NCBI GenBank assembly: GCA_965637545.1
Contig: OZ281501.1
Location: forward strand, 16,678,001 to 16,742,000
DNA length: 64,000 nucleotides
DNA from: Phallusia mammillata
Lineage: Eukaryota
Direction: 5' to 3'
In this document: one piece after another, positions 1 through 64,000 of the stretch
Layout: each line of letters opens with the position of its first letter
How positions within the stretch are numbered: the first letter of the stretch is position 1
Notes under the pieces: model-generated
Databases searched by the model: none
What the model was told of the DNA's origin: nothing
Seen by the model: only the letters and a program-made list of their open reading frames with translations
Program-made: the position numbers and the translations under genes

Positions 1-2293
1 ACATTGGTATGGTCTTGATCGGTAGGAAAAACAAATTTCAAACACATTGTTTAAACATAGTCAAGTAATGTTCATAAAAAATAGATGTTTTACAGCACAA
101 AATAAATCGAAAAGTGCACGCAACGGAAAGCCTCTGGAAGTCAAATCGACAATAAAACGAAAATAGTGTTTGTATAATATGGAAATGGATATCCAAATGT
201 GGTGCTTGACGACTGCAGGGTAAAGACAATTGCCCAAACTAAAAAGTAAATGTGGAAGTCTAGAGCATAAATGAAGCACAAAAAGCAAACCCGCTAAATT
301 GGTTGATTTTTTGTTTTATAGTTGTTTGATTAAAACCATGGTAAACTAAGTTGTGGAAAATACAAAGATTTTCTAAACATGTCAAATTCATTGACTAAAC
401 ATGACCCAACAAATATGCAAGTCAAATCATTTACCTAAAATGCTTGAATGTAAAGGAAATTATTGTAAAGCATTTGTAGTACACATAAATGCAGTTGCAG
501 GCACGTTTAAGAAAACGTGTCATAAACTGATCTAGAGTCAGACTTTAGCATAGTTTAAACTTGAACAATGCTTAAACTAGTGCTGTTTTTCTGGACAATT
601 GGTGTTGTGTGGTGAGAAGATTAAGTGTGTAAGTCTTTGGGTGTTGGTATAACATGTGTTTAAAGTACTGTATATAACTTAAGCAATTCCAATTTTACAG
701 TGATATGGCAGTATGCACCACATCGTTAAACAGTAGTAGTATTTTATAACTTACTGCCCCTCAAAACAAGGTAATATGACTTTATGCAGCAGGTATGAAG
801 AATGAGATATATTACATGTAGTATTGCTATTTCTGATTTAGATTTATCAGGGACAACAGGATAGCAATATACCACTGACATTTACATGGTATGTACCATT
901 CATATGTGTGAATAGGGAGAGCTTTGTAGATTAGTAGATACACATTCTTCATGCTTTGCATTTGGGCCTATTGTCAATGTTGTTTTCCAACAATACAAGA
1001 GACAATTACAAATCACCCAAAACTGAAATGACAAATATCTTACCTCACACGTGACACGTCTTCGGTTTGTTGAAGTGATCCATTCTCAAAACATTAACTA
1101 AAAGCCAGTAACTCACTGTTTTATTTCGGTTTAACATTTTCCACAACCACTGTAAATTTGATAAGGCCATAAGAACTAGACCGGAACCTTTAAGCTCACC
1201 TAAGCATGACGCCGTACAAAGGAGGTAGACTAAACAGCACGTTGCATCTACAGCTGAAACATGACATCAGACTGATGTTTCTGCATGGTTTTGCAATCAA
1301 ATTTGGCGCCATAATGGCTTGTTGTTGTTTTTTCAGGAAAATCCGCGACAGTGCAGTAGTTTATTTATTTAATGAGGAGAATATTAAAGCTGATCTATTG
1401 CGGTTTTTATCTGGTTTAAAACCCTAAGTGAATTTCGAAAATTTACGTTTAGATTTTCATGTAACAAATTCTTTGCTTGTTAGGTTTTTACAAAAAGTTT
1501 TAACGTAGGTTGATCGCAACCATTTATGTAACATTTTTATGTTTCCCTTGTCTTTAGCCAATAAACTTTCCAGCCCAAAACAGGCTGATAAAACTATAGA
1601 CTCTACAAGCAACAACCTTGTTATCGACAAAATGAAAATGACAAAGCTTTTTATATGTGCAAGCACAGGGTGATAAATGCATTGTTGTGTGAAAACCAGC
1701 GACAAGCAACAAACCGCAAAAGCGCAAAGCGTTAGAATTCGGATGAATTGGATGAAATGAAGTCGACTGCGTATTGCACATTTACTCCCGGTTTATCAAT
1801 TTGGCATAGAAATGATAATGAGTCTGTACAAAAATCTGTTAGCATGCGATGACACCAAATTAGTGCAAAAGTCAGAGGCGGACAAGACAACAATTTTAAT
1901 GCGCAGTCATAGTGGGACAAAACGACAATTTTACAGCGCAGTCAGAGGCGGACAAGACGACAAAAGACAGACAACTTATTTGTGGTTTGTGGGTCTGGGT
2001 TGGTAACAAACAATATTAAAGTAATACGATCAACCTTTTGGCGAAGTAACGTTTCGTTCTTGTGGTTTACAAGATGTAAACAGTTCGTTCTTCAAAATCT
2101 TATAATCATGTCTTAAAAACATTCTGCTTAATACGATAAAGCTTTCAACAAGACACAAAAATCAGATTATTGACATTGATTAAAACAACGATGTAGTCTT
2201 TGAACGAATAAAACAAGCGCATCACTAATGGACGGAGTAGCTGAAGCAACTGTCCGAAAAGTTTTCCAACCTACACCATAAAGTTAGCTGTAG

Positions 2294-2299
2294 TTTATT
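2294..2299 (-). promoter_or_regulatory. Putative polyadenylation signal of gene A
   Basis: AATAAA on the minus strand ~130 nt after the stop; conserved in gene B at 41688-41693. Confidence 0.55.
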
Positions 2300-2430
2300 C
2301 ATTTTCTTTTTAAATTTGACAGTTGCTTCTGCGATCGCCGTGCGATTATTCGCCATCTGACTTAAAATAAATTGGCCTGAAGCATATGTATAGCGGTAAT
2401 AGCGAATAAAAGCACGGCGGACCACGGCTG

Positions 2431-3078
2431 TCATGGGACCGCTATATTCGCTGAAATATCTGGAGTTTGATTCGACTCGGGAAATTGATTGGATCTTGCG
2501 GCTGTAGCATCACATTCAACTTCGGCACAGCCACAATCGATCACTTCAGCGTAGTTGTGAGTTCGTGGAACGTCGTCCACACATACCATGGGATATTCCC
2601 TTGCTATTGTAGTGGTCTCCTTGCAACATTTGCAATTGCCTTAATAAAAATATCGGTGTTAGATGCAGCAGCCAATTTAAAATTGTGCGCAAACGAGCGG
2701 ACATAAAAAGTGGCAAAATGTAACATTAGTTTAAGGTGACGTTTGTACCTAAAGGCGTTTCTGTCTTGTTGTATAATTCGCTTAAACATAATATGGAAGG
2801 AAGTAAATCGGTAACACACCACAAAGTCTGCGTTTAATATTTTTGCTTTTTTATCCGATGATGTGTACTTTACACTTTCTGATTTCAAATCAAGGTAGTT
2901 TTTCTCGAACATTTCTTACCTTCCACGTCGCCGGTAAGCACGTTGTGACCTCGTATTGTAGTACAAGGGCCCTCGCAAACCGTCACCTCAACTTCATTCG
3001 GTGTCCAACAGAACTGACCTTCCAGGGTTGCGCTCAAAACAAAGGTCTTCACTCTTTTACTGCATTTATCATGGGTGC
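2431..3078 (-). CDS. Gene A C-terminal cystine knot (CTCK) and stop
   Basis: KCSKRVKTF...[19 protein letters not shown]...GNCKCCKE...PMVCVDD...[12 protein letters not shown]...TGA. Shows the CxGxC, CxCC and CxC pattern of vWF/mucin CTCK. Confidence 0.92.
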
Positions 3079-6000
3079 CTAAAATATAGAAAAATCTATT
3101 GTTAGTATTCAGTGGTTGTCAGTGTTCAGCGGTTGTTAGTGTTCAGTGGTAGAAATGCCAACAATACTGTCATATAAAAATGCTTACGATTTACCTAAAT
3201 TGCTAGTTATAAAATGCATTGGAAAGTAATGCTATTACTATACAAAATTACAACCTGTCAAAAGTTTAAGTCATTTCAAATTTATCTTATTATATGCGGC
3301 AATGATAACGAGCAATTAGGTATTTATGATGTTTTGACCCTCGGTGTAGTACAACGTTCAATTGCGCTAGTAATACACACGTATACATATATAATAGTAG
3401 AACAAACAGCTTTTCAAGCAAGATTTTCACAAAACGATTGTCTGCTTGATACAAGCATTACATCTAACAATTAGTCTAATAAGAAAATACTTACAATTAG
3501 GACAGCAGTCCACGATCTTAACCTCCCCTCCGTCCTGAAAAAAATAAGTAAATGGGAGAACTATTCACATTGTTACCTTTCAACTCCATGTACTATGTAA
3601 TTTGTTTTCATCCTTTTTGGAGCAGTTAGATGGGTCTCTTGATTATGAGATTAATTTTTAGGTAGGCTTTTAGGTTACAAGGCTGAACTTACCAGCTCGC
3701 AAAGGGTTTTATTGACGGGTTTGCAGTCATCGTACTTGTCTTTTTTAATAACTGCAGGGCAATTGGTCGCCTCATCAATGACACACTCTGCAACCTTACA
3801 ACTATCATTTTGCAATGCGAATGTCGTATTGGGCTGCAAAAAAAACATTGGATATGTACACAACTTTGCGTAGTAAACCTTTTTTACCAAATGTTACTTA
3901 CGGGAAAGACGCCGTTTTCATGAACGCACTTTTCACAGGAGCATTCGTATTTAGGACAGCAAATACCTTTCAGTGGGTTTCTCTCTACAACCTTAAAAAC
4001 AAAGACAACCAACATTACAATTTTGACATGAAATAAATGTATTGCTTATTAGTCTTAAAAAATTGTATGGATAGCTTGTGACTATGCTAACCTAGGACTG
4101 GTCTAGCGTTAGATTTAGATCCGTTTTAGTAATCCAAAGCTTACCGTTACTCGGCGGGATCCTGTAGGACAAGCAAAAGTAGTATCCCACTGTTCGCACA
4201 ACGTTTCAAGTTCCGTATCGTCTCGGCAAACACATTCTTTTTTGGGACAGCAGTCATGGGTGCCTGACAGAACACCAGCAGTTATTTCTTCCGTCAACGC
4301 GCTGCAGGTCAATGTGTAATTGGGACAGATAGTTTCAAGAACATCCACACTATTGCATTCGCAAACAAAATCATCGCAACAGCGATCTACATCAACGGAA
4401 CTCGCGACAGCAAGTTCGTACTGCAGACAGTTTTTGTTTTCATACTCGGATTGGGACAGACAACTATCTCTCGGATCTCTTGTCCTGACGGCTAAGTGGC
4501 AGGACTCCAGGTCGGATTCGTTCAGTCGCTGTGAGCTGCATTCCCAAGTTACGTTGCATCCGTTGAGTACAGTCTCAGTCCAAGTATCGTGGAGGTTTTT
4601 AACCTCACCGTTTTCTAACTCACAAACGTCACATCTGCAAACGTATTTGTTGCAGCACCCGTTTGTGGCCGGATCCTTTTCAGCCAGTTCGACTGGGAAA
4701 TGATTTTCAGGGCATTCTGGAACAGGGGTAACAGCTGTTGCATTGCAGACTATTTTGTATGTGGGGCAGCACTCTTGTCGAGGGTTTTCTGCCACTGTAG
4801 ACGGAGTGTACATCTCACATGCATTGGGTTTATCATCTGGATATTCTATGTAATCGTCTCCACAAGGGCTGCAAGTGCAGTTGTATTCTACACAACACGG
4901 TTGCGGAATACCACTAAATAACTCCACGGCATGTTTGTAGTCTTCGCATGCTTGACTTTCATATTGTTCTTTTGTTGTACATGTTTGTCGGTTTATTTCT
5001 TGAAGTTGTAAGCATACTGAGCATGCATCGTCTGAAGCCTTCAATCTGTTGTTGGAGCACAAATGCGTTCTTGTACATCCGTATTCGTCAGGAATATCGA
5101 TGTTTGAACCCCGGATTATGCGAGTGCCGTTTTGTAATGCACAACTGTCGCAACAGCACGTTTGTAAGGGGCACGTATCATTAGGCTTGCGTATGTCTAT
5201 AATTTTGTAGCCATCATCACAATTGTCCACAGTTCCTCCTCTGCATTCGCATTTGTACTCAGGGCAACATTCGTATTCACCACTGCTTTCACCCGCGTTC
5301 ACTACTATGGTGCTTCTTAAACCTGTGCAGTTCTCTGCTACCTGTTTATAGCCTGGACATTCAGCTGCAAGCACTGCCGTTTCATCACTGCAAATACACT
5401 GATAGCAGGTGTTTTCCCCGTTTGTAAAAGGGGCCGAAATATTACCAGGCTCGTTGCACTCTAGTGGTGTAGATGAATATTCCGGCTCTTTGCATACTGT
5501 AAAAAAACGAAATACCATTAAAATAGCATGTGCCTTGTACAAAGCGGTATGGTATTTGTCTGAGAATAAAATTTACAAACAAAACCACGCAGCAAACTTT
5601 TACTAAGATTCATGTTATTTTTTAATTTCTACACTGCAAATACTACGTCACATTCGACTCTAATTATCTGAATGCCTGACCAATACAACGAACATATACA
5701 TCAATGCCATCGGCTTTTTCGTTTTTTAAGTTAACGCTTGTTTTACTTAATTATTTACCTTTAATCAGTTTTTTGTATAAGACTTACCACATCTGAAAGA
5801 GTCACAGCAGTCGGAAGGATTTGTTTTGTAACTTTCAACCACTTCAAATGATGGGCAGTTTTGTGTCTGGTAGGTTGATGAAGACGGGCACGGCGGTGGT
5901 TCTGAATAAAAATCCCCACATTAACAAAAGAGGATTACAATTTGTGTTTGTGTCATGTAGGTTAAACTCACCGCAGTAATCTTCTACGCAGCAAGGGTTC

Positions 6001-9000
6001 GGGTCGATTTGAGTCAAGTTGTATGTCACTTCCATTCGAGTATCACAGGAGCCGCAGTCTTTCGGCGGAGGACAGATCGCATCGAGTTGTGTTCCGTTGA
6101 AACATCTTACGCTGTCGTCCCGTTTCTTTTCATTACTAAGCACGCATGTATAGTTCTGATTACAACCACTGTTGTCTAACTCTGACCATATGTCGCTTTC
6201 AAGATGTAAACCATCGTTGCCATCCTGACAAGAGTTACAAACACAACCTGAAGTAATAGGGTCATGACAACCGCAACTGTCCTTCATATTGTTGTATATA
6301 TAACCGGTAGGACACGTTGATTCGACTATTGTGTCATTGCATTTGCTTTCGCAATTGTATACAGGACAACACGGTCCGTAGGAAGATATCTCTTTTGATG
6401 CCACTGGAACGTTGCAGAACCCACAGTTCAGTAAAGCGTTACTGTAACTGGGGCACGCAAGTTTTAGAAGCTCGGTGTTATCTGTGCAGTTGCATTCCAG
6501 ACAGGGACATTCTTCAGTGGTGTTGCAACCTTGGACGACTTTTTCGCCAGGATAAGAGCAAAAGACCGTGTCAGGTTCGTCGCATGCTGCATGGAAAAAA
6601 ATATTTGCCAGTTCCTGTTTTAACGTTTAAATCATTAACAAACAGCAATTTGATAATGGTGGAATAAGTCAAAGATGCCTACTGTATGATGATTAAAATA
6701 GAATAGTAAAACATACCGGCGAATAAATCGCATGACTATTAAATGTTTACAGACCAGCTGTGAGGAACAGTTACTTTGCTAAATGCATGTAATGCAGTAA
6801 TGTCTGAAACGACATAGGATATTCATTTACTACTTAGGTTTTGGAAATTTACAAATAAATTGCAAAGCGCTTACTGCATATGTATTCTTGACAGCATACG
6901 CCCGATCTATCAACCGGCATTGCGTACGACCCGGTCCGGTTACAATATTTATCCTCATACTGTTGCTGGGTCAAACACGTTGTTGCCTCTTCATACTCTG
7001 TCCTCAACTCATGACATGAATACTCGTCACCGATTCGTGTGTGTAAGCAACGAACACGAATGTCACAGTGATCGATTTGGTTCTTCAAAGTAACGTTTTC
7101 ACCCGGATTAAACCTTCGAACTTCACCGTTAAAAGTACCCTGACAGGTATAACAAATACACTTCCAGTCCTTGCAACAATCAGTAGGTTCGCTCATGTCA
7201 ACAGCTTCATAATGGGGAGGACATTCTGGCCTTGTTTGGGTGTAGCAACGGTCACAATCACATGACCATGTAGGGCAACATGGATTTGGGCCAGTTCCAG
7301 GGGCGTCATGAATTTTGACCACAGAGCGGTCATCTCTTGAAGAGCAGTTTGCCTCAGCTTCAGAGTAACTCTCACATTCAGTTTCAAGAACGGAAATTTC
7401 TGTGTCGCATTCGCAAACAGGTTTTTTAAAGCATCGGGAATCAGGATTATCGACTGAGTCGCTGTACTGGCCAGGATTGTTACATTCCTTGGGTTGAGGA
7501 GCGAAGGATGCATTGCAATCTAAACACACATAAAATTATAATATTTAAAACAGCCATGCATTTGAGAATCGGTAAAAACACTTCTGCAAGGATAAAACTT
7601 AAATTGTTGTGAGAAGAAAGTTTTGATGGAAACAACTAGCCAACATCACATTAAAAATATTTCAAATTCGTAAAGAATAATATTGTTACATAACATCATA
7701 AATGTGGCTTGCATGATATTTTCTGGGTGAGTTTTATCATGCAAACACCCCGAAAATCCATTTCAGCACAAATTGAACAGCGTGTGTCATCTAATACTTA
7801 CTGCAGGTGTAGTTAACACAGCATGTATTTCCTGAAGGAGATTCTATCAGATATTCATCAGCAAAGCAATCATCAAACTCTTCTTTAGTAGGGCAATCAT
7901 CTCGTGTATTGTGTGTGGTTCGTACAACACCACATGAGTTGGTATGTCGCTCAGGACCGCACACGTAATGCACAACACACCCATCTTCCACCTCTTGCCA
8001 CAATGAACCAAACTAAAAAGTCGAAATAATACGGTTATTTTGCTTTAACGTCCGATTAACAACATTTAATCTTAAGCCAAAATTACAAAAGTCTCTGTTT
8101 TGGTTTGGTTAACCGTACCAAAGCTCAATTAAGTCTGGTTAATAAATGTAACCAGTTCTGTACATTTGCTGAAGATACTGTTTTTCACTGTCTACTCATT
8201 TTGTTTGATTTTTACTTTTGTTGATTTTAAACGACTGTTTTTGAAATTTCTTTCGGAGGTTTTCTTATATAACATAGTTGCCCACGAATGATTTACAGCC
8301 ACCGACCTTCTAAATCAAGGGGATAGTTTGTGTTTTACCTTGAACAGGTTTATCTAAAAGTGACTGTTTTCTACAGATTTTAATTTAATACGTTTGTTTT
8401 TTATACTTATTCTTCCACTTACCGGTTTAACGGTTCCGTCAGGTAGGAAACAGTCGTAACACACCGAAGTGTTACAGCAATTCTCTTCAACCAAAACGTA
8501 GCCTTCTTTTTCTTCAACAGGCGGGCAGGGAATTATTGAAGGTTCGTAACATCCGTCTTCAAGTGGTAAGGGTTTATTTATAATATCGCACTCATAATTT
8601 GTGCAACCATTGCCATCACTATTCGTCTCATTCCATTTGCCGATAAAAGGCCAATGGCGATTTCCAGTGTTATCCTTACAGGAGTAACATGTGCAGAATT
8701 GGTAAGTACAACCACATTCATCATCGTCATAAGCGGGAACAAATCCGTGCGGGCAATCGAATGTTTCAATTTCTGGGCAGAATTCTTTTGGTATGCAAAT
8801 GCAGTCATAATTTGGACAGCATTGGCCTTCCACATGTTCGATAGTGATTTCCTTCATGGAATTGTTCTGGCACTTTTCCCATGCTGTTTGATATCCAGGA
8901 CAAACGTTTTTGTATTCTTCAGAATCGTTTAAGCAAACGCAGTCATAAATTGGACAACACTGGCCTTCTACATGTCTAATAGTGAATTCCTTGATGGAAG

Positions 9001-12000
9001 TGTTCTTGCACTTGTCCCATTTCTCTTGATATCCAGGACAAACGTTTTTGTATTCTTCAGTATCATTTAAGCAAACGCATTTGGAATGAGCGCACACAGA
9101 ACCTTCAGGAGGAACAACGATAGACTTCCAACTACGAGAACATTCGATCGGAGGTGGTACATAGTCGGAATTGCAAACTGCAAAATGTTTTTAAAATGTT
9201 ATGAAAACTTTACAAAACGAGCCCGGATTACGAGAAAACACTCACTCACATACATATATATATAAGTGATAAATGCGGAAAATATTACATCGACTTTTTG
9301 TCGTGTTTACACGTATGTGTTTGATAGTTTTAACATTTTGTACTAAAGTTAGGCAGAAATAAATACACAAATTCGTCCTTGCAACTTAGGAATAACATTA
9401 ATATAAAATGCGACAAAAAGACCCACCACACGTGTAGTTTGAGCAACACGGGTCGGTTGAATCAACTTCAATTAATGTTTGATCTTCTTTGCATTTGTAT
9501 TCTGTACAATTGCTTCTTGGATTGTAAAATTCCTCAAGTATGTAACAGAAGTCTGGGCTTGTGTATTTTTTATCTGAACAAACGTGCTTCACCATACATC
9601 CACCTTCGTCGGGAATCGAAATAATACCGCCACGCTGAACAATAAAAACACCACCGATTATCACTGGTGAAAACGGTAACTTTTTTGTTTTACCGCCTTG
9701 AAGGCGATTTTTTAACAAGACCTAATGGAAGGCATTTTAATGTGGGTGACGCAAAAACAAATGTAATTTGTGTTTTCAAAAAGTACTATTCAATCACATA
9801 TCAAATAGTTTAAGGGGTATGTCTTCCTTGGCTCTCAAAACCTACCAAACTAATCTTTATTGCTGGTTATACTGGTTATCGATGTATCTACTATTTAAAA
9901 GTAAACGCTGGGTTGCGTTGGTTTCAAAAACCTTTTTGAGCTTTAATTAAGTGTTTAATCAAAAGGCACTTCATTATTACTTATGGCAAAAACAAGCGTT
10001 TCTGGCAGGGCATATCGTACCTCAATCTTCTCTTCCTCCCAGAAGCATGCGTCACATGTCACATTAGCACAACACATATTGTTGTCCCAAACCAGTTTGT
10101 AGCCATCAGGAACGCTGGTTACGTTGTAGTCCGGATCACAAGGTGTTGTCACACACTGGTATACATTACAGCAGCCGTGGCACTGGTCGTGAATCGATTT
10201 CGAGCCGTTTGCGACGGTGGTGTAATGCTGACACTTGCCACACTTCGGCGGTTCAGGACAGAGGTTAGGATTACATTTGCACTCGCTCTGTATTGGGCAT
10301 GCACAAAAGTCCTGCTGGGTTACTGTAAAAACGAAAGCAATGGTTATAAATTATAAATAATGTTTACTGTACTATTATTGGTCATAGGTGATGGGTGAAA
10401 AATGCAACAACAGAACTGGGTTTACACAAGCAAACAGACCCTTTGCATCATTTTTAATTTTATAACCGCAACTTGAACATAACTAACCACACACCTTCAA
10501 CATGGCATCCAAGGTACTCCGTGCAGTTTGCATAGCTGTGGTCTGTATGGTTGCAGCCGTCAGGACAGATACAATCCGGGCACTCTACTCCTTCCATGTA
10601 CACAAGAAATTCTTCGGGACAATATTTGATGTCGGTGTAGATGCAAGTGCAGTTTTCTTCGGGACAGCATGTTTCGTTTGGTCTCGTGTAGTTGTTTTTG
10701 GTTCCAAGTCCCCCACAAATCAGTGGAGTACAGGAATCACACTCTAAAGCATAAAAAAACAAGGACAAATCCTGGTAAAATATGCTTAAACAAAAATAGT
10801 TGTATTAAAAACAATAAAACGGCAACATAATATACTTACAAAAAACAAAACGTTTCAAGTAAAACAGTGGGTTAAGTGATATGCAAACGTGCAATTAGTG
10901 TAAAATTCAACTAAATGCAAAATAGGGTAAAAGTAACCTTGTCATATGTTTTTAATCTTATTACATGTAAAAACACTTACCGCATGTGTAATCTTGACAA
11001 CATTTGCCGGTGCTATCCTTTTCTACTGCGTAAGATCCCTCCAGGTAACAGTGCTGTTTCTCAAACTCCTGCTTAGTCAGACACGTCGCTTCCTCTCGAT
11101 ATTCTGTTTCTATCTCGAAGCACGAATACCCGTCGTTTCTGAGTCGTGTGTGCAAGCAACGAACTCGTACGTCGCAGTTATTGCTTCGGCTCGTCAAAGT
11201 AACGTTTTCACCCGGATTAAGCCTATGAACTTCACCGTTAAAAGTCGTCTGACATGTATAGCAAACACACTTCCAGTCCTTGCAGCAATCAGAAGGTTTG
11301 CTCATATCAACAGCTTCATAATGGGGAGGACATTCTGGTCTTTCTTGGTTGGAGCAAGTGTCACACTCACATGACCATGTAGGGCAACATGGGTTTGGGC
11401 CAGATCCAGGGGCGTCATGAATTTTGGACACAGAGCGGTCATCTCTTGAAGAGCAGTTTGCCTCAGCTTCAGAGTAACTCTCACATTCAGTTTGAAGTAC
11501 TAAAATTTCTGTGTCGCATACGCAAACAGGTTCTTCGTAACATTTGTAGTTAGGAATCTTAACTGTATCGTTGTACTGGCCTGGAGCGTTGCATTCGATG
11601 GGTTGAGGGGCAAGGGATGCGTTGCAACCTTAAAAGTACAAAAAAATGCGTATGACCATATTGTGTCACGCTGACAAGTATAATTTAAAGAGTTTCTCCA
11701 AAATCTGATTACTAAAAATGTGAGTGTTGATATGTATAAAAACTACTGTAAAAAATAATTTTTGAAAATGCTGGAGAATGTGCACCAAAAAACTTTAGCT
11801 GGTATTCGAAAGTAATAAGTTAGTTTTCCAGTCACTTACTGCAAGTGTAGTTAACACAACATGTATTCCCTGAAGGAGATTCTTCAAGATATTCATCAGC
11901 ATAGCAGTCATCAAACTCTTCTTTAGTAGGGCAATCGTCTCGTGTATTGTGTGTGGTTCGTACAACACCACATGAGTTGGTATGTCGCTCAGGGCCACAC

Positions 12001-15000
12001 TCGTAATGCACAACACACCCATCTTCCACCTCTTGCCACGTTGAGTCGAACTGAAAAAAATAAAACATTTTAAAATATGTTCACCTATGTTGTGTATCTA
12101 TGTTAACACAAAATCTTGTTGTGTTTGCAATTTTAGTTGTCCTAGTTTTGAAATGGTCGTAAATTCGGATGTTACATTTTTAATTTCTACATATAGCGCC
12201 ATGATGGGGTAAAGAAAACAACACGTTTGTTGTTGTTTTTCCGGCAAAGCAAAAATGTGTTTTAACAAAAGACAGAACATAACCTCGCCTAAGAGGACAA
12301 ACGTGGGTGACTTTTGTTGTTAATTTTTACTTACCGGTTGAACACTTCCGTCAGGCAGGAAACAGTCATTACACAGTGAGGTGTTACAACAATTCTCTTC
12401 AATCAAAATGTAGCCTTCTTTCTCTTCAACAGATGGACACGGAATTACCGAAGGTTCGAAACATTCATCGTGAGATTTTGAATGGTGCTTACACTCGTAA
12501 TTTGTGCATCCACTGCCACCACTCTTTGTCGCATTCCAACTTTCGTGAAGTTTGTGGGGGTTTCCATTGTTATCAAAACACACAAAGCATGGGCATACTC
12601 TTTCGGTACAATTGCACTCATTTGGGTATTCATATACATCGTAATGCTCCGGGCATTTTGCCGGTTCTTGGCATGCTTTGCAAACGCAGTCATAAATTGG
12701 ACAGCACTGTCCCTCCACCTGTGTAATAGTGAATTCCTTTTTGGAATTGTTTTGACACTTTTCCCATGCCTCTTGATATCCATGACAAATGGTTTTGTAT
12801 TCTTCAGAATCGTTGAGGCAAACGCATTTAGAATGAGCGCACACCGAACCTTCAGCAGGTACAACGATTGATTTTTCACCAAGAAAACATTCTGCTTGAG
12901 ATGGTATATAATCGGGGTTGCAACCTAAAAATAATACAAAATTTTAACTTCTCTGTTAACAAAACCTAACGGTTTGGACGTTACAAAAACGGAAAGCTTA
13001 CAACATGTGTAGTTTGCACAACATTGATCACTTGATTCAACTTCACACAGTTTCTCGTCTTCTCTGCAGCTTGGCACAGTACATTCTTTGCAACCTTAAG
13101 AAATAAAATACAGAACATCCCGATTTTTATCAGAGGCGTTTTTAATCCAACTTAGTAAGATAATAAAGTCTGCACCACATTCATATGCAGCATAAGTCTT
13201 TTCCAACACATATTCGATTCAATTAGTACAGTTACTGCATTCAAATAAAAACGAACAGGTTTTAACAGTGGGTCTTCACGCGGTCATTTAGGTGTTGTTA
13301 TTTAGCTGACAAAAATGTTAAGTTAAAATTGTTTTGATTACATTACGCTAGGCCCATTGAAGGCTCCATACCGAATGAGCCGTTCACCTAGCATTCACCA
13401 TCATATGACGTAGAAAAAGAGGTTTACCAAAAACCCACGGTGGAATTTGAGCCCACGTCAGGATTTTTTGCGGGACTCGCGCGTTCGGCGATAAAAATCG
13501 CATTAACCCATAGGCCAGAAACAGCTGTAGATAAATGTTTATTGCGCTGGACCTTCACTACAAAGCATTTATGTGACAGGGTGAGCACATTTGAGTCAGG
13601 AAGATACATATTGATACTTACATTCAATTGGCACACACTCATTGGAACCTGCTGTCTTTAAAACGTAGCCGTCTTGACAGAAACACCCACTGCTAGGCGA
13701 GTTGTCAACACACATCGGATTCTTGTAGTTATCGCAAGTTAAAGTCATTGCACATTTCGGCTCACATTCCCTGTATTCGTAGCCTTCGTTGCAAGTTGTT
13801 TCTAAAAAGAAAGCGAGACATTTTAAACAGGCCGAAACATGTATGACATGAAATCGCTTTTCTTTAATGAAGCATATGAACTGCTGATAAAGCAATGTGT
13901 CCAGTTTGGAAAAAAACATTACCTGGGCAGTTAGCAGCTTCTTTCCATTTGACGCAAATTCCTACAGCCTTGCATCTAGTCGCCAAGGTTTCGATTGCAC
14001 TTGAGTTACAAGCGTTGCACTGCGAATGCAAAGATATTGATTTTAACTTTTGCAATTAAACATGGCCGTATTTTCCCTTTCAAACATAATTGGTTTAGGG
14101 TTTAGGCGTTCTACGTTTGTGTGATTTTTTTGTAGCGCAGGCGTTCGACTTTTTATAAAAAACCTAGAAGCATTTTCAACGTTTTTTTTAAGTAAAATTT
14201 TAAACCTTTTCGAGTTTTCTAGAACAAACTTTCGGCTTACAATATTTTCGTTCAAAAATGCATTTGTAACCGCAACAAACGCGGTTTAAATTTACCGTGC
14301 TTCTTCCTTCCATACAGTTCAAAAGTGCATCCATTTCACAAGGTTTTCGCATCAACATCAGATCAACAACATTCGAACATTCATTCCACACTGGCGATGA
14401 CATAAAACTACAAGTTGTATTGGCGCATTCACAACATCCGTCTTGTAGTCCGCCCGTCGTATATCTGCACCAAATAAGACAATACTTCGTTTGCTTCTTG
14501 TCTATCTTGTTGAAAGTGTTCCACATAAAGCAACCCAGTCAATTTACTTGTTGATGATGTGCTATAGTTGTTTGAACCAAAGTTTGTTATTTTTGAAGGA
14601 TTAACCTTAAATATGTATAGGAAATGAAACTTTTAACGCATGCTCTGTTTGATGTTTTGAGGAGCTACACTAGGTATAGGTAGTTAAATTCTAGTTTCAA
14701 TATTCCATTCCTTATCTCCTTGACGTAATTTGATTCGAGGCAACGGACACAATGACAAATGACACATACAACCTATTCTATATACGTACGTGGTTGTGGT
14801 GCAGTTTGGAGGTGGGTGAACAATGTCCCTTATACAAATTTCAAAGTCGTCCTCGTCCTCTTGGTCGACAAACCAGCTCATACCGAATTCGGTAGCATTG
14901 GTTGTCATGATTTGGTTTCTCATTTCCATATCATCAGAGTAGTCTTCTGAGCACGTTCCTGAGATAAAAAAATAACTGCCCCTATCAAAACGCCGCATAA

Positions 15001-18000
15001 GCATTCTCTGTCGGTTAGGTTTGAGCGACACAAATGATAGTGTGATATTAAATCTAAAAACAGAAAAATTGTTTGTGTTTTACACGCACCTAACCTTAAT
15101 CTTTATTTTGTTGTAAGAACAGCATGAACGGTTGCAGTACTTACCACAAAGACCGACAGTTTGGTTGAAGAATCTTTCCCTTGGCAGTATCACGCGCACA
15201 ATGGGATACCACATAATATCAAGAAAAGACACTTGCAATTGAATTTCCGGGACTAATACATCCACTGCATCTCCGGTTTTTAGTATTGTTATTCCGTTAC
15301 CATTCCAAGGTAGCTGAGGTACCGCGGTATCGTTGACAAAAACCTTAAAATGGAGTTTATAGCAGTTTTAAGTTCTTGTACAATTTTAACCAAAAGGTAA
15401 TCGCGGTCGTGAATATACAAAGGCTGACCAAAAACACAAACAAACAAACAAACTTTAATTTCAACCCAAGCTCCCAAGCTTCGATTTAAGAGACTAGATG
15501 AAAACACCTCTACCCCAATGACAGTAACGCCATAATAATAAAACATATTTCTTTCAACATTGATAATATTGGCATTTTTTACAATGGGCATTTAAAAAAT
15601 ATAACTACAACAATTTTTACAATTAGATTACCGCTGGGTTGATGTGCTGACCCTCGACTTGACGCACTGCCACCACAGTTCCCTCCCATTCCACGAAAAG
15701 ATTCTTCACACAAGAAACCTCGGAAGGAAAATACTTGCATGCCGAGTTGTCACTGCAAACCAATAACATAAATTTTATGGGCCGCTTCCACCAAAAATTA
15801 AACGCTTTACATGGAACCAAACAACTAAACGTTTTTGGTTGAATTTTTTCTCGCATACATCAATCAGGCTTTTATTTTAAACCATTTTTACGCGACCCTT
15901 TTTTTCTTTTCCAGAGCATTAAACGTTTTCATTTTCCGAATGAGCTATTACTCTTTAATAAACTTTACTCTTTAATACTTATAAAATGTATAAAAATATA
16001 TAAAATGCGCATTTTTTGAATATTTTAGTAACTACCACTACCTCTTATTAACAGAATTTTTAGCTCTTCCGGCAGTTTTTTATTGTAATATGCCAACGTT
16101 TCGATGTCCCATACGAAACACCTTCATCAGGGTAATGACATACAATGCAAACACAAGTTATTATAAAGCGAAAAGGGCGGCGAAACACACACAAAAAAGG
16201 CTACCTCTGAAAGAATTACTTACGTGTAAACGTGAAAACGATCTGACGTTCTTTCTTTCACTAATGTGTAGATACACTTGCCCATGAAGTTGTAGAATTG
16301 TCCGTCGAAAGTCATGTAATGTGGGTCACCGTATGCATAACAATCACCTAAACATAGGGTTGAAGCTATCTTACACAATCTTACACTCCGGGAAAAGTTA
16401 TGTGTATGATTTTGCTTGTACAAGAAGGAGTTAGAAAAATAAATAGGTGTGTGTTAAGTGATCCAATCGCTCGTCCAAATTTGTGTTTAGTTTTTAGGTC
16501 AGTTTTTCTTTAAATTATACGTATTGCGTTTAAAGGTAAACGCATTTGTATATCGTCAAATCTTCGGAATACTAACTAGAAACGAATAGTATCTTAAGTG
16601 AAAATGAAACTGACTTAAACACACTATTTTTAAAGCTGGCATTGTACTTACATGGGCATTCGTATTCGGGACAGCACGGGTCCTCCGGATTATCAATCAT
16701 CATGGGTTCCAAATTTCGGGGACAACTAGGTTTACCCTCACGGGAGCATGTCGGTGCAATATCTTCCGCAGTACATCGACAACCGTCGCAAACACATGTT
16801 TTAGGTTGGCAAGTTTCTTGGTTCCAGGTTTCACCCTCCTAAAGAAGTAACGTTTTATTGCTTTGTCTCTCTGGTGCATTATGATATTTGAAAGTGATGT
16901 TTTAACGTTCTCAATACATTTAACTAAACAGTGAACCTGTTTACAAAGGCATCATATATCAGATCTTCATGGAAACTTCATGGAATCATGAAAGCGCATT
17001 GCCGAGAAACAGATTGTTTATAAGTTTAATAGTGAATAATGATATCACTGATGATGGGATGAGCATTTGCCGAAACGTTAAAGCGTTTTTTTTTTTTGAA
17101 AAAAAACCCATAAACCTAAAAGCTTCTCCTCTGGTATTACAGTAAGTAATATAATTTACCCCGTAGTGTCGTCCGTTGTCTACACACTTGGCTGCGCAGC
17201 AGTTCACTTTACAGCAGTCGTTGGTATGGGTGTGATTTATAAGCATTTGTTCAGTGACGGAACATGACGACGGGCTCCATGGGCATTTGGATTCGTTGCA
17301 AGTACAGCTGTAAAAAAATATTGCTACAACTTACTTTAAATCATCTTCACGTTACGTTAAGCTAATCAAAAACATATGTTTGTCATTTTGGCAAATGGAG
17401 AAACTTTGGATGTAACATGCAAAGGTTAACGGTTTTGATATGTTTCTTTTGACATGGAAGTTTAGCAAAATGCCATACATAAAAGCACATAAATAAAGCA
17501 CAAGTTACTTGTTGTCATAGCAACAATTGTCGGTTTGGTATTGAAATTCGTCTTCATAGTATTCACAGGTTTGCTTTGGAGGGCAACGCGATCTCTTGTT
17601 GTCCCTTACACCGATGGTGGGGCACCCCTCGCCTGAATCTTTGTAACACGACTACAACAACAAAGGTTGTCAGTTGAAGCTTAATAGAGGTAGGTATGAA
17701 TTAGGGACAATGGTAAAGTTAGGTTTTAAATTTAGTTATGCTGGGTATTAACTGTTTTCAAAATAAGTCAACTTTTACAAAATTTAGTAGGTGTCATATT
17801 GTTTTTAGTGATAGAAAGTCTAAGCGGACAACATGTACATTTTTGTTACCTGTCTGACACAAAGGGGGTCATGCGGTGCATTCCATGACTCTCCTTCAGC
17901 ATGATGTACTCCATTGTCGTCCGTACAGTGAGTACAAGAACAAACGTGTTCCTCACAACACTGGTTCAACTTACCCACCTGTACGTTTATTAACAGATTA

Positions 18001-21000
18001 ACGATGGGTAAATATATGAAGTGCTGGACCTTGTTTTTTGATAACTGTGTATTTGTTGGAAGCATGAATCAATTATGGTTTGTACTGTATTCAGTCGCAA
18101 CGTTTTCTTCCTGTAAGTGTAATCAGTTGCTTATTCAAAAAGATTCAAATGAAGTCTAGATTAGGTGCAAAATTGTTCCTAGACAACGTCAAGTTCTCTT
18201 TAAATCCGTAATCGATAATAAGTTTTCAATACCGATCAAAAACTAGTGAAATACATATTACGAAAAAAATATACCGGTCGAATATGTTTGACATTTGGTT
18301 ATAGACACTGGTGTTTTGAATCTTGCCATGAGCTCCAATGTTTTTCGGTGAATACAACTTGACCACAAATATTTCAGTTCCACACTAACATCACATGTGG
18401 TCACTTGGGTTCAAAATCTTACCGTTTGTTTTGTGTTGGGCAACTCGCACGTAACGTTTTCGCACTTCGGATAATCGCAAACACATCGGTACGAATCACA
18501 GCACGATCCGTTACTAAATGATTCCACCTAAAATAAAATACATAGATATAAATAGGCTTTTTGGACACTATATTAAGAAAGTATAACTGGTGCAACGTTC
18601 CATTCGTTTTGTAGGTTACTAAATCAGTTTTATTCTTACCTTAGTTTGCCAGTACGATCTTATTCAAATAGAATCCAACGATTAAACACGATGATTACAG
18701 ATATAAAACACACACAAAAATCTAGCCACACCACAAGACAAACAGGCGACAACCTCACGTAATCTCGACTCCAAAACTTAAACACAGAAATCATAATCGC
18801 TGCTACTGGTAATATGTAATTGCTAGTTCGTCATTTAGTGTGTAACCTGGAGGTCACCATTAGAGCAGTATACAGCGGGTATTCATGACATATACTTGAA
18901 AACTAAGTAAACACAAAATTGCCATTAGGTATCATCGATCATAATCAATTTAGAAAAATCGAAACTGGAACTGCAATCTTGACCAACCTTTTTATAAGAT
19001 TCGCATTTAAGACTACTTCCATCATCAGGACATTGCACATGAGTGCATTGGTAAGTGTTGCAACACGTGGAATTGGCACAAGCCGCCTCTGAAGTACCGT
19101 CAGCGGGAGTGAGTATCACAGGTTCATAACAATCTTGGCAAGGTTCCGGCGTCGGACAGGTTGCAGGGTTACATACTGAAACATAAATTGTGTGTCATTT
19201 CTAAAGTTGATCGAAAGGGAATAGATCGTTTACACATTTTAATGCAGTTTTCGAAATGCATACATGATTTGCTTTGCAACAACTGTTACTGCTTTAGCAA
19301 CTCTTATGGACTTTCGTAATTAAATCATCGTATGTGCACTGTAGATAAATCTTTGGGAGGTTTTAAAAGTGACTACAATACATTTTGTGGTTGTGTTACT
19401 CGTTAAGCTACTGCAGTGTTTAATCAAAATTCATGTACATAAAAAAACAATATCAACCATCTGTAAATTTTTTGAATAACAATCTGTAATATTTTTTCTG
19501 TAGGGCTATGTTTGAAGTTAATAGGTTTGTTGGAAACCGCTCCTGCACAACTAACCCACTTACCGCATGTGCTATCGATTGCGCAGTCGCACTTGTGGTT
19601 TGATTCTTCCGAACATCCAGGCGCATTGCACTGTTCTCTATCCACACAATGAGAGTCATTGCCTGGACAAATACATTCCGCCTTCTTGCAAGTTATGCCT
19701 CTTTCCGTTACCGTGGTGATGTTCTTGACCATCGGGTATTCACATTCCAGGCTTTCTGCAGCTTCTGGGTCGTGCTCGGAATTGCATTCTGTCAAAAACA
19801 ACTATTTTAATGTTGTTTAATGTACATATGTGCAGTCATCCTTTAAGCTAGGCTATGTAAAGCGCGACTCTTAGTGTTAATGTTTTAGATTCTTACTACG
19901 CATTTTTTGACCAGTAACATCTTTAACCCACAAAGTCAAATCAACAGGTACAAAGTGTAGGTTACAAACCACTTAGCACGTATCAACAATTTCTTGAGGC
20001 TGAAATGTATCAAGGTTGTTCTTAACAATTCTCCATGCCTATAGTTGCTAACCGGTGGAAATTTCTCACCAGTGGGAAATTATAAACGGTCGGAGGGAAA
20101 TAGTTTAAGTCAATGACACCAAAATTTCACAAAAACATTGTCACAAAAATAACCGGGAGGAATTTGAATTTGGTAATGGGCTTTAGTGGAAAATTACACC
20201 TAAAAGGTTAAGAAGCACTACTTTAAACCGAAAATATATCAACATATCCATAGCTTCTATTTGCACTTTCTATGCGAGCTAACTGAAACCAGTTACTCAC
20301 GGCAGTTGAGTTTATCGCAGCATCCCCCATGTGTTGTTTTAACGCTCGGTCGCTTGTCAGTGAAAAAGGGGCAGATTTCTTGTGGACAATTATAGTCGGC
20401 TGACGAAGCGTTATAGCATTCACCATTACTCACGCAAGTGTAGTTTGTGCAATCGTGAATCCAGTTTTGTCCAGGTAACTGTATTGAATGTAATAAGAAA
20501 GTCGGTGGAGGGACGCATGTAAAGAACAAACTACTTTGTTAAATTTTATCCATATAACTCAAAAATATTACTGGAGACTTTAATAACTAAATATACTGGG
20601 TGACCCCAAAACTCTTTTTACAGAAAAGTCTTTTGGACAAAATGCTGAACTGCATGATACTTAGTTTAAGAGTGACACTACTTCATTAAGTTAAGAGTTA
20701 TTAGTCACAAAGAAATTGTGCACTCAAACATTTGTACAAGCAAATTCTAACCTTGGTTTCGTTGTTGAAAACGCAGTAACGACACTCACATTCAAACGTT
20801 GGACAGCATTCTCCAGGCCTAGCTGGGACTTGAATCTGTAACAAATTAAACTGACTTGTAAAAACAGTAAAGCTAGAGTAAATTGTCAAGATGGCCGAAG
20901 AGGATTAGCTCAAATGCTCATGTTTACAAGGTTGAGGGATGCAATCCTGTCTTAGCCATCGTGTTTCTCTGATTGAGAAGGTTAAGGCGATTTTACTGCA

Positions 21001-24000
21001 AACCATGGGAATAGGATGGTTTATTAAGTAAAGGCACTAACCATCAAATGCAAAAAATCAAATACTAAATGATTTAACAGACTTGTATTAAAAGTGGAAG
21101 TTTTGCTCGGTTGAAGATAAAAAATAAAACAAGCATACAAAATGCAATATCTATAAAAATGTACCAAAGCATACAAAAGTAGTAGCAAATTGATACTGGG
21201 GGTCTTTCTCTATTCTGTTACCATTCTTGTGACGGTTTCCACCTTTCATATTATAACTTATATCACAAGTTTGGAAACGTCAATTTCCAGGCTTAAATCA
21301 GTTATTTATCTGTATATATATACAGAACAAATATATTTCGTTAGTGAAAGCATCTTAAGTGTCTAAAAAGACAACACACAACTTACACATACCCATAAAA
21401 CGTATCTGTTTTCAGGTTTGTTACGATGACAAGCTTACTTTTTCTTCGTGTTGTTCACATTCTACGTCACTTCCGTCATCACACGGTAACAGCTCACACC
21501 TGAACTCGGGACAACATGTGTTGTTTAAACATGATTCTTCACTTCCACTAATGCCACCACTGAATGTCGTAATAGCTTTGGAGCAATTGCCGCAATCCTG
21601 TGGGCCTTGGCATCTCTTTAGGTCACACCCTAAAACAAACGTGGTTTTAAGGTAACTGTTGGCACTCCTATATTGAACTGATGTTACTGAAATATTTGGT
21701 GTGTAATTCTAGTACGTATAAAAGGCTGGTAACTTATGTACATAAAGACGCTAAGGAAAAATTCACATACATAAGGTTAACCTAAGAAAAGTTCACATAT
21801 ACAGGGTTAACCTAAAAAAGTTCACATACACAATGCTAATCTAAGTAAAAAAAAGTGTTAAGCCAGGAATAGCTCATATACACAAGGTTAACCTAAGAAA
21901 AGTTCACATACAGACAATTGAAAAGAGATGTCCTTCGCTTATGGTGGCGTTTTTTCGTTCTTATTGTAATAACATTGTATGCCAACACTCAAACACTTTT
22001 TGAAAGGTGGCTGTTGCGTTAAGTAGTCCGTAATTAGCCGAAGTCGGATATAGATACGGTTGGACTCTTTTTTATAACTTTAAAGCTAGGTACTTACTAC
22101 ACGTGCTGTCAACAACGCAGCCACAGCCCATGTTCATATCTTCGTGGCATCCAAGAGTTGTACAGTTGCTTCGTTCCACACAGTGACTTTCGTCAGTTGG
22201 ACAAACGCACTCCGATTTCCGGCACGTCAACTCGTTAAAGTCGTAATAGGTTGTGTTAAGCACTTTCGGGTGCTGACAAGTTACAGAAGCATCAAGTGCA
22301 GGGTCGTATTCCGGTTTGCATTCTGTGTAAAAATACGAACAGTTTTTGTGTTGAGCTGTTGCAAGTTAAATGACTCGACGTAATTCGTTACCCTAAAACA
22401 ATTAAACAATAAACTAATAAATATAAACTTAACAATACTTTTCTGGCAAATATATTGTTTGGGTAATTTAACATGATGATGGTGACTTGATTAGGACATT
22501 GTAACGTTGGTGTAAATAACACATTTACCAGAAGTCGTTTAGAGTAAATTTTGTGTCTGGCAGCCACAACAACTGATTGTACATTAAGCTACGTTTATAT
22601 TAAATCTTCAGCATTAAAGTTTTGAAGAAATTACCATTAAAAACACTGCTAAGCCACCCATAACGTACCACAATATGTTTGTTCGCAACATTCTCCTCCC
22701 GTTTTGTTTGTGTCCTGGGGAATTTTATCGGCGTAGAATGGACATTCGCGTGACAGACATTCATGAGGTGAGCTTACTACTTCGTAACAGCCATCACCAT
22801 CGCTTACACATGTGTAATTAGTACATCCTTCTATCCAAGTTTCATTTTTTTCCTGAACATAAAAAGCAAACAAACTTGTAAATTGAATTACTTTTATTTG
22901 AATTAAATTAGGTTGAACAAGGCGGTGATTTTCTTCCTTTTAAAGCTTACAGCTACTAAAACATTGAAATTCTGTTTGCCCACAAGTTTTAAAACGTTTA
23001 ATTTGTGGCACAACCACTTGCTATTTTTATGGTTTCTTTACGCATTTAAAAACAATGAATATATGATATGTGCTTCTTACCATTCTTTTCCCTTCGTGTG
23101 AACAGCTGTCGCACACACATACTGGACAGCAATCTGTACTGACGGTAGCAGGTTTTTCATTTACTGCGCATGTTTTCTCAGGGCAGGTTACATTGGAGCA
23201 GTCGTAACATTCACAACAAGTCGCTTCAATCGTGTATTCGGACGAGATGCGATCGGGCTGCGAAAAATGTAACTAGATTTAACACACGTAAACGCGTTGC
23301 TTGTTTCCGCCGATAATTTCGGCAAAATTTTACTTTCTGAATCAAGTAACGTTTTGATTTTATATGTTAACGAAATGAGCACCGCAACTGGGTTAAAAGG
23401 TAAAGTTAGTGTTCTTAAACATTTGAAAACCAAAAGACTGGAAAAAAATGGAAAACTTACGTTTTCAAGAAGAAATAATCCTTCGACATAGCTACATTTG
23501 CTTCCAGGAAAGCCCTTTTTGAAGTCTTTAATTCCCGGGTATTTGCAAGAATAGTTGAAGAGCTCACGGCCCATTGCAGGACAGTTTACTGCATTGATTA
23601 CTTCTTGTGTCGTCATCACAGATGCGGTTGGATGAACCAAAGATATTGAACAATTTGCCTTTAAGCCAAGCTTGCATTCTAACGATAATTTTGCGTTAGT
23701 AGCGGAATGTAGTGAAGTCTCTTTTAACCACATCTTATGAAGGCCTCGTTGAAGATTATTTAACTTTAAATGCCATGTTGGGTTGTTTTCCGACCTTGCT
23801 GCTGTAGTTTTAGGTACTTACTGGGTTCCGTTCTGGGGTTTATAGTCTCACCGCAATCACAACTTTCAGGTGGCATACAAGATTTTGTTGCGGAATTGTA
23901 CACTTCGCCGTTTTCACAACTAGCAGAAAAGCATATGGTAAATTACAATATTTGTTCGATATCTTTTTGATTTTACTTTTGAGCCAGTTCCCTGTGGTTT

Positions 24001-27000
24001 ATGCCCAGTTGTGGCATCGCACTGAATAGGTGAGGGACGGTTTTTTTGTACTCTGATCCTCCCAACAAACTGGAGTACCATTGTATGGCTACACTAGCCA
24101 ATACGGCCGATCTCTTGTTACCAGCTGCACTGGTGAGATCTTATAGGTCAAATCAGTGTGCACTGTCTGCAGCTTATCATTTTTGATTTCAATAAATGAA
24201 ACATATGTTTTCATTTTATACATCAGAGGATAAATACTGATCTCTTTTAACAAAAAAAAGTTTTTATGTGCCACAAACCGTTCATTTCAAAATTTGAAGT
24301 GATTTAGTACCTTTTTTATAAGCACAACTGAAACATTTGCACTTACTGTGGATAGCATCCCTCATATAAGGTCTCGGGACAAACAATGGTGTCATTACAA
24401 CACAATGTTTCGCATGGTGGCGCACGTGGTTCGTATCTCCACAGGCATTTGTCATCTTTGCTTGGGGTGGCACACATCAATGCTATAAAATAGTTCAAAG
24501 GGTGTTTACTTAACAAAAAAACCTTCTTTTAACTAGAAAATGGACACTTACGGCAGACCGATGGAGATCTCCATTCAACAGTTACTTTACTTATTGCGCA
24601 GTCGTGTGCATAGTCGGCCACGCTGCTGCAGAAACACTCGCAATCCCCACCAGAATCACACGAACATGTTTCACGTACACATTTTTCGTAGTAATATTTC
24701 GGATCAATCTACAATTTTTTTACATAATTTTAATTGTAAACTATTTGTTATGTCTTGTGAGTAATTTATAAGGTTACCTTGCGGTGGCACTCCGTAAACT
24801 CGTCGTAAAGAATTCTACATTTCGTCTGAGCCCAGGCCCTCTTAGTCCCGCAGGTGTCAATCAAACTCTCTTTTACATCAGGGCACTGCAACAAAGTCTT
24901 CCAACTGTTTCCGAAGGTAACTGCTGACTGAGTTAAACTGTTGTCACTCAGAGTAAAATCATTCAAGGAGTTCCCGTCATGAATTCCGCAGAGACCACAG
25001 GTCGATCGGTGCTACAAAGTACGAATACAAGTTTTAGACTATGAAATGTATACACCTTTATTGCTATCTTCTAATCTAATGTATGAAGAAGTTGTGCTGT
25101 CTAATGAATTTGCATTTTTTTAAACTCAAATAAATCAGCTTACTGCAGGGTCTTTGCTCTTCATCTCAAGATAAACCGACGTTTTCCGATCCCAAGCTAC
25201 AGTGAAGATGGTCTCGCCATGATAGAGCGCATAGGCCACTATGTACAAGCCACGATGTTCTATGTCAAATCTTGTATGATCGAAGAGATCTTGACGTTCC
25301 AACATCACATATTGTGTGAGATTTTTCCGAACGCTCAGTGTTAGTTCCATAGACTGAAAAGTGCGTTTTTTTCGGAAATTTACAATTTTGATTTGGTTTG
25401 TTGAAACAAAAAACGCTAAGCCGGAGCCAGATTTAGGGATTAATATAGTTAGGCGTTATTTTTTTATAGGATCGTTGTGTGAAAAAACATTTTAGGATAC
25501 GTTTTAGCTTTAAGCATTCATCTAAGAATGCACAGGAGTTTTTTAAGTAATTTTATACTTTTTTACGCAGAGTCAGTTTTTATTTTTTAGTAACCTTAAA
25601 ATAGTTTCTCATGCAGTAAACAATTGTATCTCGAAGCCAACAATCACAAATAAAAGTTTTAAATACCCATTTTACGATTATATGCAGTCACACACCGATA
25701 GTATAAAAATCCAGTTTGCGTTAGCGACATTACACTAATTTTATTATATTGTGGTGAAAATTCGACTTACCCCGAATATAATATGCACTGTTGTGTCACA
25801 CACTGCTCGGTTAGAACCTAGACAGTCTCGTCCTTTCACAGTTATCCGATAAAGAAATTCGGTCGAGGATTGTGTGCAGTCGTCTGATGCAAGCAGATAC
25901 TCGCAAGGTCCTCGGAAGTCGTATTGTTTTCCATCAAAGGTTGTGAAATACATTCCACCCACTGACTTACACTGGTCGTTGCAATCAGAACGATCGTCGT
26001 CCCAACTGGTGTCATTTTTACAAGTCCTGTAAACATGAAATTGAAGACAAGCTTGTAAATGCTTCGCATACTGTGAGAAAAGTTAGGTAAGTTACCGTAA
26101 TGATTATGAAGCGAATAATTTGGGAAACCTCTTGTGGTCTTTCTTCATAAGTTAGACCATAAGCACTTGGTTTACAACCTTTTTGTCCCATGCCCAAAAC
26201 AGTTACTTTTAAATCCTAACTTCACTAAATGTGGCGATAAATAAACAATTTAAAATAGTTATCTTTGTACCCGCTCTAAAAGTTTATAAAATCGAACACT
26301 CAAATATCCTGTAGTATGAAAAACTTTCAAGAAGTATGACATCTATAAAAACGAAAAATGGACCAAGACACTGTCAGTCATTTACAGCAGTCACCATAAA
26401 AATTGTTTGACGAACTTTTTATGTCAATATGTTTGACGCGTACTTTTGTTACTTTCAAAAGTTATAATCTACTTACAATCTTTCACAACCATTGAAAGCG
26501 ATTTCACCCTCTTGATATTCTTTGCCGTCGTATATGCACGGGCAATCTTCTTCCCTCACGCATTTATCACCCTGACGGAATAAACCGTCTTCACAAACGC
26601 AGCCTAAACCATAGTAGCATAGTAAACTGGTAATGTTGTTTGAATGTTGAAGTTAGTATACAGACAGATAAATTTGTTGAAAAGGGATGGAACCTTTTAG
26701 TGAATATATCGTAACGGAAATTGTAACCTTGGGAGGAATTTAAATGCAGTTCAATTAAATAATTACAGTATACCTTTTGCTGAAGAAATTTATTAAAACA
26801 TTAGAAAGAATATGCCGATTTCGTCTGTTGTGGTTGGATTTCAATGCACTAATAGGACGATCTGCTTTTACCTTCTACGCATTTTTCATCACTTGGACAT
26901 GTAGTTCCCTTTTTGTCACTGCAACTTTTTTCGCATTCCGTGTGGTCGCCAGTGCAGTTTTTGGCTTTCATGCCTAGTGGGCACGTGATGCTGCTTTCGT

Positions 27001-30000
27001 CATTAACTGTATTGCAACAAATATTTTTCAATTAAAAAAATAAATTAGCGATGTCTTTCTTACGGATTTAGTTTAAAGTGTTTTAATCGTCCAATCTTGT
27101 AATATTTGCATATTGGAACAAGTAAAAACCTATGAACTTTGGTTTTAAAAAGATGTACTTCTCTACAACGGCAACTTTTTTTACCGAATTGACATTTGTT
27201 GAAGTTTCACGACTAAAATTTCGAAACAAAAACTTTTTGGGCCACAGGCCTTGCATGTTTTTTTCTCGTTTTAATGCACATGACTTTTCATTGCAAAGCA
27301 AGGGCGAAAACACTTAACCAGGCGAACTACACGCCCGAAATGCAGGCATGCGTGTCTGTCAGCAAAAAGCAAAATACTCAAGTATTTGCACGGGCATCGA
27401 CTGCTTAGGGCTTCTTACTTAGATCAGAACATGGTAACCAGCACACCGACTCTTTAAACATGATGTCAATAAACCCTGGCCATGTTTGTATTTTGTATTG
27501 CAATATGACCCGAACGGTATGTAAAATCGTATGTTTGGAAGTAATGCTTGTTTAACAAAACTCCCTATTCGATGCGAGGCAGTCTTTCTGGTTTTAAATT
27601 TGTTTTAATAAATTTGTTGACACATAATTATGTTTAGCAAAAAGTAAAAGCCCAATAGCACATATCAGGTCAAAATGTTTCTATCTAATCTGCACACATA
27701 AAAAATATCAAATTTACGATAACACCGTGAAACGAAATTGAAACAATGACTTTACCTTGTAAGGATTAGAGTTAAAACGAAACATTGCTGACCGCAAAAT
27801 GTTGATGGGAAGGGGTATGTTATTAATTTCCCGACTAAACCTGCAAGGAAAACCACTGGGGTTTTTTCGCTTGTTACTTTTGGTTGTGAAAATCCGGATT
27901 TTCTGCAAAACGTGCTCAACTACTCAAAGAAGTTTAGTTGACCGGTTTATTTTGTTTTTAGGTCGACCTACAAGGCGAAAACAATACAAATCTTGCATAC
28001 AGTTAATGTTTCTAAAACTGAACGCGAAATTGTAATAATGCAATTGTTTGATGTTTGTGGAAAATGTCTTTATGCAAGGAGCAGTGCCAACGATGTAGTT
28101 TTGCTTATTGCAAATTACATTTGGTAAAAGCGCAACAGCTTTTACAAATCCACAACCCAGAAAAAGTACTGGCTTTCATGTGTTTACTGTCTTCCAAACT
28201 TGACAACGTGGCTGTTTTTATTGGAAAAATGCAACGTTTTTATTCTTAGATTTGGTGCGTGACGGTTGACGCAAAATAGTGGCTCAGCACTCCGAATATG
28301 TTAACGAATGCAGCAGGGGGTTCGCGTTGCAAAACAGATAGCAAAGGTTAAACTGAACTGAAGTTGGCCACAAAAACCCCACAAAATTGCGACCGAGGGA
28401 GAACAAGACAATGAGCTCAAGCGACTGAGGCTTTGTCCCAACATCAAGTTTCAGTTACGTTTGTAACCCAAGTCGCGCAGCGTGGATTGCGTGCGAAGGA
28501 AATTAGGAAAACCCCAGCAGACGCTATCTTTGGCGAACAAGCGCGGTGGTTCAAAGTTTCGTGTCGAGTTTGACGTGAAACACAAATACTTTGCAGAAGA
28601 GCAAAACAGATTTGTTTTGCTCTCTCCACTTTGAGAGCAAAAGAATACCCCCCTTGTTTTGCTCTCAAAGTGGAGGTATTTTGTTAAAAAAATTATTGGA
28701 AAAATTAGCAGGTGCATTTTTTCACGATACAGGTTAAAAAGTTAAGAGTTTCGTTTAACAATACTGTTTCGTCCGAATTCGCTCAAAAACATGTCATCGT
28801 TCAAAAAATATCGGGGTGAATTAAGGGCATTGGTGTTTCACGTCCTTAGCAGCGAGATTTCGGACAAAATGACTTTAAACGACAATCACGGTAGTTGATT
28901 GACTTGTTGATTCGACAAAAAACGGTCAAAAACATATTGTTATTGTTTCAGTACAAAACCAAATATTTTGGCACCATACCACACAACGGTACTTTTTGAA
29001 CATTATTGTAACGTTATTTGTTTAATCAACGACGTTCATCGTCAGACACGTCAAGAAAATAATATAAGTTTTATTTAATAATTTTTGATTTTTGTGTATT
29101 CAGTCTTGCTTACCATCACTTGAGCGACAGCTGTTGATTCCGGAAGAACAGGTGCTATAAAAACTCATAACGTTTACTTTTGAGAATAAAAACAAAATGG
29201 CAACTTGCAGTCGTTTATGTCGCCAAACGTCAAGAAGACAATTATTTTGCAAAGCTAGAAAATAGGTAATAAACAAATGTGCATCGGAACCCTGTAAGAC
29301 AGGGGTTCCCAACCGGGGGTACTCGTACCCCTTGGGGGTACGAGATTGAACATCAAGGGGTACGAAGATCGTTGGGCCACACGGCAGCTTTTTAAACAGA
29401 TTTCACAGTACAGTTTTATTTTGGTATTGTAAATGATATTGTGCGATTACGGTCTTTGCTTTAAAATAACGATTATCTACAAATAATTGTTTGTTATTTA
29501 GTATGAAGCCTGCCTCATTGTCTCATAACAATGCTTTTTACTTGCTGCCAGCAATAAACAACAAAGTTAGGAAGAAACTGCACAGATAAAGGACGCATTC
29601 AATGTAGTCTTGCTGTAAATCTTCTACTAACGGTTAATTTATTTTTGTGATTTTTGTGTGAAATACCGGTTTAACGTTTAATTGAGCTATATTGCGAAAG
29701 CAATTCAATTTACCAATATATATCTGAAAAATTCCATCACATTTTTTTGGGGGTACGAAGAATGCTCTGACGTGACAAAGGGATACGAGCAACAAAAAAG
29801 GTTGGGAACCCCTGCTGTAAGCTAACTTGTAAGTATATAATAAATTAATCGGATTACACAATGTTTCATACACATAAAGCCAAAATGAATTTTAAAAGCT
29901 GGCCATATATAAACCAAACGCCTAAAGAAAATCAAGCATTTTAATTTTCATACAAAATTGATAACAATCTTACCAAGTATTAACTGTGTCTCGTGTCACG

Positions 30001-33000
30001 TGACCAGCAGGAAGCCACTCCTGATTGACGTAGCAAGGACATAATGAGAGTTCCACACAACTTCCGTCCTTGCTCAGGTAAAGGCCTTCAATTACGATAT
30101 ACTGTTAGGTGTTGTAGTTCGTAGTCTAAATGCGAATTAACACATTTTCAAGTACGTTTTTTTAAACAAAGGTTTTATCCGTTGTACTCTTTCAACAGTT
30201 AATGAAAATCTAATGGGAGGCATTTTTATGCATTCGATAGTGTAGTTATGCAAATCGCTTGCAATGATAGTCTTATACTGTGATTTTACTATTTGTAATT
30301 AAACTCAAACAACCTTTATTTAAAGTTATTTTCCGTGACCCCAGGTTTCGGTTTTGTACCCAGTAGGTTAATGTGCCCTTGGTTAAAACCATTTTGTGTT
30401 CATAGACAGTGCGTGTAAATTTAATTCTCCACCTTCGACTTTACGTACCATCGTCACATGTGCATCCCTCCACTCTGTGAGCATCGGTGCATTTTTCCGG
30501 CTCCATGCGTGATCTGCAAGTTCGTCCACACAGAGTCGTGTTTGCTTTGTAGGTTTGACCTTCAGGGCAATTTTTCGCTGCGGAAACAAAGCTGATGTTT
30601 CAGGGTTTTGTTTTCATTGTAAACAACCGACGTTTTGTCACTAGTTCTAGTCTATTGTAGTGGAACATAACAATGTGATGGTGGCAAAGAATTGAAGTAC
30701 AACAAAAGTCATTTTGACACATTTCTGCCAGCTAGCAATTAGTCACTTCGGAAAATGTTTTGATTACTTGGTGTCCAAATTTAATACTTTGTGTATTTGC
30801 AACCTGTTTTCGTCAAACTTACAAAATCTTAAAAACGTCACTATGATGTTCTGGTTTACATAGCCATTTGTTCTTCGCAGTTCCAACTATATTACAAAAA
30901 CGTAAAATGAGGCCTAAACCAAGATTTGCAGTAAAGTAGGTTTGCAGCAAACATAGTCTACAGACATCGTAAAGGCTCGTGTTGTCTTTTAGGGTTCCCG
31001 AGAGCAAGTGAAGCCACAAACCGCTGTCGTCTCGCTTGTTGTGAACATGGGATTTTCTGAAAGCCAGGACGCTTCCTTGTTTTCAGTTTAGTTTTGAACA
31101 AAAACTTCTCAATATTGGTGTTCCGTTTTGTGAACACAATGATTGTGTGGAGGGTATTCGATACTTGACGACAGACAGGGGAACTCCGAGCAATAAACAT
31201 GAACTTTTATCTTGAATAAAGCTTTAAATTTGATTCAAAAACACAAACCATATTTTCTAAACCATCAGACCAAAGATGCTGACGTTTGGCTTGAATCTGG
31301 ATAATGACGTGAAAAGTAATTGTTGTTGCAATAACAGGCGGCTATGGACTTGTATTCATTGCTAGGATCAACCCTGTCGCGTTAATGCAGGCTCACTATG
31401 ACGACACACGTAAATCGTGTGTCACGGCGTATTTTGACACCAAGACGGAATAAACATAGTAATGTTCGTTTCTATATATGAGTGTAAAGCATGGCCATTC
31501 GTAAAAAGTTACGATATTTTTTTCACAAAGACAAGTATATATCCTTACGCAGTTATGAGTCGGGTAAGGCTGTTCGTGTTCAGGATTGGTTTTTGTGCTT
31601 AACAAAGGGATTGGGTCGAGTTGTGGGCTTGTACTTTGGGGTCGGGCCTCAATTTTAGGTCCGATTACAACGCTAACAAACAACTTACGGCAAAAACTAT
31701 TGTTCCTCCAATTCACAACGATTCCTGCTCGCAGACATTCTTTAGCGTAAAGCGATATGATGTCGCACATGCAGTCGTTTCCGGTGTCACACCCGCAAGC
31801 ATCTTGTTTGCAGTTTTTGAAGTATTCTTCGTATGGGACGCATTGTCGGCAACGCTCGAACAGCGGCTGACGAAGAATCGAGCAATCCTCGTTTGCGCTG
31901 GTAGCTGAATGAGAGAAGGTTTAAAATACTAAATAATTTTTCCATAGATTTACGAGGTTACAGGCTGTTTCCGTTTTTGTATTAGGTGTGAAAAACATAA
32001 CTAGCAAAATTTCCTTGAGGAAATTTTTTGATTTGTTCGGTTTTGGCCTGTCATATTTTAGTGGTAGTTAGTATACACCAATAAACATGTTTAAACAAGT
32101 ATAGCTTACACCGAATTAAGTGTCATTAAATACGCTTTATTTCCTATCAATCGCCCTAAGTTGACACAAATTGAACGATTCCAGTAAAATGAATGCGAAT
32201 TTATTCCATTTCCTTAATAAATTTCATCAGGTAATAGCTTTATTTAGCAAGCTCATTAATGGAGCCTGTATCAAAAAGCAAGGTAATCTACTTTTGTAAA
32301 ACTTTCTGCATCATGTTGCATTCAAAACGTAATATCCCCTAAATAACGGGAATTTTTTTTTTGCATCACGTTTCACAACATGAAACGCGAAAGACCCCAC
32401 AACCACCCGCAGAGAAAAGGGGTCATAGACTCTATGTTTGCACTGGGGGATTGGGTCTCAACTAGGATTGAATTATACGGATATCGGATAACCGGTTAAC
32501 CGATTAACCGAAGGATTTTTTGTTACCCGATATCCGGGTATTTTTGTGTCGGTTAACCGGATAACAAAAGAATAGTGCCGCGTAAGCGTTTTATGCATTT
32601 TAAAACAATTTCAGAAAACACGCAGTTAATGTGCAGTGACAGATGCAACAGACGACTTAGGCTCTTACTAAATAATACGAATATTCGCTTTGTTGTACAT
32701 ATCCCCTACAGATGTTAAAATTCACGAGAAAATTGAAGTCACACTAATAAAATAGAAAATGCATCCATTGTAAGGTGATTCGCTCGGAAGGATAAATTTT
32801 GAGATTTGAAAAGGACATGTTTGTTTAATAACAATGTTTTGGGCCTATTTTCGCTCAGAAAATTAACTGTAGGGCGAAATATGAAATAACTGATGTATCG
32901 TGCTTTTTCAGAACTACACTGCTTAAGCAGTAAATTTGATATATGCTGGACAATTATAAGCACTAAAACAAAATCTGTGCCACATTTGGATGATGTTGTA

Positions 33001-36000
33001 ATAGACTTGTTATTATCCGGTTAACCGGATAGCTAAATTCAAAATATCCGTATATATCCGTTATCCGGATAGTGGAAATTATTGATATCCGAACCAACCC
33101 TAGTCTCAACTGACGCCGACTTATTTTTACCCACCTCCTTCGGAAAAGAGCGTGCAGGCATCGTACGGCGTCGAAGTTGGATCGACGTCTGCACATGTAG
33201 CTGGGTATTTCCACGAGTTGCCGAAGACAATCGGAGTTCCTTCGAGTCCGTTTTTGCAGTGAAAATCGTCAGTTGTCAAAGAATTGTACGTTCCAACCAG
33301 GCCACACATATGGTCTAAACGGAAAAGAATGTTCTAAGAATAATTAAGTAGCAACCGGGGCCATGAAGTGAAATTACTGTCTACCAGTTGTGACAAAAAC
33401 GTGCTTAACTCTCTGCTGTAAAGAAAAACATACTGTGAAATTAAAATCTGTCCTCTAAACCTTCGGTGTATAAAACATGATGAGTTTATTCATCATAATA
33501 TTGAAGTGACAAACAAAATTTATCCATGTCGACTGCTGGTTTCCACTTTTGCAGAATAAAAGCCGATTTTTACGCTGAAGTTTACTACTTACTTTTGTAT
33601 TTTTCTGGCACAGTGAGTACAAGAGTCGATCGTTGATCCCATACAAGTTTAACTTGGGTGTCTCGGATTGCCACTTCAATATACTCGGATGACAGTTTGC
33701 GTACTGAAAGATCACCTAAAACAAACAACTATAAGTCCGGGTCTAAACTTTCAAGCATTTCTCCTGGGAAAGTATAAACTAACTTTACATCAAAAATTAT
33801 AACAAACAAAGCAATATTGTAAAACACATGGTGCTAATTAAAAATCCTATTTACTACACCCCGATTTATTTTTTTCAGCGAACTCTTTTTTTGTTGTTAG
33901 GTTAACCAAAACTTTGACCAAAAACTCTTACTTTCAGCTACTTTTTGCACTCAAAATTTAAAAGCAACTTAATGCATTTCCTGTGAGGAATTATGTGGAA
34001 GCAATTTTTTGAAGCTGTTATACTTGAATTTTTTACCGTTGTTTGTTGGCAGCGTGACGTGCATGTGGTTCTGAATCACAACTTCCCCGTCTTGACCAAG
34101 AATCACATAAAGATTCGTTTCAGGCAGAATGATTTGAACGCGCCTAAAACAGTTTCTGTCAGTATAGGTAGACTCCACATACATAACCCTTGATCATTTT
34201 GTCCTATTTATAATGTTGAACATCAACCAAGCCCAGCTTTCAGTCGGATTTTCCGAACAACTTTGCTAAATTATGACTGCTTGTAAACACACATTAATCA
34301 GTATTTGTGATTCGGCTTAGGGATGGTTAGAGTTAATAATTACAAAGGGCATTTTGGGTGGAGCCACTTGTTTGACTTTGTCCTGTAAACAAGTTTGAAA
34401 ACAATGACAGCAGCCTATGCGAGTTTTGGCTGATAGGAAACCCTTACGAACCTGACGCATGAAAACATAGAGCTTGTACCGCAATGTTCAACCGTGATGA
34501 AAATAGAAAAGTCTGAAGTCGTCGCCCGACAATGCTCAGCAAATAGATACTGGCACGTGGTTCCAGGAAAGTCAAACCAATTTCCGTCCAAAGTTCGAAA
34601 GTGACCAAAACCATTGACAATTGCAACTCCTAAATTAAAAAAAAACGTTGGAAATAGTACTTTAGGTGTGACTTTGCCATGCGATAAACTGGCAATGTCT
34701 GTTAAAATATCATAACACATCAATTTAATTTGGTAAGAGCGTCAGCATTTACACCTTCTACTGTGTGAGCTTTTATTGTTCACCTCTAAAAGTATTTTAA
34801 AATTCTAAAAAAATTCAATTGTTTTAACGTACCCATGATTGGAAGTAATTCGACAACTTTCCACATTCCACCAGTGCATTCACTGAAAATATATCATTAA
34901 GGAAAAGCATTTATGAAACCAAAAGATGTACAAAGGGCACAGTAAGGGTTTATTGTTATCCGTAGAAAAGACTTACAGCCTCTTGTTGGCTTGTATACAG
35001 TATTCTCCTACGTTGTACTTCTCACCCTCGTACGTACAGGGACATGCTTCTTTTTGTACACACCAAGATCCAGACCAAAATGTGTCTGGAAATTAAAAAC
35101 ACACACAACGCGAATTCTATCTATTGTACTTCTTACACAAGCGCCCTGAACTGCTTCATTGACAGGTGTGTTTGTTTACTTTTATGTGTTTGTTTACTTG
35201 TTTTTGTTCATGTTCCAAGCCGTTGGACACTTAAACAATTCAAGGTTCTACGGGTTTGAGTTGTACTATTTGGCTTATTCTGACTGCTCTTTTAAAAAAT
35301 GTGTTATTAGCTACGTTTACACAAACGTTAACATTTTGTATTTAGATAACTCAAAACATTTCACAAACTGCATCAAAAACTTGTTATTTTTAGTTTAAAA
35401 CTCAGGCTTTTTATTTATAACTTTTGAAATGTATATCTTGGGTAAAATAATCGCACATTCACACAGAAGGATTATGGCATAGCTGCATTTTTACCTCTAG
35501 GACATTCACATCCCTCATTGCATGATTTTTCACAGTATCCTGTTCCAAAATTTTCACACGATTCTGGACAACTACTCGCACACTCTGAGAAAACTTGATT
35601 GCTGGGACATGTACGCTCTATAAAGACGAAACAAGCTTAAATCCAGAAACCAAAAATAACTAATAGTGATAAACAAGCTTAAATATATTTTGACTTATTG
35701 TATTAATATTTGGTGCAAATGCCAAACAGTTTTTTTCCGTTATCCTGAAAATCATTTATTATGTAGCTTTACAAACCTTAACAGTTATAAAACTTTAGTT
35801 TAATATATCAAAGATTATAGCACAACCAAAGTTGTTAAACGATATTCATTTTGGATTTACAGAAAAGGATGGGAATTTACCAGAAATTGTAGTTTTCCAT
35901 ACTTTAAATCAACTTACTGCATGACGTTTCAGTTCTCCAGTCTCCCACGTGACCACCTTCAGCCACGCAAGTACGGGCGTACTTTGACACCACCGCGCAA

Positions 36001-39000
36001 TGGCAGTCCTCTCTTTCCATGTACTGACATTTGCACAAATCAAACATGCATTGTTTGTGGGCCCTGGCAGTGTCAAAGGTTTGTCGGCAATCTTCAAAGG
36101 CGCTCGATAGGAAGACGTTGCAAATAGATTCTATTTCCTGACAGAAAAAATGGAAACCCATTATTTTGCAGCGTTTGCGCAATATTTTAAGGCGACCTAA
36201 AACAGGTTTAACCTTTACTTGCAAGTGAAAACGGTAAGTATTGGATTAGGTTGTACAGCGCCAGATACACAATCTTTTAGAAAAAGTGGGGGACCCTTTG
36301 GCGTTTATTGGTGATGTTAGACTTAATAAGACGATAAAGCGCTTTCAGGTGCCTAAAGATTAGTCTAAAATGTCTAGGAAAATCTGTCCATGTTTCGATC
36401 TAAACTTGCTAAACGTAACATTGCCTTTTAAATCTTACAAAAAAATGGACAAAATCAAGTCAAATGTGTCTTACTGGAGTGGAATGATTTGAACACTTTC
36501 CATCGATGTCATTTGGAGTAGTGCAAACTTCCCCTCTGTCTTCAACTACCAAATATTGCAACAGCGATTGCATTGTAAACCTTTCGATTTCTAGAAAAAC
36601 AAACATAGTTTTACTGTTAAAAAGAAGTCATCATGTTTGCTGGATTGAATGGACAAATCGGCTGTGCCGTACAATGATGCCTGAACTTGTTTGTACTATT
36701 TTTAACACTTTATCGTTATGTCAACACACATCTTATTTGAAAAATAAACTGGTTAAAAACTGGATGAAAAATATTAATGAAGATTATTTAAACTAATTTT
36801 TTATTTGAATACTGGATTTAACACTTTTCGAAAAACGTCATCATGTTTTGTAGATATTTAAAACTTGCAAGGATGTTTATTTTTTAAAAAGTTGTATTAG
36901 TTTGGTGTTTTTACATGCAAAATTTATTTATTAAATAACTAGTTCTTTTTTATTTCTTTTTTTATTTTTTTACCTGTAGTATTACTAGAACCATGTAATT
37001 CATACTTTCCACAAAGACCTTCCAATTTTCCGGCCACACTCTCATCCGGTTTAAAGAAAATTGAGAAGTGTTGTTTGTCGATTTCCAACACGTGGTCATC
37101 AAACATTACGTAAATGTAATGGTCGTTTTCGGTAATCATATAATGGTTGTAGAAGGCTGGGAGGTCCGCACTGGTGTCATTAAAAGCTCGTTTATATTAC
37201 AACAATACAAAACTTAATGCCAAAAATACTAAAATAAAAAGTATATATACCAAGAAACTATGCTAAAAGTTTAATTTAATAAAACACGGAACATGTTTAA
37301 TACTTTGGTAAAATATGTTCATATATGTGGGAGGACTTCAATAGGTTTTTATTCACATTAGGTAAACTATTAGCTTTAAACTATTTCGAATCGAATCTAA
37401 TGAATTTATTTGTTATTTATTTGTATGTGTTTTTTATTGAAGTGAGCAGTGTAACGTACTTGTCGATGATCATTTTGTAAAAATTGTAAAAATGTGATGC
37501 TAAAAAAAGAACAAAAAATCGGTCGATGTAAAAATTAGGAACATATATTTCGCCTAAAATTTTCATCGTCAGTTTATTATTCAAAAAGCATTTCTTTGTG
37601 TCATACCGGTAACCTCCGGTAAAAACTTCTCCATGTTCCGTAATCAATACTTGGTCGCCGACTCCTTCACTGATTGACACATGGGCTACACATGAAGTAG
37701 CGGTGTCCGCACACTCCTTGTGCATTCGTACGAGAATCTGCCACAAAAATAAAGCACTTTAATTGTAAACACTGCGTTAGTACGTAGCGTACAGTCAGTA
37801 TTGTAGCTGCCCTATCCGATTTTCCGACGTCTCACTCACGGCGCCTTTAACAGGGTCTTAACCTTGGTGAAGACGCCCCGAATGAGACGTCAAAACGCCG
37901 CTCGGAGTCAAATATAATTGCCGCTTAATCAAAGGGGCAGTTTATGAATGATGCCTGGCAACAAGACAACATAAGTATTGTACTGTTAACGCGACGTTTT
38001 TGAATCTTAAAATTAATGAATAATCATTTTTCATGATTTCCAATCGACGCAAGTTTTGTACTCACTTCGAAAGATCCATCCGTAACCATATCAACGGTTT
38101 TTGACAGTATGTACTGGCATGTGCCATAGAAATCATACGTTTCACCGCTGAAAGTCTCGCCGTGACCCAAACCATATAAGGAACACTCTCTTTTGCTACT
38201 AGGGATGTTTGATGCAAACAAAATTGAGTCGCTAAATTCACCATGCGAAGCTGTAATACAAAACATAAAAAATGACGAAACTATTGTTTCATGGTTAATG
38301 CAAATTACTTACTGTATGAACATCGATATCCAAGATAGCTTGGTGAGCAGGCACAATATTCCAAACCAGCGCATGTTCCTTGGTTGTAACAGAATTTATC
38401 ACCGCCTGTGCAGTTCGCTGTAACACAACAACTATTGCAAGATGGAATTTGATTTGACTTACGTGGTTAACCTTTCAGATGTGAAATCTGACCGCTTAAG
38501 ACCTCAAAAAATGCTGCGATTACAAACATAATAATAATAATAAAACTATGAACAAATTATACCTAAATGCCAAATTTTTGTGTGGGAAGTGAATTTAGAT
38601 GGACAAGCAAATCATGACTAATTAACTTCTATTTGTTGTTTAGAGTAAAAAAAATTTAATAAACAGAAAAATTTTAATAGAAAGAAATAATAACACATAA
38701 CCTTGTTTAACTATTTCGTCCACATTTTAAAATACAACTCACGAGTCAACTTGATTTCGTAGTTGATCAAAAATCCATCACCAGCAATAGCGGAATCAGA
38801 TACAAACTGCACAGTCGCTTTACTTTCTGTTGTTTCTATCATCTGCCCTTTGTAAAGTTGCATTCCGCATAGTTTGTTCTGCCACATGCGTACACCCGAA
38901 ATCCGCAGATAATCGTCACTGTGAGTTAAAACACAAAAAAGGTTACAGAATATTGTTTGGTGCCAATCCGTAAAGGATTTGTAATCGTAAAGTACCCAAA

Positions 39001-40037
39001 ATAATAAAACATTGTAATGTATGTGCACAATTTGGGAGTCACGGACTGTTCAAATTGTACCTGGGAGCGCATTTTGGTGAAAAAATGAAATACCCAAACC
39101 TATTAAATTAGCGCCATGATAAATCTTGAGTTGTAATATAGTGGTCGGCAACCCTTGTACTGCGGAATGTTTTTGAAACTGAAGTTTTATCGCGGACCGG
39201 CGTTCAAAAAACTACAAATATTCAGCAACGAAAACGCCTAAATTAGTTCATCATTCCCGTGACACATGGGCAAAATGTTTAAAAGGATTTAACCTAAAAA
39301 AGTATACGGCCCGGTAACCAACTCCTCGCGGACCGGCACCGGGCCGTGGCCCGGCGGTTGCCGACCAGATATAGTTGCAATGATTTTTATTTTATTGGAT
39401 GCCGATTCGCGACGATACCTGGTTCGTAGCGCGAAACATTTGGCCGACTTTTGTGTACAACACAAATACTACCGCGTTCGCATGACAACTCCACACAAAA
39501 ATAATCGACAACGGCGTATACTTGTTGGTTTAACTTGCTCCTATTTTACCTGCACTCTGGTGATGACTGGAGTTCAAAGTCATCTACATTTAAAACGATA
39601 GTGTGTCCTACAGGAGCAACGATGGTCCAAGTACAATTGGCATTGCTGGAATATTGAGCAGGGTAGTTGGGTGATGCGATCCTCCCTGAAGGTTTCGTTA
39701 ATGTTCCCCCGCAGGCTGTAAGATAAACAAAAGTCGCATAAATGTTAAAAGCCTAGCTCCAGGCAATTCCCCATTTACACGTGTTGATTAGTTGCTTATT
39801 GTGCTATTTTTTATTTGAGTTATTTGGTAGAAGTACGCACCGAAAATAAATCCACAAGCTTTCTTTACGCGTTTGTCCTAATTGCAAATTGCAGTTGACC
39901 ATTCATACGCCACACTCTTAAGCTGTGTTAAACTAATTTAGCAAAAAATACCAACAAATACCAACGAACCTACCAAACTGCGCTTGAGCTTGCTTAGACA
40001 CAAAGAAAAGCATCACAGCCCAACGCAGGAACCACAT
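2431..40037 (-). CDS. Gene A: complete multi-exon gene for a giant (~4,730 aa) secreted vWF/gel-forming-mucin-like protein (SP-CUB-EGF-D1-D2-D'-D3-Cys-rich-D4-Cys-rich stalk-CTCK)
   Basis: 68 exons with GT-AG sites and matching phases; summed CDS is 14,187 nt, divisible by 3. Exons 5'->3': 39974-40037, 39550-39715, 38743-38918, 38313-38417, 38066-38250, 37607-37737, 36974-37170, 36475-36590, 35918-36137, 35495-35617, 34977-35085, 34833-34882, 34452-34629, 34037-34143, 33593-33715, 33135-33314, 31689-31904, 30449-30577, 29974-30085, 29114-29154, 26872-27006, 26477-26603, 25771-26026, 25144-25353, 24778-25011, 24552-24708, 24347-24482, 23822-23919, 23461-23678, 23081-23257, 22669-22852, 22098-22322, 21439-21629, 20752-20835, 20301-20478, 19564-19788, 18988-19175, 18423-18527, 17850-17978, 17509-17651, 17160-17307, 16652-16838, 16224-16347, 15632-15752, 15391-15423, 15145-15343, 14790-14958, 14296-14464, 13923-14019, 13622-13801, 13002-13094, 12335-12924, 11840-12050, 10981-11628, 10495-10743, 10021-10322, 9427-9634, 8423-9177, 7802-8012, 6875-7519, 5972-6586, 5788-5901, 4145-5496, 3902-3991, 3693-3833, 3495-3534, 2920-3078, 2431-2639. 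Individual boundaries are hand-called. Confidence 0.9.
3495..13094 (-). CDS. Gene A C-terminal Cys-rich repeat stalk (~2,100 aa, vWC-like and CC..Y.C.C units, many N-glycosylation sequons)
   Basis: Large exons (590-1352 nt) match the provided Cys-rich ORFs, e.g. 4115-5542, 5844-6404, 6849-7529, 8354-9097. There is an internal duplication of a three-exon module: 12335-12924/11840-12050/10981-11628 versus 8423-9177/7802-8012/6875-7519. Confidence 0.85.
8804..9079 (-). repeat. Intra-exonic 138-nt (46-aa) tandem duplication in gene A
   Basis: [46 protein letters not shown] followed by [46 protein letters not shown]. Confidence 0.9.
13330..13530 (-). mobile_element. Degenerate tRNA-derived SINE-like element (homologous copy at ~54420-54600 in gene B)
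   Basis: Minus strand has an A-box-like TGGCCTATGGGTTAATGCG and a B-box-like GGCTCAAATTCC (GGTTCAAATCCC in the B copy), followed by a non-tRNA body. No cloverleaf can be built. Confidence 0.4.
13622..16347 (-). CDS. Gene A D4 assembly (VWD with GDPH, C8-like, TIL)
   Basis: [28 protein letters not shown]...TVGLCGTC. TIL: [20 protein letters not shown]...[11 protein letters not shown]...CVPIEC. Confidence 0.88.
16091..16135 (-). ncRNA. Penelope-type minimal hammerhead-ribozyme-like motif (probably degenerate)
   Basis: Minus strand reads CTGATGA-A-GGTGTTTC-GTAT-GGGACATC-GAAAC-GTT: both catalytic boxes, an 8-bp stem II and a palindromic ACGT stem III. Stem I pairing is weak. Confidence 0.5.
16652..23678 (-). 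CDS. Gene A central Cys-rich region (two 4-exon modules plus VWC-like units), occupying the position of the vWF A1-A3 or mucin PTS region
   Basis: 14 exons, mostly CC..Y/F.C.C repeats. Exons 22669-22852, 22098-22322 and 21439-21629 are homologous to 20301-20478, 19564-19788 and 18988-19175 (225-nt exon length shared). A VWC-like unit [17 protein letters not shown]...CCPEYECP lies at 16652-16838. Confidence 0.8.
17048..17079 (+). ncRNA. Second, more degenerate hammerhead-like motif
   Basis: CTGATGA-TGGGATGAGCATTTGCC-GAAACGTT. Stem II is imperfect and stem I is not evident. Confidence 0.35.
21751..21912. repeat. ~30-bp intronic minisatellite (4-5 degenerate units; about 2 units in gene B at ~62617-62665)
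   Basis: Recurrent AGGTTAACCTAAGAAAAGTTCACATAC. Confidence 0.7.
23822..26026 (-). CDS. Gene A D3 assembly (VWD-C8-TIL)
   Basis: [23 protein letters not shown]...[16 protein letters not shown]...FGNSWK...[28 protein letters not shown]...[10 protein letters not shown]...KCLWRYEP...EGCYPHC closely follows the vWF/MUC2 D3 pattern. Confidence 0.9.
26477..27006 (-). CDS. Gene A D' (TIL'-E')
   Basis: [23 protein letters not shown]...[37 protein letters not shown]. This is a TIL plus E module without a VWD, lying between D2 and D3 as in vWF and mucins. Confidence 0.82.
29114..34629 (-). CDS. Gene A D2 assembly (VWD-C8-TIL-E)
   Basis: VWD: [26 protein letters not shown]...WDQRSTL...MCGLVGTYN...FGNSWK. 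C8: [12 protein letters not shown]...CKQDACGC...[13 protein letters not shown]...[12 protein letters not shown]: CPEGQTYKA...CGRTCRS...VEGCTCDDG. Confidence 0.88.
29300..29814. mobile_element. Non-autonomous hAT-type DNA transposon (MITE), ~515 bp, in a gene A intron
   Basis: Perfect 15-bp TIR CAGGGGTTCCCAACC / GGTTGGGAACCCCTG. 8-bp flanks CTGTAAGA / CTGTAAGC (7/8 TSD). No transposase ORF. Confidence 0.85.
32463..33102. mobile_element. Non-autonomous hAT (Ac-like TAGGG termini) element, 640 bp, in a gene A intron
   Basis: Termini TAGGATTG / CAACCCTA. Perfect 8-bp TSD GTCTCAAC at 32455-32462 and 33103-33110. Many subterminal CCGGTTAACC and TATCCG repeats at both ends. Confidence 0.88.
34833..38250 (-). 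CDS. Gene A D1 assembly (VWD-C8-TIL-E)
   Basis: VWD: [29 protein letters not shown]...EGLCGKY. C8: [13 protein letters not shown]...CMFDLC...[13 protein letters not shown]...WRTETSC. TIL: [18 protein letters not shown]...CNEGCECP. E: [13 protein letters not shown]. Confidence 0.88.
38313..38417 (-). CDS. Gene A EGF-like domain (phase 1-1 exon)
   Basis: [34 protein letters not shown] has the six-Cys EGF pattern ending in CxC..Y.G.RC. Confidence 0.85.
38743..39715 (-). CDS. Gene A CUB domain (2 exons)
   Basis: [64 protein letters not shown]...KLCG...[22 protein letters not shown]. Canonical CUB motifs present: CGG, SPNYP, CxWxI, C..DYL, FxSD, GF..Y. Confidence 0.92.
39139..39370. mobile_element. 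Degenerate hAT (Charlie-like) MITE in a gene A intron within the CUB domain
   Basis: TGGTCGGCAACC / GGTTGCCGACCA inverted ends with a GC-rich CGCGGACCGGC subterminal motif. No clean TSD found. Confidence 0.6.
39974..40037 (-). CDS. Gene A exon 1: signal peptide
   Basis: Translates to [21 protein letters not shown]: hydrophobic core and an AQA cleavage-like motif. Phase-1 donor GTAGGT joins in frame to the CUB exon. Confidence 0.8.
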
Positions 40038-41687
40038 AACGTTTGCTGAGTTTAACTCTGTAGCAATGACAAGAATTTCGCGCGCTACTGACAAAAGCCA
40101 AAATGCACTGATGCCGTTCAGTGGAGGTGCACCCGTTTAAGTACATAGAGCCGTTGTCAATCTACGCCCCAATCAAGGAAAACAGGATAGCAATATACCA
40201 CTGTTATTTACATAGTATGTGCCATTTATATCTGTGATTAGGAAGCATTTTGTAAATACACATTGTTCGTGCTCACTACATAAAATTTGTACTTGGGGCT
40301 ACTGTCAATGTTGTTTTCCAAAAATATAAGAGACAATTACAAATCAAGCAAAACTGAAATGACAAGCATTCCACCTCACACGTCTACGGTATATTAAGTG
40401 TTCCAATGTCAAAACATTGACTAAAAGCCAACTCACTTTTTTATTTCGGTTTCACATTTTCTACAACGATTGTAAATTTGATAAGCCCATAAGAACTAGA
40501 CCGGAACCCTGAAGCTCACCTAAGCATGACGCCGTACAAAGGAGGTAGACTAAACAGCACATTGCATTTTCAGCTGAAACATGTCATTTCATAATCTAAA
40601 TTTTCTGTCATTTTAGTGATTTTTCTGCATGGTTTTGCAATCAAATTTGGCGCCATAACGGCTTGTTTTTTTTAGGAAATCCGCGACAGTGCGGCAGTTT
40701 ATTTGTTAATTTTTTATGAATGGGTGTAAAAAGCGTTTCTTTTAAGAAAGTAATTATCCGCTTTCAACATATTTGCTTCTTTTATTGTTTCGTAAAATTT
40801 AGACTCCTTGTAAAAAATTAAGATGGTAATTGCGATGGAGTTCCCCAAGATTATTTAATGCATGAAGTGTTCCGTGGCCCCCAAAAGATTAAAAAACACT
40901 GCCCTATAGGTTGATCGCAACCATATATGAAACATTTTTATGTCTCTTTTGTCTTTAGCTCATAAACTTGCCAGACCGAAACAGGCTGATAAAACTATAG
41001 ACTCTACAAGCAACAACCTTGTTATCGACAAAGTAAAAATGACAAAGCTTTTTATATGTGCAAGCACAGGGTGATAAATGCATTGTTGTGTGAAAACCAG
41101 CGACAAGGAACAAACCGCCAAAGCGCAAAGCGTTAGAATTCGGATGAATTGGATGAAATGAAGTCGACTGCGTATTGCACATTTACTCCCGGTTTATCAA
41201 TTTGGCATAGAAATGATAATGAGTCTGTACAAAAATCTGTTAGCATGCGATGACACCAAATTAATGAAAAAGTCAGAGGCGGACAATACGACTTTAAAGC
41301 GCAATCAGAGGCGGACAAGACAACAAAAGACAGACAACTTGTTTGTGGTTTTTAGGTCTGGTTTGGTTAACAAGCAATATTAAACTGATACGAACGACTT
41401 TCTGGCATGTTTCGTTCTTGTTTAAAGCTTTATTGCACTAATGTTTCGTTCTTGTGGTTCAAAAAAGACATAAACAGTTCGTTCTTCGAGACCTTCTAAT
41501 CATGCATTGAAAACAGTGTGCTTAATGCAATAAAGCTTTAAACAAGACACAAAAATCAGATTATTGACATTGATTAAAACAACGATTGAGTCTTTGAGCG
41601 AATAAAACAAGCGCATCACTAATGGACGGAATATCAGAAGCAACTGTCCAAAAAGTTTTCCAACCTACACCATAAAGTTAGCTGTAG

Positions 41688-41693
41688 TTTATT
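41688..41693 (-). promoter_or_regulatory. Putative polyadenylation signal of gene B
   Basis: Homologous AATAAA downstream of the gene B stop. Confidence 0.55.
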
Positions 41694-41828
41694 CATTTTC
41701 TGTCAAATTTTAAAGGACAGTTGCTTCTGCGATCGCCGTGCGATTATCCGCCATCTGACTTAAAATAAATTGGCCTGAAGCATATGTATAGCGGTAATAG
41801 CGAATAAAAGCACGGCGGACCACGGCTG

Positions 41829-42476
41829 TCATGGGACCGCTATATTCGCTGAAAAATCTGGAAGTTGATTCGACTCGGGAAGTTGACTGGATCTTGCGGC
41901 TGTGGCGTCACATTCAACTTCGGCACAGTCACAATCAATCACTTCAGCGTAGTTGTGAGTTCGCGGAACATTGTCCACACATACCATGGGATATTCTCTT
42001 GGTATTGTAGTGGTCTCCTTGCAACATTTGCAATTGCCTTAATAAAAATATCGGTGTTAGATGCAGCAGCCAATTTAAAATTGTGTGCAAACGAGCGGAC
42101 ATAAAAAGTGGCAAAATGTAACATTAGTTTAAGGTGACGTTTGTACCTAAAGGCGTTTCTGTCTTGTTGTATAATTCGCTTAAACATAATATGGAAGGAA
42201 GTAAATCGGTAACACACCACAAAGTCTGCGTTTAATATTTTTGTTTTTTTATCCGATGCTGTGTACTTTACACTTTCTGATTTCAAATCAAGGTAGTTTT
42301 TCTCGAACATTTCTTACCTTCCACGTCGCCGGTAAGCACGTTGTGACCTCGTATTGTAGTACAAGGGCCCTCGCAAACCGTCACCTCAACTTCATTCGGT
42401 GTCCAACAGAACTGACCTTCCAGGGTTGCGCTCAAAACAAAGGTCTTCACTCTTTTACTGCATTTATCATGGGTGC
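41829..42476 (-). CDS. Gene B CTCK domain and stop
   Basis: Nearly identical to gene A CTCK; the last motif reads CDC instead of CGC. TGA at 41829-41831. Confidence 0.9.
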
Positions 42477-45400
42477 CTAAAATATAGAAAAATCTATTGT
42501 TAGTATTCAGTGGTTGTCAGTGTTCAGCGGTTGTTAGTGTTCAGTGGTAGAAATGCCAACAATTCTGTCATATAAAAATGCTTACGATTTACCTAAATTG
42601 CTAGTTATAAAATGCATTGGAAAGTAATGCTATTACTATACAAAATTACAACCTGTCAAAAGTTTAAGTCATTTAAAATTTATCTTATTATATGCGGCAA
42701 TGATAACGAGCAACTAGGTATTTATGATGTTTTGACCCTCGGTGTAGTACAACGTTCAATTGCGCTAGTAATACACACGTATCCATATATGATAGTAGAA
42801 CAAACAGCTTTTCAAGCAAGATTTTTACAATGCCTTTGTCTGCTTGATACAAGCATTGCATCTAACGATTAGTCTAATAAGAAAATACTTACAATTAGGA
42901 CAGCAGTCCACGATCTTAACCTCTCCTCCGTCCTGAAAAAAAGGTAAATGAGAGAACTATTCACATTGTTACCTTTCAACTCCATGCATTATGTAATTTG
43001 TTTTCAACCTTTTTGGAGCAGTTAGATGGGTCTCTTGATTATGAGCTTAATTTTTAGATAGGCTTTTAGGTTACAAGGCTGAACTTACCAGCTCGCAAAG
43101 GGTTTTATTGACGGGTTTGCAGTCATCGTACTTGTCTTTTTTAATAACTGCAGGGCAATTGGTCGCCTCGTCAATGACACACTCTGCAACCTTACAACTA
43201 TCATTTTGCAATGCGAATGTCGTATTGGGCTGCAAAAGCAAACATTAGTTAAGTACACAAATTTGCGTAACACATTTTTTACCAAATGTTACTTACGGGA
43301 AAGACGCCGTTTTCATGAACGCACTTTTCACAGGAGCATTCGTATTTAGGACAGCAAATACCTTTCAGTGGGTTTCTCTCTACAACCTTAAAAACAAAGA
43401 CAAACAACATTACAATTTTGACATGAAATAAATGTATTGCTTATTAGTCTTAAAAAATCGTATGGACAACATGCTAACCTAGGAATTTCTCTAGCGTTAC
43501 ATTTAAATCCGTTTTGATAACCCAAAGCTTACCGTAACTCGGCGGGATCCTGTAGGACAAGTAAAAGTAGTGTCCCACTGTTCGCACAACGTTTCAAGTT
43601 CCGTATCGTCTCGGCAAACACATTCTTTTTTGGGACAGCAGTCATGAGTGCCAGGCAGACCACCAGCAGTTATTTCTTCCGTCAACGCGCTGCAGGTCAA
43701 TGTGTAATTGGGACAGATTGTCTCAAGAACATCCACACTATTGCATTCGCAAACAAAATCGTCGCAACAGCGATCTACATCAACGGAGCTCGCGACAGCA
43801 AGTTCGTACTGCAGACAGTTTTTGTTTTCATACTCGGATTGGGACAGACAACTATCTCTGGGGTCTCTTGTCTTGACGGCTACGTGGCATGATTGCAGGT
43901 CGGATTCGTTCAGTCGCATTGAGCTGCATTCCCAAGTTACATTGCAGCCGTTGAGTACAGTCTCGGTCCAAGTATCGTGAAGGTTTTTCACCTCACCATT
44001 CTCTAACTCACAAACGTCACACCTGCAAACGTATTTGTTGCAGCACCCGTTTGTGGCCGGATCCTTTTCAGCCAGTTCGACTGGGAAGTGATTTTCAGGG
44101 CATTCTGGAACAGGGGTAACAGCCGTTGCATTGCAGACTATTTTATGTGTCGGACAGCATTCTTGTCGAGGGTTTTCTGCTACTGTAGACAAAGTGTACA
44201 TCTCACATGCATTGGGTATATCATCTGGATATTCTTTGTCATCGTCCCCACAAGGGCTGCAAGTGCAGTTGTATTCTACACAACACGGCTGCGGAATACC
44301 ACCAAATAGCTCCACGGCATGTTCGTAGTCTTTGCACACTTCACTTTCATATTGGTCTTTTGTAGTACATGTTTCCCGGTTTATTTCTTGAAGTTCTAAG
44401 CACAGTGAGCATGCATCGTCGGAAGCCGTCAATCTGTTGTTGGAGCACAAATGCGTTCTTGTACATCCGTATTCGTCAGGAATTTTGATGTTTGAACCCC
44501 GGGTTATGCGAGTGCCGTTTTGTAATGCACAACTGTCGCAACAGCACGTTTGTAAGGGACACGTATCATTAGGCTTGCGTATGTCTATAATTTTGTAGCC
44601 ATCATCACAATTGTCCACAGTTCCTCCTCTGCATTCGCATTTGTACTCAGGGCAGCATTCGTATTCACCACTGCTTTCACCCGCGTTCACTACTATGGTG
44701 CTTCTTAAACCTGTGCAGTTCTCTGCTACCTGTTTATAGCCTGGACATTCAGCTGCAAGCACTGCCGTTTCATCACTACAAATACACTGATAGCAGGTGT
44801 TTTCTCCGTTTGTAAAAGGGGCCGAAATTTTACCAGGCTCGTTGCACTCTAGTGGTGTAGATGAATATTCCGGCTCTTTGCATACTGTAAAAACAACGAA
44901 ATACGTTTAAAATAGCATGTGCCTTGTACAAAGCGGTATGATATTTGTCTGCGAATAAAATCTACAAACAAAACCACGTAGCAAAGTTTTACTAAAATTC
45001 ATGTTATTTTTAAATTTCTACACTGCGATTACTAATATGTCAAATTCGTGCATGAATGTCTATTTCGCATGTTGGCATCTGCCTCCTGACTCTAATTATA
45101 TCTGATGCCGGACCAAAAAAACGAACATATACATCAATGTCATCGGCTTTTTCGTTTATCCAGTTAACGCTTGTTTTACTTAATTATTTACCTTTAATCA
45201 GGTTTTTGTATAAGACTTACCACATCTGAAAGAGTCACAGCAGTCGGAAGGATTCGCTTTGTAACTTTCTACCTCTTCAAATGATTGGCAGTTTTGTGTC
45301 TGGTAGGTTGATGAAGACGGACACGTCGGTGGTTCTGAGTGAAAAATCCCCACATTAACAAAAGGATTACAAATTTTGTTTGTGTCCTAGTAGGTTAAAC

Positions 45401-48400
45401 TCACCGCAGTAATCTTCCACACAGCAAGGGTTCGGGTCGATTTGAGTCGCGTTGTAGGTTACTTCCATTCTAGTATCACAGGAGCCGCAGTCTTTCGGCG
45501 GAGGACAGATCGCCTCGAGTTGTGTTCCGTTGTAACATCGTTCGCTGTCTTCGCGTTGCTTTTCCTTACTAAGCACGCAGGTATAGTTCTGATTACAACC
45601 GCTGTTGTCTAACTCTGACCATATGTCGCTTTCAAGATGTAAACCACCGTTGCCATCCTGACAAGAGTTGCAAACGCAACCTGAAGCAATAGGATCATGA
45701 CAACCGCAACTGTCCCTCACATTGTTGTATATGTAACCGGTTGGACATGTTGTTTCGACTATTGTGTCATTGCATTTGCTTTCGCAATTGTATACAGGAC
45801 AACACGGTCCGTAGGAAGATATCTCTGTTGATGCTACAGGAACGTTGCAGTACCCACAGTTAAGTAAAGCATTACTGTAGCTGGGGCACTCTAGTTTAAG
45901 AAGCTCGGCGTTATCTGTGCAGTTGCATTCCAAACAGGGACATTCTTCAGTGGTGTTGCAACCTTGGACGACTTTTTCACCAGGATAAGAGCAAAAGACC
46001 ATGTCAGGTTCGTCGCATGCTACATGGAAAATATTTATCAGTGGTTGTTTTAACATTTAAATCGTTTACAAACAACAATTATTTAATGGTGAAATATAGT
46101 CAAAGATGCTTACTGCATGCTTACTAATAGAATAGTAAAACTTATCGACCAATAGTTCACACAACTATTAAATGTTTACACATCAGCTGTAAGGAACGGT
46201 TACTTTGCTAAACGCATGTAATGCAGTAATGTCTAAAACGGCATAGGGTACTCATTTACCAGTTAGGTCTTGGAAGGTTTACAAATAAATTGTAAAACAC
46301 TTACTGCATATGTATTCTTGACAGCATACGCCCGAACTATCAACCGGCATTGCATACGACCCTGTCCGGTGACAATGTTTATCCTGATACTGTTGCTGGG
46401 TCAAACACGTTGTTGCCTCTTCATGTTCTGTCCTCAACTCATGACACGAATACTCGTCACCGATTCGTGTCGGCAAGCAACGAACACGAATGGCACAGTG
46501 ACTTGTTTGATTTACCAAAGTCGCGTTTTGGTAAGGATGAAGGATGTAGTCTTGGTCGTTAAGCCTCGTTTGACATGTGCTGCATTCACATTTCCATTCT
46601 CTGCAGCAGTCAGTCGGTTCGCTGATGTCAATAAGTTCGTGAAACGGAGGACACACTGGCTTTGTTTTGTTGGAGCAAGGGTCACACTCACATGACCATG
46701 TAGGGCAACACGGGTTTGGGCCAGTTCCAGGGGCGTCCTGAATTTTGAACACAGAGCGGTCATCTCTTGAAGAGCAGTTTGCCTCAGCTTCAGAGTAACT
46801 TTCACATTCAGCTCGAAGAACTGAAATTTCTGTGTCGCATTTGCAAACAGGTTTTTCAAAGCATCGGGAGTCTGGATCATTGACTGTGTCGTTGTACTGG
46901 CCTGGAGCGTTGCATTTCAGAGGTTTAGGGGCATGCGACGCATTGCAAGCTAAAAACACAAAATTATAATATTTAAAACAGCCATGCATTTCAGAATCGT
47001 TAAAAATACTTGTGTAAGGATAAAACCTAAATCGTTGTGAGTAGAAAGTTTGTTGGAAATAATTAGCTAATATCACGTTTATAGAGCTCTTCTGGCAAGT
47101 GTTCTTATTCCGACGTTCCGACGTCCTACACATATTCCGACGTTCCGACGTCCTATGCCAGAAGTGCTCTATAAACTTGATATTATGCCTAGCAGCAAAA
47201 GCCAATATCACATTGAAAATATCTCAAATTTTTAAAGATTGATATTATTACATAACGTCCTTAATGAGGCTTGTTTGACACTTTTCTAGTTGTGTTTTTT
47301 AGGCAAATGCCCTGAAAATCCGTTCCAGCACAAATTGAACGGTGTATATCATTTAGTCACTTACTGCAGGTGTAGTTAACACAACATGTGTTCCCTGAAT
47401 CAGATTCTTCGAGATATTCATCAGCATAGCAATCATTAAACTCTTCTTTGGCAGGGCAATCATCTCGTGTATTGTGTGTGGTTCGTACAACACCACATGA
47501 GTTGGTATGTCGCTCAGGGCCACACTTGTAATGCACAACACACCCATCTTCCACCTCTTGCCAAGTTGTATTGAACTGAAAAGGTAAAACATCTTAATGT
47601 ATTTTTACCTAAAGTTGCGAATTGTGCCGAACTTAAACTTCGAAATAATACGGTTATTTTGCATTAAATTCCGATTAATACCCTTTAATCTTTGGCCAAA
47701 AAATACCAAAATCCTTATTTTGGTTTGGTAGACTAAAACTCAAGTAAATCAAGTTAACAAATGTAGCCAGTTCTATATATGTGCTGAAGATACTGTTTTG
47801 CACTGTCTACCCATTTTGTATGATTTTTTCTTTTGTTGATTTTAAACCACCGCTTTTAAAATTTAATTGGAGGTGATTTTATTTACCAAAGTTGATTGAT
47901 TGACAGCCACCGACCTTCTAAATTTTAATGAGATGATTCTTTGTTTTTCACTTTGAATAGATTCACTTAATAGTGAACTGTTTACTTCAGATTTGAACTT
48001 AATACGTTTTTTTCTTATACTAATTCTTGTTCATACCTCTTTCACAGTTCCGTCAGGTAGGAAACAGTCGTAACACACCGAAGTATTACAACAATTATCT
48101 TCAACCAAAACGTAGCCTTCTTTCTCTTCAACAGGCGAGCAGGGACGAATCGAAGGCTCGTAACACTTTTCGTTTACTTTCAAATGGATAGTTAGCCAAG
48201 GGTCACACACATAATTTGTGCATCCGCTGCCATCGCTGTTTGGTTCAGACCAAGTTTGGGTAAAGTTTCGATAATTGTCAAGGTTGTCCTTGCAGGCGAT
48301 ACAGGTGCAGTATTCGCGATAACAACCACATTCATCTTTGTCCACGTAGGGTCCGTAATGCACTGGACATTCGGTTGTAATAACTTCTGGTGGGCATTCG

Positions 48401-51400
48401 TCCCTCCCGTCAAACGTTGTTCGTATTACGCCACAAGAATTTTCTGATCGCTCCGGTCCACACTCGTAATGTACTGGACATCCTCGATTGTCTTCTTGCC
48501 ACGTCGAGCCGTACTAAGTAAAAGTGATAACATATTTTTCTAATGCTACAGAAGATGGAAACAAAGATCGGCCCAACCTGTTAAGTCTAAACCGACGAGG
48601 CCGCAAACAACAAAACTAATTCCGGTTGTAATTTTTCAAACTAAAAGAAATATTTGAACCACTCTTTTAAAGCCGAACAAAACTATTTGGTTAAAACCAA
48701 CTGATGTGTAGCTTTTATGAAACAAGTTGATCTAATTCAAAATACTTATTTTAGGGCGCGCAAAAACAATAATCAGGAGCTTCATTAAATTGCAAAACTA
48801 AAAGTAATTGGCTTAGGTATGTATGCTTACCGCTATGACGCTTCCATTCTCGTGAAAGCAATCGTAACACACTGAAGTGTTACAACAATCCTTTTCAACC
48901 ACAATGAAGCCTTCTTTTTCTTCAACAGGCGAGCAGGGAAGAATCGAAGGTTTGAAGCACACGTCATTCGTTTTTAAATGGGCAGTTAGCCAAGGGTTAC
49001 ACTCATAGTTTGTGCATCCGCTGCCGTCGCTGTTTGATTCAGACCAAGTTTGAGTGAAATTTCGGTAATTGTCAAGGTTGTCCTTACAGGCGATACATGT
49101 GCAGTATTCGCGGTAACAACCACATTCATCTTTGTCCACGTAGGGTCCGTAATGCACTGGGCATTCGGTTGTAATAACTTCTAGTGGGCATTCGTCCCTC
49201 CCGTCAAACGTTTTTCGTATCATGCCACAAGAATCTTCTAATCGCTCCGGTCCGCACTCGTATTGTACTGGACATCCTCGATCGTCTTCTTGCCATGTCG
49301 TGCCGTACTAAGTAAAAGCAATAAAATATTTTTGTAATGCTACAGAAGATGGAAGCAAAGATCGGCGCAACCTGTCAAGTCTAAACCGACGAGGCCGCAA
49401 ACAACAAAAATAATTCCGGTTGTAATTTTTCAAACTAATAGAAATATTTGAACCACTGTTTTAAAGCCGAACAAAACTATTTGGTTAAAACCAACTGATG
49501 TGTAGCTTTTATGAAACAAGTTGATCTAATTCAAAATACTTATTTTAGGGCGCGCAAAAACAATAATCAGGAGCTTCATTAAATTGCAAAACTAAAAGTA
49601 ATTGGCTTAGGTATGTATGCTTACCGCTATGACGCTTCCATTCTCGTGAAAGCAATCGTAACACACTGAAGTGTTACAACAATCCTTTTCAATCACAATG
49701 AAGCCTTCTTTTTCTTCAACAGGCGAGCAGGGAAGAATCGAAGGTTTGAAGCACACGTCATTCGTTTTTAAATGGGCAGTTAGCCAAGGGTTACACTCAT
49801 AGTTTGTGCATCCGCTGCCGTCGCTGTTTGATTCAGACCAAGTTTGGGTGAAATTTCGGTAATTGTCAAGGTTGTCCTTACAGGCGATACATGTGCAGTA
49901 TTCGCGGTAACAACCACATTCATCTTTGTCCACGTAGGGTCCGTAATGCACTGGGCATTCGGTTGTAATAACTTCTAGTGGGCATTCGTCCTTCCCGTCA
50001 AACGTTTTTCGTATTACGCCACAGGAATTTTCTGATCGCTCCGGTCCACACTCGTAATGTACTGGACATCCTCGATCGTCTTCTTGCCATGTCGTGCCGT
50101 ACTAAGTAAAAGTGATAACATATTTTTGTAATGATACAGAAGATGGAAGTAAAAATCGGCGCAATCTGTTAAGTCTAAACCGACGAGGCCGCAAAAACCG
50201 AAAATACTACAGGTTGTAAATTTTTAAATGATTAGAAATATTTGAACCACTTTTTTAAAGTCGAACAAAACTATTTGGTTAAAACCAGCTAATGTGTAGC
50301 TTTGTTATGAAACAAGTTGATCTAATTCAAAATACTTATTTTAGGTCGCGCAAAAACAATTATCAGGAGCTTCATTAAATTGCAAAACTAAAAGTAATCG
50401 GCTTAGGTATGTATGCTTACCGCTATGACGCTTCCATTCTCGTGAAAACAATCGTAACACACTGAAGTATTACAGCAATTCTTTTCAACCACAATGAAGC
50501 CTTCTTTTTCTTCAACCGGTGAGCAGGGAAGAATCGTAGGTTCGTAACATTTTTCATCCGCTTTTGAACCATTTTCATTTAGTAGTTTCATTAGATCACA
50601 CACATAATTTGTGCATCCGCTGCTGTCGCTGTTTGGTTCAGACCAAGTTTGGGTAAAGTTTCGATAATTGCCGAAGTTGTCCATACAGGCCATACAAGTG
50701 CAGTTCTCGCGATCACAACCACATTCGTCTTTGTCCACGTAGGGGCTGTAATGTACTGGGCAATTGGCTGGAACGATTTCTAAGCTACACGGCGTTGTCA
50801 CACATTGATAGACGTTACAACAGCCATAGCATTGGTCGTGAACCGATTCAGAGCTGTTTGCGACGGTGACGAGATGCTGGCACTTGCCACACATTGGCGG
50901 CAGAGGGCAATTTGCAGGATTGCATTTGCATTCACTTTGTATTGCGCATCCACAGATGTCTTGTTTGGTCACTGCAGAGACAAAAAAAAATATGATTAAA
51001 AAATAAAAGCCAAATTTTGCTACCACAGTAAAAGTCGTTGGTGCACGAAATAAAATACGAAGTGAGTCATTTCGTTTGCGAAATACTACTATTGGATGTA
51101 GGCTATGGGTAAAAAAATGAACCTATATGTTAAGCAAAGGGTCTGTGCAAGCAAACATACCATTTGAATTTGTTAGGTCTACAGACAACTACAACTTTAA
51201 CAAAAATAAATAAAAAACAAACAAAAAAACACCTTCAACACGGCATCCAAGATATTCCGTGCAATTCGCATAGGTGTGTTCTGTATGGTTGCAACCTTTA
51301 GTACAGGGACAATCCGGACACTCAACTCCTTCAATGTACGCAAGAAGTTCTTCGGGACATTCATAGACGTCGTTGTAGATGCAATCACACCTTTCATCGG

Positions 51401-54400
51401 GACAGCATGCACCTGGTACGGGGTCGATTGTCTTGTTCCCAAGTGACCCACAATTCAACGAAGGACACTTCGGGCACGCTGTAATATAACAAAACATAAT
51501 GAAAACAATGGCATACAACTACGTGACTTACAGCCGCAGGCAAATTAGTTTTTAAGGCAGTGGTTCTCAATCACCAGGCCTCGGACCGGTGCCCGTCCGC
51601 GTCAACTTTCCTGCCGGTCCGCCAAATATATTACAATTTTATTTCTCATTTTAATTTTTTTTTTATCTCAAAGAACCGCGTTTAACACGTATGATATCAC
51701 ACAGACAGTAGCAAACTTCTCATTAAATTGAATTTTTCATACTTCTTTTAAATTGCATATTTTTGTCGTACTTGCGTGTTGGGCAGACTTTGCAAGCCCA
51801 CCGGTCCGCAAAATTTGTTTAAAAGTTTACCGGTCCGCAAACTTAAAAGGTTGAGAACCACTGTTTTAAAGCCAATGGCCTGTTTAGATGTAATGTTTAG
51901 GTTTAGTTTTTCTTTTTTGTCATATCTGTTTAAAACTGTTTTAAATTTAGAAAACGTTTTTTTTCTTCAAAAAACTTTGTAAAACTGTGTGCAAAATATT
52001 TAAATTCTTACTACACGTGTAGCTTTGACAGCATTCGTCAGTGCTATTAACTTCTTCTACGTACGACCCTTCCAAATGGCAGAATGCATCCTCATATTCT
52101 TGTTTGGACAGACAAGTAGTTTCCTGTTCGTATTCTGTCCTTAACTCATGACACGAATACTCGTCATTTCTGAGTCGTGTTGGTAAACAACGAACCCGTA
52201 CATCACAGTGATTGCTTTCTCTTTTGAATGTAGCGTTTTCACGAGGATTTAGTAAGTAGACTTTGTCGTCAATCATCGCCTGACAGGTATGACAAATACA
52301 CTTCCAGTCTCTGCAGCAGTCGGTTGGATCGCTAATATCAATAGCTTCATAATACATAGGACACTCTGGTCTTGTTTGGTTGTAGCAAGGGTCGCAATCA
52401 CATGACCATGTGGGGCAACATGGGTTTGGGCCAGTTTTAGGGGCATCATGAATTTTGAACACAGAGCGGTCATCTCTTGAAGAGCAGTTTGCCTCAGCTT
52501 CAGAGTAACTGTCACATTCGGCTCGAAGAACTGAAATTTCTGTGTCACATTCGCAAATATGTTTTTCAAAGCATCGGGAGTCAGGATCATTGACTGTGTC
52601 GTTGTACTGGCCAGGAGCGTTGCATTCGATTGGTTGAGGGGCAAGGGAATCATTGCAACCTTAAAGATGCACACAAAAATGAGTGTGGCCATATTGTTTC
52701 ACGCTGACAAGTATAATTTAAAGAGTTTAACCAAAAACTGATATCTAAAATTGTGTGGTTGTTGATATGTTTACAAAATAATGCAAAAAAATGTAAAAAA
52801 TATGGCGGAGAATGTGCACCAAAAGCCTTTAGCTGGTATTTGAAAATAATAAGTTCGTTTTTGCCACTTACTGCAGTTGTAGTTAACACAACATGTGTTC
52901 CCTGAAGGAGATTCTTCGAGATATTCATCAGCAAAGCAATCATCAAACTCTTCTTTAGTAGGGCAATCATCTCGTGTATTGTGCGTGGTTCGTACAACAC
53001 CACATGAGTTGGTGTGACGCTCAGGGCCACACTCGTAATGCACAACACACCCATCTTCCACCTCTTCCCACGTTGTGTCGAACTAAAAAGATGAAACATC
53101 TTAATGTATTTTCACCTAAAGTTGTGAATCTATGTTGACACACAAAATCTTGTTGTCTTTGCAATTTTAGTTGTCCTAGTTTTGAAATGATCGTAAATTC
53201 GGATGTTACATTTTTAATTTCTACATATAGCGCCATGATGGGGTAAAGAAAACAAGACGTTTGAACGTTGTTGTTTTTCCGGCAAAGCAAAAATGTGTTT
53301 TAACAAAAGACAGAACATCACCTCGCCTAAGAGGACAAACGTGGGTAACTTTTGTTGTTAATTTTTACTTACCGGTTTAACAGTTCCGTCAGGCAGGAAA
53401 CAGTCATTACACACTGAAGTGTTACAACAATTCTCTTCAACCAAAATGTAGCCTTCCTTTTCTTCAACAAGTGGACACGGAATTATCGAAGGTTCGAAAC
53501 ATTGATCGTGAGCTTTTGAATGGTGCTTACACTCATAATTTGTGCATCCACTCCCGCCACTGTCTGTCTCATTCCAACTTTCGTGGAGGTTGTGGGGGTT
53601 TCCAGTGTTATCAAAACATACACTGCAAAGGCACAGTCTTTCAGTACAATTGCATTCATTTGGGTATTCATATATATCGTAATGCTTCGGGCATTTTGCC
53701 GGTTCTTGGCATGCTTTGCAAACGCAGTCATAAATTGGACAACACTGTCCCTCCACCAGTGTGATAGTGAATTCCTGATTGGAATTGTTTTGACACTTTT
53801 CCCATGCCTCTTGATATCCATGACAAATGGTTTTGTATTGTTCAGAATCGTTGAGGCAAACGCATTTAGAATGAGCGCACACCGAACCTTCAGCGGGTAC
53901 AACGATTGATTTTTCACCAAGAAAACATTCTGCTTGAGATGGTATATAATCGGGGTTGCAACCTAAAAATAATACAAAATTTTAACTTCTCTGTTAACAA
54001 AACCTAACGGTTTGGACGTTACAAAAACGGAAAGCTTACAACATGTGTAGTTGGCACAACATTGATCACTTGATTCAACTTCACACAGTTTCTCGTCTTC
54101 TCTGCAGCTTGGCACAGTACATTCTTTGCAACCTTAAGAAATAAAATACAACCGATTTTCATCAGAACATTCCGATTTTTATCAGAATACGCCGATTTAT
54201 AACTTTGTTGTGTGAGGCGTTTTAATCCAACTTCGTAAGATAATAAAGTCTGCACCACATTGATATGCAGCATAGGTCTTTTCCAACATATAGTCGATTC
54301 CATTAGTACAGTTAAATGTATTCAAATAAAAATGAACAGGTTTTAACAGTGAGTCTTTACGCGTTTATTTAGGTGTTGTTATTTTGCTGACAAATATGTT

Positions 54401-57400
54401 AAGATAAAATTATTTTAATCACAATACGCCAGCCACATTGAAGGTTCCATACCGAATCAGCCGTTCACGCATTTCACCACCATACCAAGTCGTAGAAAAA
54501 TCTAGACTGTGGTGGGATTTGAACCTATATTTCGTTCGGTGAAAAAAATCGCATTAACACTTTAGGCCGGAAGAAGCTGTGGATAAATGCTCAACGCGCT
54601 GCAACTTCACTGTTACTGCTTACTACAAAGCGTAATGTGACAGGACAGGCATCGTGTCTGGAAGTGATACTCACATTCAATTGGCACGCACTCATCGGAA
54701 CCTGCCGTCTTTAAAACGTAGCCGTCCTGACAGAAACACCCACTACTAGGCGAGTTGTCAACACACATCCGATTGTTGTAGTTGTCGCAAGTTAAAGACA
54801 TTGCACATTTCCGTTCACATTCCTTGTATTCGTAGCCCTCGTTGCAAGTTGTTTCTAAAAAGAAAGCAAAACATTTTAAACAGGCCAAAACATGTATGAC
54901 ATGAAATCGCTTTTCTTGAAGCAATGAAGCATATGAATTGCTGATAAAGCAATGTGTCTAGTTTGGAAAAAAACAATACCTGGGCAGTTAGCAGCTTCTT
55001 TCCATTTGACGCAAATTCCTACAGCCTTGCATCTCGTCGCCAAGGTTTCGATTGCACTTGAGTTACAAGCGTTGCACTGCAAATGCATAGCAAAGAAAGG
55101 AAGTTTGATTTTTGTAATTAAACCTAACGTTATTTTCCTATTTGTCCTAAATTGGTTTGGGTTTGCATTTTAGGCGCACTATGCTTATGTAATTTTTTTT
55201 GTAATGCAATCGTTTCAACGTACTTTTTTCAATACTAAATCTTTTAAACATTCCAACTTTTCTATAACAAAATTCTAGATCACAATATTTTCGTTCAGAA
55301 TGGTAACCTAAACATGTTACTTGAAACTAGGTGTAAATATTTAGCCAAAGCTTTTCATTTTACGATTTCTAAATGCAACAAATGCGGCTCAAATTTACCG
55401 TGCTCCGTCCTGCCATACAAGTCATTAGTTCATCCGTTTCACAAGCCTGTCGCATCGGATTTAAATCAACAGCCCTCGCACACTCATCCCACACTGACGA
55501 TGACATAAAACTACAAGTTTTGTTGGCGCATTCACAACATTCGTCTTCTGGTCCGCCGGTCGTATATCTGCACCAAATAAGACATAAGTATGTTTGTTTG
55601 TCTATCTTGTTGAAAGTGTACACTATAAAAGCGACCTCCTTAATTTTACTGTTGGTGATGTGCCAGTTGTTTGAACCAAAGATTGGTATATTCAAAGGAT
55701 TAGTCATCAAATATATAAGAAATCTAACTTTTTACATGTGCTGTGTTTAATATTAAGAGGATCTACAGTGGAATAGGTACTTAAATTCCAGTTTAAACAC
55801 AATACGTACGTGGTAGTGGTACAGTTTGGAGGTGGCAAAACAATGTCCTTTATACAAATTTCTAATTCATCCTCGTCTTCTTTGTCTACAATCCAGCTTA
55901 TAGCGAATTCGGTAGCATTTGTGGTCATGGTTTGGTTGCTCATTTCCATATCATCATTGTAGTCTTCTGAGCACGTTCCTGAGATAAAAAATATTTTCTC
56001 CCATCAAAAATCCAAAAATTTACATAGTTCTCTGTGTGTTAGGCTTGAGCGACAAAAACATAAATAGCATTAATAAATCGTAAAATAGAAAAATCGTTTG
56101 CCTTTTACACGCGCCTAACCTTAAATGTTAATGGTTTTTTAGGAATTTTTTCTCTTTTTGTTGTAACCTTTCAAAACAGCATAAACGGTTGCAGTACTTA
56201 CCGCAAAGACCGACAGTTTGGTTGAAGAATCTCTCCCTTGGCAGTATCACGCGCACCAAGGGAAACGACACATAATCAGTAAAAGTCACTTGCAAGTTAA
56301 TTTCCGGGACAAATACTATCACTGCATTCCCGTTTTTTCCTATTGTTATACCGTTACCAAACCAAGGCAGTTGAGGTACAGCGGTATCGTTGACAAAAAC
56401 CTAAAAATAGAGTTAATAGCGGTTTTAAGTTTTGGTACAATTTCAACCAAAAGGTAATCGACCTCATTGCGGTCGTGGATAAATAAAGGCTGACCAAAAC
56501 CACAAACAAACAATCTTTAATTTCAATACAAGCTTCGATTTGGAAAACTAGATCAAAACACCTCTACCCCCATGACAATCATGCCATAATAGTAAAACAT
56601 ATTTCAATAAACATTAATAATATTGGTATTTTTTTTTAAATGGGCATTTTAAAAATAAAACTGCAACATTTTTTACAGTTAATTTACCGCTGGGTTCATG
56701 GGCTGGCCCTCGACTTCACGTACTGTCACCACAGTTCCCTCCCACCTCACAAAAAGATTTTTCACACAAGATAGCTCGGGAAAAGGAGCAAGCGTGCAGT
56801 TGGAGTTGTCGCTGCAACGTAATAGCATAAATTTAATTAGTCGCGTCCATCAAAAATGAAACGCTTTTTATGAAACCGAACAAGTAAACTTTTGTGTGTG
56901 AATTTTTTTCTTGCATACATCAATCAAGCTTTTTTAAGGCATTAAACGTTTTTATTTTCCGAATGGGTTATTACTCTTTAATAAACTTTACTCTTAATAT
57001 ATAAAATCCACATTTTTAGATTATTTTAGAAACTAACCTTACTTTCAAAAGATGCACTTACGTGTAAACGTGAAAACGATCTGACGTTCTTTCTTTCACT
57101 AATGTGTAGATGCACTTGCCCATAAAGCTGTAGAACTGTCCGTCGAAAGTTATGTAATGTGGGTCACCGAATGCATAACAATCACCTAAAAATGGGGTTG
57201 AAGGTAACAATCTTACACTCCGGGAAAAGTTAAGCGGTATGATTTTGCTTGCACAGAAAGATGTTAGAAAAAGAAATAGGAGGGTGTTCAGTGATCCAAT
57301 CGCTTGTCCGAATTTTTGTTTAGTTTTTAGGTCAGTTTTTCTCTAATTATATCTATTGCGTTTGAAGAAAAATGCATTTGTTTATCACCAGAACTTCGGA

Positions 57401-60400
57401 ATACTAACTAGAAACGAATAGCATCTTAAGTGAACATTAAACTGACTAGGGTTTTAAAACAGAATTTTTAAAGCTGGTATTTTACTCACATGGGCATTCG
57501 TATTCGGGACAGCACGGATCTTCTGGATTTTCAATCATCATGGGTTGTAAGTTTCGGGGACAACTAGGTTTACCCTCACCGGAGCATTTCGGTTCAGTAT
57601 CTTCCGCAGTACATTGACAACCGTCGCAAACACATGTTTTAGGTTGGCAAGTTTCTTGATTCCAGATTTCACCCTCCTAAAGAAGTAACGTTTTATTTCT
57701 TTGTCTCTTGGGTGCATTATAATATTTGAAAGTGATGTTTTAACGTTTTTAATACATTGGACTAAACCGCCTTTTCCATTATTTTAACATTCAGTTCCAT
57801 TATGTTGTATAAACATTGAACATGTTTACAAAGACACTATGTATCAGATTTTAATGGAAATTTCGAACAAAATATCACGAAAGCGCATTGAATGCCAAAA
57901 CGCAGGTTGTAAAAACAAGAAACGTTTATTATCGACCCAAAAAGGTTTTTCAAAACATAGACCGAAACGCCTCTTCCTTGGTGTTTTTTTTTAATTATAA
58001 ATTTTTAAAACCAGGAAAACATCACTAGCAACTAAATTAATTTACCCCGTAATGTCGTCCGTTGTCTACACACTTGGCTGCGCAGCAGTTCACTTCACAG
58101 CAGTCGTTGGTGTAGGTTTCATTTATAAGCATTACTTGAGTGACGGAACATGACGACGGGCTCCATGGGCATTTGGATTCGTTGCAAGTACAGCTGAAAA
58201 AAAATGCTCCAACTTACTAAGTCATTTTCACGTTATGTTGAGCTAATCAAAAACATATGTTTGTCATTTTGGCAATTGAAGAAAATTTAGATCTAAGATG
58301 GAAAGCTCAATGGTTTTAATACGATTCTTTGTCATGGAGGCTCCGCAAAATGCCATACATACTAGCATATTAATAAAGCACAAGTTACTTGTTGTCATAG
58401 CAACAATTGTCTGTTGGGTATTCAAGTTCATCTTCATAGTATTCACAGGTTTGCTTCGTAAGGCATCGCGATCTCTTGTTTTCCCTTTCATCGATGGTGG
58501 GACAATTCCCGCCTAAGTCTATGTAGCACGACTACAACAACAATAGGTTAACAGTTAAAGTTTAATAGAGGCAAGTGTCTTTTAAAGACATTGGTAAGGT
58601 TAGGTTTTAATTTCTTTATGCCGGGTGTCAACTGTTTCCAAAATACGTCAACTTATACAAAGTTTCGTACGTGTCGTATTGCTTTTAGTGATAGAAAACC
58701 TAAGTAGACAACAAGTAGATTTTTGTTACCTGTCTGACACAAAGTGGGTCATGCGGTGCGTCCCATGTATCTCCTTCAGCATGATGTACTCCATTGTCGT
58801 CCGTACAGTGAGTACAAGAACATACGTGTTCCTCACAACAGTGATTCAACCAACCCACCTGCACATTTATTAACAGATTAACGATGGGTAAATATTAAAG
58901 CGCTGGTCCTTGTTTTTCGATAACAGTGTATTTGTTAGAAACATGAATCAATTATGGTTTGTACTGTATTCAGTCGCAACGTTTTCTTCCTGTAAGTGTA
59001 ATCAGTTGCTTATTCAAAAAGATTCAAATAAAGTCTAGATTAGGTGCAAAATTGTTCCTAGACAACGTCAAGTTCTCTTTAAATCCGTAATCGATAATAG
59101 GTTTTCACTACCGATCAAAAACCAGTGAAATACATATTACGAAAAAAATATATACCGGTCCAATATGTTTGACATTTGGTTATAGACACTGGTGTTTTGA
59201 ATCTTGCCATGAGCTCCAATCTTTTTCAGGGAATACAACTTTACCACAAATATTTCAGTTTCGCATTAACATCACTTGTAGTTACTTGGGTTTAAAATCT
59301 TACCGTTTGTTTTGTGTTGGGCAACTCGCACGTTACGTTTTCGCATTTCGGATAATCACAAACACATCGGTATGAATCACAGCATGATCCGTTATTAAAA
59401 GCTTCCACCTAAAATAAAATACAGAGATATAAATGGGCTTTTGTGGACACTATATTAAGAAAGTATAACAGGTAATATGTTATTGCTAGTTTGTGATTTG
59501 GTACGTAACTGGGATATCACGAATATAGCCGTGTACAGTGGATTTTCATGACATATAATCAGTGGTGGGATTCAGCCGGTTCGCACCGGTTCGATAGAAC
59601 CGTCTCACGAAATTTTATGAGATTAGCGAACCGGTTAGCATTACTGGTTACTGAAAATTAACTTTTTGTAACAGAACCGACTGCAGAACATGACTTTTGT
59701 GATAGAACCGGCTGACAAAAAATTGAATGTCACCGCTGCATATAATTAAAAACTAAGTAAACACAAAATTGTCATTAGGTATCATCGAAGATAAAGTTAG
59801 AAAAACCGAAACTGTAACTGCAACCTTGACCAACCTTTTCGTAAGATTCGCATTCGAGGCTACTTCCATCATCAGGGCATGGCACATGACTGCATTGGTA
59901 AGTGCTGCAACACGTGGAATTGGCACAAGCTTCTTCTGAACTACTGTCAGCGGCAGTGAGTATTACAGGTTCATAACAATCTTGACAAGGTTCCGGCGTA
60001 GGACAGGTTGCAGGGTTACATACTGAAATATTAACTCGGTGTCATTTCTGTAGGTAATCGAAAGGGAACGGATTGTATACACATTTTAATGCAGTTTTCG
60101 AACTGCATGCATGATTTGCTTTCAACAACTGTTATTGCTTTAGCATTGGCCTTCGTAATTAAATCATCGTACGTGTAGATAAATCTTTAAAGGGTGCCTA
60201 CAACACTGCATTTTATGGGTTGTGTTACACATTAAACTACTGCAGTGCTTAAATATAGTTATAACACATCGAAATTGATGAAAACAAAACGTCAAATTTT
60301 CAAACGTCAAATGAAAATCTGTTAATAACTTTGCATGTATTACATTGTTCGAATTTACAAATAGGTTTGTTGGAAACCGATACTGCAAACCATCCGTCTT

Positions 60401-63400
60401 ACCACATCTGCTTTCGATTTTACAGTCACACTCATGGTTGAATACTTCCGAACATCCAGGAGCATTGCACTCTTCTTCTTCCACACAATGAGAGTCATTG
60501 CCTGGACAAATACATTCCGCCTTCTTGCACGTTATGCCCCTTTCTGCTATCGCGGTAATGTTCCTGATCATCGGGTATTCACATTCCAGGCCTTCTGCAG
60601 CTTCTGGATCGTGCTCGGAATTACATTCTGTCAAAAACAATTATTTTAATGTTGTTTAATGGACAAGTCATATGTGCGGTCATCCTTCAAGCTAGGTTAT
60701 GTTAAGCACGACTCTTAGTGCTTAAGTTTTTAGATTCTTTTTAGGCATTTTTTGACCAGTAACATCTTTAACGCACAAAGTCAAAACAGAAAATACAAAA
60801 TGTATCCGGTAAGCTTGTCATCGTAAGTTACAAACCACTTGGAATATAACAACAATTTGTAGAGACTGAATTGTATCAAGGTTGTTCTAAGCTTAAAATA
60901 TCTCAACACTTCCCCAAGCTAATAGTTGCTAACCGGTGGAAAATTTCTCACCAGTGGGAATTTATGTACGGGGGGAGGGAAATAGTTTAAGTCATTGACA
61001 CTAAAATTGCACAAAAACATTGTTATAAAACTAACCGGGAGGAATTCGAATTTGGTGATTGGCTTTAGTGGAAAACTACACATAAATGATTAAGAACCAC
61101 TGCTCTAAGCCAAAAAACATTTTTTCCAAAAAACTATTTCTATCTTAACATTTTCTATAGCTTGTATTTGCACTTACTATGTGACCTAACTAAAACTGGT
61201 TACTCACGGCAGTTGAGTTTATCACAACATCCTCCATGTGTTGTTTCAACGCTCGGTCGCTTGTCAGTGAAAAAGGGGCAGATTTCATTTGGACAGTTGT
61301 AATCGGATGGCGAAGAGCTATAGCAGTCACCATCACTCACACAAGTGTAGTTTGTGCAATCGTGAATCCAGTTTTGTCCAGGTAACTGTATTGAATTTAA
61401 TAAGAAAGTCGGTGGAGAGACGCATGTAAAGAACAAACTAGGTTGTTAAATTTTATTCATATAACTCAAAAATATTACTGGAGACTTTAAAAGCTAAATA
61501 TACTGGGTGACCCCAGAACTCGTGATACTTTTACAGAAAAGTCTTGGAAAAAATGCTGAACTGCATGATACTTGCTTTAAGATTGACACTACTTATTTAG
61601 GCTATTACTTGAAAACTGTACACTTAAATCTCTTTACAACCGAAACAAATTCTAACCTTGGTTTCGTTGTTGAAAACGCAGTAACGACACTCACATTCAA
61701 ACGTTGGACAGCATTCGCCAGGTCGAGCTGGAACTTGAATCTGTAACAAATTAAACTGACTTGTAAAGCTGGAGTAAATCGTCAAGATGGCCGAGTGAAT
61801 TGGAGCAAACGTTCATGTTTACGAGGTTGAGGGATGTAATCGTGTCTTAGCCATTATGTTTCTCTAATCGATAAGGTTAAGGCAATGTTACTGCAAACCA
61901 TGAGAATAGGATGGTTTCAGTTTAAGTGAAGGCACTAACTATCAAATGCACGAAATGAAATACTAACTGATTTAACAAACTTGCATTAAAACTGGCAGTT
62001 TGACTCGGTTGAAAAGAAAAGTATAACGAGCATACAAAATGCTGAAAATTTTCAAAAACGTGCCAAACGCCTAGTAAAATGATTAATTATGGGTGTCACT
62101 CTCTATTCTGTTACCGTTCTCGCATAGGTTTCCACGTTATATATTATATATCACAAATTTGGAACTGTTAATTTCCAGGCCTAAATTAGTTATCTATCAT
62201 ATATACAGATTTCGTTTGTGCAAGCATCTTCAGTGTCTAAAAATACAACACAAACTTATAAAAACCAATAAAAGGTAGATGTTTCTAGGTATGTTACAGT
62301 GGCAAGCTTACTTTTTCTTCGTGTTGTTTGCATTCTACGTCGCTTCCGTCATCACACGGTAACAGCTCACATCTGAACTCGGGACAACAACTGTTGTTTA
62401 AGCATGATTCCGCACTTCCACTAATGCCACCACTGAATGTCGTAATGGCTTCGGAGCAATTGCCGCAATCCGGTGCGCCTTGGCATCTATTTAGGTCACA
62501 CCCTAAAACGTGTGTTTTAGTTAAGTATTTCCAATGTTCAGCTGATGTTACTGAAAGTAGTTGGTTTTAATTCTAGTACGTATAAAAGTCTGGTAACTGA
62601 TGTACATCATGTCAGGCTAAGGAAAAATTCACATACACTGGGTTAACCTAAGAAAGTTTCACATACAAACAATTGAAAAGATATGTCCTTCGCTTCTGGT
62701 GGCGTTTTTCGTACTTATTGTAATAACATTGTATGCCAACACTTAAACACTGTTTGAAAGGTGGCTGTGGCGTTAAGTAGTACATAATTAGCCGAAGTCG
62801 GATATAGATACATTTGGACTGTTTTTATAACGTTTAAGCTAGGTACTTACTACACGTGCTGTCAATAACGCAGCCACAGTCCATGTTCAGATCTTCGTGG
62901 CATCCATGAGTTGTGCAGTTGTTTCGTTCCACACAGTGACTTTCGTCAGTTGGACAAACGCACTCCGATTTCTGGCACGTCAACTCGTTAAAGTCGTAAT
63001 AGGTTGTGTTAAGCACTTTCGGGTGTTGACAAGTGACAGAGGCATCAAATGCAGGGTCGTATTCCGGTTTGCATTCTGTGTAAAAATACAAACAGTTTTG
63101 GTGTTGAGCTGTTGCAAGTTAAATGAATCGACATAATACGTTACCCTGCTGGTACAATTAAACATTAAACTAATAAATTTAAACAAAACAACACTTTCCT
63201 CGTACATATATTGTTTGGGAAACTTAACTTACCATAATGATGGTGACCTGAATAGGACATTGAAATGTTGGTATAAATAATACATTTACCAGAAATTTCC
63301 ACCGGTTAGCAACTATTTACCAAACCACTTGGAACGTATCAACAATTTTTCGAGGCTGAAATGTATCAAGGTTAACAATACTCCATGCCAATAGTTGCTT

Positions 63401-63829
63401 ACCGGTGGAAATTTCTCACCAGTGGGAAATTATAAATCGTCGGAGCGAAATAGTTTAAGTCAGTGACACCAAAATTGCACAAAAAAATGTCATAAAAATA
63501 GCCGGGAGGAATTCGAATTGGGTGATTGGCTTTAGTCGAAAAACTTCACCTAAAAGTTTAAGAACCACTGATCTAAGACAAAAATACATCAACATTTTCC
63601 ATAGCTTGTATTTGCAGTTTCTATGTGAGCTAACTAAAACCAGTTACTCACGGCAGTTGAGTTTATCACAACATCCTCCATGTGTTGTTTCAACGCTCGG
63701 TCGCTTGTCAGTGAAAAAGGGGCAGATTTCTTTTGGGCAGTTGTAATCGGCTGGCGAAGCGGTATAGCAGTCACCATCACTTACACAAGTGTAGTTTGTA
63801 CAATCGTGTATCCAGTTTTGTCCAGGTAA
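41829..63829 (-). CDS. Gene B: tandem paralog of gene A, 3' portion only (central Cys-rich modules, D4, stalk, CTCK); 5' part lies beyond the window
   Basis: Exon-by-exon homology to gene A with conserved lengths and phases: 41829-42037 (209), 42318-42476 (159), 43533-44884 (1352), 46305-46949 (645), 47365-47575 (211), 52012-52659 (648), 52872-53082 (211), 53373-53962 (590), 54675-54854 (180), 57062-57185 (124), 61208-61385 and 63652-63829 (178). No stops or frameshifts seen in the exons checked. Confidence 0.88.
47077..47176. mobile_element. Small fold-back insertion, gene B-specific
   Basis: Inverted ends GTTTATAGAGCTCTTCTGGCA / TGCCAGAAGTGCTCTATAAAC enclose two copies of ATTCCGACGTTCCGACGTCCTA. 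Absent at the gene A site ~7640. Confidence 0.6.
48037..50971 (-). repeat. Gene B-specific tandem array of ~795-bp exon+intron units (three 477-nt phase 0-0 exons plus a 551-nt related exon)
   Basis: Exons 48037-48513, 48831-49307, 49625-50101 and 50421-50971. Donor-site spacing is 794, 794 and 796 bp. The introns are near-identical. Confidence 0.92.
51558..51863. mobile_element. hAT (Charlie-like) MITE, 306 bp, gene B-specific
   Basis: TIR CAGTGGTTCTCAA / TTGAGAACCACTG. Flanks TTTTAAGG / TTTTAAAG (7/8). Not seen in the homologous gene A intron 10744-10980. Confidence 0.85.
54675..57185 (-). CDS. Gene B D4 assembly with GDPH
   Basis: CYAFGDPHYITFDGQFYSF... plus the downstream VWD, C8-like and TIL exons, matching gene A. 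Confidence 0.85.
59560..59738. mobile_element. hAT-type MITE, 179 bp, gene B-specific
   Basis: Imperfect TIR CAGTGGTGGGATTCA / TGAATGTCACCGCTG. Perfect 8-bp TSD CATATAAT. Empty site CATATACT in gene A at ~18889. Confidence 0.88.
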
Positions 63830-64000
63830 CTGTATTGAATTCAATAAGAAAGTTGGTAGAGGGACGCATGTGAAGAACAAACTACGTTGCTGAATTTTAT
63901 TCAAATAACTCAAAAATATTACTGGAGACTTAAAGAGCTAAGTATACTGTTGGGTGACCCCAAAACTCGTGATACTTTTAAAGAAAGGTATTTTGTACAA

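What the first reader, a model, noticed from the sequence alone, without database searches (positions are those of the whole stretch)
2431..40037. Giant CUB-EGF-capped vWF/mucin polymer scaffold with no PTS and no VWA domains
Seen: the spliced ~4,730-aa product keeps the full polymerisation skeleton (D1-D2-D'-D3 ... D4 ... CTCK). The D3-D4 interval and the D4-CTCK stalk consist entirely of Cys-rich repeats, and a CUB plus EGF precede D1. Known: vWF has A1-A3 between D3 and D4; MUC2/5AC/5B have PTS there; otogelin has an N-terminal EGF but no CUB; SCO-spondin and hemolectin carry LDLa/TSP1/discoidin domains not seen here. Inference: a disulfide-polymerising, N-glycosylated fibrous protein (mucus net, adhesive or defence matrix) whose CUB supplies a binding function. 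It may be an undescribed subfamily, although related vWF-like ascidian endostyle proteins exist and could turn out to be orthologs.
Basis: partly seen in the sequence, partly recalled or inferred. Interest (0 to 1): 0.78.

Follow-up and report, generated by a model that had tools for sequence, protein, structure and literature searches.

The report
Giant CUB-capped vWF-like polymer gene
This is an intact sea-squirt gene for a roughly 4,700-residue secreted protein built like von Willebrand factor or a gel-forming mucin, but with cysteine-rich rod modules where the sugar-coated or platelet-binding middle would be and a CUB-EGF cap at its tip; it is an interesting variant of a known kind, and what it does in the animal has not been shown.

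Summary
On the minus strand, from the ATG at 40037 to the stop ending at 2431, 67 GT-AG exons join in frame. They give a 4,726-aa product: signal peptide, CUB, EGF, D1, D2, D'D3, about 810 aa of Cys-rich modules, D4, about 2,090 aa of Cys-rich modules, then CTCK.

- No VWA, PTS, TSP1 or furin site was found.
- The D3 cysteines that make the intermolecular bonds in VWF and MUC2 have aligned counterparts, and the CTCK aligns with that of MUC2. The CGLC motifs of D1 and D2 are degenerate.
- Pfam and PDB sequence searches do not recognise the rod modules. A predicted fold looks weakly like VWC/FnI.
- Four tandem paralogs all keep the order CUB-EGF-D1. The twin gene B adds two TSP1 repeats, which this scan had already noted on neighbouring DNA (s1-411001).
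- A versus B gives dN/dS of 0.28.
- Public relatives are fragmentary models only: a Phallusia protein named "Notch 1-like" and a Clavelina LOC gene split into three models.
- There is no RNA evidence and no cross-species evidence for the cap.

Verdict: a real gene and a new variant of the vWF/mucin polymer scaffold. Its function is inferred.

The parts
39974..40037 (-). Exon 1: ATG and signal peptide (21 codons plus 1 base; GTAGGT donor; phase-1 intron)
   Evidence: Read directly from the sequence; in frame with the CUB exon. The same signal peptide is seen in gene B.
38743..39715 (-). CUB domain on two exons (39715-39550 and 38918-38743), bounded by phase-1 introns
   Evidence: Pfam CUB E 2.8e-16 and 0.005. 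Conserved in paralogs B, C and D at 87, 54 and 46% identity for the first exon.
38313..38417 (-). EGF-like module: one exon with phase-1 introns on both sides
   Evidence: Six-Cys EGF spacing. Pfam EGF_2 reaches only E 0.71. 11 of 13 weak PDB hits are EGF modules. Conserved in B, C and D.
34833..38250 (-). D1 assembly (VWD1, C8-1, TIL-1, E-1), exons 5-12
   Evidence: Pfam VWD, C8 (E 1.3e-16) and TIL (E 6.5e-9). The C8-1 exon hits FCGBP, MUC2, MUC5B and VWF. The CGLC position reads EGLCG.
29114..34629 (-). D2 assembly (VWD2, C8-2, TIL-2, E-2), exons 13-20; no furin site follows it
   Evidence: Pfam VWD, C8 (E 3.2e-18) and TIL. The CGLC position reads CGLVG. No Rx[KR]R motif anywhere in the protein.
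26477..27006 (-). D' (TIL'-E'), exons 21-22
   Evidence: It lies between E-2 and VWD3. Half-TIL Pfam hit, E 2.5e-4. Conserved in C and D.
23461..26026 (-). D3 assembly (VWD3, C8-3, TIL-3 and a following Cys module), exons 23-29; exon 29 is the least certain
   Evidence: The VWD3 exon aligns to VWF 852-915, MUC2 823-905 and MUC5B 853-930. The C8-3 exon aligns to MUC2 1046-1097 and VWF 1075-1126 and keeps the extra Cys. The TIL-3 exon aligns to VWF 1141-1174. The CGLCG motif is intact.
16625..23257 (-). D3-D4 interval: about 740 aa of Cys-rich modules on exons 30-42 (14.5% Cys over residues 1351-2163, which also take in exon 29 of the D3 part), including a duplicated four-exon cassette
   Evidence: No Pfam family. 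VWC-like Cys pattern, 13 CCx(3-5)C motifs and 23 sequons. Conserved in C and D.
13622..16347 (-). D4 assembly (VWD4, C8-4, TIL-4), exons 43-49
   Evidence: Pfam VWD E 2.5e-10 and 1e-4, C8 0.007, TIL 1.1e-6.
3495..13094 (-). D4-CTCK stalk: about 2,090 aa of Cys-rich modules on exons 50-65, with large exons of 590-1,352 nt
   Evidence: No Pfam hit and no PDB sequence hit. AF2 models with pLDDT 79 and 83.5. Weak FnI/VWC fold matches, Z 4.0-4.4. Ten invariant Cys across 13 module copies.
2431..3078 (-). C-terminal cystine knot (exons 66-67), a short tail and the stop codon
   Evidence: The last exon aligns to the MUC2 knot, 7qcu 746-794, E 0.005, and weakly to the VWF CK. 11 Cys. CxGxC and CxC motifs are visible.

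Best explanation
An intact, selectively maintained tunicate gene encodes a secreted protein of about 4,726 aa. Its order is signal peptide, CUB, EGF, D1, D2, D'D3, about 13 Cys-rich modules, D4, about 28 Cys-rich modules, then CTCK.

Shown: the gene model, the domain order, the absence of VWA, PTS, TSP1 and furin sites, and conservation of the D3 and CTCK cysteines.

Inferred:
- Monomers dimerise tail to tail through the 11-Cys cystine knot.
- Dimers then link head to head through the two D3 cysteines that do this in VWF and MUC2. This gives disulfide-bonded filaments or nets.
- The spacers are long, N-glycosylated rods of divergent VWC-like modules rather than O-glycosylated PTS or VWA domains.
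- D1-D2 stay attached, as in mucins.
- The N-terminal CUB-EGF cap sits at the head-to-head nodes and supplies a ligand-binding or cross-linking site. The paralogs vary this cap.
For: Gene model:
- 67 GT-AG exons, no internal stop, 4,726 aa.
- The first four introns have phases 1, 2, 1, 1, so CUB and EGF are each bounded by phase-1 introns. The first D1 exon has no start codon or signal peptide of its own.

Domains:
- Identified by Pfam exon by exon.
- D3 and C8-3 exons align best to the D3 copies of VWF, MUC2, MUC5B and MUC5AC.
- Aligned counterparts of VWF C1099 and C1142 are present and conserved in paralogs A-D.
- The CTCK aligns to that of MUC2 and has 11 Cys.

Cap and selection:
- Four tandem paralogs keep CUB-CUB-EGF-VWD1 in the same order, at 31-87% identity.
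- A versus B gives dN/dS 0.28 over 4,267 codons.

Composition:
- 91 N-glycosylation sequons against 38.7 +/- 5.7 in shuffles.
- No S/T/P-rich frame, no VWA match among those scored in the cluster, and no TSP1 motif in gene A.

Stalk modules:
- AF2 pLDDT 83.5. The top structural matches are FnI fingers, VWF C4 and CCN3/Col2A VWC domains.

Other species:
- Clavelina has a collinear D2-D3-stalk-CTCK locus.
Against: - There is no transcript evidence. The four runs guessed to be RNA covered only an intronic repeat at 39155-39340 and gave no exon or splice joint.
- No other species shows the cap. The metagenome scan with the CUB exon found only unrelated multi-CUB loci, and the Clavelina locus stops inside D2.
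- The vicinal CGLC motifs that human VWF has in D1 and D2 are degenerate here, EGLCG and CGLVG, in all four paralogs. From my own knowledge these motifs are needed for VWF multimerisation, so head-to-head bonding may be less efficient or catalysed in another way.
- The C1142-equivalent alignment is weak (E 0.083).
- Every fold match for the stalk module has Z below 5 and a Foldseek E of 0.047 or worse.
- The cap evolves faster than the rest of the protein (dN/dS 0.62 over 146 codons).
- A few exon boundaries are uncertain: exons 12 and 20, and exon 29 especially.
Confidence: 0.62

Rival explanations
1. The CUB and EGF exons belong to a separate short transcript (signal peptide, CUB, EGF, about 175 aa), or are used only alternatively. 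The large D1...CTCK protein would then start elsewhere.
For: There is no RNA evidence either way. If the EGF exon's donor is not used, the frame closes after three more codons, so a short secreted product is possible. The cap shows weaker constraint, dN/dS 0.62.
Against: The first D1 exon starts at a consensus acceptor in phase 1 and has no ATG-initiated signal peptide of its own. All four junctions from exon 1 to exon 5 have consensus sites and matching phases. The same order and spacing is kept in four paralogs down to 31-46% identity. In gene B two TSP1 exons were added upstream of the CUB behind the same signal peptide.
Confidence: 0.1
2. It is not a polymer. It is a monomeric or only CTCK-dimeric extracellular binding protein, for example a VWC-rich modulator of growth factors like kielin/chordin-like protein or BMPER, or an adhesive.
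For: The CGLC motifs of D1 and D2 are degenerate in all paralogs. The stalk is made of dozens of VWC-like modules, and from my own knowledge VWC is the BMP-binding module of chordin-family proteins.
Against: The two D3 cysteines that are free for intermolecular bonds in VWF and MUC2 are retained in all four paralogs, while the C8-1 and C8-2 copies lack the extra Cys. The complete D1-D2-D'D3 ... D4 ... CTCK order is that of the polymerising proteins. From my own knowledge, BMPER-type proteins have one VWD and no CTCK.
Confidence: 0.17
3. It is an ordinary gel-forming mucin or VWF ortholog whose PTS or VWA exons were missed by the gene model.
For: The model was built with a home-made exon chainer and curated by hand. 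Exon 29 and a few small exons are uncertain. The VWA scan scored only 150 of 484 candidates.
Against: No minus-strand open frame of 30 aa or more in 2000-41000 is S/T/P-rich. Between D3 and D4 the introns are all under 0.8 kb, and the open frames there that are not Cys-rich exons look like intron or overlap exons in other frames. No listed VWA match lies within 130 kb. The frame closes perfectly without any further exon. The Clavelina homolog likewise goes from D3 straight into Pfam-invisible stalk modules.
Confidence: 0.04
4. It is a decaying duplicate (pseudogene) in a recently amplified cluster.
For: A and B are young duplicates whose introns are 70-100% identical, with patches of 100% identity.
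Against: The 14,181-nt frame across 67 exons has no stop or frameshift. dN/dS is 0.28 over 4,267 codons and is below 0.5 in each of the four large regions.
Confidence: 0.04

Closest known systems
Human von Willebrand factor (D1-D2-D'-D3-A1-A2-A3-D4-C1..C6-CK)
   Same: The order of the four D assemblies, D' and the CTCK. The D3 CGLCG motif and the cysteines aligned to C1099 and C1142. A stalk of VWC-type modules between D4 and CK.
   Different: No A domains. No furin site after D2. CGLC is degenerate in D1 and D2. The stalk is about four times longer, and a second run of Cys-rich modules replaces A1-A3. A CUB-EGF cap precedes D1.
Gel-forming mucins (MUC2, MUC5AC, MUC5B)
   Same: D1-D2-D'D3 ... 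CTCK. The propeptide-like D1-D2 is probably not cleaved off. C8-3 is most similar to that of MUC2 (57.8 bits), and the CTCK aligns to that of MUC2.
   Different: No PTS domain and no CysD; by definition mucins carry at least one PTS domain (Lang et al. 2006, PMC1552070). Glycosylation is predicted to be N-linked: 91 sequons.
Tunicate relatives: Clavelina lepadiformis LOC143464528 with its two upstream gene models, and the Phallusia mammillata protein named 'Neurogenic locus notch homolog protein 1-like'
   Same: The same Pfam-invisible Cys-rich stalk modules ending in a CTCK. In Clavelina, D2 and D'D3 lie directly upstream on the same strand.
   Different: Only 24-27% identical to this gene over the stalk and CTCK (up to 38% in short stretches), so they are distant paralogs or orthologs. 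The public models are truncated or split into three. It could not be checked whether a CUB-EGF cap precedes their D1.
Ci-GFM1 of Ciona (gut chitin-membrane gel-forming mucin, 2,880 aa; PMC6109156) and the 17 multi-VWD proteins of Ciona intestinalis (PMC4948705)
   Same: Tunicate expansions of the D1-D2-D'D3-D4-VWC-CK scaffold with lineage-specific inserted modules.
   Different: As the paper describes it, Ci-GFM1 has chitin-binding and FN2 domains and a small PTS. It has no CUB-EGF cap and no giant Cys-rich stalk.
SCO-spondin, otogelin, FCGBP
   Same: Repeated VWD-C8-TIL units. SCO-spondin and otogelin end in a CTCK. FCGBP gives the highest summed sequence scores for the VWD and C8 exons.
   Different: The marks that Lang 2016 lists for these families (LDLa for SCO-spondin, AbfB for otogelin) were not seen in any exon scanned, nor was TSP1. 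From my own knowledge FCGBP has 12-13 VWD units and no CTCK. The neighbouring gene B does carry two TSP1 repeats.

Membership tests
von Willebrand factor | D1-D2-D'-D3 ... D4 ... CTCK order | tested here: met
   Pfam exon by exon, plus positional alignment to VWF D3 and the CK.
von Willebrand factor | Three VWA (A1-A3) domains between D3 and D4 | tested here: not met
   Of the 150 VWA matches listed for the genome, none lies in the cluster (150 of 484 candidates were scored). Every exon between D3 and D4 is a Cys-rich module.
von Willebrand factor | Furin-cleaved propeptide with CGLC in D1 and D2 | tested here: not met
   No Rx[KR]R motif. D1 reads EGLCG and D2 reads CGLVG, whereas human VWF has CGLCG at 158 and 520.
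von Willebrand factor / gel-forming mucins | D3 cysteines that form the intermolecular disulfides (VWF C1099 and C1142) | tested here: met
   C8-3 reads GGDCECFC and aligns to the VWF stretch whose Cys is Ala in the mutant construct 7kwo. TIL-3 has C-L-W-R-Y aligned to VWF 1142-1146, though weakly (E 0.083). Both are conserved in paralogs A-D.
Gel-forming mucins | At least one PTS (Pro/Thr/Ser-rich, O-glycosylated) domain | tested here: not met
   No S/T/P-rich frame on the gene strand. The richest 50-aa window has 21 S+T+P and contains cysteines.
Gel-forming mucins | CysD (Mucin2_WxxW) domains | tested here: not met
   No such Pfam hit in any scanned exon. The test was exon by exon only; the joined protein was not scanned.
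Otogelin / otogelin-like | AbfB domain (Lang 2016, PMC4948705) | tested here: not met
   No AbfB hit in any scanned exon (same Pfam calls). Exon-by-exon test only.
SCO-spondin | LDLa (the mark Lang 2016 lists) and many TSP1 repeats (my own knowledge) | tested here: not met
   A TSP1 motif search over the 184-kb cluster finds two copies, both in gene B. No LDLa or TSP_1 hit at threshold in the exons of gene A; one weak TSR hit, E 0.029, at 3430-3564.
VWC (von Willebrand C) module, for the stalk units | Ten-Cys two-subdomain fold: an FnI-like SD1 plus an SD2 ending in CCxxC | tested here: inconclusive
   Ten invariant Cys, with a CCx4C ending. For the AF2 model, CCN3 VWC gives Z 4.0 (69 of 70 residues aligned), VWF C4 Z 4.1 and tPA/FnI fingers Z 4.3-4.4. 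All are below Z 5, the best Foldseek E is 0.047, and Pfam VWC does not hit. The classical CxxCxC motif is replaced by Cx4-5C.
Tunicate Cys-rich stalk family (Clavelina LOC143464528, Phallusia 'Notch 1-like') | Long runs of the same Pfam-invisible modules ending in a CTCK, downstream of D assemblies | tested here: met
   Local BLAST gives 24-38% identity over the stalk and CTCK. No Pfam hits in those proteins. The Clavelina locus is collinear, D2-D3-stalk.

The most novel reading that the evidence does not exclude
This four-gene cluster may encode the structural filaments of a tunicate-specific secreted mesh, most attractively the pharyngeal mucous feeding net made by the endostyle. The filaments would be non-mucin polymers: rigid N-glycosylated rods of VWC-like modules joined tail to tail (CTCK) and head to head (D3). 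Interchangeable N-terminal caps would set the cross-linking or particle-binding chemistry at the nodes: CUB-EGF in genes A, C and D, and TSP1-TSP1-CUB-EGF in gene B. If so, rod length and node type could be read directly from the gene.
Probability: 0.15. Interest if true: 0.75.

Novelty: new variant of a known kind. Interest (0 to 1): 0.47.

Why it matters
The vWF/mucin scaffold is the animal kingdom's standard way of making disulfide-bonded extracellular polymers. Its variants differ in what is put between the polymerising ends: VWA domains for platelets and collagen, PTS domains for hydrated gels.

Here the insert is more than 2,900 aa of a divergent, database-invisible Cys-rich module, and a CUB-EGF cap is added to the polymerising head. 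That predicts a stiff filament that is not a gel. The gene sits in a small, rapidly evolving tandem family whose caps differ.

The finding also shows that public tunicate annotations truncate, split or misname these genes ("Notch 1-like"). It gives a concrete candidate for the unknown protein basis of tunicate secreted nets, tunic matrices or adhesives.

It could also test whether D3-mediated multimerisation can proceed without the CGLC motifs of D1 and D2.

Tried and rejected
1. RNA support. The look-up of sequencing runs found four small runs guessed to be RNA, each holding 0.14-0.15 of the words. Laid on 34900-40700, they covered only an intronic repeat (39155-39340) and gave no exon and no joint.

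2. Pfam on the large stalk exons gave no family. PDB sequence searches on exons 57 and 62 gave nothing.

3. The exhaustive representative search with the 485-aa open frame around exon 62 found only 8 hits. One is an ankyrin false positive (P0008), and none is full length.

4. The metagenome scan with the four-paralog CUB alignment returned 18 loci. All are multi-CUB genes or short contigs, and none has EGF plus VWD downstream.

5. Environmental contigs carrying stalk homologs (L023, L043) have no D assemblies within the 10 kb upstream. Walking further was abandoned.

6. In the Clavelina locus L042, the upstream models stop inside D2. The spliced upstream protein has no reference, so it could not be looked up.

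7. Literature searches for a published CUB-EGF-4xVWD-CTCK architecture or for ascidian 'VWFL' genes found nothing relevant in the held library.

8. My first two automatic gene models (4,392 aa and 5,009 aa) were rejected. One missed exons and the other over-extended them.

9. The joined spliced protein was never sent to a search tool: no Pfam or InterPro scan, word search or fold prediction of the whole product.

Full report
**What is there**

The Cys-rich open frames of the region all lie on the minus strand. A second, very similar series starts at about 41.8 kb. I built the exon chain with a codon-usage and splice-site dynamic programme. I then added conservation against two diverged paralogs and curated by hand.

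The final model has 67 exons, all with GT-AG introns. The ATG is at 40037, the stop ends at 2431, and the CDS is 14,181 nt, giving 4,726 aa with no internal stop. A few boundaries remain uncertain: exons 12 and 20, and above all exon 29.

The joined protein was used only inside scripts. All database searches were done exon by exon, by reference.

**Domains**

Exon-by-exon Pfam scans gave:

| Domain | Position | Pfam result |
|---|---|---|
| CUB, exon 1 of 2 | 39715-39550 | E 2.8e-16 |
| CUB, exon 2 of 2 | 38918-38743 | E 0.005 |
| VWD x4 | starts at 38.3, 34.7, 26.0 and 16.4 kb | hits |
| C8 x4 | | best E 3e-18 |
| TIL | in D1, D2, D' (half), D4 | hits |

- **EGF exon (38417-38313).** It is below Pfam's threshold (E 0.71). 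It has the six-Cys EGF spacing with the Y-x-G-x-x-C motif and is conserved in all four paralogs. Of its 13 weak PDB hits, 11 are EGF modules.
- **CTCK.** The last two exons carry an 11-Cys cystine knot. The final exon aligns to the MUC2 C-terminal knot (7qcu 746-794, E 0.005) and weakly to the VWF CK.
- **D3.** The VWD exon at 26 kb aligns best to the D3 copy of VWF (852-915), MUC2 (823-905) and MUC5B (853-930). The C8 exon after it aligns to MUC2 1046-1097 and VWF 1075-1126. The numbering D1, D2, D'D3, D4 therefore rests on position as well as on domain names.

**What is absent**

- No open frame of 30 aa or more on the gene strand is S/T/P-rich. The richest 50-aa window has 21 S+T+P and contains cysteines.
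- A six-frame VWA scan of the whole 240-Mb assembly lists 150 matches. None is in the cluster, and the nearest is 134 kb away on the other strand. Only 150 of 484 candidates were scored.
- The introns between D3 and D4 are all under 0.8 kb and hold no plausible extra exon.
- TSP1 motifs occur twice in the 184-kb cluster, both in gene B.
- There is no Rx[KR]R site anywhere in the protein.

**The Cys-rich regions**

Residues 1351-2163 (D3 to D4) are 14.5% Cys, and residues 2518-4605 (D4 to CTCK) are 13.1% Cys. Together they hold 41 CCx(3-5)C motifs and 73 of the 91 N-glycosylation sequons. Shuffled sequences give 38.7 +/- 5.7 sequons.

Pfam and PDB sequence searches do not recognise these regions. 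The exhaustive search of 1.84 billion representatives, run with the 485-aa open frame around exon 62, found only eight hits. The best is 36% identical. One is a 187-aa Ciona savignyi fragment.

An alignment of 13 module copies has ten invariant cysteines and ends in CCx4C. The AF2 models are locally confident: pLDDT 79 for the 450-aa exon and 83.5 for one 110-aa module. The structural matches are dominated by:
- fibronectin type I and tPA fingers (Z 4.3-4.4);
- VWF C4 (Z 4.1);
- CCN3 VWC (Z 4.0, 69 of 70 residues aligned);
- collagen IIA VWC and VWF C6;
- NELL2.

All are below Z 5, and the best Foldseek E is 0.047. I read the modules as divergent VWC-type units, with moderate confidence only.

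**Is the cap part of the gene?**

No RNA evidence could be obtained. The case therefore rests on the sequence.

1. The junctions from exon 1 to exon 5 have consensus sites (GTAGGT, GTAAAA, GTGAGT, GTAAGT) and phases 1, 2, 1, 1. CUB and EGF are each flanked by phase-1 introns, the usual mark of shuffled modules.
2. The first D1 exon has neither a start codon nor a signal peptide of its own.
3. Four tandem genes on the same strand all keep CUB-CUB-EGF-VWD1 within 1.2-1.6 kb. Identity to A runs from 87% (B) down to 31-54% (C, D). In window coordinates the genes are D (-1.8 to -49.5 kb), A, B (82.5 to 41.8 kb) and C (130 to 87 kb).

Gene B has in addition two TSP1 repeats between the same signal peptide and the CUB.

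A and B are recent duplicates with conserved introns. They nevertheless show dN/dS of 0.28 over 4,267 codons, and 0.23-0.41 in each of the four large regions. The cap alone gives 0.62 over 146 codons.

**Mechanism**

The tail has the 11-Cys knot that dimerises VWF and the mucins.

In D3, the C8-3 exon reads GGDCECFC. It aligns to the VWF stretch whose second Cys is Ala in the C1099A/C1142A construct 7kwo. The C8-1 and C8-2 copies of this protein lack that cysteine. The TIL-3 exon starts with C-L-W-R-Y aligned to VWF C1142-E-W-R-Y, but only weakly (E 0.083). Both positions are conserved in all four paralogs. Tail-to-tail plus head-to-head disulfide polymerisation is therefore the best-supported reading.

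Against a strictly VWF-like route, human VWF has CGLCG in D1, D2 and D3. Here only D3 keeps it. D1 reads EGLCG and D2 reads CGLVG in the whole family. With no furin site, D1-D2 and the cap would stay on the mature protein, as in mucins.

What the cap binds, and where the protein is made, is inference only.

**Relatives and novelty**

Word searches seeded with the longest environmental homolog (P0012) and then with the Clavelina protein (P0019) return only three other long proteins with this stalk:
- a Phallusia mammillata protein of 2,427 aa, named "Neurogenic locus notch homolog protein 1-like";
- Clavelina lepadiformis LOC143464528, 3,613 aa;
- an environmental protein.

None has a Pfam hit. 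The two named tunicate proteins end in stalk plus CTCK.

In the Clavelina genome, two gene models with VWD, C8 and TIL lie directly upstream on the same strand. They map to D2 and D'D3 of this gene. One gene has therefore been split into three in the public annotation. Its D1 and any cap lie beyond the fetched locus.

Identity levels (49% or less to any named protein) say the window comes from another tunicate.

The literature held here records 17 multi-VWD proteins in Ciona intestinalis (PMC4948705) and the chitin-binding Ci-GFM1 (PMC6109156). I found no description of this architecture.

The gene fails the defining tests for VWF (no VWA), for mucins (no PTS), for otogelin (no AbfB) and for SCO-spondin (no LDLa or TSP1). 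I class it as a new variant of the vWF/mucin polymer scaffold and a member of a poorly annotated tunicate family.

**Verdict**

Interest is moderate.

Noticed in passing
Outside the window: G000:C8:16759308-16760600; locus L002 2037-2796, minus strand (window-equivalent about 81.9-82.5 kb): The twin gene B has two TSP1 repeats (W-x-x-W-x-x-W-S-P-C-S-x-T-C-G) between the shared signal peptide and the CUB. In gene A the corresponding intron is only 258 nt. So A lost, or B gained, about 870 nt carrying two modules after a recent duplication.
   Followed up: partly
G000:C8:16628001-16812000 (window -50 kb to +134 kb): Four tandem paralogs lie on the minus strand (D, A, B, C), each about 38-48 kb with the same overall layout. 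A and B also share their introns (70-100% identity), with patches of 100% identity (for example window 24532-25119 and 2365-3118) that suggest gene conversion.
   Followed up: partly
window 39155-39340 (intron between the two CUB exons): A short repeat is present in many contigs of the small runs X1-X3 at summed depths of about 57-159. It looks like a dispersed, perhaps transcribed, mobile element, and it is the only part of 34900-40700 that those runs cover.
   Followed up: no
window 1554-1781 and 40955-41182 (minus strand), with their surroundings 1500-2300 and 40950-41700: The intergenic stretches upstream of gene D and gene A share a conserved block that contains a 75-aa ATG-started open frame. 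It could be a shared promoter or 5' region, or a repeat carried along by the tandem duplication.
   Followed up: no
Public proteins P0018 (Phallusia mammillata) and P0019 (Clavelina lepadiformis LOC143464528); locus L042: The public annotation of this family is unreliable. The Phallusia model is an N-terminally truncated stalk plus CTCK that has been named 'Notch 1-like'. The Clavelina gene is split into three models of 564, 797 and 3,613 aa.
   Followed up: partly
Environmental contigs L043, L044, L045 (ERZ27241786, ERZ27241799, JGI 3300027611); protein P0012: A single uninterrupted open frame of 2,211 aa (6.6 kb) is made of the same Cys-rich modules. It is 46% identical to the Phallusia protein and sits in marine metagenome contigs, so tunicate DNA with a giant stalk exon is present in these 'metagenomes'. 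No D assemblies lie within 10 kb upstream.
   Followed up: partly
window 20301-22852 versus 18988-20835 (exons 31-34 and 35-37), and 10981-12924 versus 6875-9177: The stalk grew by duplication of multi-exon cassettes inside the gene. Examples are the exon pairs 52/58 and 53/59, and the similar exons 51 and 57. This matches earlier first-reader notes on this window.
   Followed up: no

What the first reader, a model, noticed from the sequence alone, without database searches (positions are those of the whole stretch)
4145..63829. Locus behaves as an exon-shuffling diversification system around fixed polymerisation ends
Seen: CTCK and D4 are conserved and colinear between paralogs. The Cys-rich stalks differ by module copy number, fused exons, an exon array, an intra-exon duplication and mosaic patches, and all changes checked keep the frame through symmetric phases. 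Some homologous exons are far more diverged in protein sequence (e.g. 10495-10743 versus 51233-51478) than the CTCK exons. Inference: a recombination-driven variable polymer family with constant assembly modules and variable-length, variable-surface rods, as expected for recognition, adhesive or barrier proteins.
Basis: inference. Interest (0 to 1): 0.72.

Follow-up and report, generated by a model that had tools for sequence, protein, structure and literature searches.

The report
Tandem sea-squirt VWF/mucin-like rod genes
Two neighbouring sea-squirt genes for giant von Willebrand factor/mucin-type polymer proteins differ by duplicated exon blocks and swapped patches made by ordinary recombination, but all parts evolve under similar purifying selection, so there is no sign of a dedicated diversification system.

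Summary
The window holds two minus-strand tandem paralogs, A (2434-~39800) and B (41832-beyond the window). They belong to a four-gene cluster. Their proteins have three N-terminal VWD-C8-TIL assemblies, a D4 assembly, a C-terminal cystine knot and about 2,800-3,300 aa of Cys-rich stalk.

Spliced RNA contigs support one modelled junction in each gene.

- Supported: recombination. A twin exon switches from grouping by gene to grouping by position (p 1.5e-6). Noncoding identity ranges from about 80% to 99% (p 3e-34). Variants in other individuals mostly carry paralog bases.
- Not supported: adaptive surface diversification. dN/dS is 0.22-0.43 in D assemblies, stalk and cystine knot alike, and does not exceed 1 in any modelled exon or sliding window. 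The diverged exons also have high dS.
- The "constant" cystine knot sits in a tract whose introns are 98-99% identical, which indicates recent gene conversion. D1, D2 and D4 are as diverged as the stalk.

The stalk is a repeated ~200-aa VWC-like supermodule, found by sequence only in ascidians.

The scan's first readers had already noted parts of this on this window and the adjoining one.

The parts
2434..3078 (-). Gene A C-terminal cystine knot: exons 2920-3078 and 2434-2639 (stop codon 2434-2436)
   Evidence: The last exon matches the human MUC2 cystine knot (7qcu_A 746-794, E 0.005). The C-x-G-x-C and C-x-C-C motifs are visible in the translation. Protein identity to B is 100% and 90%.
3495..3991 (-). 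Gene A: three small exons before the cystine knot (3902-3991, 3693-3833, 3495-3534)
   Evidence: Splice and phase chain. 97-100% nucleotide identity to B.
4145..13094 (-). Gene A stalk 2, about 2,088 aa in 13 exons here plus the three small exons at 3495-3991. Includes the giant exon 4145-5496, twin exons 6875-7519 and 10981-11628, and the diverged exon 10495-10743
   Evidence: Exon models. An iterated HMM shows repeats of one ~200-aa supermodule. AlphaFold2 model with pLDDT 90.9. Weak VWC-type fold matches.
8792..9079 (-). Intra-exon 138-nt (46-codon) tandem duplication inside A exon 8423-9177
   Evidence: Self-BLAST at 86% identity. The repeated CVCLND...CCP.YD unit is visible in the translation.
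9427..10322 (-). A exons 10021-10322 (302 nt, phase 1-0) and 9427-9634 (208 nt, phase 0-1). The second has no counterpart in B. Only the first ~185 nt of the first align, to the start of B's fused exon
13622..16347 (-). Gene A D4 assembly (VWD with a GDPH motif, C8, TIL), seven exons
   Evidence: Pfam VWD, C8 (weak) and TIL. Exon chain and comparison with B give a pooled dN/dS of 0.43.
16652..23257 (-). Gene A stalk 1, about 721 aa in 13 exons, with a single copy of the 225+191+84+178-nt cassette at 20301-22322
23769..39028 (-). Gene A N-terminal part: CUB, EGF-like, D1, D2 and D'D3 (VWD-C8-TIL assemblies)
   Evidence: Pfam run exon by exon: VWD x7, C8 x4, TIL x4 (these counts include the D4 ORFs at 13599-15367) and CUB with E 2.8e-16.
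41832..42476 (-). Gene B cystine-knot exons (41832-42037, 42318-42476)
   Evidence: Colinear with A and splice sites kept. The flanking introns are 97-99% identical to A's.
43533..54132 (-). Gene B stalk 2, about 2,326 aa counting the three small exons at 42893-43386. Includes giant exon 43533-44884, twin exons 46305-46949 and 52012-52659, and diverged exon 51233-51478
   Evidence: The intron 52660-52871 is spliced out in RNA contigs of runs X8 and X9.
48037..50971 (-). B-specific array of three 477-nt phase 0-0 exons (period 794 bp) plus the fused 551-nt exon 50421-50971
   Evidence: Self-BLAST at 87-92%. Exon models. Copies 1 and 2 are 97.9% identical, copy 3 about 87%. No RNA contig was seen on the array, which is not proof of absence.
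54675..57185 (-). Gene B D4 assembly
   Evidence: All seven exons are open, with AG/GT kept.
57490..63829 (-). Gene B stalk 1, the part inside the window: cassette copy 61208-63075 and the last exon of the extra copy, 63652-63829
   Evidence: The extra copy continues to 65457, outside the window (locus L001).

Best explanation
A and B are two recent tandem duplicates within a four-gene ascidian cluster (Z, A, B, C, all on the minus strand).

What the proteins are. They are secreted giants of roughly 4,600 and 5,100 aa (my sum of exon lengths) built on the von Willebrand factor / gel-forming mucin polymer scaffold. The order of parts is CUB-EGF cap, D1-D2-D'D3, stalk 1, D4, stalk 2, cystine knot. 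The mucin PTS region and the VWF A domains are absent. In their place stand long chains of a VWC-like, disulfide-rich ~200-aa supermodule.

How they probably work (inferred by analogy with VWF and MUC2). Tail-to-tail dimers would form through the cystine knot, and head-to-head multimers through D3. The VWC-type chains would form a stiff, glycosylated stalk.

How the genes evolve (shown). Because the stalk is coded by many homologous exons, unequal crossing-over and gene conversion repeatedly add, fuse or overwrite repeat units. Only in-frame products survive. Exchange between and within A and B leaves a mosaic of old and young tracts. All parts are under similar purifying selection.

The result is paralogs with different rod lengths. 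There is no evidence of selected hypervariability or of a dedicated mechanism.
For: - Duplication and colinearity.
- Four-gene cluster.
- Domains: Pfam VWD, C8, TIL and CUB found exon by exon. The last exon matches the MUC2 cystine knot. No VWA, CysD or PTS-rich ORF on gene A's strand.
- Stalk as one repeated supermodule: 248 HMM domain hits.
- Confident AlphaFold2 models: pLDDT 90.9 and 88.1.
- Fold: residues 119-215 align to VWF C6 (Z 3.6), CCN3 VWC (Z 3.5), VWF C4 (Z 3.4), collagen IIA VWC (Z 2.7) and NELL2 (Foldseek top hit is NELL2). The N-terminal 95 aa best match the MUC2 tail 4802-4889 (Z 3.7, 22% identity). Language-model neighbours are NELL2 and VWC families. NCBI names the Styela homologue 'kielin/chordin-like'.
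- Frame-preserving structural changes.
- Purifying selection throughout.
- Gene conversion.
- Spliced transcripts: the junction 52659|52872 (B-type) appears in two RNA runs, and the A junction 8423|8012 in one.
- Variants in other individuals match paralog bases at 11 of 13 sites, against 7% expected (p 2e-11).
- MUC2 tail made of VWC domains that form a dimeric stalk: PMC10082768.
Against: - The fold matches are weak (Z 2.7-5, Foldseek E above 0.01). Pfam VWC does not hit, so 'VWC-like' rests on several weak but concordant lines.
- The cystine knot was tested only exon by exon (E 0.005).
- Polymerisation is inferred by analogy and not shown.
- No RNA contig covers B's array exons, so their inclusion in mRNA is unproven.
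- dN/dS from two sequences has little power to detect selection on a few sites.
- The RNA contigs come from assemblies and could be chimeric between paralogs. Some paralog-matching variants could be retained ancestral states.
Confidence: 0.75

Rival explanations
1. The locus is a selected diversification system: constant assembly ends with rods whose length and surface are kept variable for recognition, adhesion or barrier specificity.
For: - Real recombination and length variation.
- Paralog-derived variants segregate in other individuals.
- D'D3 and the cystine knot are the best-conserved parts.
- The phase 0-0 array exons could be included in any number without breaking the frame or a module.
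Against: - dN/dS is 0.22-0.43 in all parts and does not exceed 1 in any modelled exon or sliding window.
- The diverged exons have high dS.
- The identity of the cystine-knot region extends into its introns, which points to conversion rather than constraint.
- D1, D2 and D4 are not constant.
- No copy-number variation could be resolved in the DNA contigs, and no alternative splicing was seen.
Confidence: 0.12
2. Structural tuning. The paralogs (and Z and C) are kept because different rod lengths set different spacings in an extracellular polymer, for example a filter-feeding mucus net or a gut or tunic matrix, possibly as A/B heteropolymers. Conversion at the cystine knot would keep the tails compatible.
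For: - Four paralogs with very different stalk lengths, all with open frames.
- Near-identical cystine-knot regions in A and B.
- Purifying selection on the stalk modules.
- Transcripts of both types occur in the same RNA run.
- Endostyle-specific VWF-like genes are known in Ciona (PMC8462739). A Ciona gel-forming mucin sits in the gut chitin membrane (PMC6109156).
Against: - No tissue, protein or structural data for these genes.
- Orthology to CiVWFL or Ci-GFM1 was not tested.
- Homogenisation of the 3' end could be neutral.
Confidence: 0.3
3. Artefact or decay. A and B are two haplotypes wrongly assembled in tandem, or one copy is a pseudogene.
For: Ascidian genomes are highly heterozygous. 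No run holds more than 68% of the sampled words of A's exon. No RNA was seen on B's array.
Against: - Noncoding divergence of 11-27%, and large structural differences, far exceed the roughly 1-3% allelic divergence implied by the share of words held (my estimate).
- Every modelled exon of both copies is open with its splice sites intact, and dN/dS is well below 1.
- B-specific sequence is present without any difference in an independent DNA run (1,245-nt contig).
- The B-type junction is spliced in RNA.
Confidence: 0.04

Closest known systems
Human von Willebrand factor (VWF)
   Same: D1-D2-D'D3 ... D4 ... chain of VWC domains ... cystine knot. The stalk module aligns weakly with VWF C4 and C6.
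   Different: No VWA domains. The VWC-like region is about 2,800-3,300 aa instead of six C domains, and a second stalk lies between D3 and D4. There is an N-terminal CUB/EGF cap. The stalk modules are too divergent for Pfam VWC.
Gel-forming mucins (MUC2, MUC5B)
   Same: The same D-assembly and cystine-knot scaffold. The D4 VWD carries a GDPH motif. The last exon matches the MUC2 cystine knot. The N-terminal sub-module best matches the MUC2 VWC1/VWC' tail. Length variation by tandem repeats parallels the mucin PTS VNTRs.
   Different: No PTS-rich or CysD sequence. The variable-length element is a folded, disulfide-rich exon cassette rather than a disordered glycosylated repeat.
Ascidian homologues: Styela clava 'kielin/chordin-like protein' XP_039251056.1, Clavelina lepadiformis LOC143464528 (XP_076818448.1), Ciona savignyi H2Y7H2
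   Same: They share the stalk supermodule (E 7e-31 to 2e-45). Read by eye, the Styela and Clavelina proteins also end in a cystine knot and have a D4-like part (the 187-aa Ciona savignyi fragment was not inspected).
   Different: They are uncharacterised automatic predictions, and their orthology to A, B, Z or C is not resolved. True kielin/chordin-like proteins have VWC repeats followed by one C-terminal VWD, with no D1-D3 and no cystine knot.
Ciona Ci-GFM1 and the CiVWFL endostyle genes
   Same: Tunicate members of the multi-VWD expansion. Ciona is reported to have 17 multi-VWD proteins (PMC4948705). Ci-GFM1 has the D1-D2-D'D3-D4-VWC-CK scaffold (PMC6109156).
   Different: Ci-GFM1 is 2,880 aa with chitin-binding domains and a small PTS region. 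The relation to CiVWFL1/2 (PMC8462739) could not be tested because no sequences were at hand.
FCGBP and zonadhesin (tandem D-assembly cassettes)
   Same: Multi-VWD extracellular proteins whose repeat cassettes have been duplicated in tandem (my own knowledge; the FCGBP structure paper was only listed).
   Different: There the repeated unit is a whole VWD-C8-TIL assembly. Here it is a VWC-like supermodule.

Membership tests
VWF / gel-forming-mucin polymer scaffold (multi-VWD, cystine-knot proteins) | Three N-terminal VWD-C8-TIL assemblies (D1, D2, D'D3) | tested here: met
   Pfam run exon by exon on gene A: VWD at 38024-38266, 34415-34723 and 25747-26082; C8 at 35907-36245, 31399-31920 and 24532-24708; TIL at 35475-35636 and 30444-30599.
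VWF / gel-forming-mucin polymer scaffold (multi-VWD, cystine-knot proteins) | D4 assembly (VWD-C8-TIL) upstream of the C-terminal tail | tested here: met
   VWD at 15083-15367 (E 1e-4), weak C8 at 13867-14055, TIL at 13599-13919 (E 8e-7). Seven open exons in both A and B.
VWF / gel-forming-mucin polymer scaffold (multi-VWD, cystine-knot proteins) | C-terminal cystine-knot (CTCK) domain | tested here: met
   The last exon aligns to the MUC2 cystine knot, 7qcu_A 746-794, E 0.005. Motifs are visible in the translation. Pfam on single exons gave nothing. The joined domain was not searched.
VWF / gel-forming-mucin polymer scaffold (multi-VWD, cystine-knot proteins) | Tail of VWC domains between D4 and the cystine knot | tested here: inconclusive
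   No Pfam VWC hit. The structure models match VWC domains only weakly, Z 2.7-3.7. Language-model neighbours are VWC/NELL2 at scores of 0.76-0.81.
VWF / gel-forming-mucin polymer scaffold (multi-VWD, cystine-knot proteins) | Disulfide-linked dimerisation (cystine knot) and multimerisation (D3) | not testable with these tools
   Needs protein biochemistry.
Gel-forming mucin in the strict sense | Central PTS (Pro/Thr/Ser-rich) O-glycosylated domain, often with CysD | tested here: not met
   Among the 147 minus-strand ORFs of at least 50 aa in gene A, none is a PTS domain (only two short ORFs reach 36-37% P+T+S). No Mucin2_WxxW hit.
von Willebrand factor in the strict sense | VWA (A1-A3) domains between D3 and D4 | tested here: not met
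   No VWA hit in any ORF of gene A. The interval holds stalk 1 instead.
Kielin/chordin-like protein, BMPER | VWC repeats followed by one C-terminal VWD-C8-TIL, with no N-terminal D1-D3 and no cystine knot | tested here: not met
   Gene A has D1-D'D3 at its N-terminus and a cystine knot at its C-terminus.
Selected diversification locus (Dscam-type exon arrays, conversion-driven receptor families) | Excess of amino-acid change (dN/dS above 1) in the variable parts | tested here: not met
   dN/dS is 0-0.88 per modelled exon and 0.22-0.43 pooled, and does not exceed 1 in any sliding window. One search also gave 0.76 for the CUB/EGF ORF segments, which have no exon model and may include intron.
Selected diversification locus (Dscam-type exon arrays, conversion-driven receptor families) | Alternative or mutually exclusive use of array exons | tested here: inconclusive
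   No RNA contig lies on 48285-51436 in runs X8 and X9. Contigs cannot show absence.
Selected diversification locus (Dscam-type exon arrays, conversion-driven receptor families) | High population variability in copy number or sequence | tested here: inconclusive
   Single-base variants that match paralog bases are seen in RNA and DNA runs of other individuals. Short contigs cannot resolve copy number.

The most novel reading that the evidence does not exclude
The four-gene cluster could encode the rod elements of a regular extracellular net, such as the endostyle filter net. Rod length would be set by cassette copy number and possibly by optional inclusion of the phase 0-0 array exons, and would determine mesh spacing. 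Gene conversion at the cystine knot and D3 would be maintained by selection so that paralogs can co-polymerise. That would make this a length-coded polymer system, not just drifting duplicates.
Probability: 0.12. Interest if true: 0.7.

Novelty: new variant of a known kind. Interest (0 to 1): 0.4.

Why it matters
It documents an uncharacterised family of VWF/mucin-scaffold proteins, recognisable by sequence only in ascidians. In these proteins the glycosylated mucin domain or the VWF A domains are replaced by thousands of residues of folded VWC-like rod.

It also gives a clean example of how homologous exon cassettes, unequal crossing-over and gene conversion reshape such genes while keeping the frame.

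For mucin and VWF biology, it offers a natural set of proteins with very different stalk lengths on the same polymerising ends. This would be useful for testing what the VWC tail does.

It does not reveal a new diversification mechanism.

Tried and rejected
- Pfam on single stalk exons and on whole ascidian homologues gave nothing. The whole-protein blanks are probably a composition-filter effect, because a TIL-like stretch and a cystine knot are visible by eye.
- The word-based protein search with the 450-aa exon found nothing in its length range. The exhaustive profile search was therefore used.
- Cystine-knot exon 2921-3076 has no PDB sequence match.
- Foldseek on both models gave no hit at E 0.001 or better.
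- My first automatic exon chain missed many exons and was replaced by curated chaining.
- A first estimate of dN/dS 0.82 for D4 came from ORF segments that included intron, and a value of 1.01 for one D4 exon came from a 3-nt indel misalignment. Both were corrected.
- The 50% identity of the intron pair 10744-10980 / 51479-52011 is confounded by a high-copy repeat inserted in B, so I did not use it as evidence of regional divergence.
- The DNA 'goes back' joint at 53200 is an edge effect of the laid stretch.
- Literature searches for the expression site of these genes found nothing specific.
- Spliced models were searched exon by exon, by reference.
Full report
**What is in the window.** The window is G000:C8:16678001-16742000 of a 240-Mb genome that earlier scan notes call a sea squirt. 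It has no N. Self-BLAST shows a colinear tandem duplication, A 846-22533 versus B 40172-63294, at 76-91% identity including introns. With flanking DNA fetched from the same contig, the colinearity continues to the 5' ends of both genes.

Searching the whole genome with the largest stalk exon and with the last exon shows four related minus-strand genes in a row. I call them Z (about 50 kb to 2 kb before the window), A (2434-~39800), B (41832 to about 18 kb past the window end) and C (further on). In the giant exon, A and B are 94% identical in protein, while Z and C are 41-44% identical to A.

**Exon models and transcription.** Every paired exon keeps AG/GT and an open frame in both genes.

The joined step was left out.

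Two runs listed as probable RNA proved to hold spliced sequence. Both carry a contig that skips exactly the modelled B intron 52660-52871 (GT..AG on the gene strand). One carries a contig that joins the end of A exon 8423-9177 to the first bases of A exon 7802-8012. So transcripts of both types exist and are spliced as modelled at these two junctions. No RNA contig lies on B's array exons. With contigs, that is not evidence of absence.

**What the proteins are.** Run exon by exon, Pfam finds on gene A's strand only VWD (7 ORFs), C8 (4), TIL (4) and CUB (2, best E 2.8e-16), plus one weak CBM_14 hit and two weak hits to unrelated families. These are arranged as CUB/EGF-like, D1, D2, D'D3, then a Cys-rich stalk, then D4 (whose VWD carries a GDPH motif), then a second stalk.

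The last exon aligns to the cystine knot of human MUC2 (E 0.005). There is no VWA domain, no CysD and no PTS-rich frame.

By my sum of exon lengths, stalk 1 plus stalk 2 total about 2,809 aa in A and about 3,273 aa in B.

An iterated HMM shows that the whole stalk is built from one ~200-aa supermodule (248 domain hits across the cluster and its homologues).

An exhaustive profile search of 1.84 billion representative proteins found only 16 relatives. All the named ones are ascidian: Clavelina lepadiformis 'uncharacterized', Styela clava 'kielin/chordin-like', and Ciona savignyi.

**Fold of the stalk module.** AlphaFold2 with a 35-row alignment of repeat copies gives a confident model (pLDDT 90.9). 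Its C-terminal third aligns, weakly but repeatedly, with VWC domains: VWF C6 Z 3.6, CCN3 Z 3.5, VWF C4 Z 3.4, collagen IIA Z 2.7, and NELL2. It also aligns with fibronectin type I pairs.

The N-terminal 95 residues, modelled separately (pLDDT 88.1), best match the MUC2 tail 4802-4889 (Z 3.7, 22% identity). From the residue numbers in PMC10082768, I place that range just after the VWC1 N-leaf, that is, the VWC1 C-leaf and VWC'. Language-model neighbours point the same way.

I therefore read the stalk as a greatly expanded VWC-type tail. This is a resemblance supported by several weak lines, not a proven membership.

**The structural differences** all check out:
- A 138-nt in-frame duplication inside an A exon.
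- Three 477-nt phase 0-0 exons in B, each beginning like a 211-type exon and ending like a 590/755-type exon. Any number of copies would regenerate complete modules at the junctions.
- A fused 551-nt exon in B.
- Exons present only in A.
- A 678-nt four-exon cassette, single in A and double in B.

Beyond the window, gene Z carries a 3,479-bp unit repeated about 5.3 times at 98-99% identity. The giant exons of Z and C differ from A and B by whole-module insertions.

The frame is always kept. However, exon phases are not all symmetric (0-1, 1-0, 0-2 and 2-0 also occur), so the frame is preserved at cassette level.

**Selection.** Per-exon dN/dS between A and B ranges from 0 to 0.88. Pooled values are nearly uniform:

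| Region | dN/dS |
|---|---|
| D1 | 0.25 |
| D2 | 0.28 |
| D'D3 | 0.27 |
| D4 | 0.43 |
| Stalk 1 | 0.28 |
| Stalk 2 | 0.22 (conserved exons), 0.32 (diverged exons) |
| Cystine-knot end | 0.26 |

Sliding windows over the most diverged exon never exceed 1.

What varies is depth, not selection. dS runs from 0.06 at the cystine-knot end to 0.40-0.70 in the diverged exons. This is relaxed, not positive, selection.

D1, D2 and D4 (78%, 82% and 68-100% protein identity) are no more constant than most stalk exons (87-92%).

**Recombination.** Noncoding identity along the A-B alignment is strongly heterogeneous (chi-square p 3e-34). The introns around the cystine knot are 98-99% identical against a mean of 88.6% (p 2e-21). 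The 'constant' 3' end is therefore, at least in part, a young conversion tract.

In the twin 645/648-nt exons, informative sites support grouping by gene 16:3 over nt 240-440 and grouping by position 22:1 over nt 440-645 (p 1.5e-6). This is intragenic concerted evolution with a breakpoint inside the exon.

In the spliced RNA contig from another individual, 11 of 13 differences from the reference carry the base of a paralogous exon copy, where 7% is expected (p 2e-11). Several of these differences also appear in DNA runs from other studies.

Two caveats apply. Assembled contigs can be chimeric, and some matches may be retained ancestral states.

Recombination and rod-length variation on a shared polymer scaffold are real. 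A selected 'variable surface', or a dedicated diversification system, is not indicated. The processes are the ordinary ones for genes built from homologous exon repeats.

The family itself is a new architectural variant of the VWF/mucin kind and is undescribed in the papers I could search. Its function, tissue and polymer behaviour remain inferences by analogy with VWF and MUC2.

First readers of this scan had already noted the array, the conversion patch and the cassette duplication, on this window and the next.

Noticed in passing
window 51437-52027: A high-copy repeat (summed contig depth about 1,500-2,000 in DNA runs, against 20-50 nearby) sits in B's intron between exons 51233-51478 and 52012-52659. 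The homologous A intron is 237 nt against 533 nt in B. This is probably a transposable-element insertion.
   Followed up: partly
G000:C8:16630075-16648626 (47,926 to 29,374 bases before the window start; loci L009-L011): Gene Z holds a 3,479-bp unit repeated about 5.3 times at 98-99% identity. Each unit carries a 1,764-nt phase 1-1 giant exon and a 111-nt phase 1-1 exon. This is either a very recent stalk amplification or a collapsed or expanded assembly.
   Followed up: partly
window 16224-16347 (A) and 57062-57185 (B): The first D4 VWD exon carries a GDPH motif (YGDPHY / FGDPHY). In MUC2 this is the autocatalytic Asp-Pro cleavage site (PMC10082768).
   Followed up: no
gene A strand, window 2400-40200 (ORF not located): One ORF gives a weak Pfam CBM_14 (peritrophin-A chitin-binding) hit, E 0.0065. 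It may be chance in Cys-rich sequence, but Ciona Ci-GFM1 does carry chitin-binding domains.
   Followed up: no
proteins P0003, P0007, P0002: Pfam returned no family at all for these 2,146-3,613-aa ascidian homologues, although a TIL-like stretch (Styela P0007) and a cystine knot (P0007 and Clavelina P0003) are visible by eye. This looks like a composition-filter effect on long Cys-rich proteins, so Pfam blanks on such proteins should not be trusted.
   Followed up: partly
window 48037-50101: Array copies 1 and 2 are 97.9% identical (dS 0.04). Copy 3 differs from both with dS 0.32-0.35, more than the typical A-B dS of about 0.2. The array may therefore be older than its youngest duplication suggests, or copy 3 may have escaped homogenisation.
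   Followed up: no
window 846-1369 versus 40172-40707, and 39975-40172 versus about 82421-82619 (past the window end): The duplicated unit includes the 3' flank and the intergenic DNA, so the repeat unit is the whole ~40-kb gene plus spacer.
   Followed up: no

What the first reader, a model, noticed from the sequence alone, without database searches (positions are those of the whole stretch)
48037..50101. Gene B-specific tandem array of a chimeric exon
Seen: three 477-nt phase 0-0 exons spaced ~795 bp apart. Each 5' half ([41 protein letters not shown]) matches the 211-nt exon type ([41 protein letters not shown]). Each 3' half (CPVHYGPYVDKDECGC...PCSPVEEKEG...[11 protein letters not shown]) matches the 3' half of the 590/755-nt exon type. 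No such fused exon exists in gene A. The leftmost unit ends in FLPDGTVKE (A-like), while the others end in FHENGSVIA. Inference: a new exon was built by intra-exonic recombination and then amplified by unequal crossing-over. Symmetric phase would also allow skipping to tune protein length.
Basis: partly seen in the sequence, partly recalled or inferred. Interest (0 to 1): 0.7.

Follow-up and report, generated by a model that had tools for sequence, protein, structure and literature searches.

The report
Tandem composite exons in VWF-like gene
One of two neighbouring sea-squirt genes for a von Willebrand factor/mucin-like protein carries three tandem copies of a 477-base composite exon, a real but fairly ordinary case of a cysteine-rich repeat protein lengthening by unequal recombination.

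Summary
Three open 477-nt exons, phase 0-0 with GT-AG sites, lie on the minus strand at 48037-48513, 48831-49307 and 49625-50101, with a period of 794 bp. The first 41 residues match the 211-nt exon type (61% identity, E 2e-19). The last 110 match the 3' part of the 755/590-nt exon type (55%, E 6e-40). This fused architecture occurs nowhere else in the 240-Mb assembly.

Three things were added:
- The array has about 3.4 units. The upstream exon (50421-50971) is itself a fusion and carries a fourth copy of the 3' module plus the array intron.
- Both junction types fall at the same cysteine codon, so recombination was in register between diverged modules.
- The units are coding. All 18 cysteines are conserved, and dN/dS is about 0.04 in the module core.

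Synonymous sites between the 5' half and all four 211-nt exons are saturated. The 317-nt array intron resembles nothing else in the genome. The fusion is therefore old or its donor is lost; only the U2/U3 duplication (98% identity) is recent.

Reads could not be obtained, so copy number, expression and exon skipping are untested. This is a new member of a known kind.

The parts
47365..47575 (-). 211-nt exon (P-Q type) immediately downstream of the array in gene B; phase 0 start, phase 1 end
   Evidence: 89-95% identical over its first 123 nt to the three other 211-nt exons
47576..48036 (-). Gene A-like intron between U1 and the 211-nt exon; about 78% identical to gene A around 7995-8414
48037..48513 (-). 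U1, 3'-most 477-nt composite exon. P half is 48394-48513 and Y half is 48037-48393. The last ~90 nt are gene A-like.
48514..48830 (-). Array intron, copy 1 (317 nt); found only in this array
48831..49307 (-). U2, middle 477-nt composite exon; 97.9% identical to U3
49308..49624 (-). Array intron, copy 2 (317 nt); 96.8% identical to copy 1
49625..50101 (-). U3, 5'-most 477-nt composite exon
50102..50420 (-). Array intron, copy 3 (319 nt); 91% identical to copies 1 and 2
50421..50971 (-). Exon c4 (551 nt, phase 1 to 0), a second fusion. The 5' part (50787-50971) corresponds to the 5' part of the gene A exon 10021-10322. The 3' part (50421-50786) is a fourth copy of module Y.
8423..9177 (-). Gene A 755-nt exon; its 3' third is the counterpart of module Y
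7802..8012 (-). Gene A 211-nt exon; its first 41 codons are the counterpart of module P

Best explanation
The array is a real, gene B-specific tandem array of a 794-bp unit made of one exon and one intron. It sits in the cysteine-rich stalk of a VWD/C8/TIL (von Willebrand factor / gel-forming-mucin-like) gene of a sea squirt. In the direction of transcription it reads X'-Y | intron' | P-Y | intron' | P-Y | intron' | P-Y | gene A-like intron | P-Q.

Inferred history:
1. An old tandem duplication of the stretch [Y, intron, P]. Its ends lay at equivalent cysteine codons of two diverged modules, and this created the P-Y exon.
2. Unequal crossing-over then changed the copy number. The U2/U3 pair is the most recent product.
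3. Gene conversion kept the Y cores alike.
4. An in-register deletion joined X' to the first Y, giving exon c4.

Each unit adds 159 residues with 18 cysteines (apparently two disulphide-rich modules) and 2-3 N-glycosylation sequons. This segment of gene B is about 210 codons longer than its gene A counterpart. The rearranged centre no longer exchanges sequence with gene A.

Shown: the structure, the homologies, the coding constraint and the uniqueness in the genome. Inferred: the order of events, and that all three exons are spliced into the mRNA.
For: Period and copies. Open frames, splice sites and phases. Homology of the two halves. Both junctions lie at the same Cys codon (TGC/TGT followed by CCA or AGC). 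All 18 Cys are conserved. Between U1 and U2/U3, exon nt 124-300 has 9-10 synonymous against 2 non-synonymous changes (omega 0.04-0.05, P about 1e-5). Identity is mosaic: U1 is 91-100% like U3 over its first ~300 nt, then 72-88%, while its last ~90 nt are 88-95% like gene A. The edge copies (c4, U1) are more diverged than the inner pair. dS between genes A and B is 0.15-0.40 in ten other exon pairs, but 1.2 for X' and 0.76-0.99 for Y. Gene context: VWD, C8 and TIL hits. Unequal crossing-over with homogenisation is the established mechanism for domain-repeat indels (PMC5100051). Sea squirts hold many multi-VWD genes (PMC4948705).
Against: There is no read, transcript or cross-species evidence. 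The array intron has no detectable relative, so its derivation from the ancestral 755-to-211 intron is assumed, not shown. The 5' half is saturated at synonymous sites against every 211-nt exon, so its donor cannot be named. U2 and U3 differ at only 20 of 794 positions. A falsely duplicated haplotype cannot be excluded from the sequence alone. In the P half, dN/dS is 0.55-0.82 on very few changes, so constraint is not shown there.
Confidence: 0.7

Rival explanations
1. The P-Y exon architecture is ancestral to both paralogues. Gene A lost or replaced it, so it is not an innovation of gene B.
For: The P half is anciently diverged from the 211-nt exons. Local divergence between genes A and B is dS about 1. 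The array intron is an orphan.
Against: The unfused arrangement, an X-Y exon followed by an intron and a P-Q exon, occurs twice in gene A and once more in gene B at 53373-53981 / 52872-53082. It is therefore the common type. Gene A holds no remnant of a P-Y exon.
Confidence: 0.15
2. Part of the array is an assembly artefact. U2 and U3 would be two haplotypes of one unit laid in tandem, or the true array is longer and was collapsed.
For: U2 and U3 with their introns are 97.5% identical. From general knowledge, ascidian genomes are highly heterozygous.
Against: The 20 differences are clustered in one 261-nt stretch, with only 2 in the remaining 533 nt. This is a conversion-like mosaic rather than evenly spread allelic differences. 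c4 and U1 are clearly distinct copies with unique flanks, so at least a 2.4-unit array is certain. The window has no N and the assembly has no second copy of the locus.
Confidence: 0.1
3. The three exons are used as alternatives, either mutually exclusive or as cassettes, so the mature protein carries fewer than three units.
For: All three have equal length, and the symmetric phase 0-0 keeps any subset in frame. From general knowledge, tandem duplicated exons are a common source of alternative exons.
Against: No docking/selector complementarity between the array introns and the flanking introns beyond 14-nt AT-rich chance matches. The intron fold is no better than shuffles (z 0.6). The 317-nt introns are too long for steric exclusion. 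All donors and acceptors look equally good.
Confidence: 0.12
4. The units are decaying pseudo-exons that are not spliced into the mRNA.
For: No transcript evidence is available. Exon and intron divergence between U2 and U3 are similar, at 2.1% and 3.2%.
Against: There is a strong excess of synonymous change in the module core, all 18 cysteines are kept, and no stop, frameshift or lost splice site occurs in any unit.
Confidence: 0.05

Closest known systems
Intragenic tandem amplification of exon-plus-intron units encoding disulphide-rich modules (e.g. the kringle IV-2 repeat of human LPA; the haptoglobin Hp2 duplication). Recalled from general knowledge, not tested here.
   Same: A DNA-level tandem repeat includes the intron. 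The frame is symmetric, so copy number changes protein length in frame. Unequal crossing-over is the driver, and the inner copies are the most alike.
   Different: In those cases the unit ends lie in introns and whole exons are copied. Here the unit ends lie inside exons at equivalent cysteine codons, so the repeated exon is a composite found nowhere else. There are only three full copies, and polymorphism is unknown.
Concerted evolution and indel turnover of protein domain repeats in Metazoa (PMC5100051)
   Same: Unequal crossing-over plus homogenisation keeps repeats of one protein alike and changes their number.
   Different: That work treats domain-level repeats in general. Here the exact junctions, an orphan intron and a boundary to between-paralogue homogenisation can be read from one locus.
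Multi-VWD proteins of sea squirts and gel-forming mucins / VWF (PMC4948705)
   Same: VWD, C8 and TIL domains lie upstream, followed by a cysteine-rich C-terminal part ending in a knot-like exon. The genes are tandem paralogues.
   Different: There is no PTS region in the window. Length variation sits in cysteine-rich modules rather than in a PTS repeat. The modules do not reach any Pfam or PDB sequence threshold.
Tandem exon duplication giving mutually exclusive exons. Recalled from general knowledge.
   Same: Adjacent paralogous exons have identical length and phase.
   Different: The exon length is a multiple of three, so inclusion of all copies stays in frame. No competing RNA pairing was found, and usage is unknown.

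Membership tests
Tandem exon-plus-intron duplication array (product of unequal crossing-over) | Two or more adjacent exons of the same length and phase with significant similarity | tested here: met
   Three 477-nt phase 0-0 exons, 87-98% identical
Tandem exon-plus-intron duplication array (product of unequal crossing-over) | The non-coding spacer is repeated with the exon at a constant period | tested here: met
   Period 794, 794, 805 bp; introns 91-97% identical
Tandem exon-plus-intron duplication array (product of unequal crossing-over) | The array is present in the reads or in other individuals, so it is not an assembly artefact | not testable with these tools
Tandem exon-plus-intron duplication array (product of unequal crossing-over) | The copies are spliced into the mRNA | not testable with these tools
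   No RNA data. Indirect support only: omega 0.04-0.05 in the core and intact splice sites
Composite (fused) exon from two parental exon types | Each half is significantly similar to a different exon type that stands alone elsewhere | tested here: met
   E 2e-19 for residues 1-41 and E 6e-40 for residues 49-158. The parental types are separate exons in both genes
Composite (fused) exon from two parental exon types | The junction can be localised | tested here: met
   P homology ends and Y homology starts at the Cys-Pro codons TGC CCA. Both parental types share TGCCC there
Composite (fused) exon from two parental exon types | Recent origin from the extant neighbouring exons and intron | tested here: not met
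   Synonymous sites of P against the 211-nt exons are saturated. The array intron is unrelated to the gene A-like intron
VWC domain (Pfam PF00093) | Match to the family profile | tested here: not met
   No Pfam hit even at E up to 10. A profile of 15 modules finds no PDB chain at E up to 10
VWC domain (Pfam PF00093) | VWC-like fold | tested here: inconclusive
   The AF2 model of one module has pLDDT 66. The best Foldseek rows are a NEL VWC chain, FnI modules and VWF C4, all at E 0.3-1.6. Language-model neighbours are VWC clusters at 0.81, below the lead threshold
VWF / gel-forming-mucin-like gene (VWD-C8-TIL ... C-terminal knot) | VWD, C8 and TIL domains | tested here: met
   Pfam hits above the gathering score in upstream exons of gene A, plus TIL in both genes
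VWF / gel-forming-mucin-like gene (VWD-C8-TIL ... C-terminal knot) | C-terminal cystine knot | tested here: inconclusive
   The terminal exons 2434-2640 and 41832-42038 have a knot-like Cys pattern but no Pfam hit as single exons
Mutually exclusive exon cluster with competing RNA pairing | A docking site complementary to a selector in each unit | tested here: not met
   Only 14-nt AT-rich matches; intron fold z 0.6

The most novel reading that the evidence does not exclude
The array would be a copy-number-variable cassette that does, in a mucin-like protein without a PTS region, what PTS repeats do in mucins. Individuals, or splice isoforms that skip symmetric units, would make polymers with stalks differing in steps of 159 residues and 18 cysteines. 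The structural difference would also have shut off sequence exchange with the sister gene, letting the two paralogues diverge in function from the centre outwards.
Probability: 0.2. Interest if true: 0.5.

Novelty: new member of a known kind. Interest (0 to 1): 0.33.

Why it matters
The locus records how a long cysteine-rich stalk grows. Recombination in register between diverged modules makes a composite exon, unequal crossing-over then multiplies it, and conversion keeps the copies alike. It also shows a sharp boundary between a zone that two tandem paralogues still homogenise (dS 0.15-0.4) and a rearranged core that has escaped (dS about 1). That helps gene annotation in this genome, because the exons have no database relatives and are easy to miss. 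It may also be a usable marker for copy-number variation. It does not change what is known about how such repeats evolve.

Tried and rejected
- Relatives: phmmer of one unit against 1.84 billion representatives gave 0 hits. No cross-species polarity test was therefore possible, and the word-index search would have added nothing.
- Pfam on single exons gave nothing.
- A PDB sequence profile of 15 modules gave nothing.
- AF2 of the whole exon gave pLDDT 45, which is unusable. AF2 of one module gave pLDDT 66, with only weak fold matches.
- Origin of the array intron: sensitive blastn against the window, a whole-genome DNA search and Smith-Waterman scores against eight neighbouring introns with shuffles all gave no similarity, z at most 1.
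- I considered whether the P half is the counterpart of the gene A exon at about 9427-9721. This was rejected, as there is no alignment at E up to 100.
- Competing RNA structures and known RNA families gave nothing.
- The bacterial promoter/terminator scan is irrelevant here.
- The spliced, joined protein model was not searched or folded.
Full report
**Setting.** The window is G000:C8:16678001-16742000 of a 240-Mb assembly. I did not verify the species. A self-comparison shows two tandem paralogues on the minus strand: gene A at about 850-22500 and beyond, and gene B from about 40200 to the window end. They are 76-91% identical over most of their length. Upstream exons of gene A give Pfam VWD, C8 and TIL hits above the gathering score, and both genes have a TIL exon. 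These are therefore VWF / gel-forming-mucin-like genes. Sea squirts are reported to hold many such genes (PMC4948705). The part of interest is the long cysteine-rich stalk.

**Observation.** There are three composite exons: U1 48037-48513, U2 48831-49307 and U3 49625-50101.
- Each is 477 nt and translates without stops to 159 residues.
- A frame set on strict 795-bp spacing fails for the middle unit. The true period is 794 bp.
- Each exon is preceded by ...TTACTTAG and followed by GTAAGC (U2, U3) or GTATGA (U1).
- Residues 1-41 align without gaps to the first 41 residues of the 211-nt exon type (25/41 identical, E 2e-19).
- Residues 49-158 align to the 3' part of gene A's 755-nt exon (60/110 identical, E 6e-40).
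- In a six-frame search of the whole assembly, only these three places match over the full length. All partial matches lie in this window: the 755/590-nt exons for the 3' half and the four 211-nt exons for the 5' half.
- U1 ends like gene A, and U2/U3 end differently.

- The next exon upstream, c4 (50421-50971, 551 nt, phase 1 to 0), is also a fusion. Its 5' part matches the 5' part of the gene A exon 10021-10322. Its 3' part is a fourth copy of the same module, Y, followed by a third copy of the array intron.
- The array therefore reads X'-Y, i', P-Y, i', P-Y, i', P-Y, then a gene A-like intron and the ordinary 211-nt exon 47365-47575.
- The X'|Y and P|Y junctions fall at the same cysteine codon to within one codon. 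At P|Y both parental exon types share TGCCC.
- The cysteine spacing after the junction (C-x8-C-x12-CxC-x4-C) resembles what follows the same Cys-Pro in the 211-nt exon (C-x8-C-x14-CC-x4-C). The swap thus looks to be in register between paralogous modules. This is my reading of the pattern, not a test.

**Are the units coding?**
- All 18 cysteines are at identical positions in the three units.
- Between U1 and U2/U3, exon positions 124-300 carry 9-10 synonymous and 2 non-synonymous differences (omega 0.04-0.05, P about 1e-5).
- Over the whole Y module, c4 against the units gives omega 0.27-0.34 (P below 0.002).
- In the P half the changes are too few to tell (omega 0.55-0.82).
- I conclude that at least the lineages leading to U1, to U2/U3 and to c4 were kept as coding sequence after they split.

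**History.** Identity is mosaic.
- U2 and U3 differ at 10 exon and 10 intron positions. Eighteen of the 20 lie in one 261-nt stretch.
- U1 is 91-100% like U3 over its first ~300 nt and 72-88% thereafter. Its last ~90 nt and its downstream intron are 88-95% and about 78% like gene A.
- c4 shares the U2/U3-type exon end and intron.
- Diverged edge copies, a near-identical inner pair and patchy tracts are what unequal crossing-over with conversion produces (PMC5100051).
- Synonymous divergence between genes A and B is 0.15-0.40 in ten exon pairs. It is 1.2 for X' and 0.76-0.99 for Y. The rearranged centre has therefore escaped the exchange that keeps the rest of the two genes alike.

- The P half is not a recent copy of any present 211-nt exon. 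Nucleotide identity is 57-65%, and 21-25 of about 27 synonymous sites differ. The four 211-nt exons are 89-95% identical among themselves.
- The 317-nt array intron has no detectable relative. None was found in the window by sensitive blastn or in the assembly. None was found by local alignment against eight neighbouring introns, where z was at most 1 against 160 for the positive control.
- Two readings remain, and I cannot separate them without an outgroup. Either the founding duplication is old enough (dS about 1 or more) for the intron to have diverged beyond recognition while conversion kept the Y cores alike, or the block "exon end + intron + P" came from a cassette that no longer exists.
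- The gene A exon at about 9427-9721 is not the counterpart of P.
- The most economical path needs two junction-forming events plus copy-number changes: a tandem duplication of [Y, intron, P], expansion, and an in-register deletion from X' to the first Y.
- With the exon limits read, this segment is 1982 nt in gene B against 1352 nt in gene A, about 210 codons more. The acceptor of the gene A exon at 9721 is my inference.

**What the unit encodes.**
- No Pfam family matches any of these exons, even at E up to 10.
- phmmer finds no relative among 1.84 billion representatives.
- A profile of 15 modules finds no PDB chain.
- A language-model search puts VWC clusters nearest at 0.81, which is only a lead.
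- AF2 of the whole exon is unusable (pLDDT 45). AF2 of one 79-residue module reaches pLDDT 66. Its best Foldseek rows are a NEL VWC chain, fibronectin type I modules and VWF C4, at E 0.3-1.6.
- "VWC-like" is therefore plausible but not established. I do not file the modules as VWC.
- Each unit also carries N-x-T/S sequons (NFT, NTS, and NGS at the end of U2/U3), read directly.

**Usage.** Symmetric phase means any subset of units stays in frame. I found no complementary docking/selector pairs, no unusual intron folding and no Rfam match. Nothing points to regulated choice among the units. Constitutive inclusion is the default expectation, but it is untested.

**Not done.**
- The joined, spliced protein was not searched or folded. 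Exons were handled singly by reference.

**Verdict.** This is a real and well-defined gene B-specific array of a composite exon, explained by known mechanisms. It is a clean example rather than a surprise.

Noticed in passing
window 50421-50971 (-): The exon upstream of the array is itself a fusion. The 5' part of the gene A exon type 10021-10322 is joined at a cysteine codon to a fourth copy of module Y. Relative to gene A, gene B lacks the rest of that exon, the exon at about 9427-9721 and the 5' two thirds of the 755-nt exon.
   Followed up: yes
window 8795-9079 (-), inside the gene A 755-nt exon: An in-exon tandem duplication of 138 bp (2.1 copies, 87% matches) encodes a 46-residue cysteine motif. 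It accounts for most of the size difference between the 755-nt and 590-nt exon types.
   Followed up: partly
window 1500-22500 versus 40900-64000: Divergence between the two paralogues is very uneven. Identity ranges from 76% to 91% by block, and dS is 0.15-0.40 in most exons but about 1 in the two exons that border the rearrangement. This suggests ongoing gene conversion that stops at the structural difference.
   Followed up: partly
window 7802-8012, 11840-12050, 47365-47575, 52872-53082 (-): The four 211-nt exons are 89-95% identical across both genes and both positions. In three of them about 40 nt of the upstream intron is also alike. This indicates concerted evolution of this exon type.
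   Followed up: partly
window 48514-48830, 49308-49624, 50102-50420: The array intron is an orphan sequence. It has no similarity to any other intron of either gene or to anything else in the 240-Mb assembly, and no Rfam match.
   Followed up: yes
window 60831-61545 versus 63321-63992, and 19965-20640: A further exon-plus-intron cassette is duplicated in gene B's upstream stalk at 84-87% identity. Other first-stage notes cover it.
   Followed up: no
window 3099-3150 and 42497-42548: The same 17-bp tandem repeat (3.1 copies) is conserved in the 3' regions of both paralogues.
   Followed up: no
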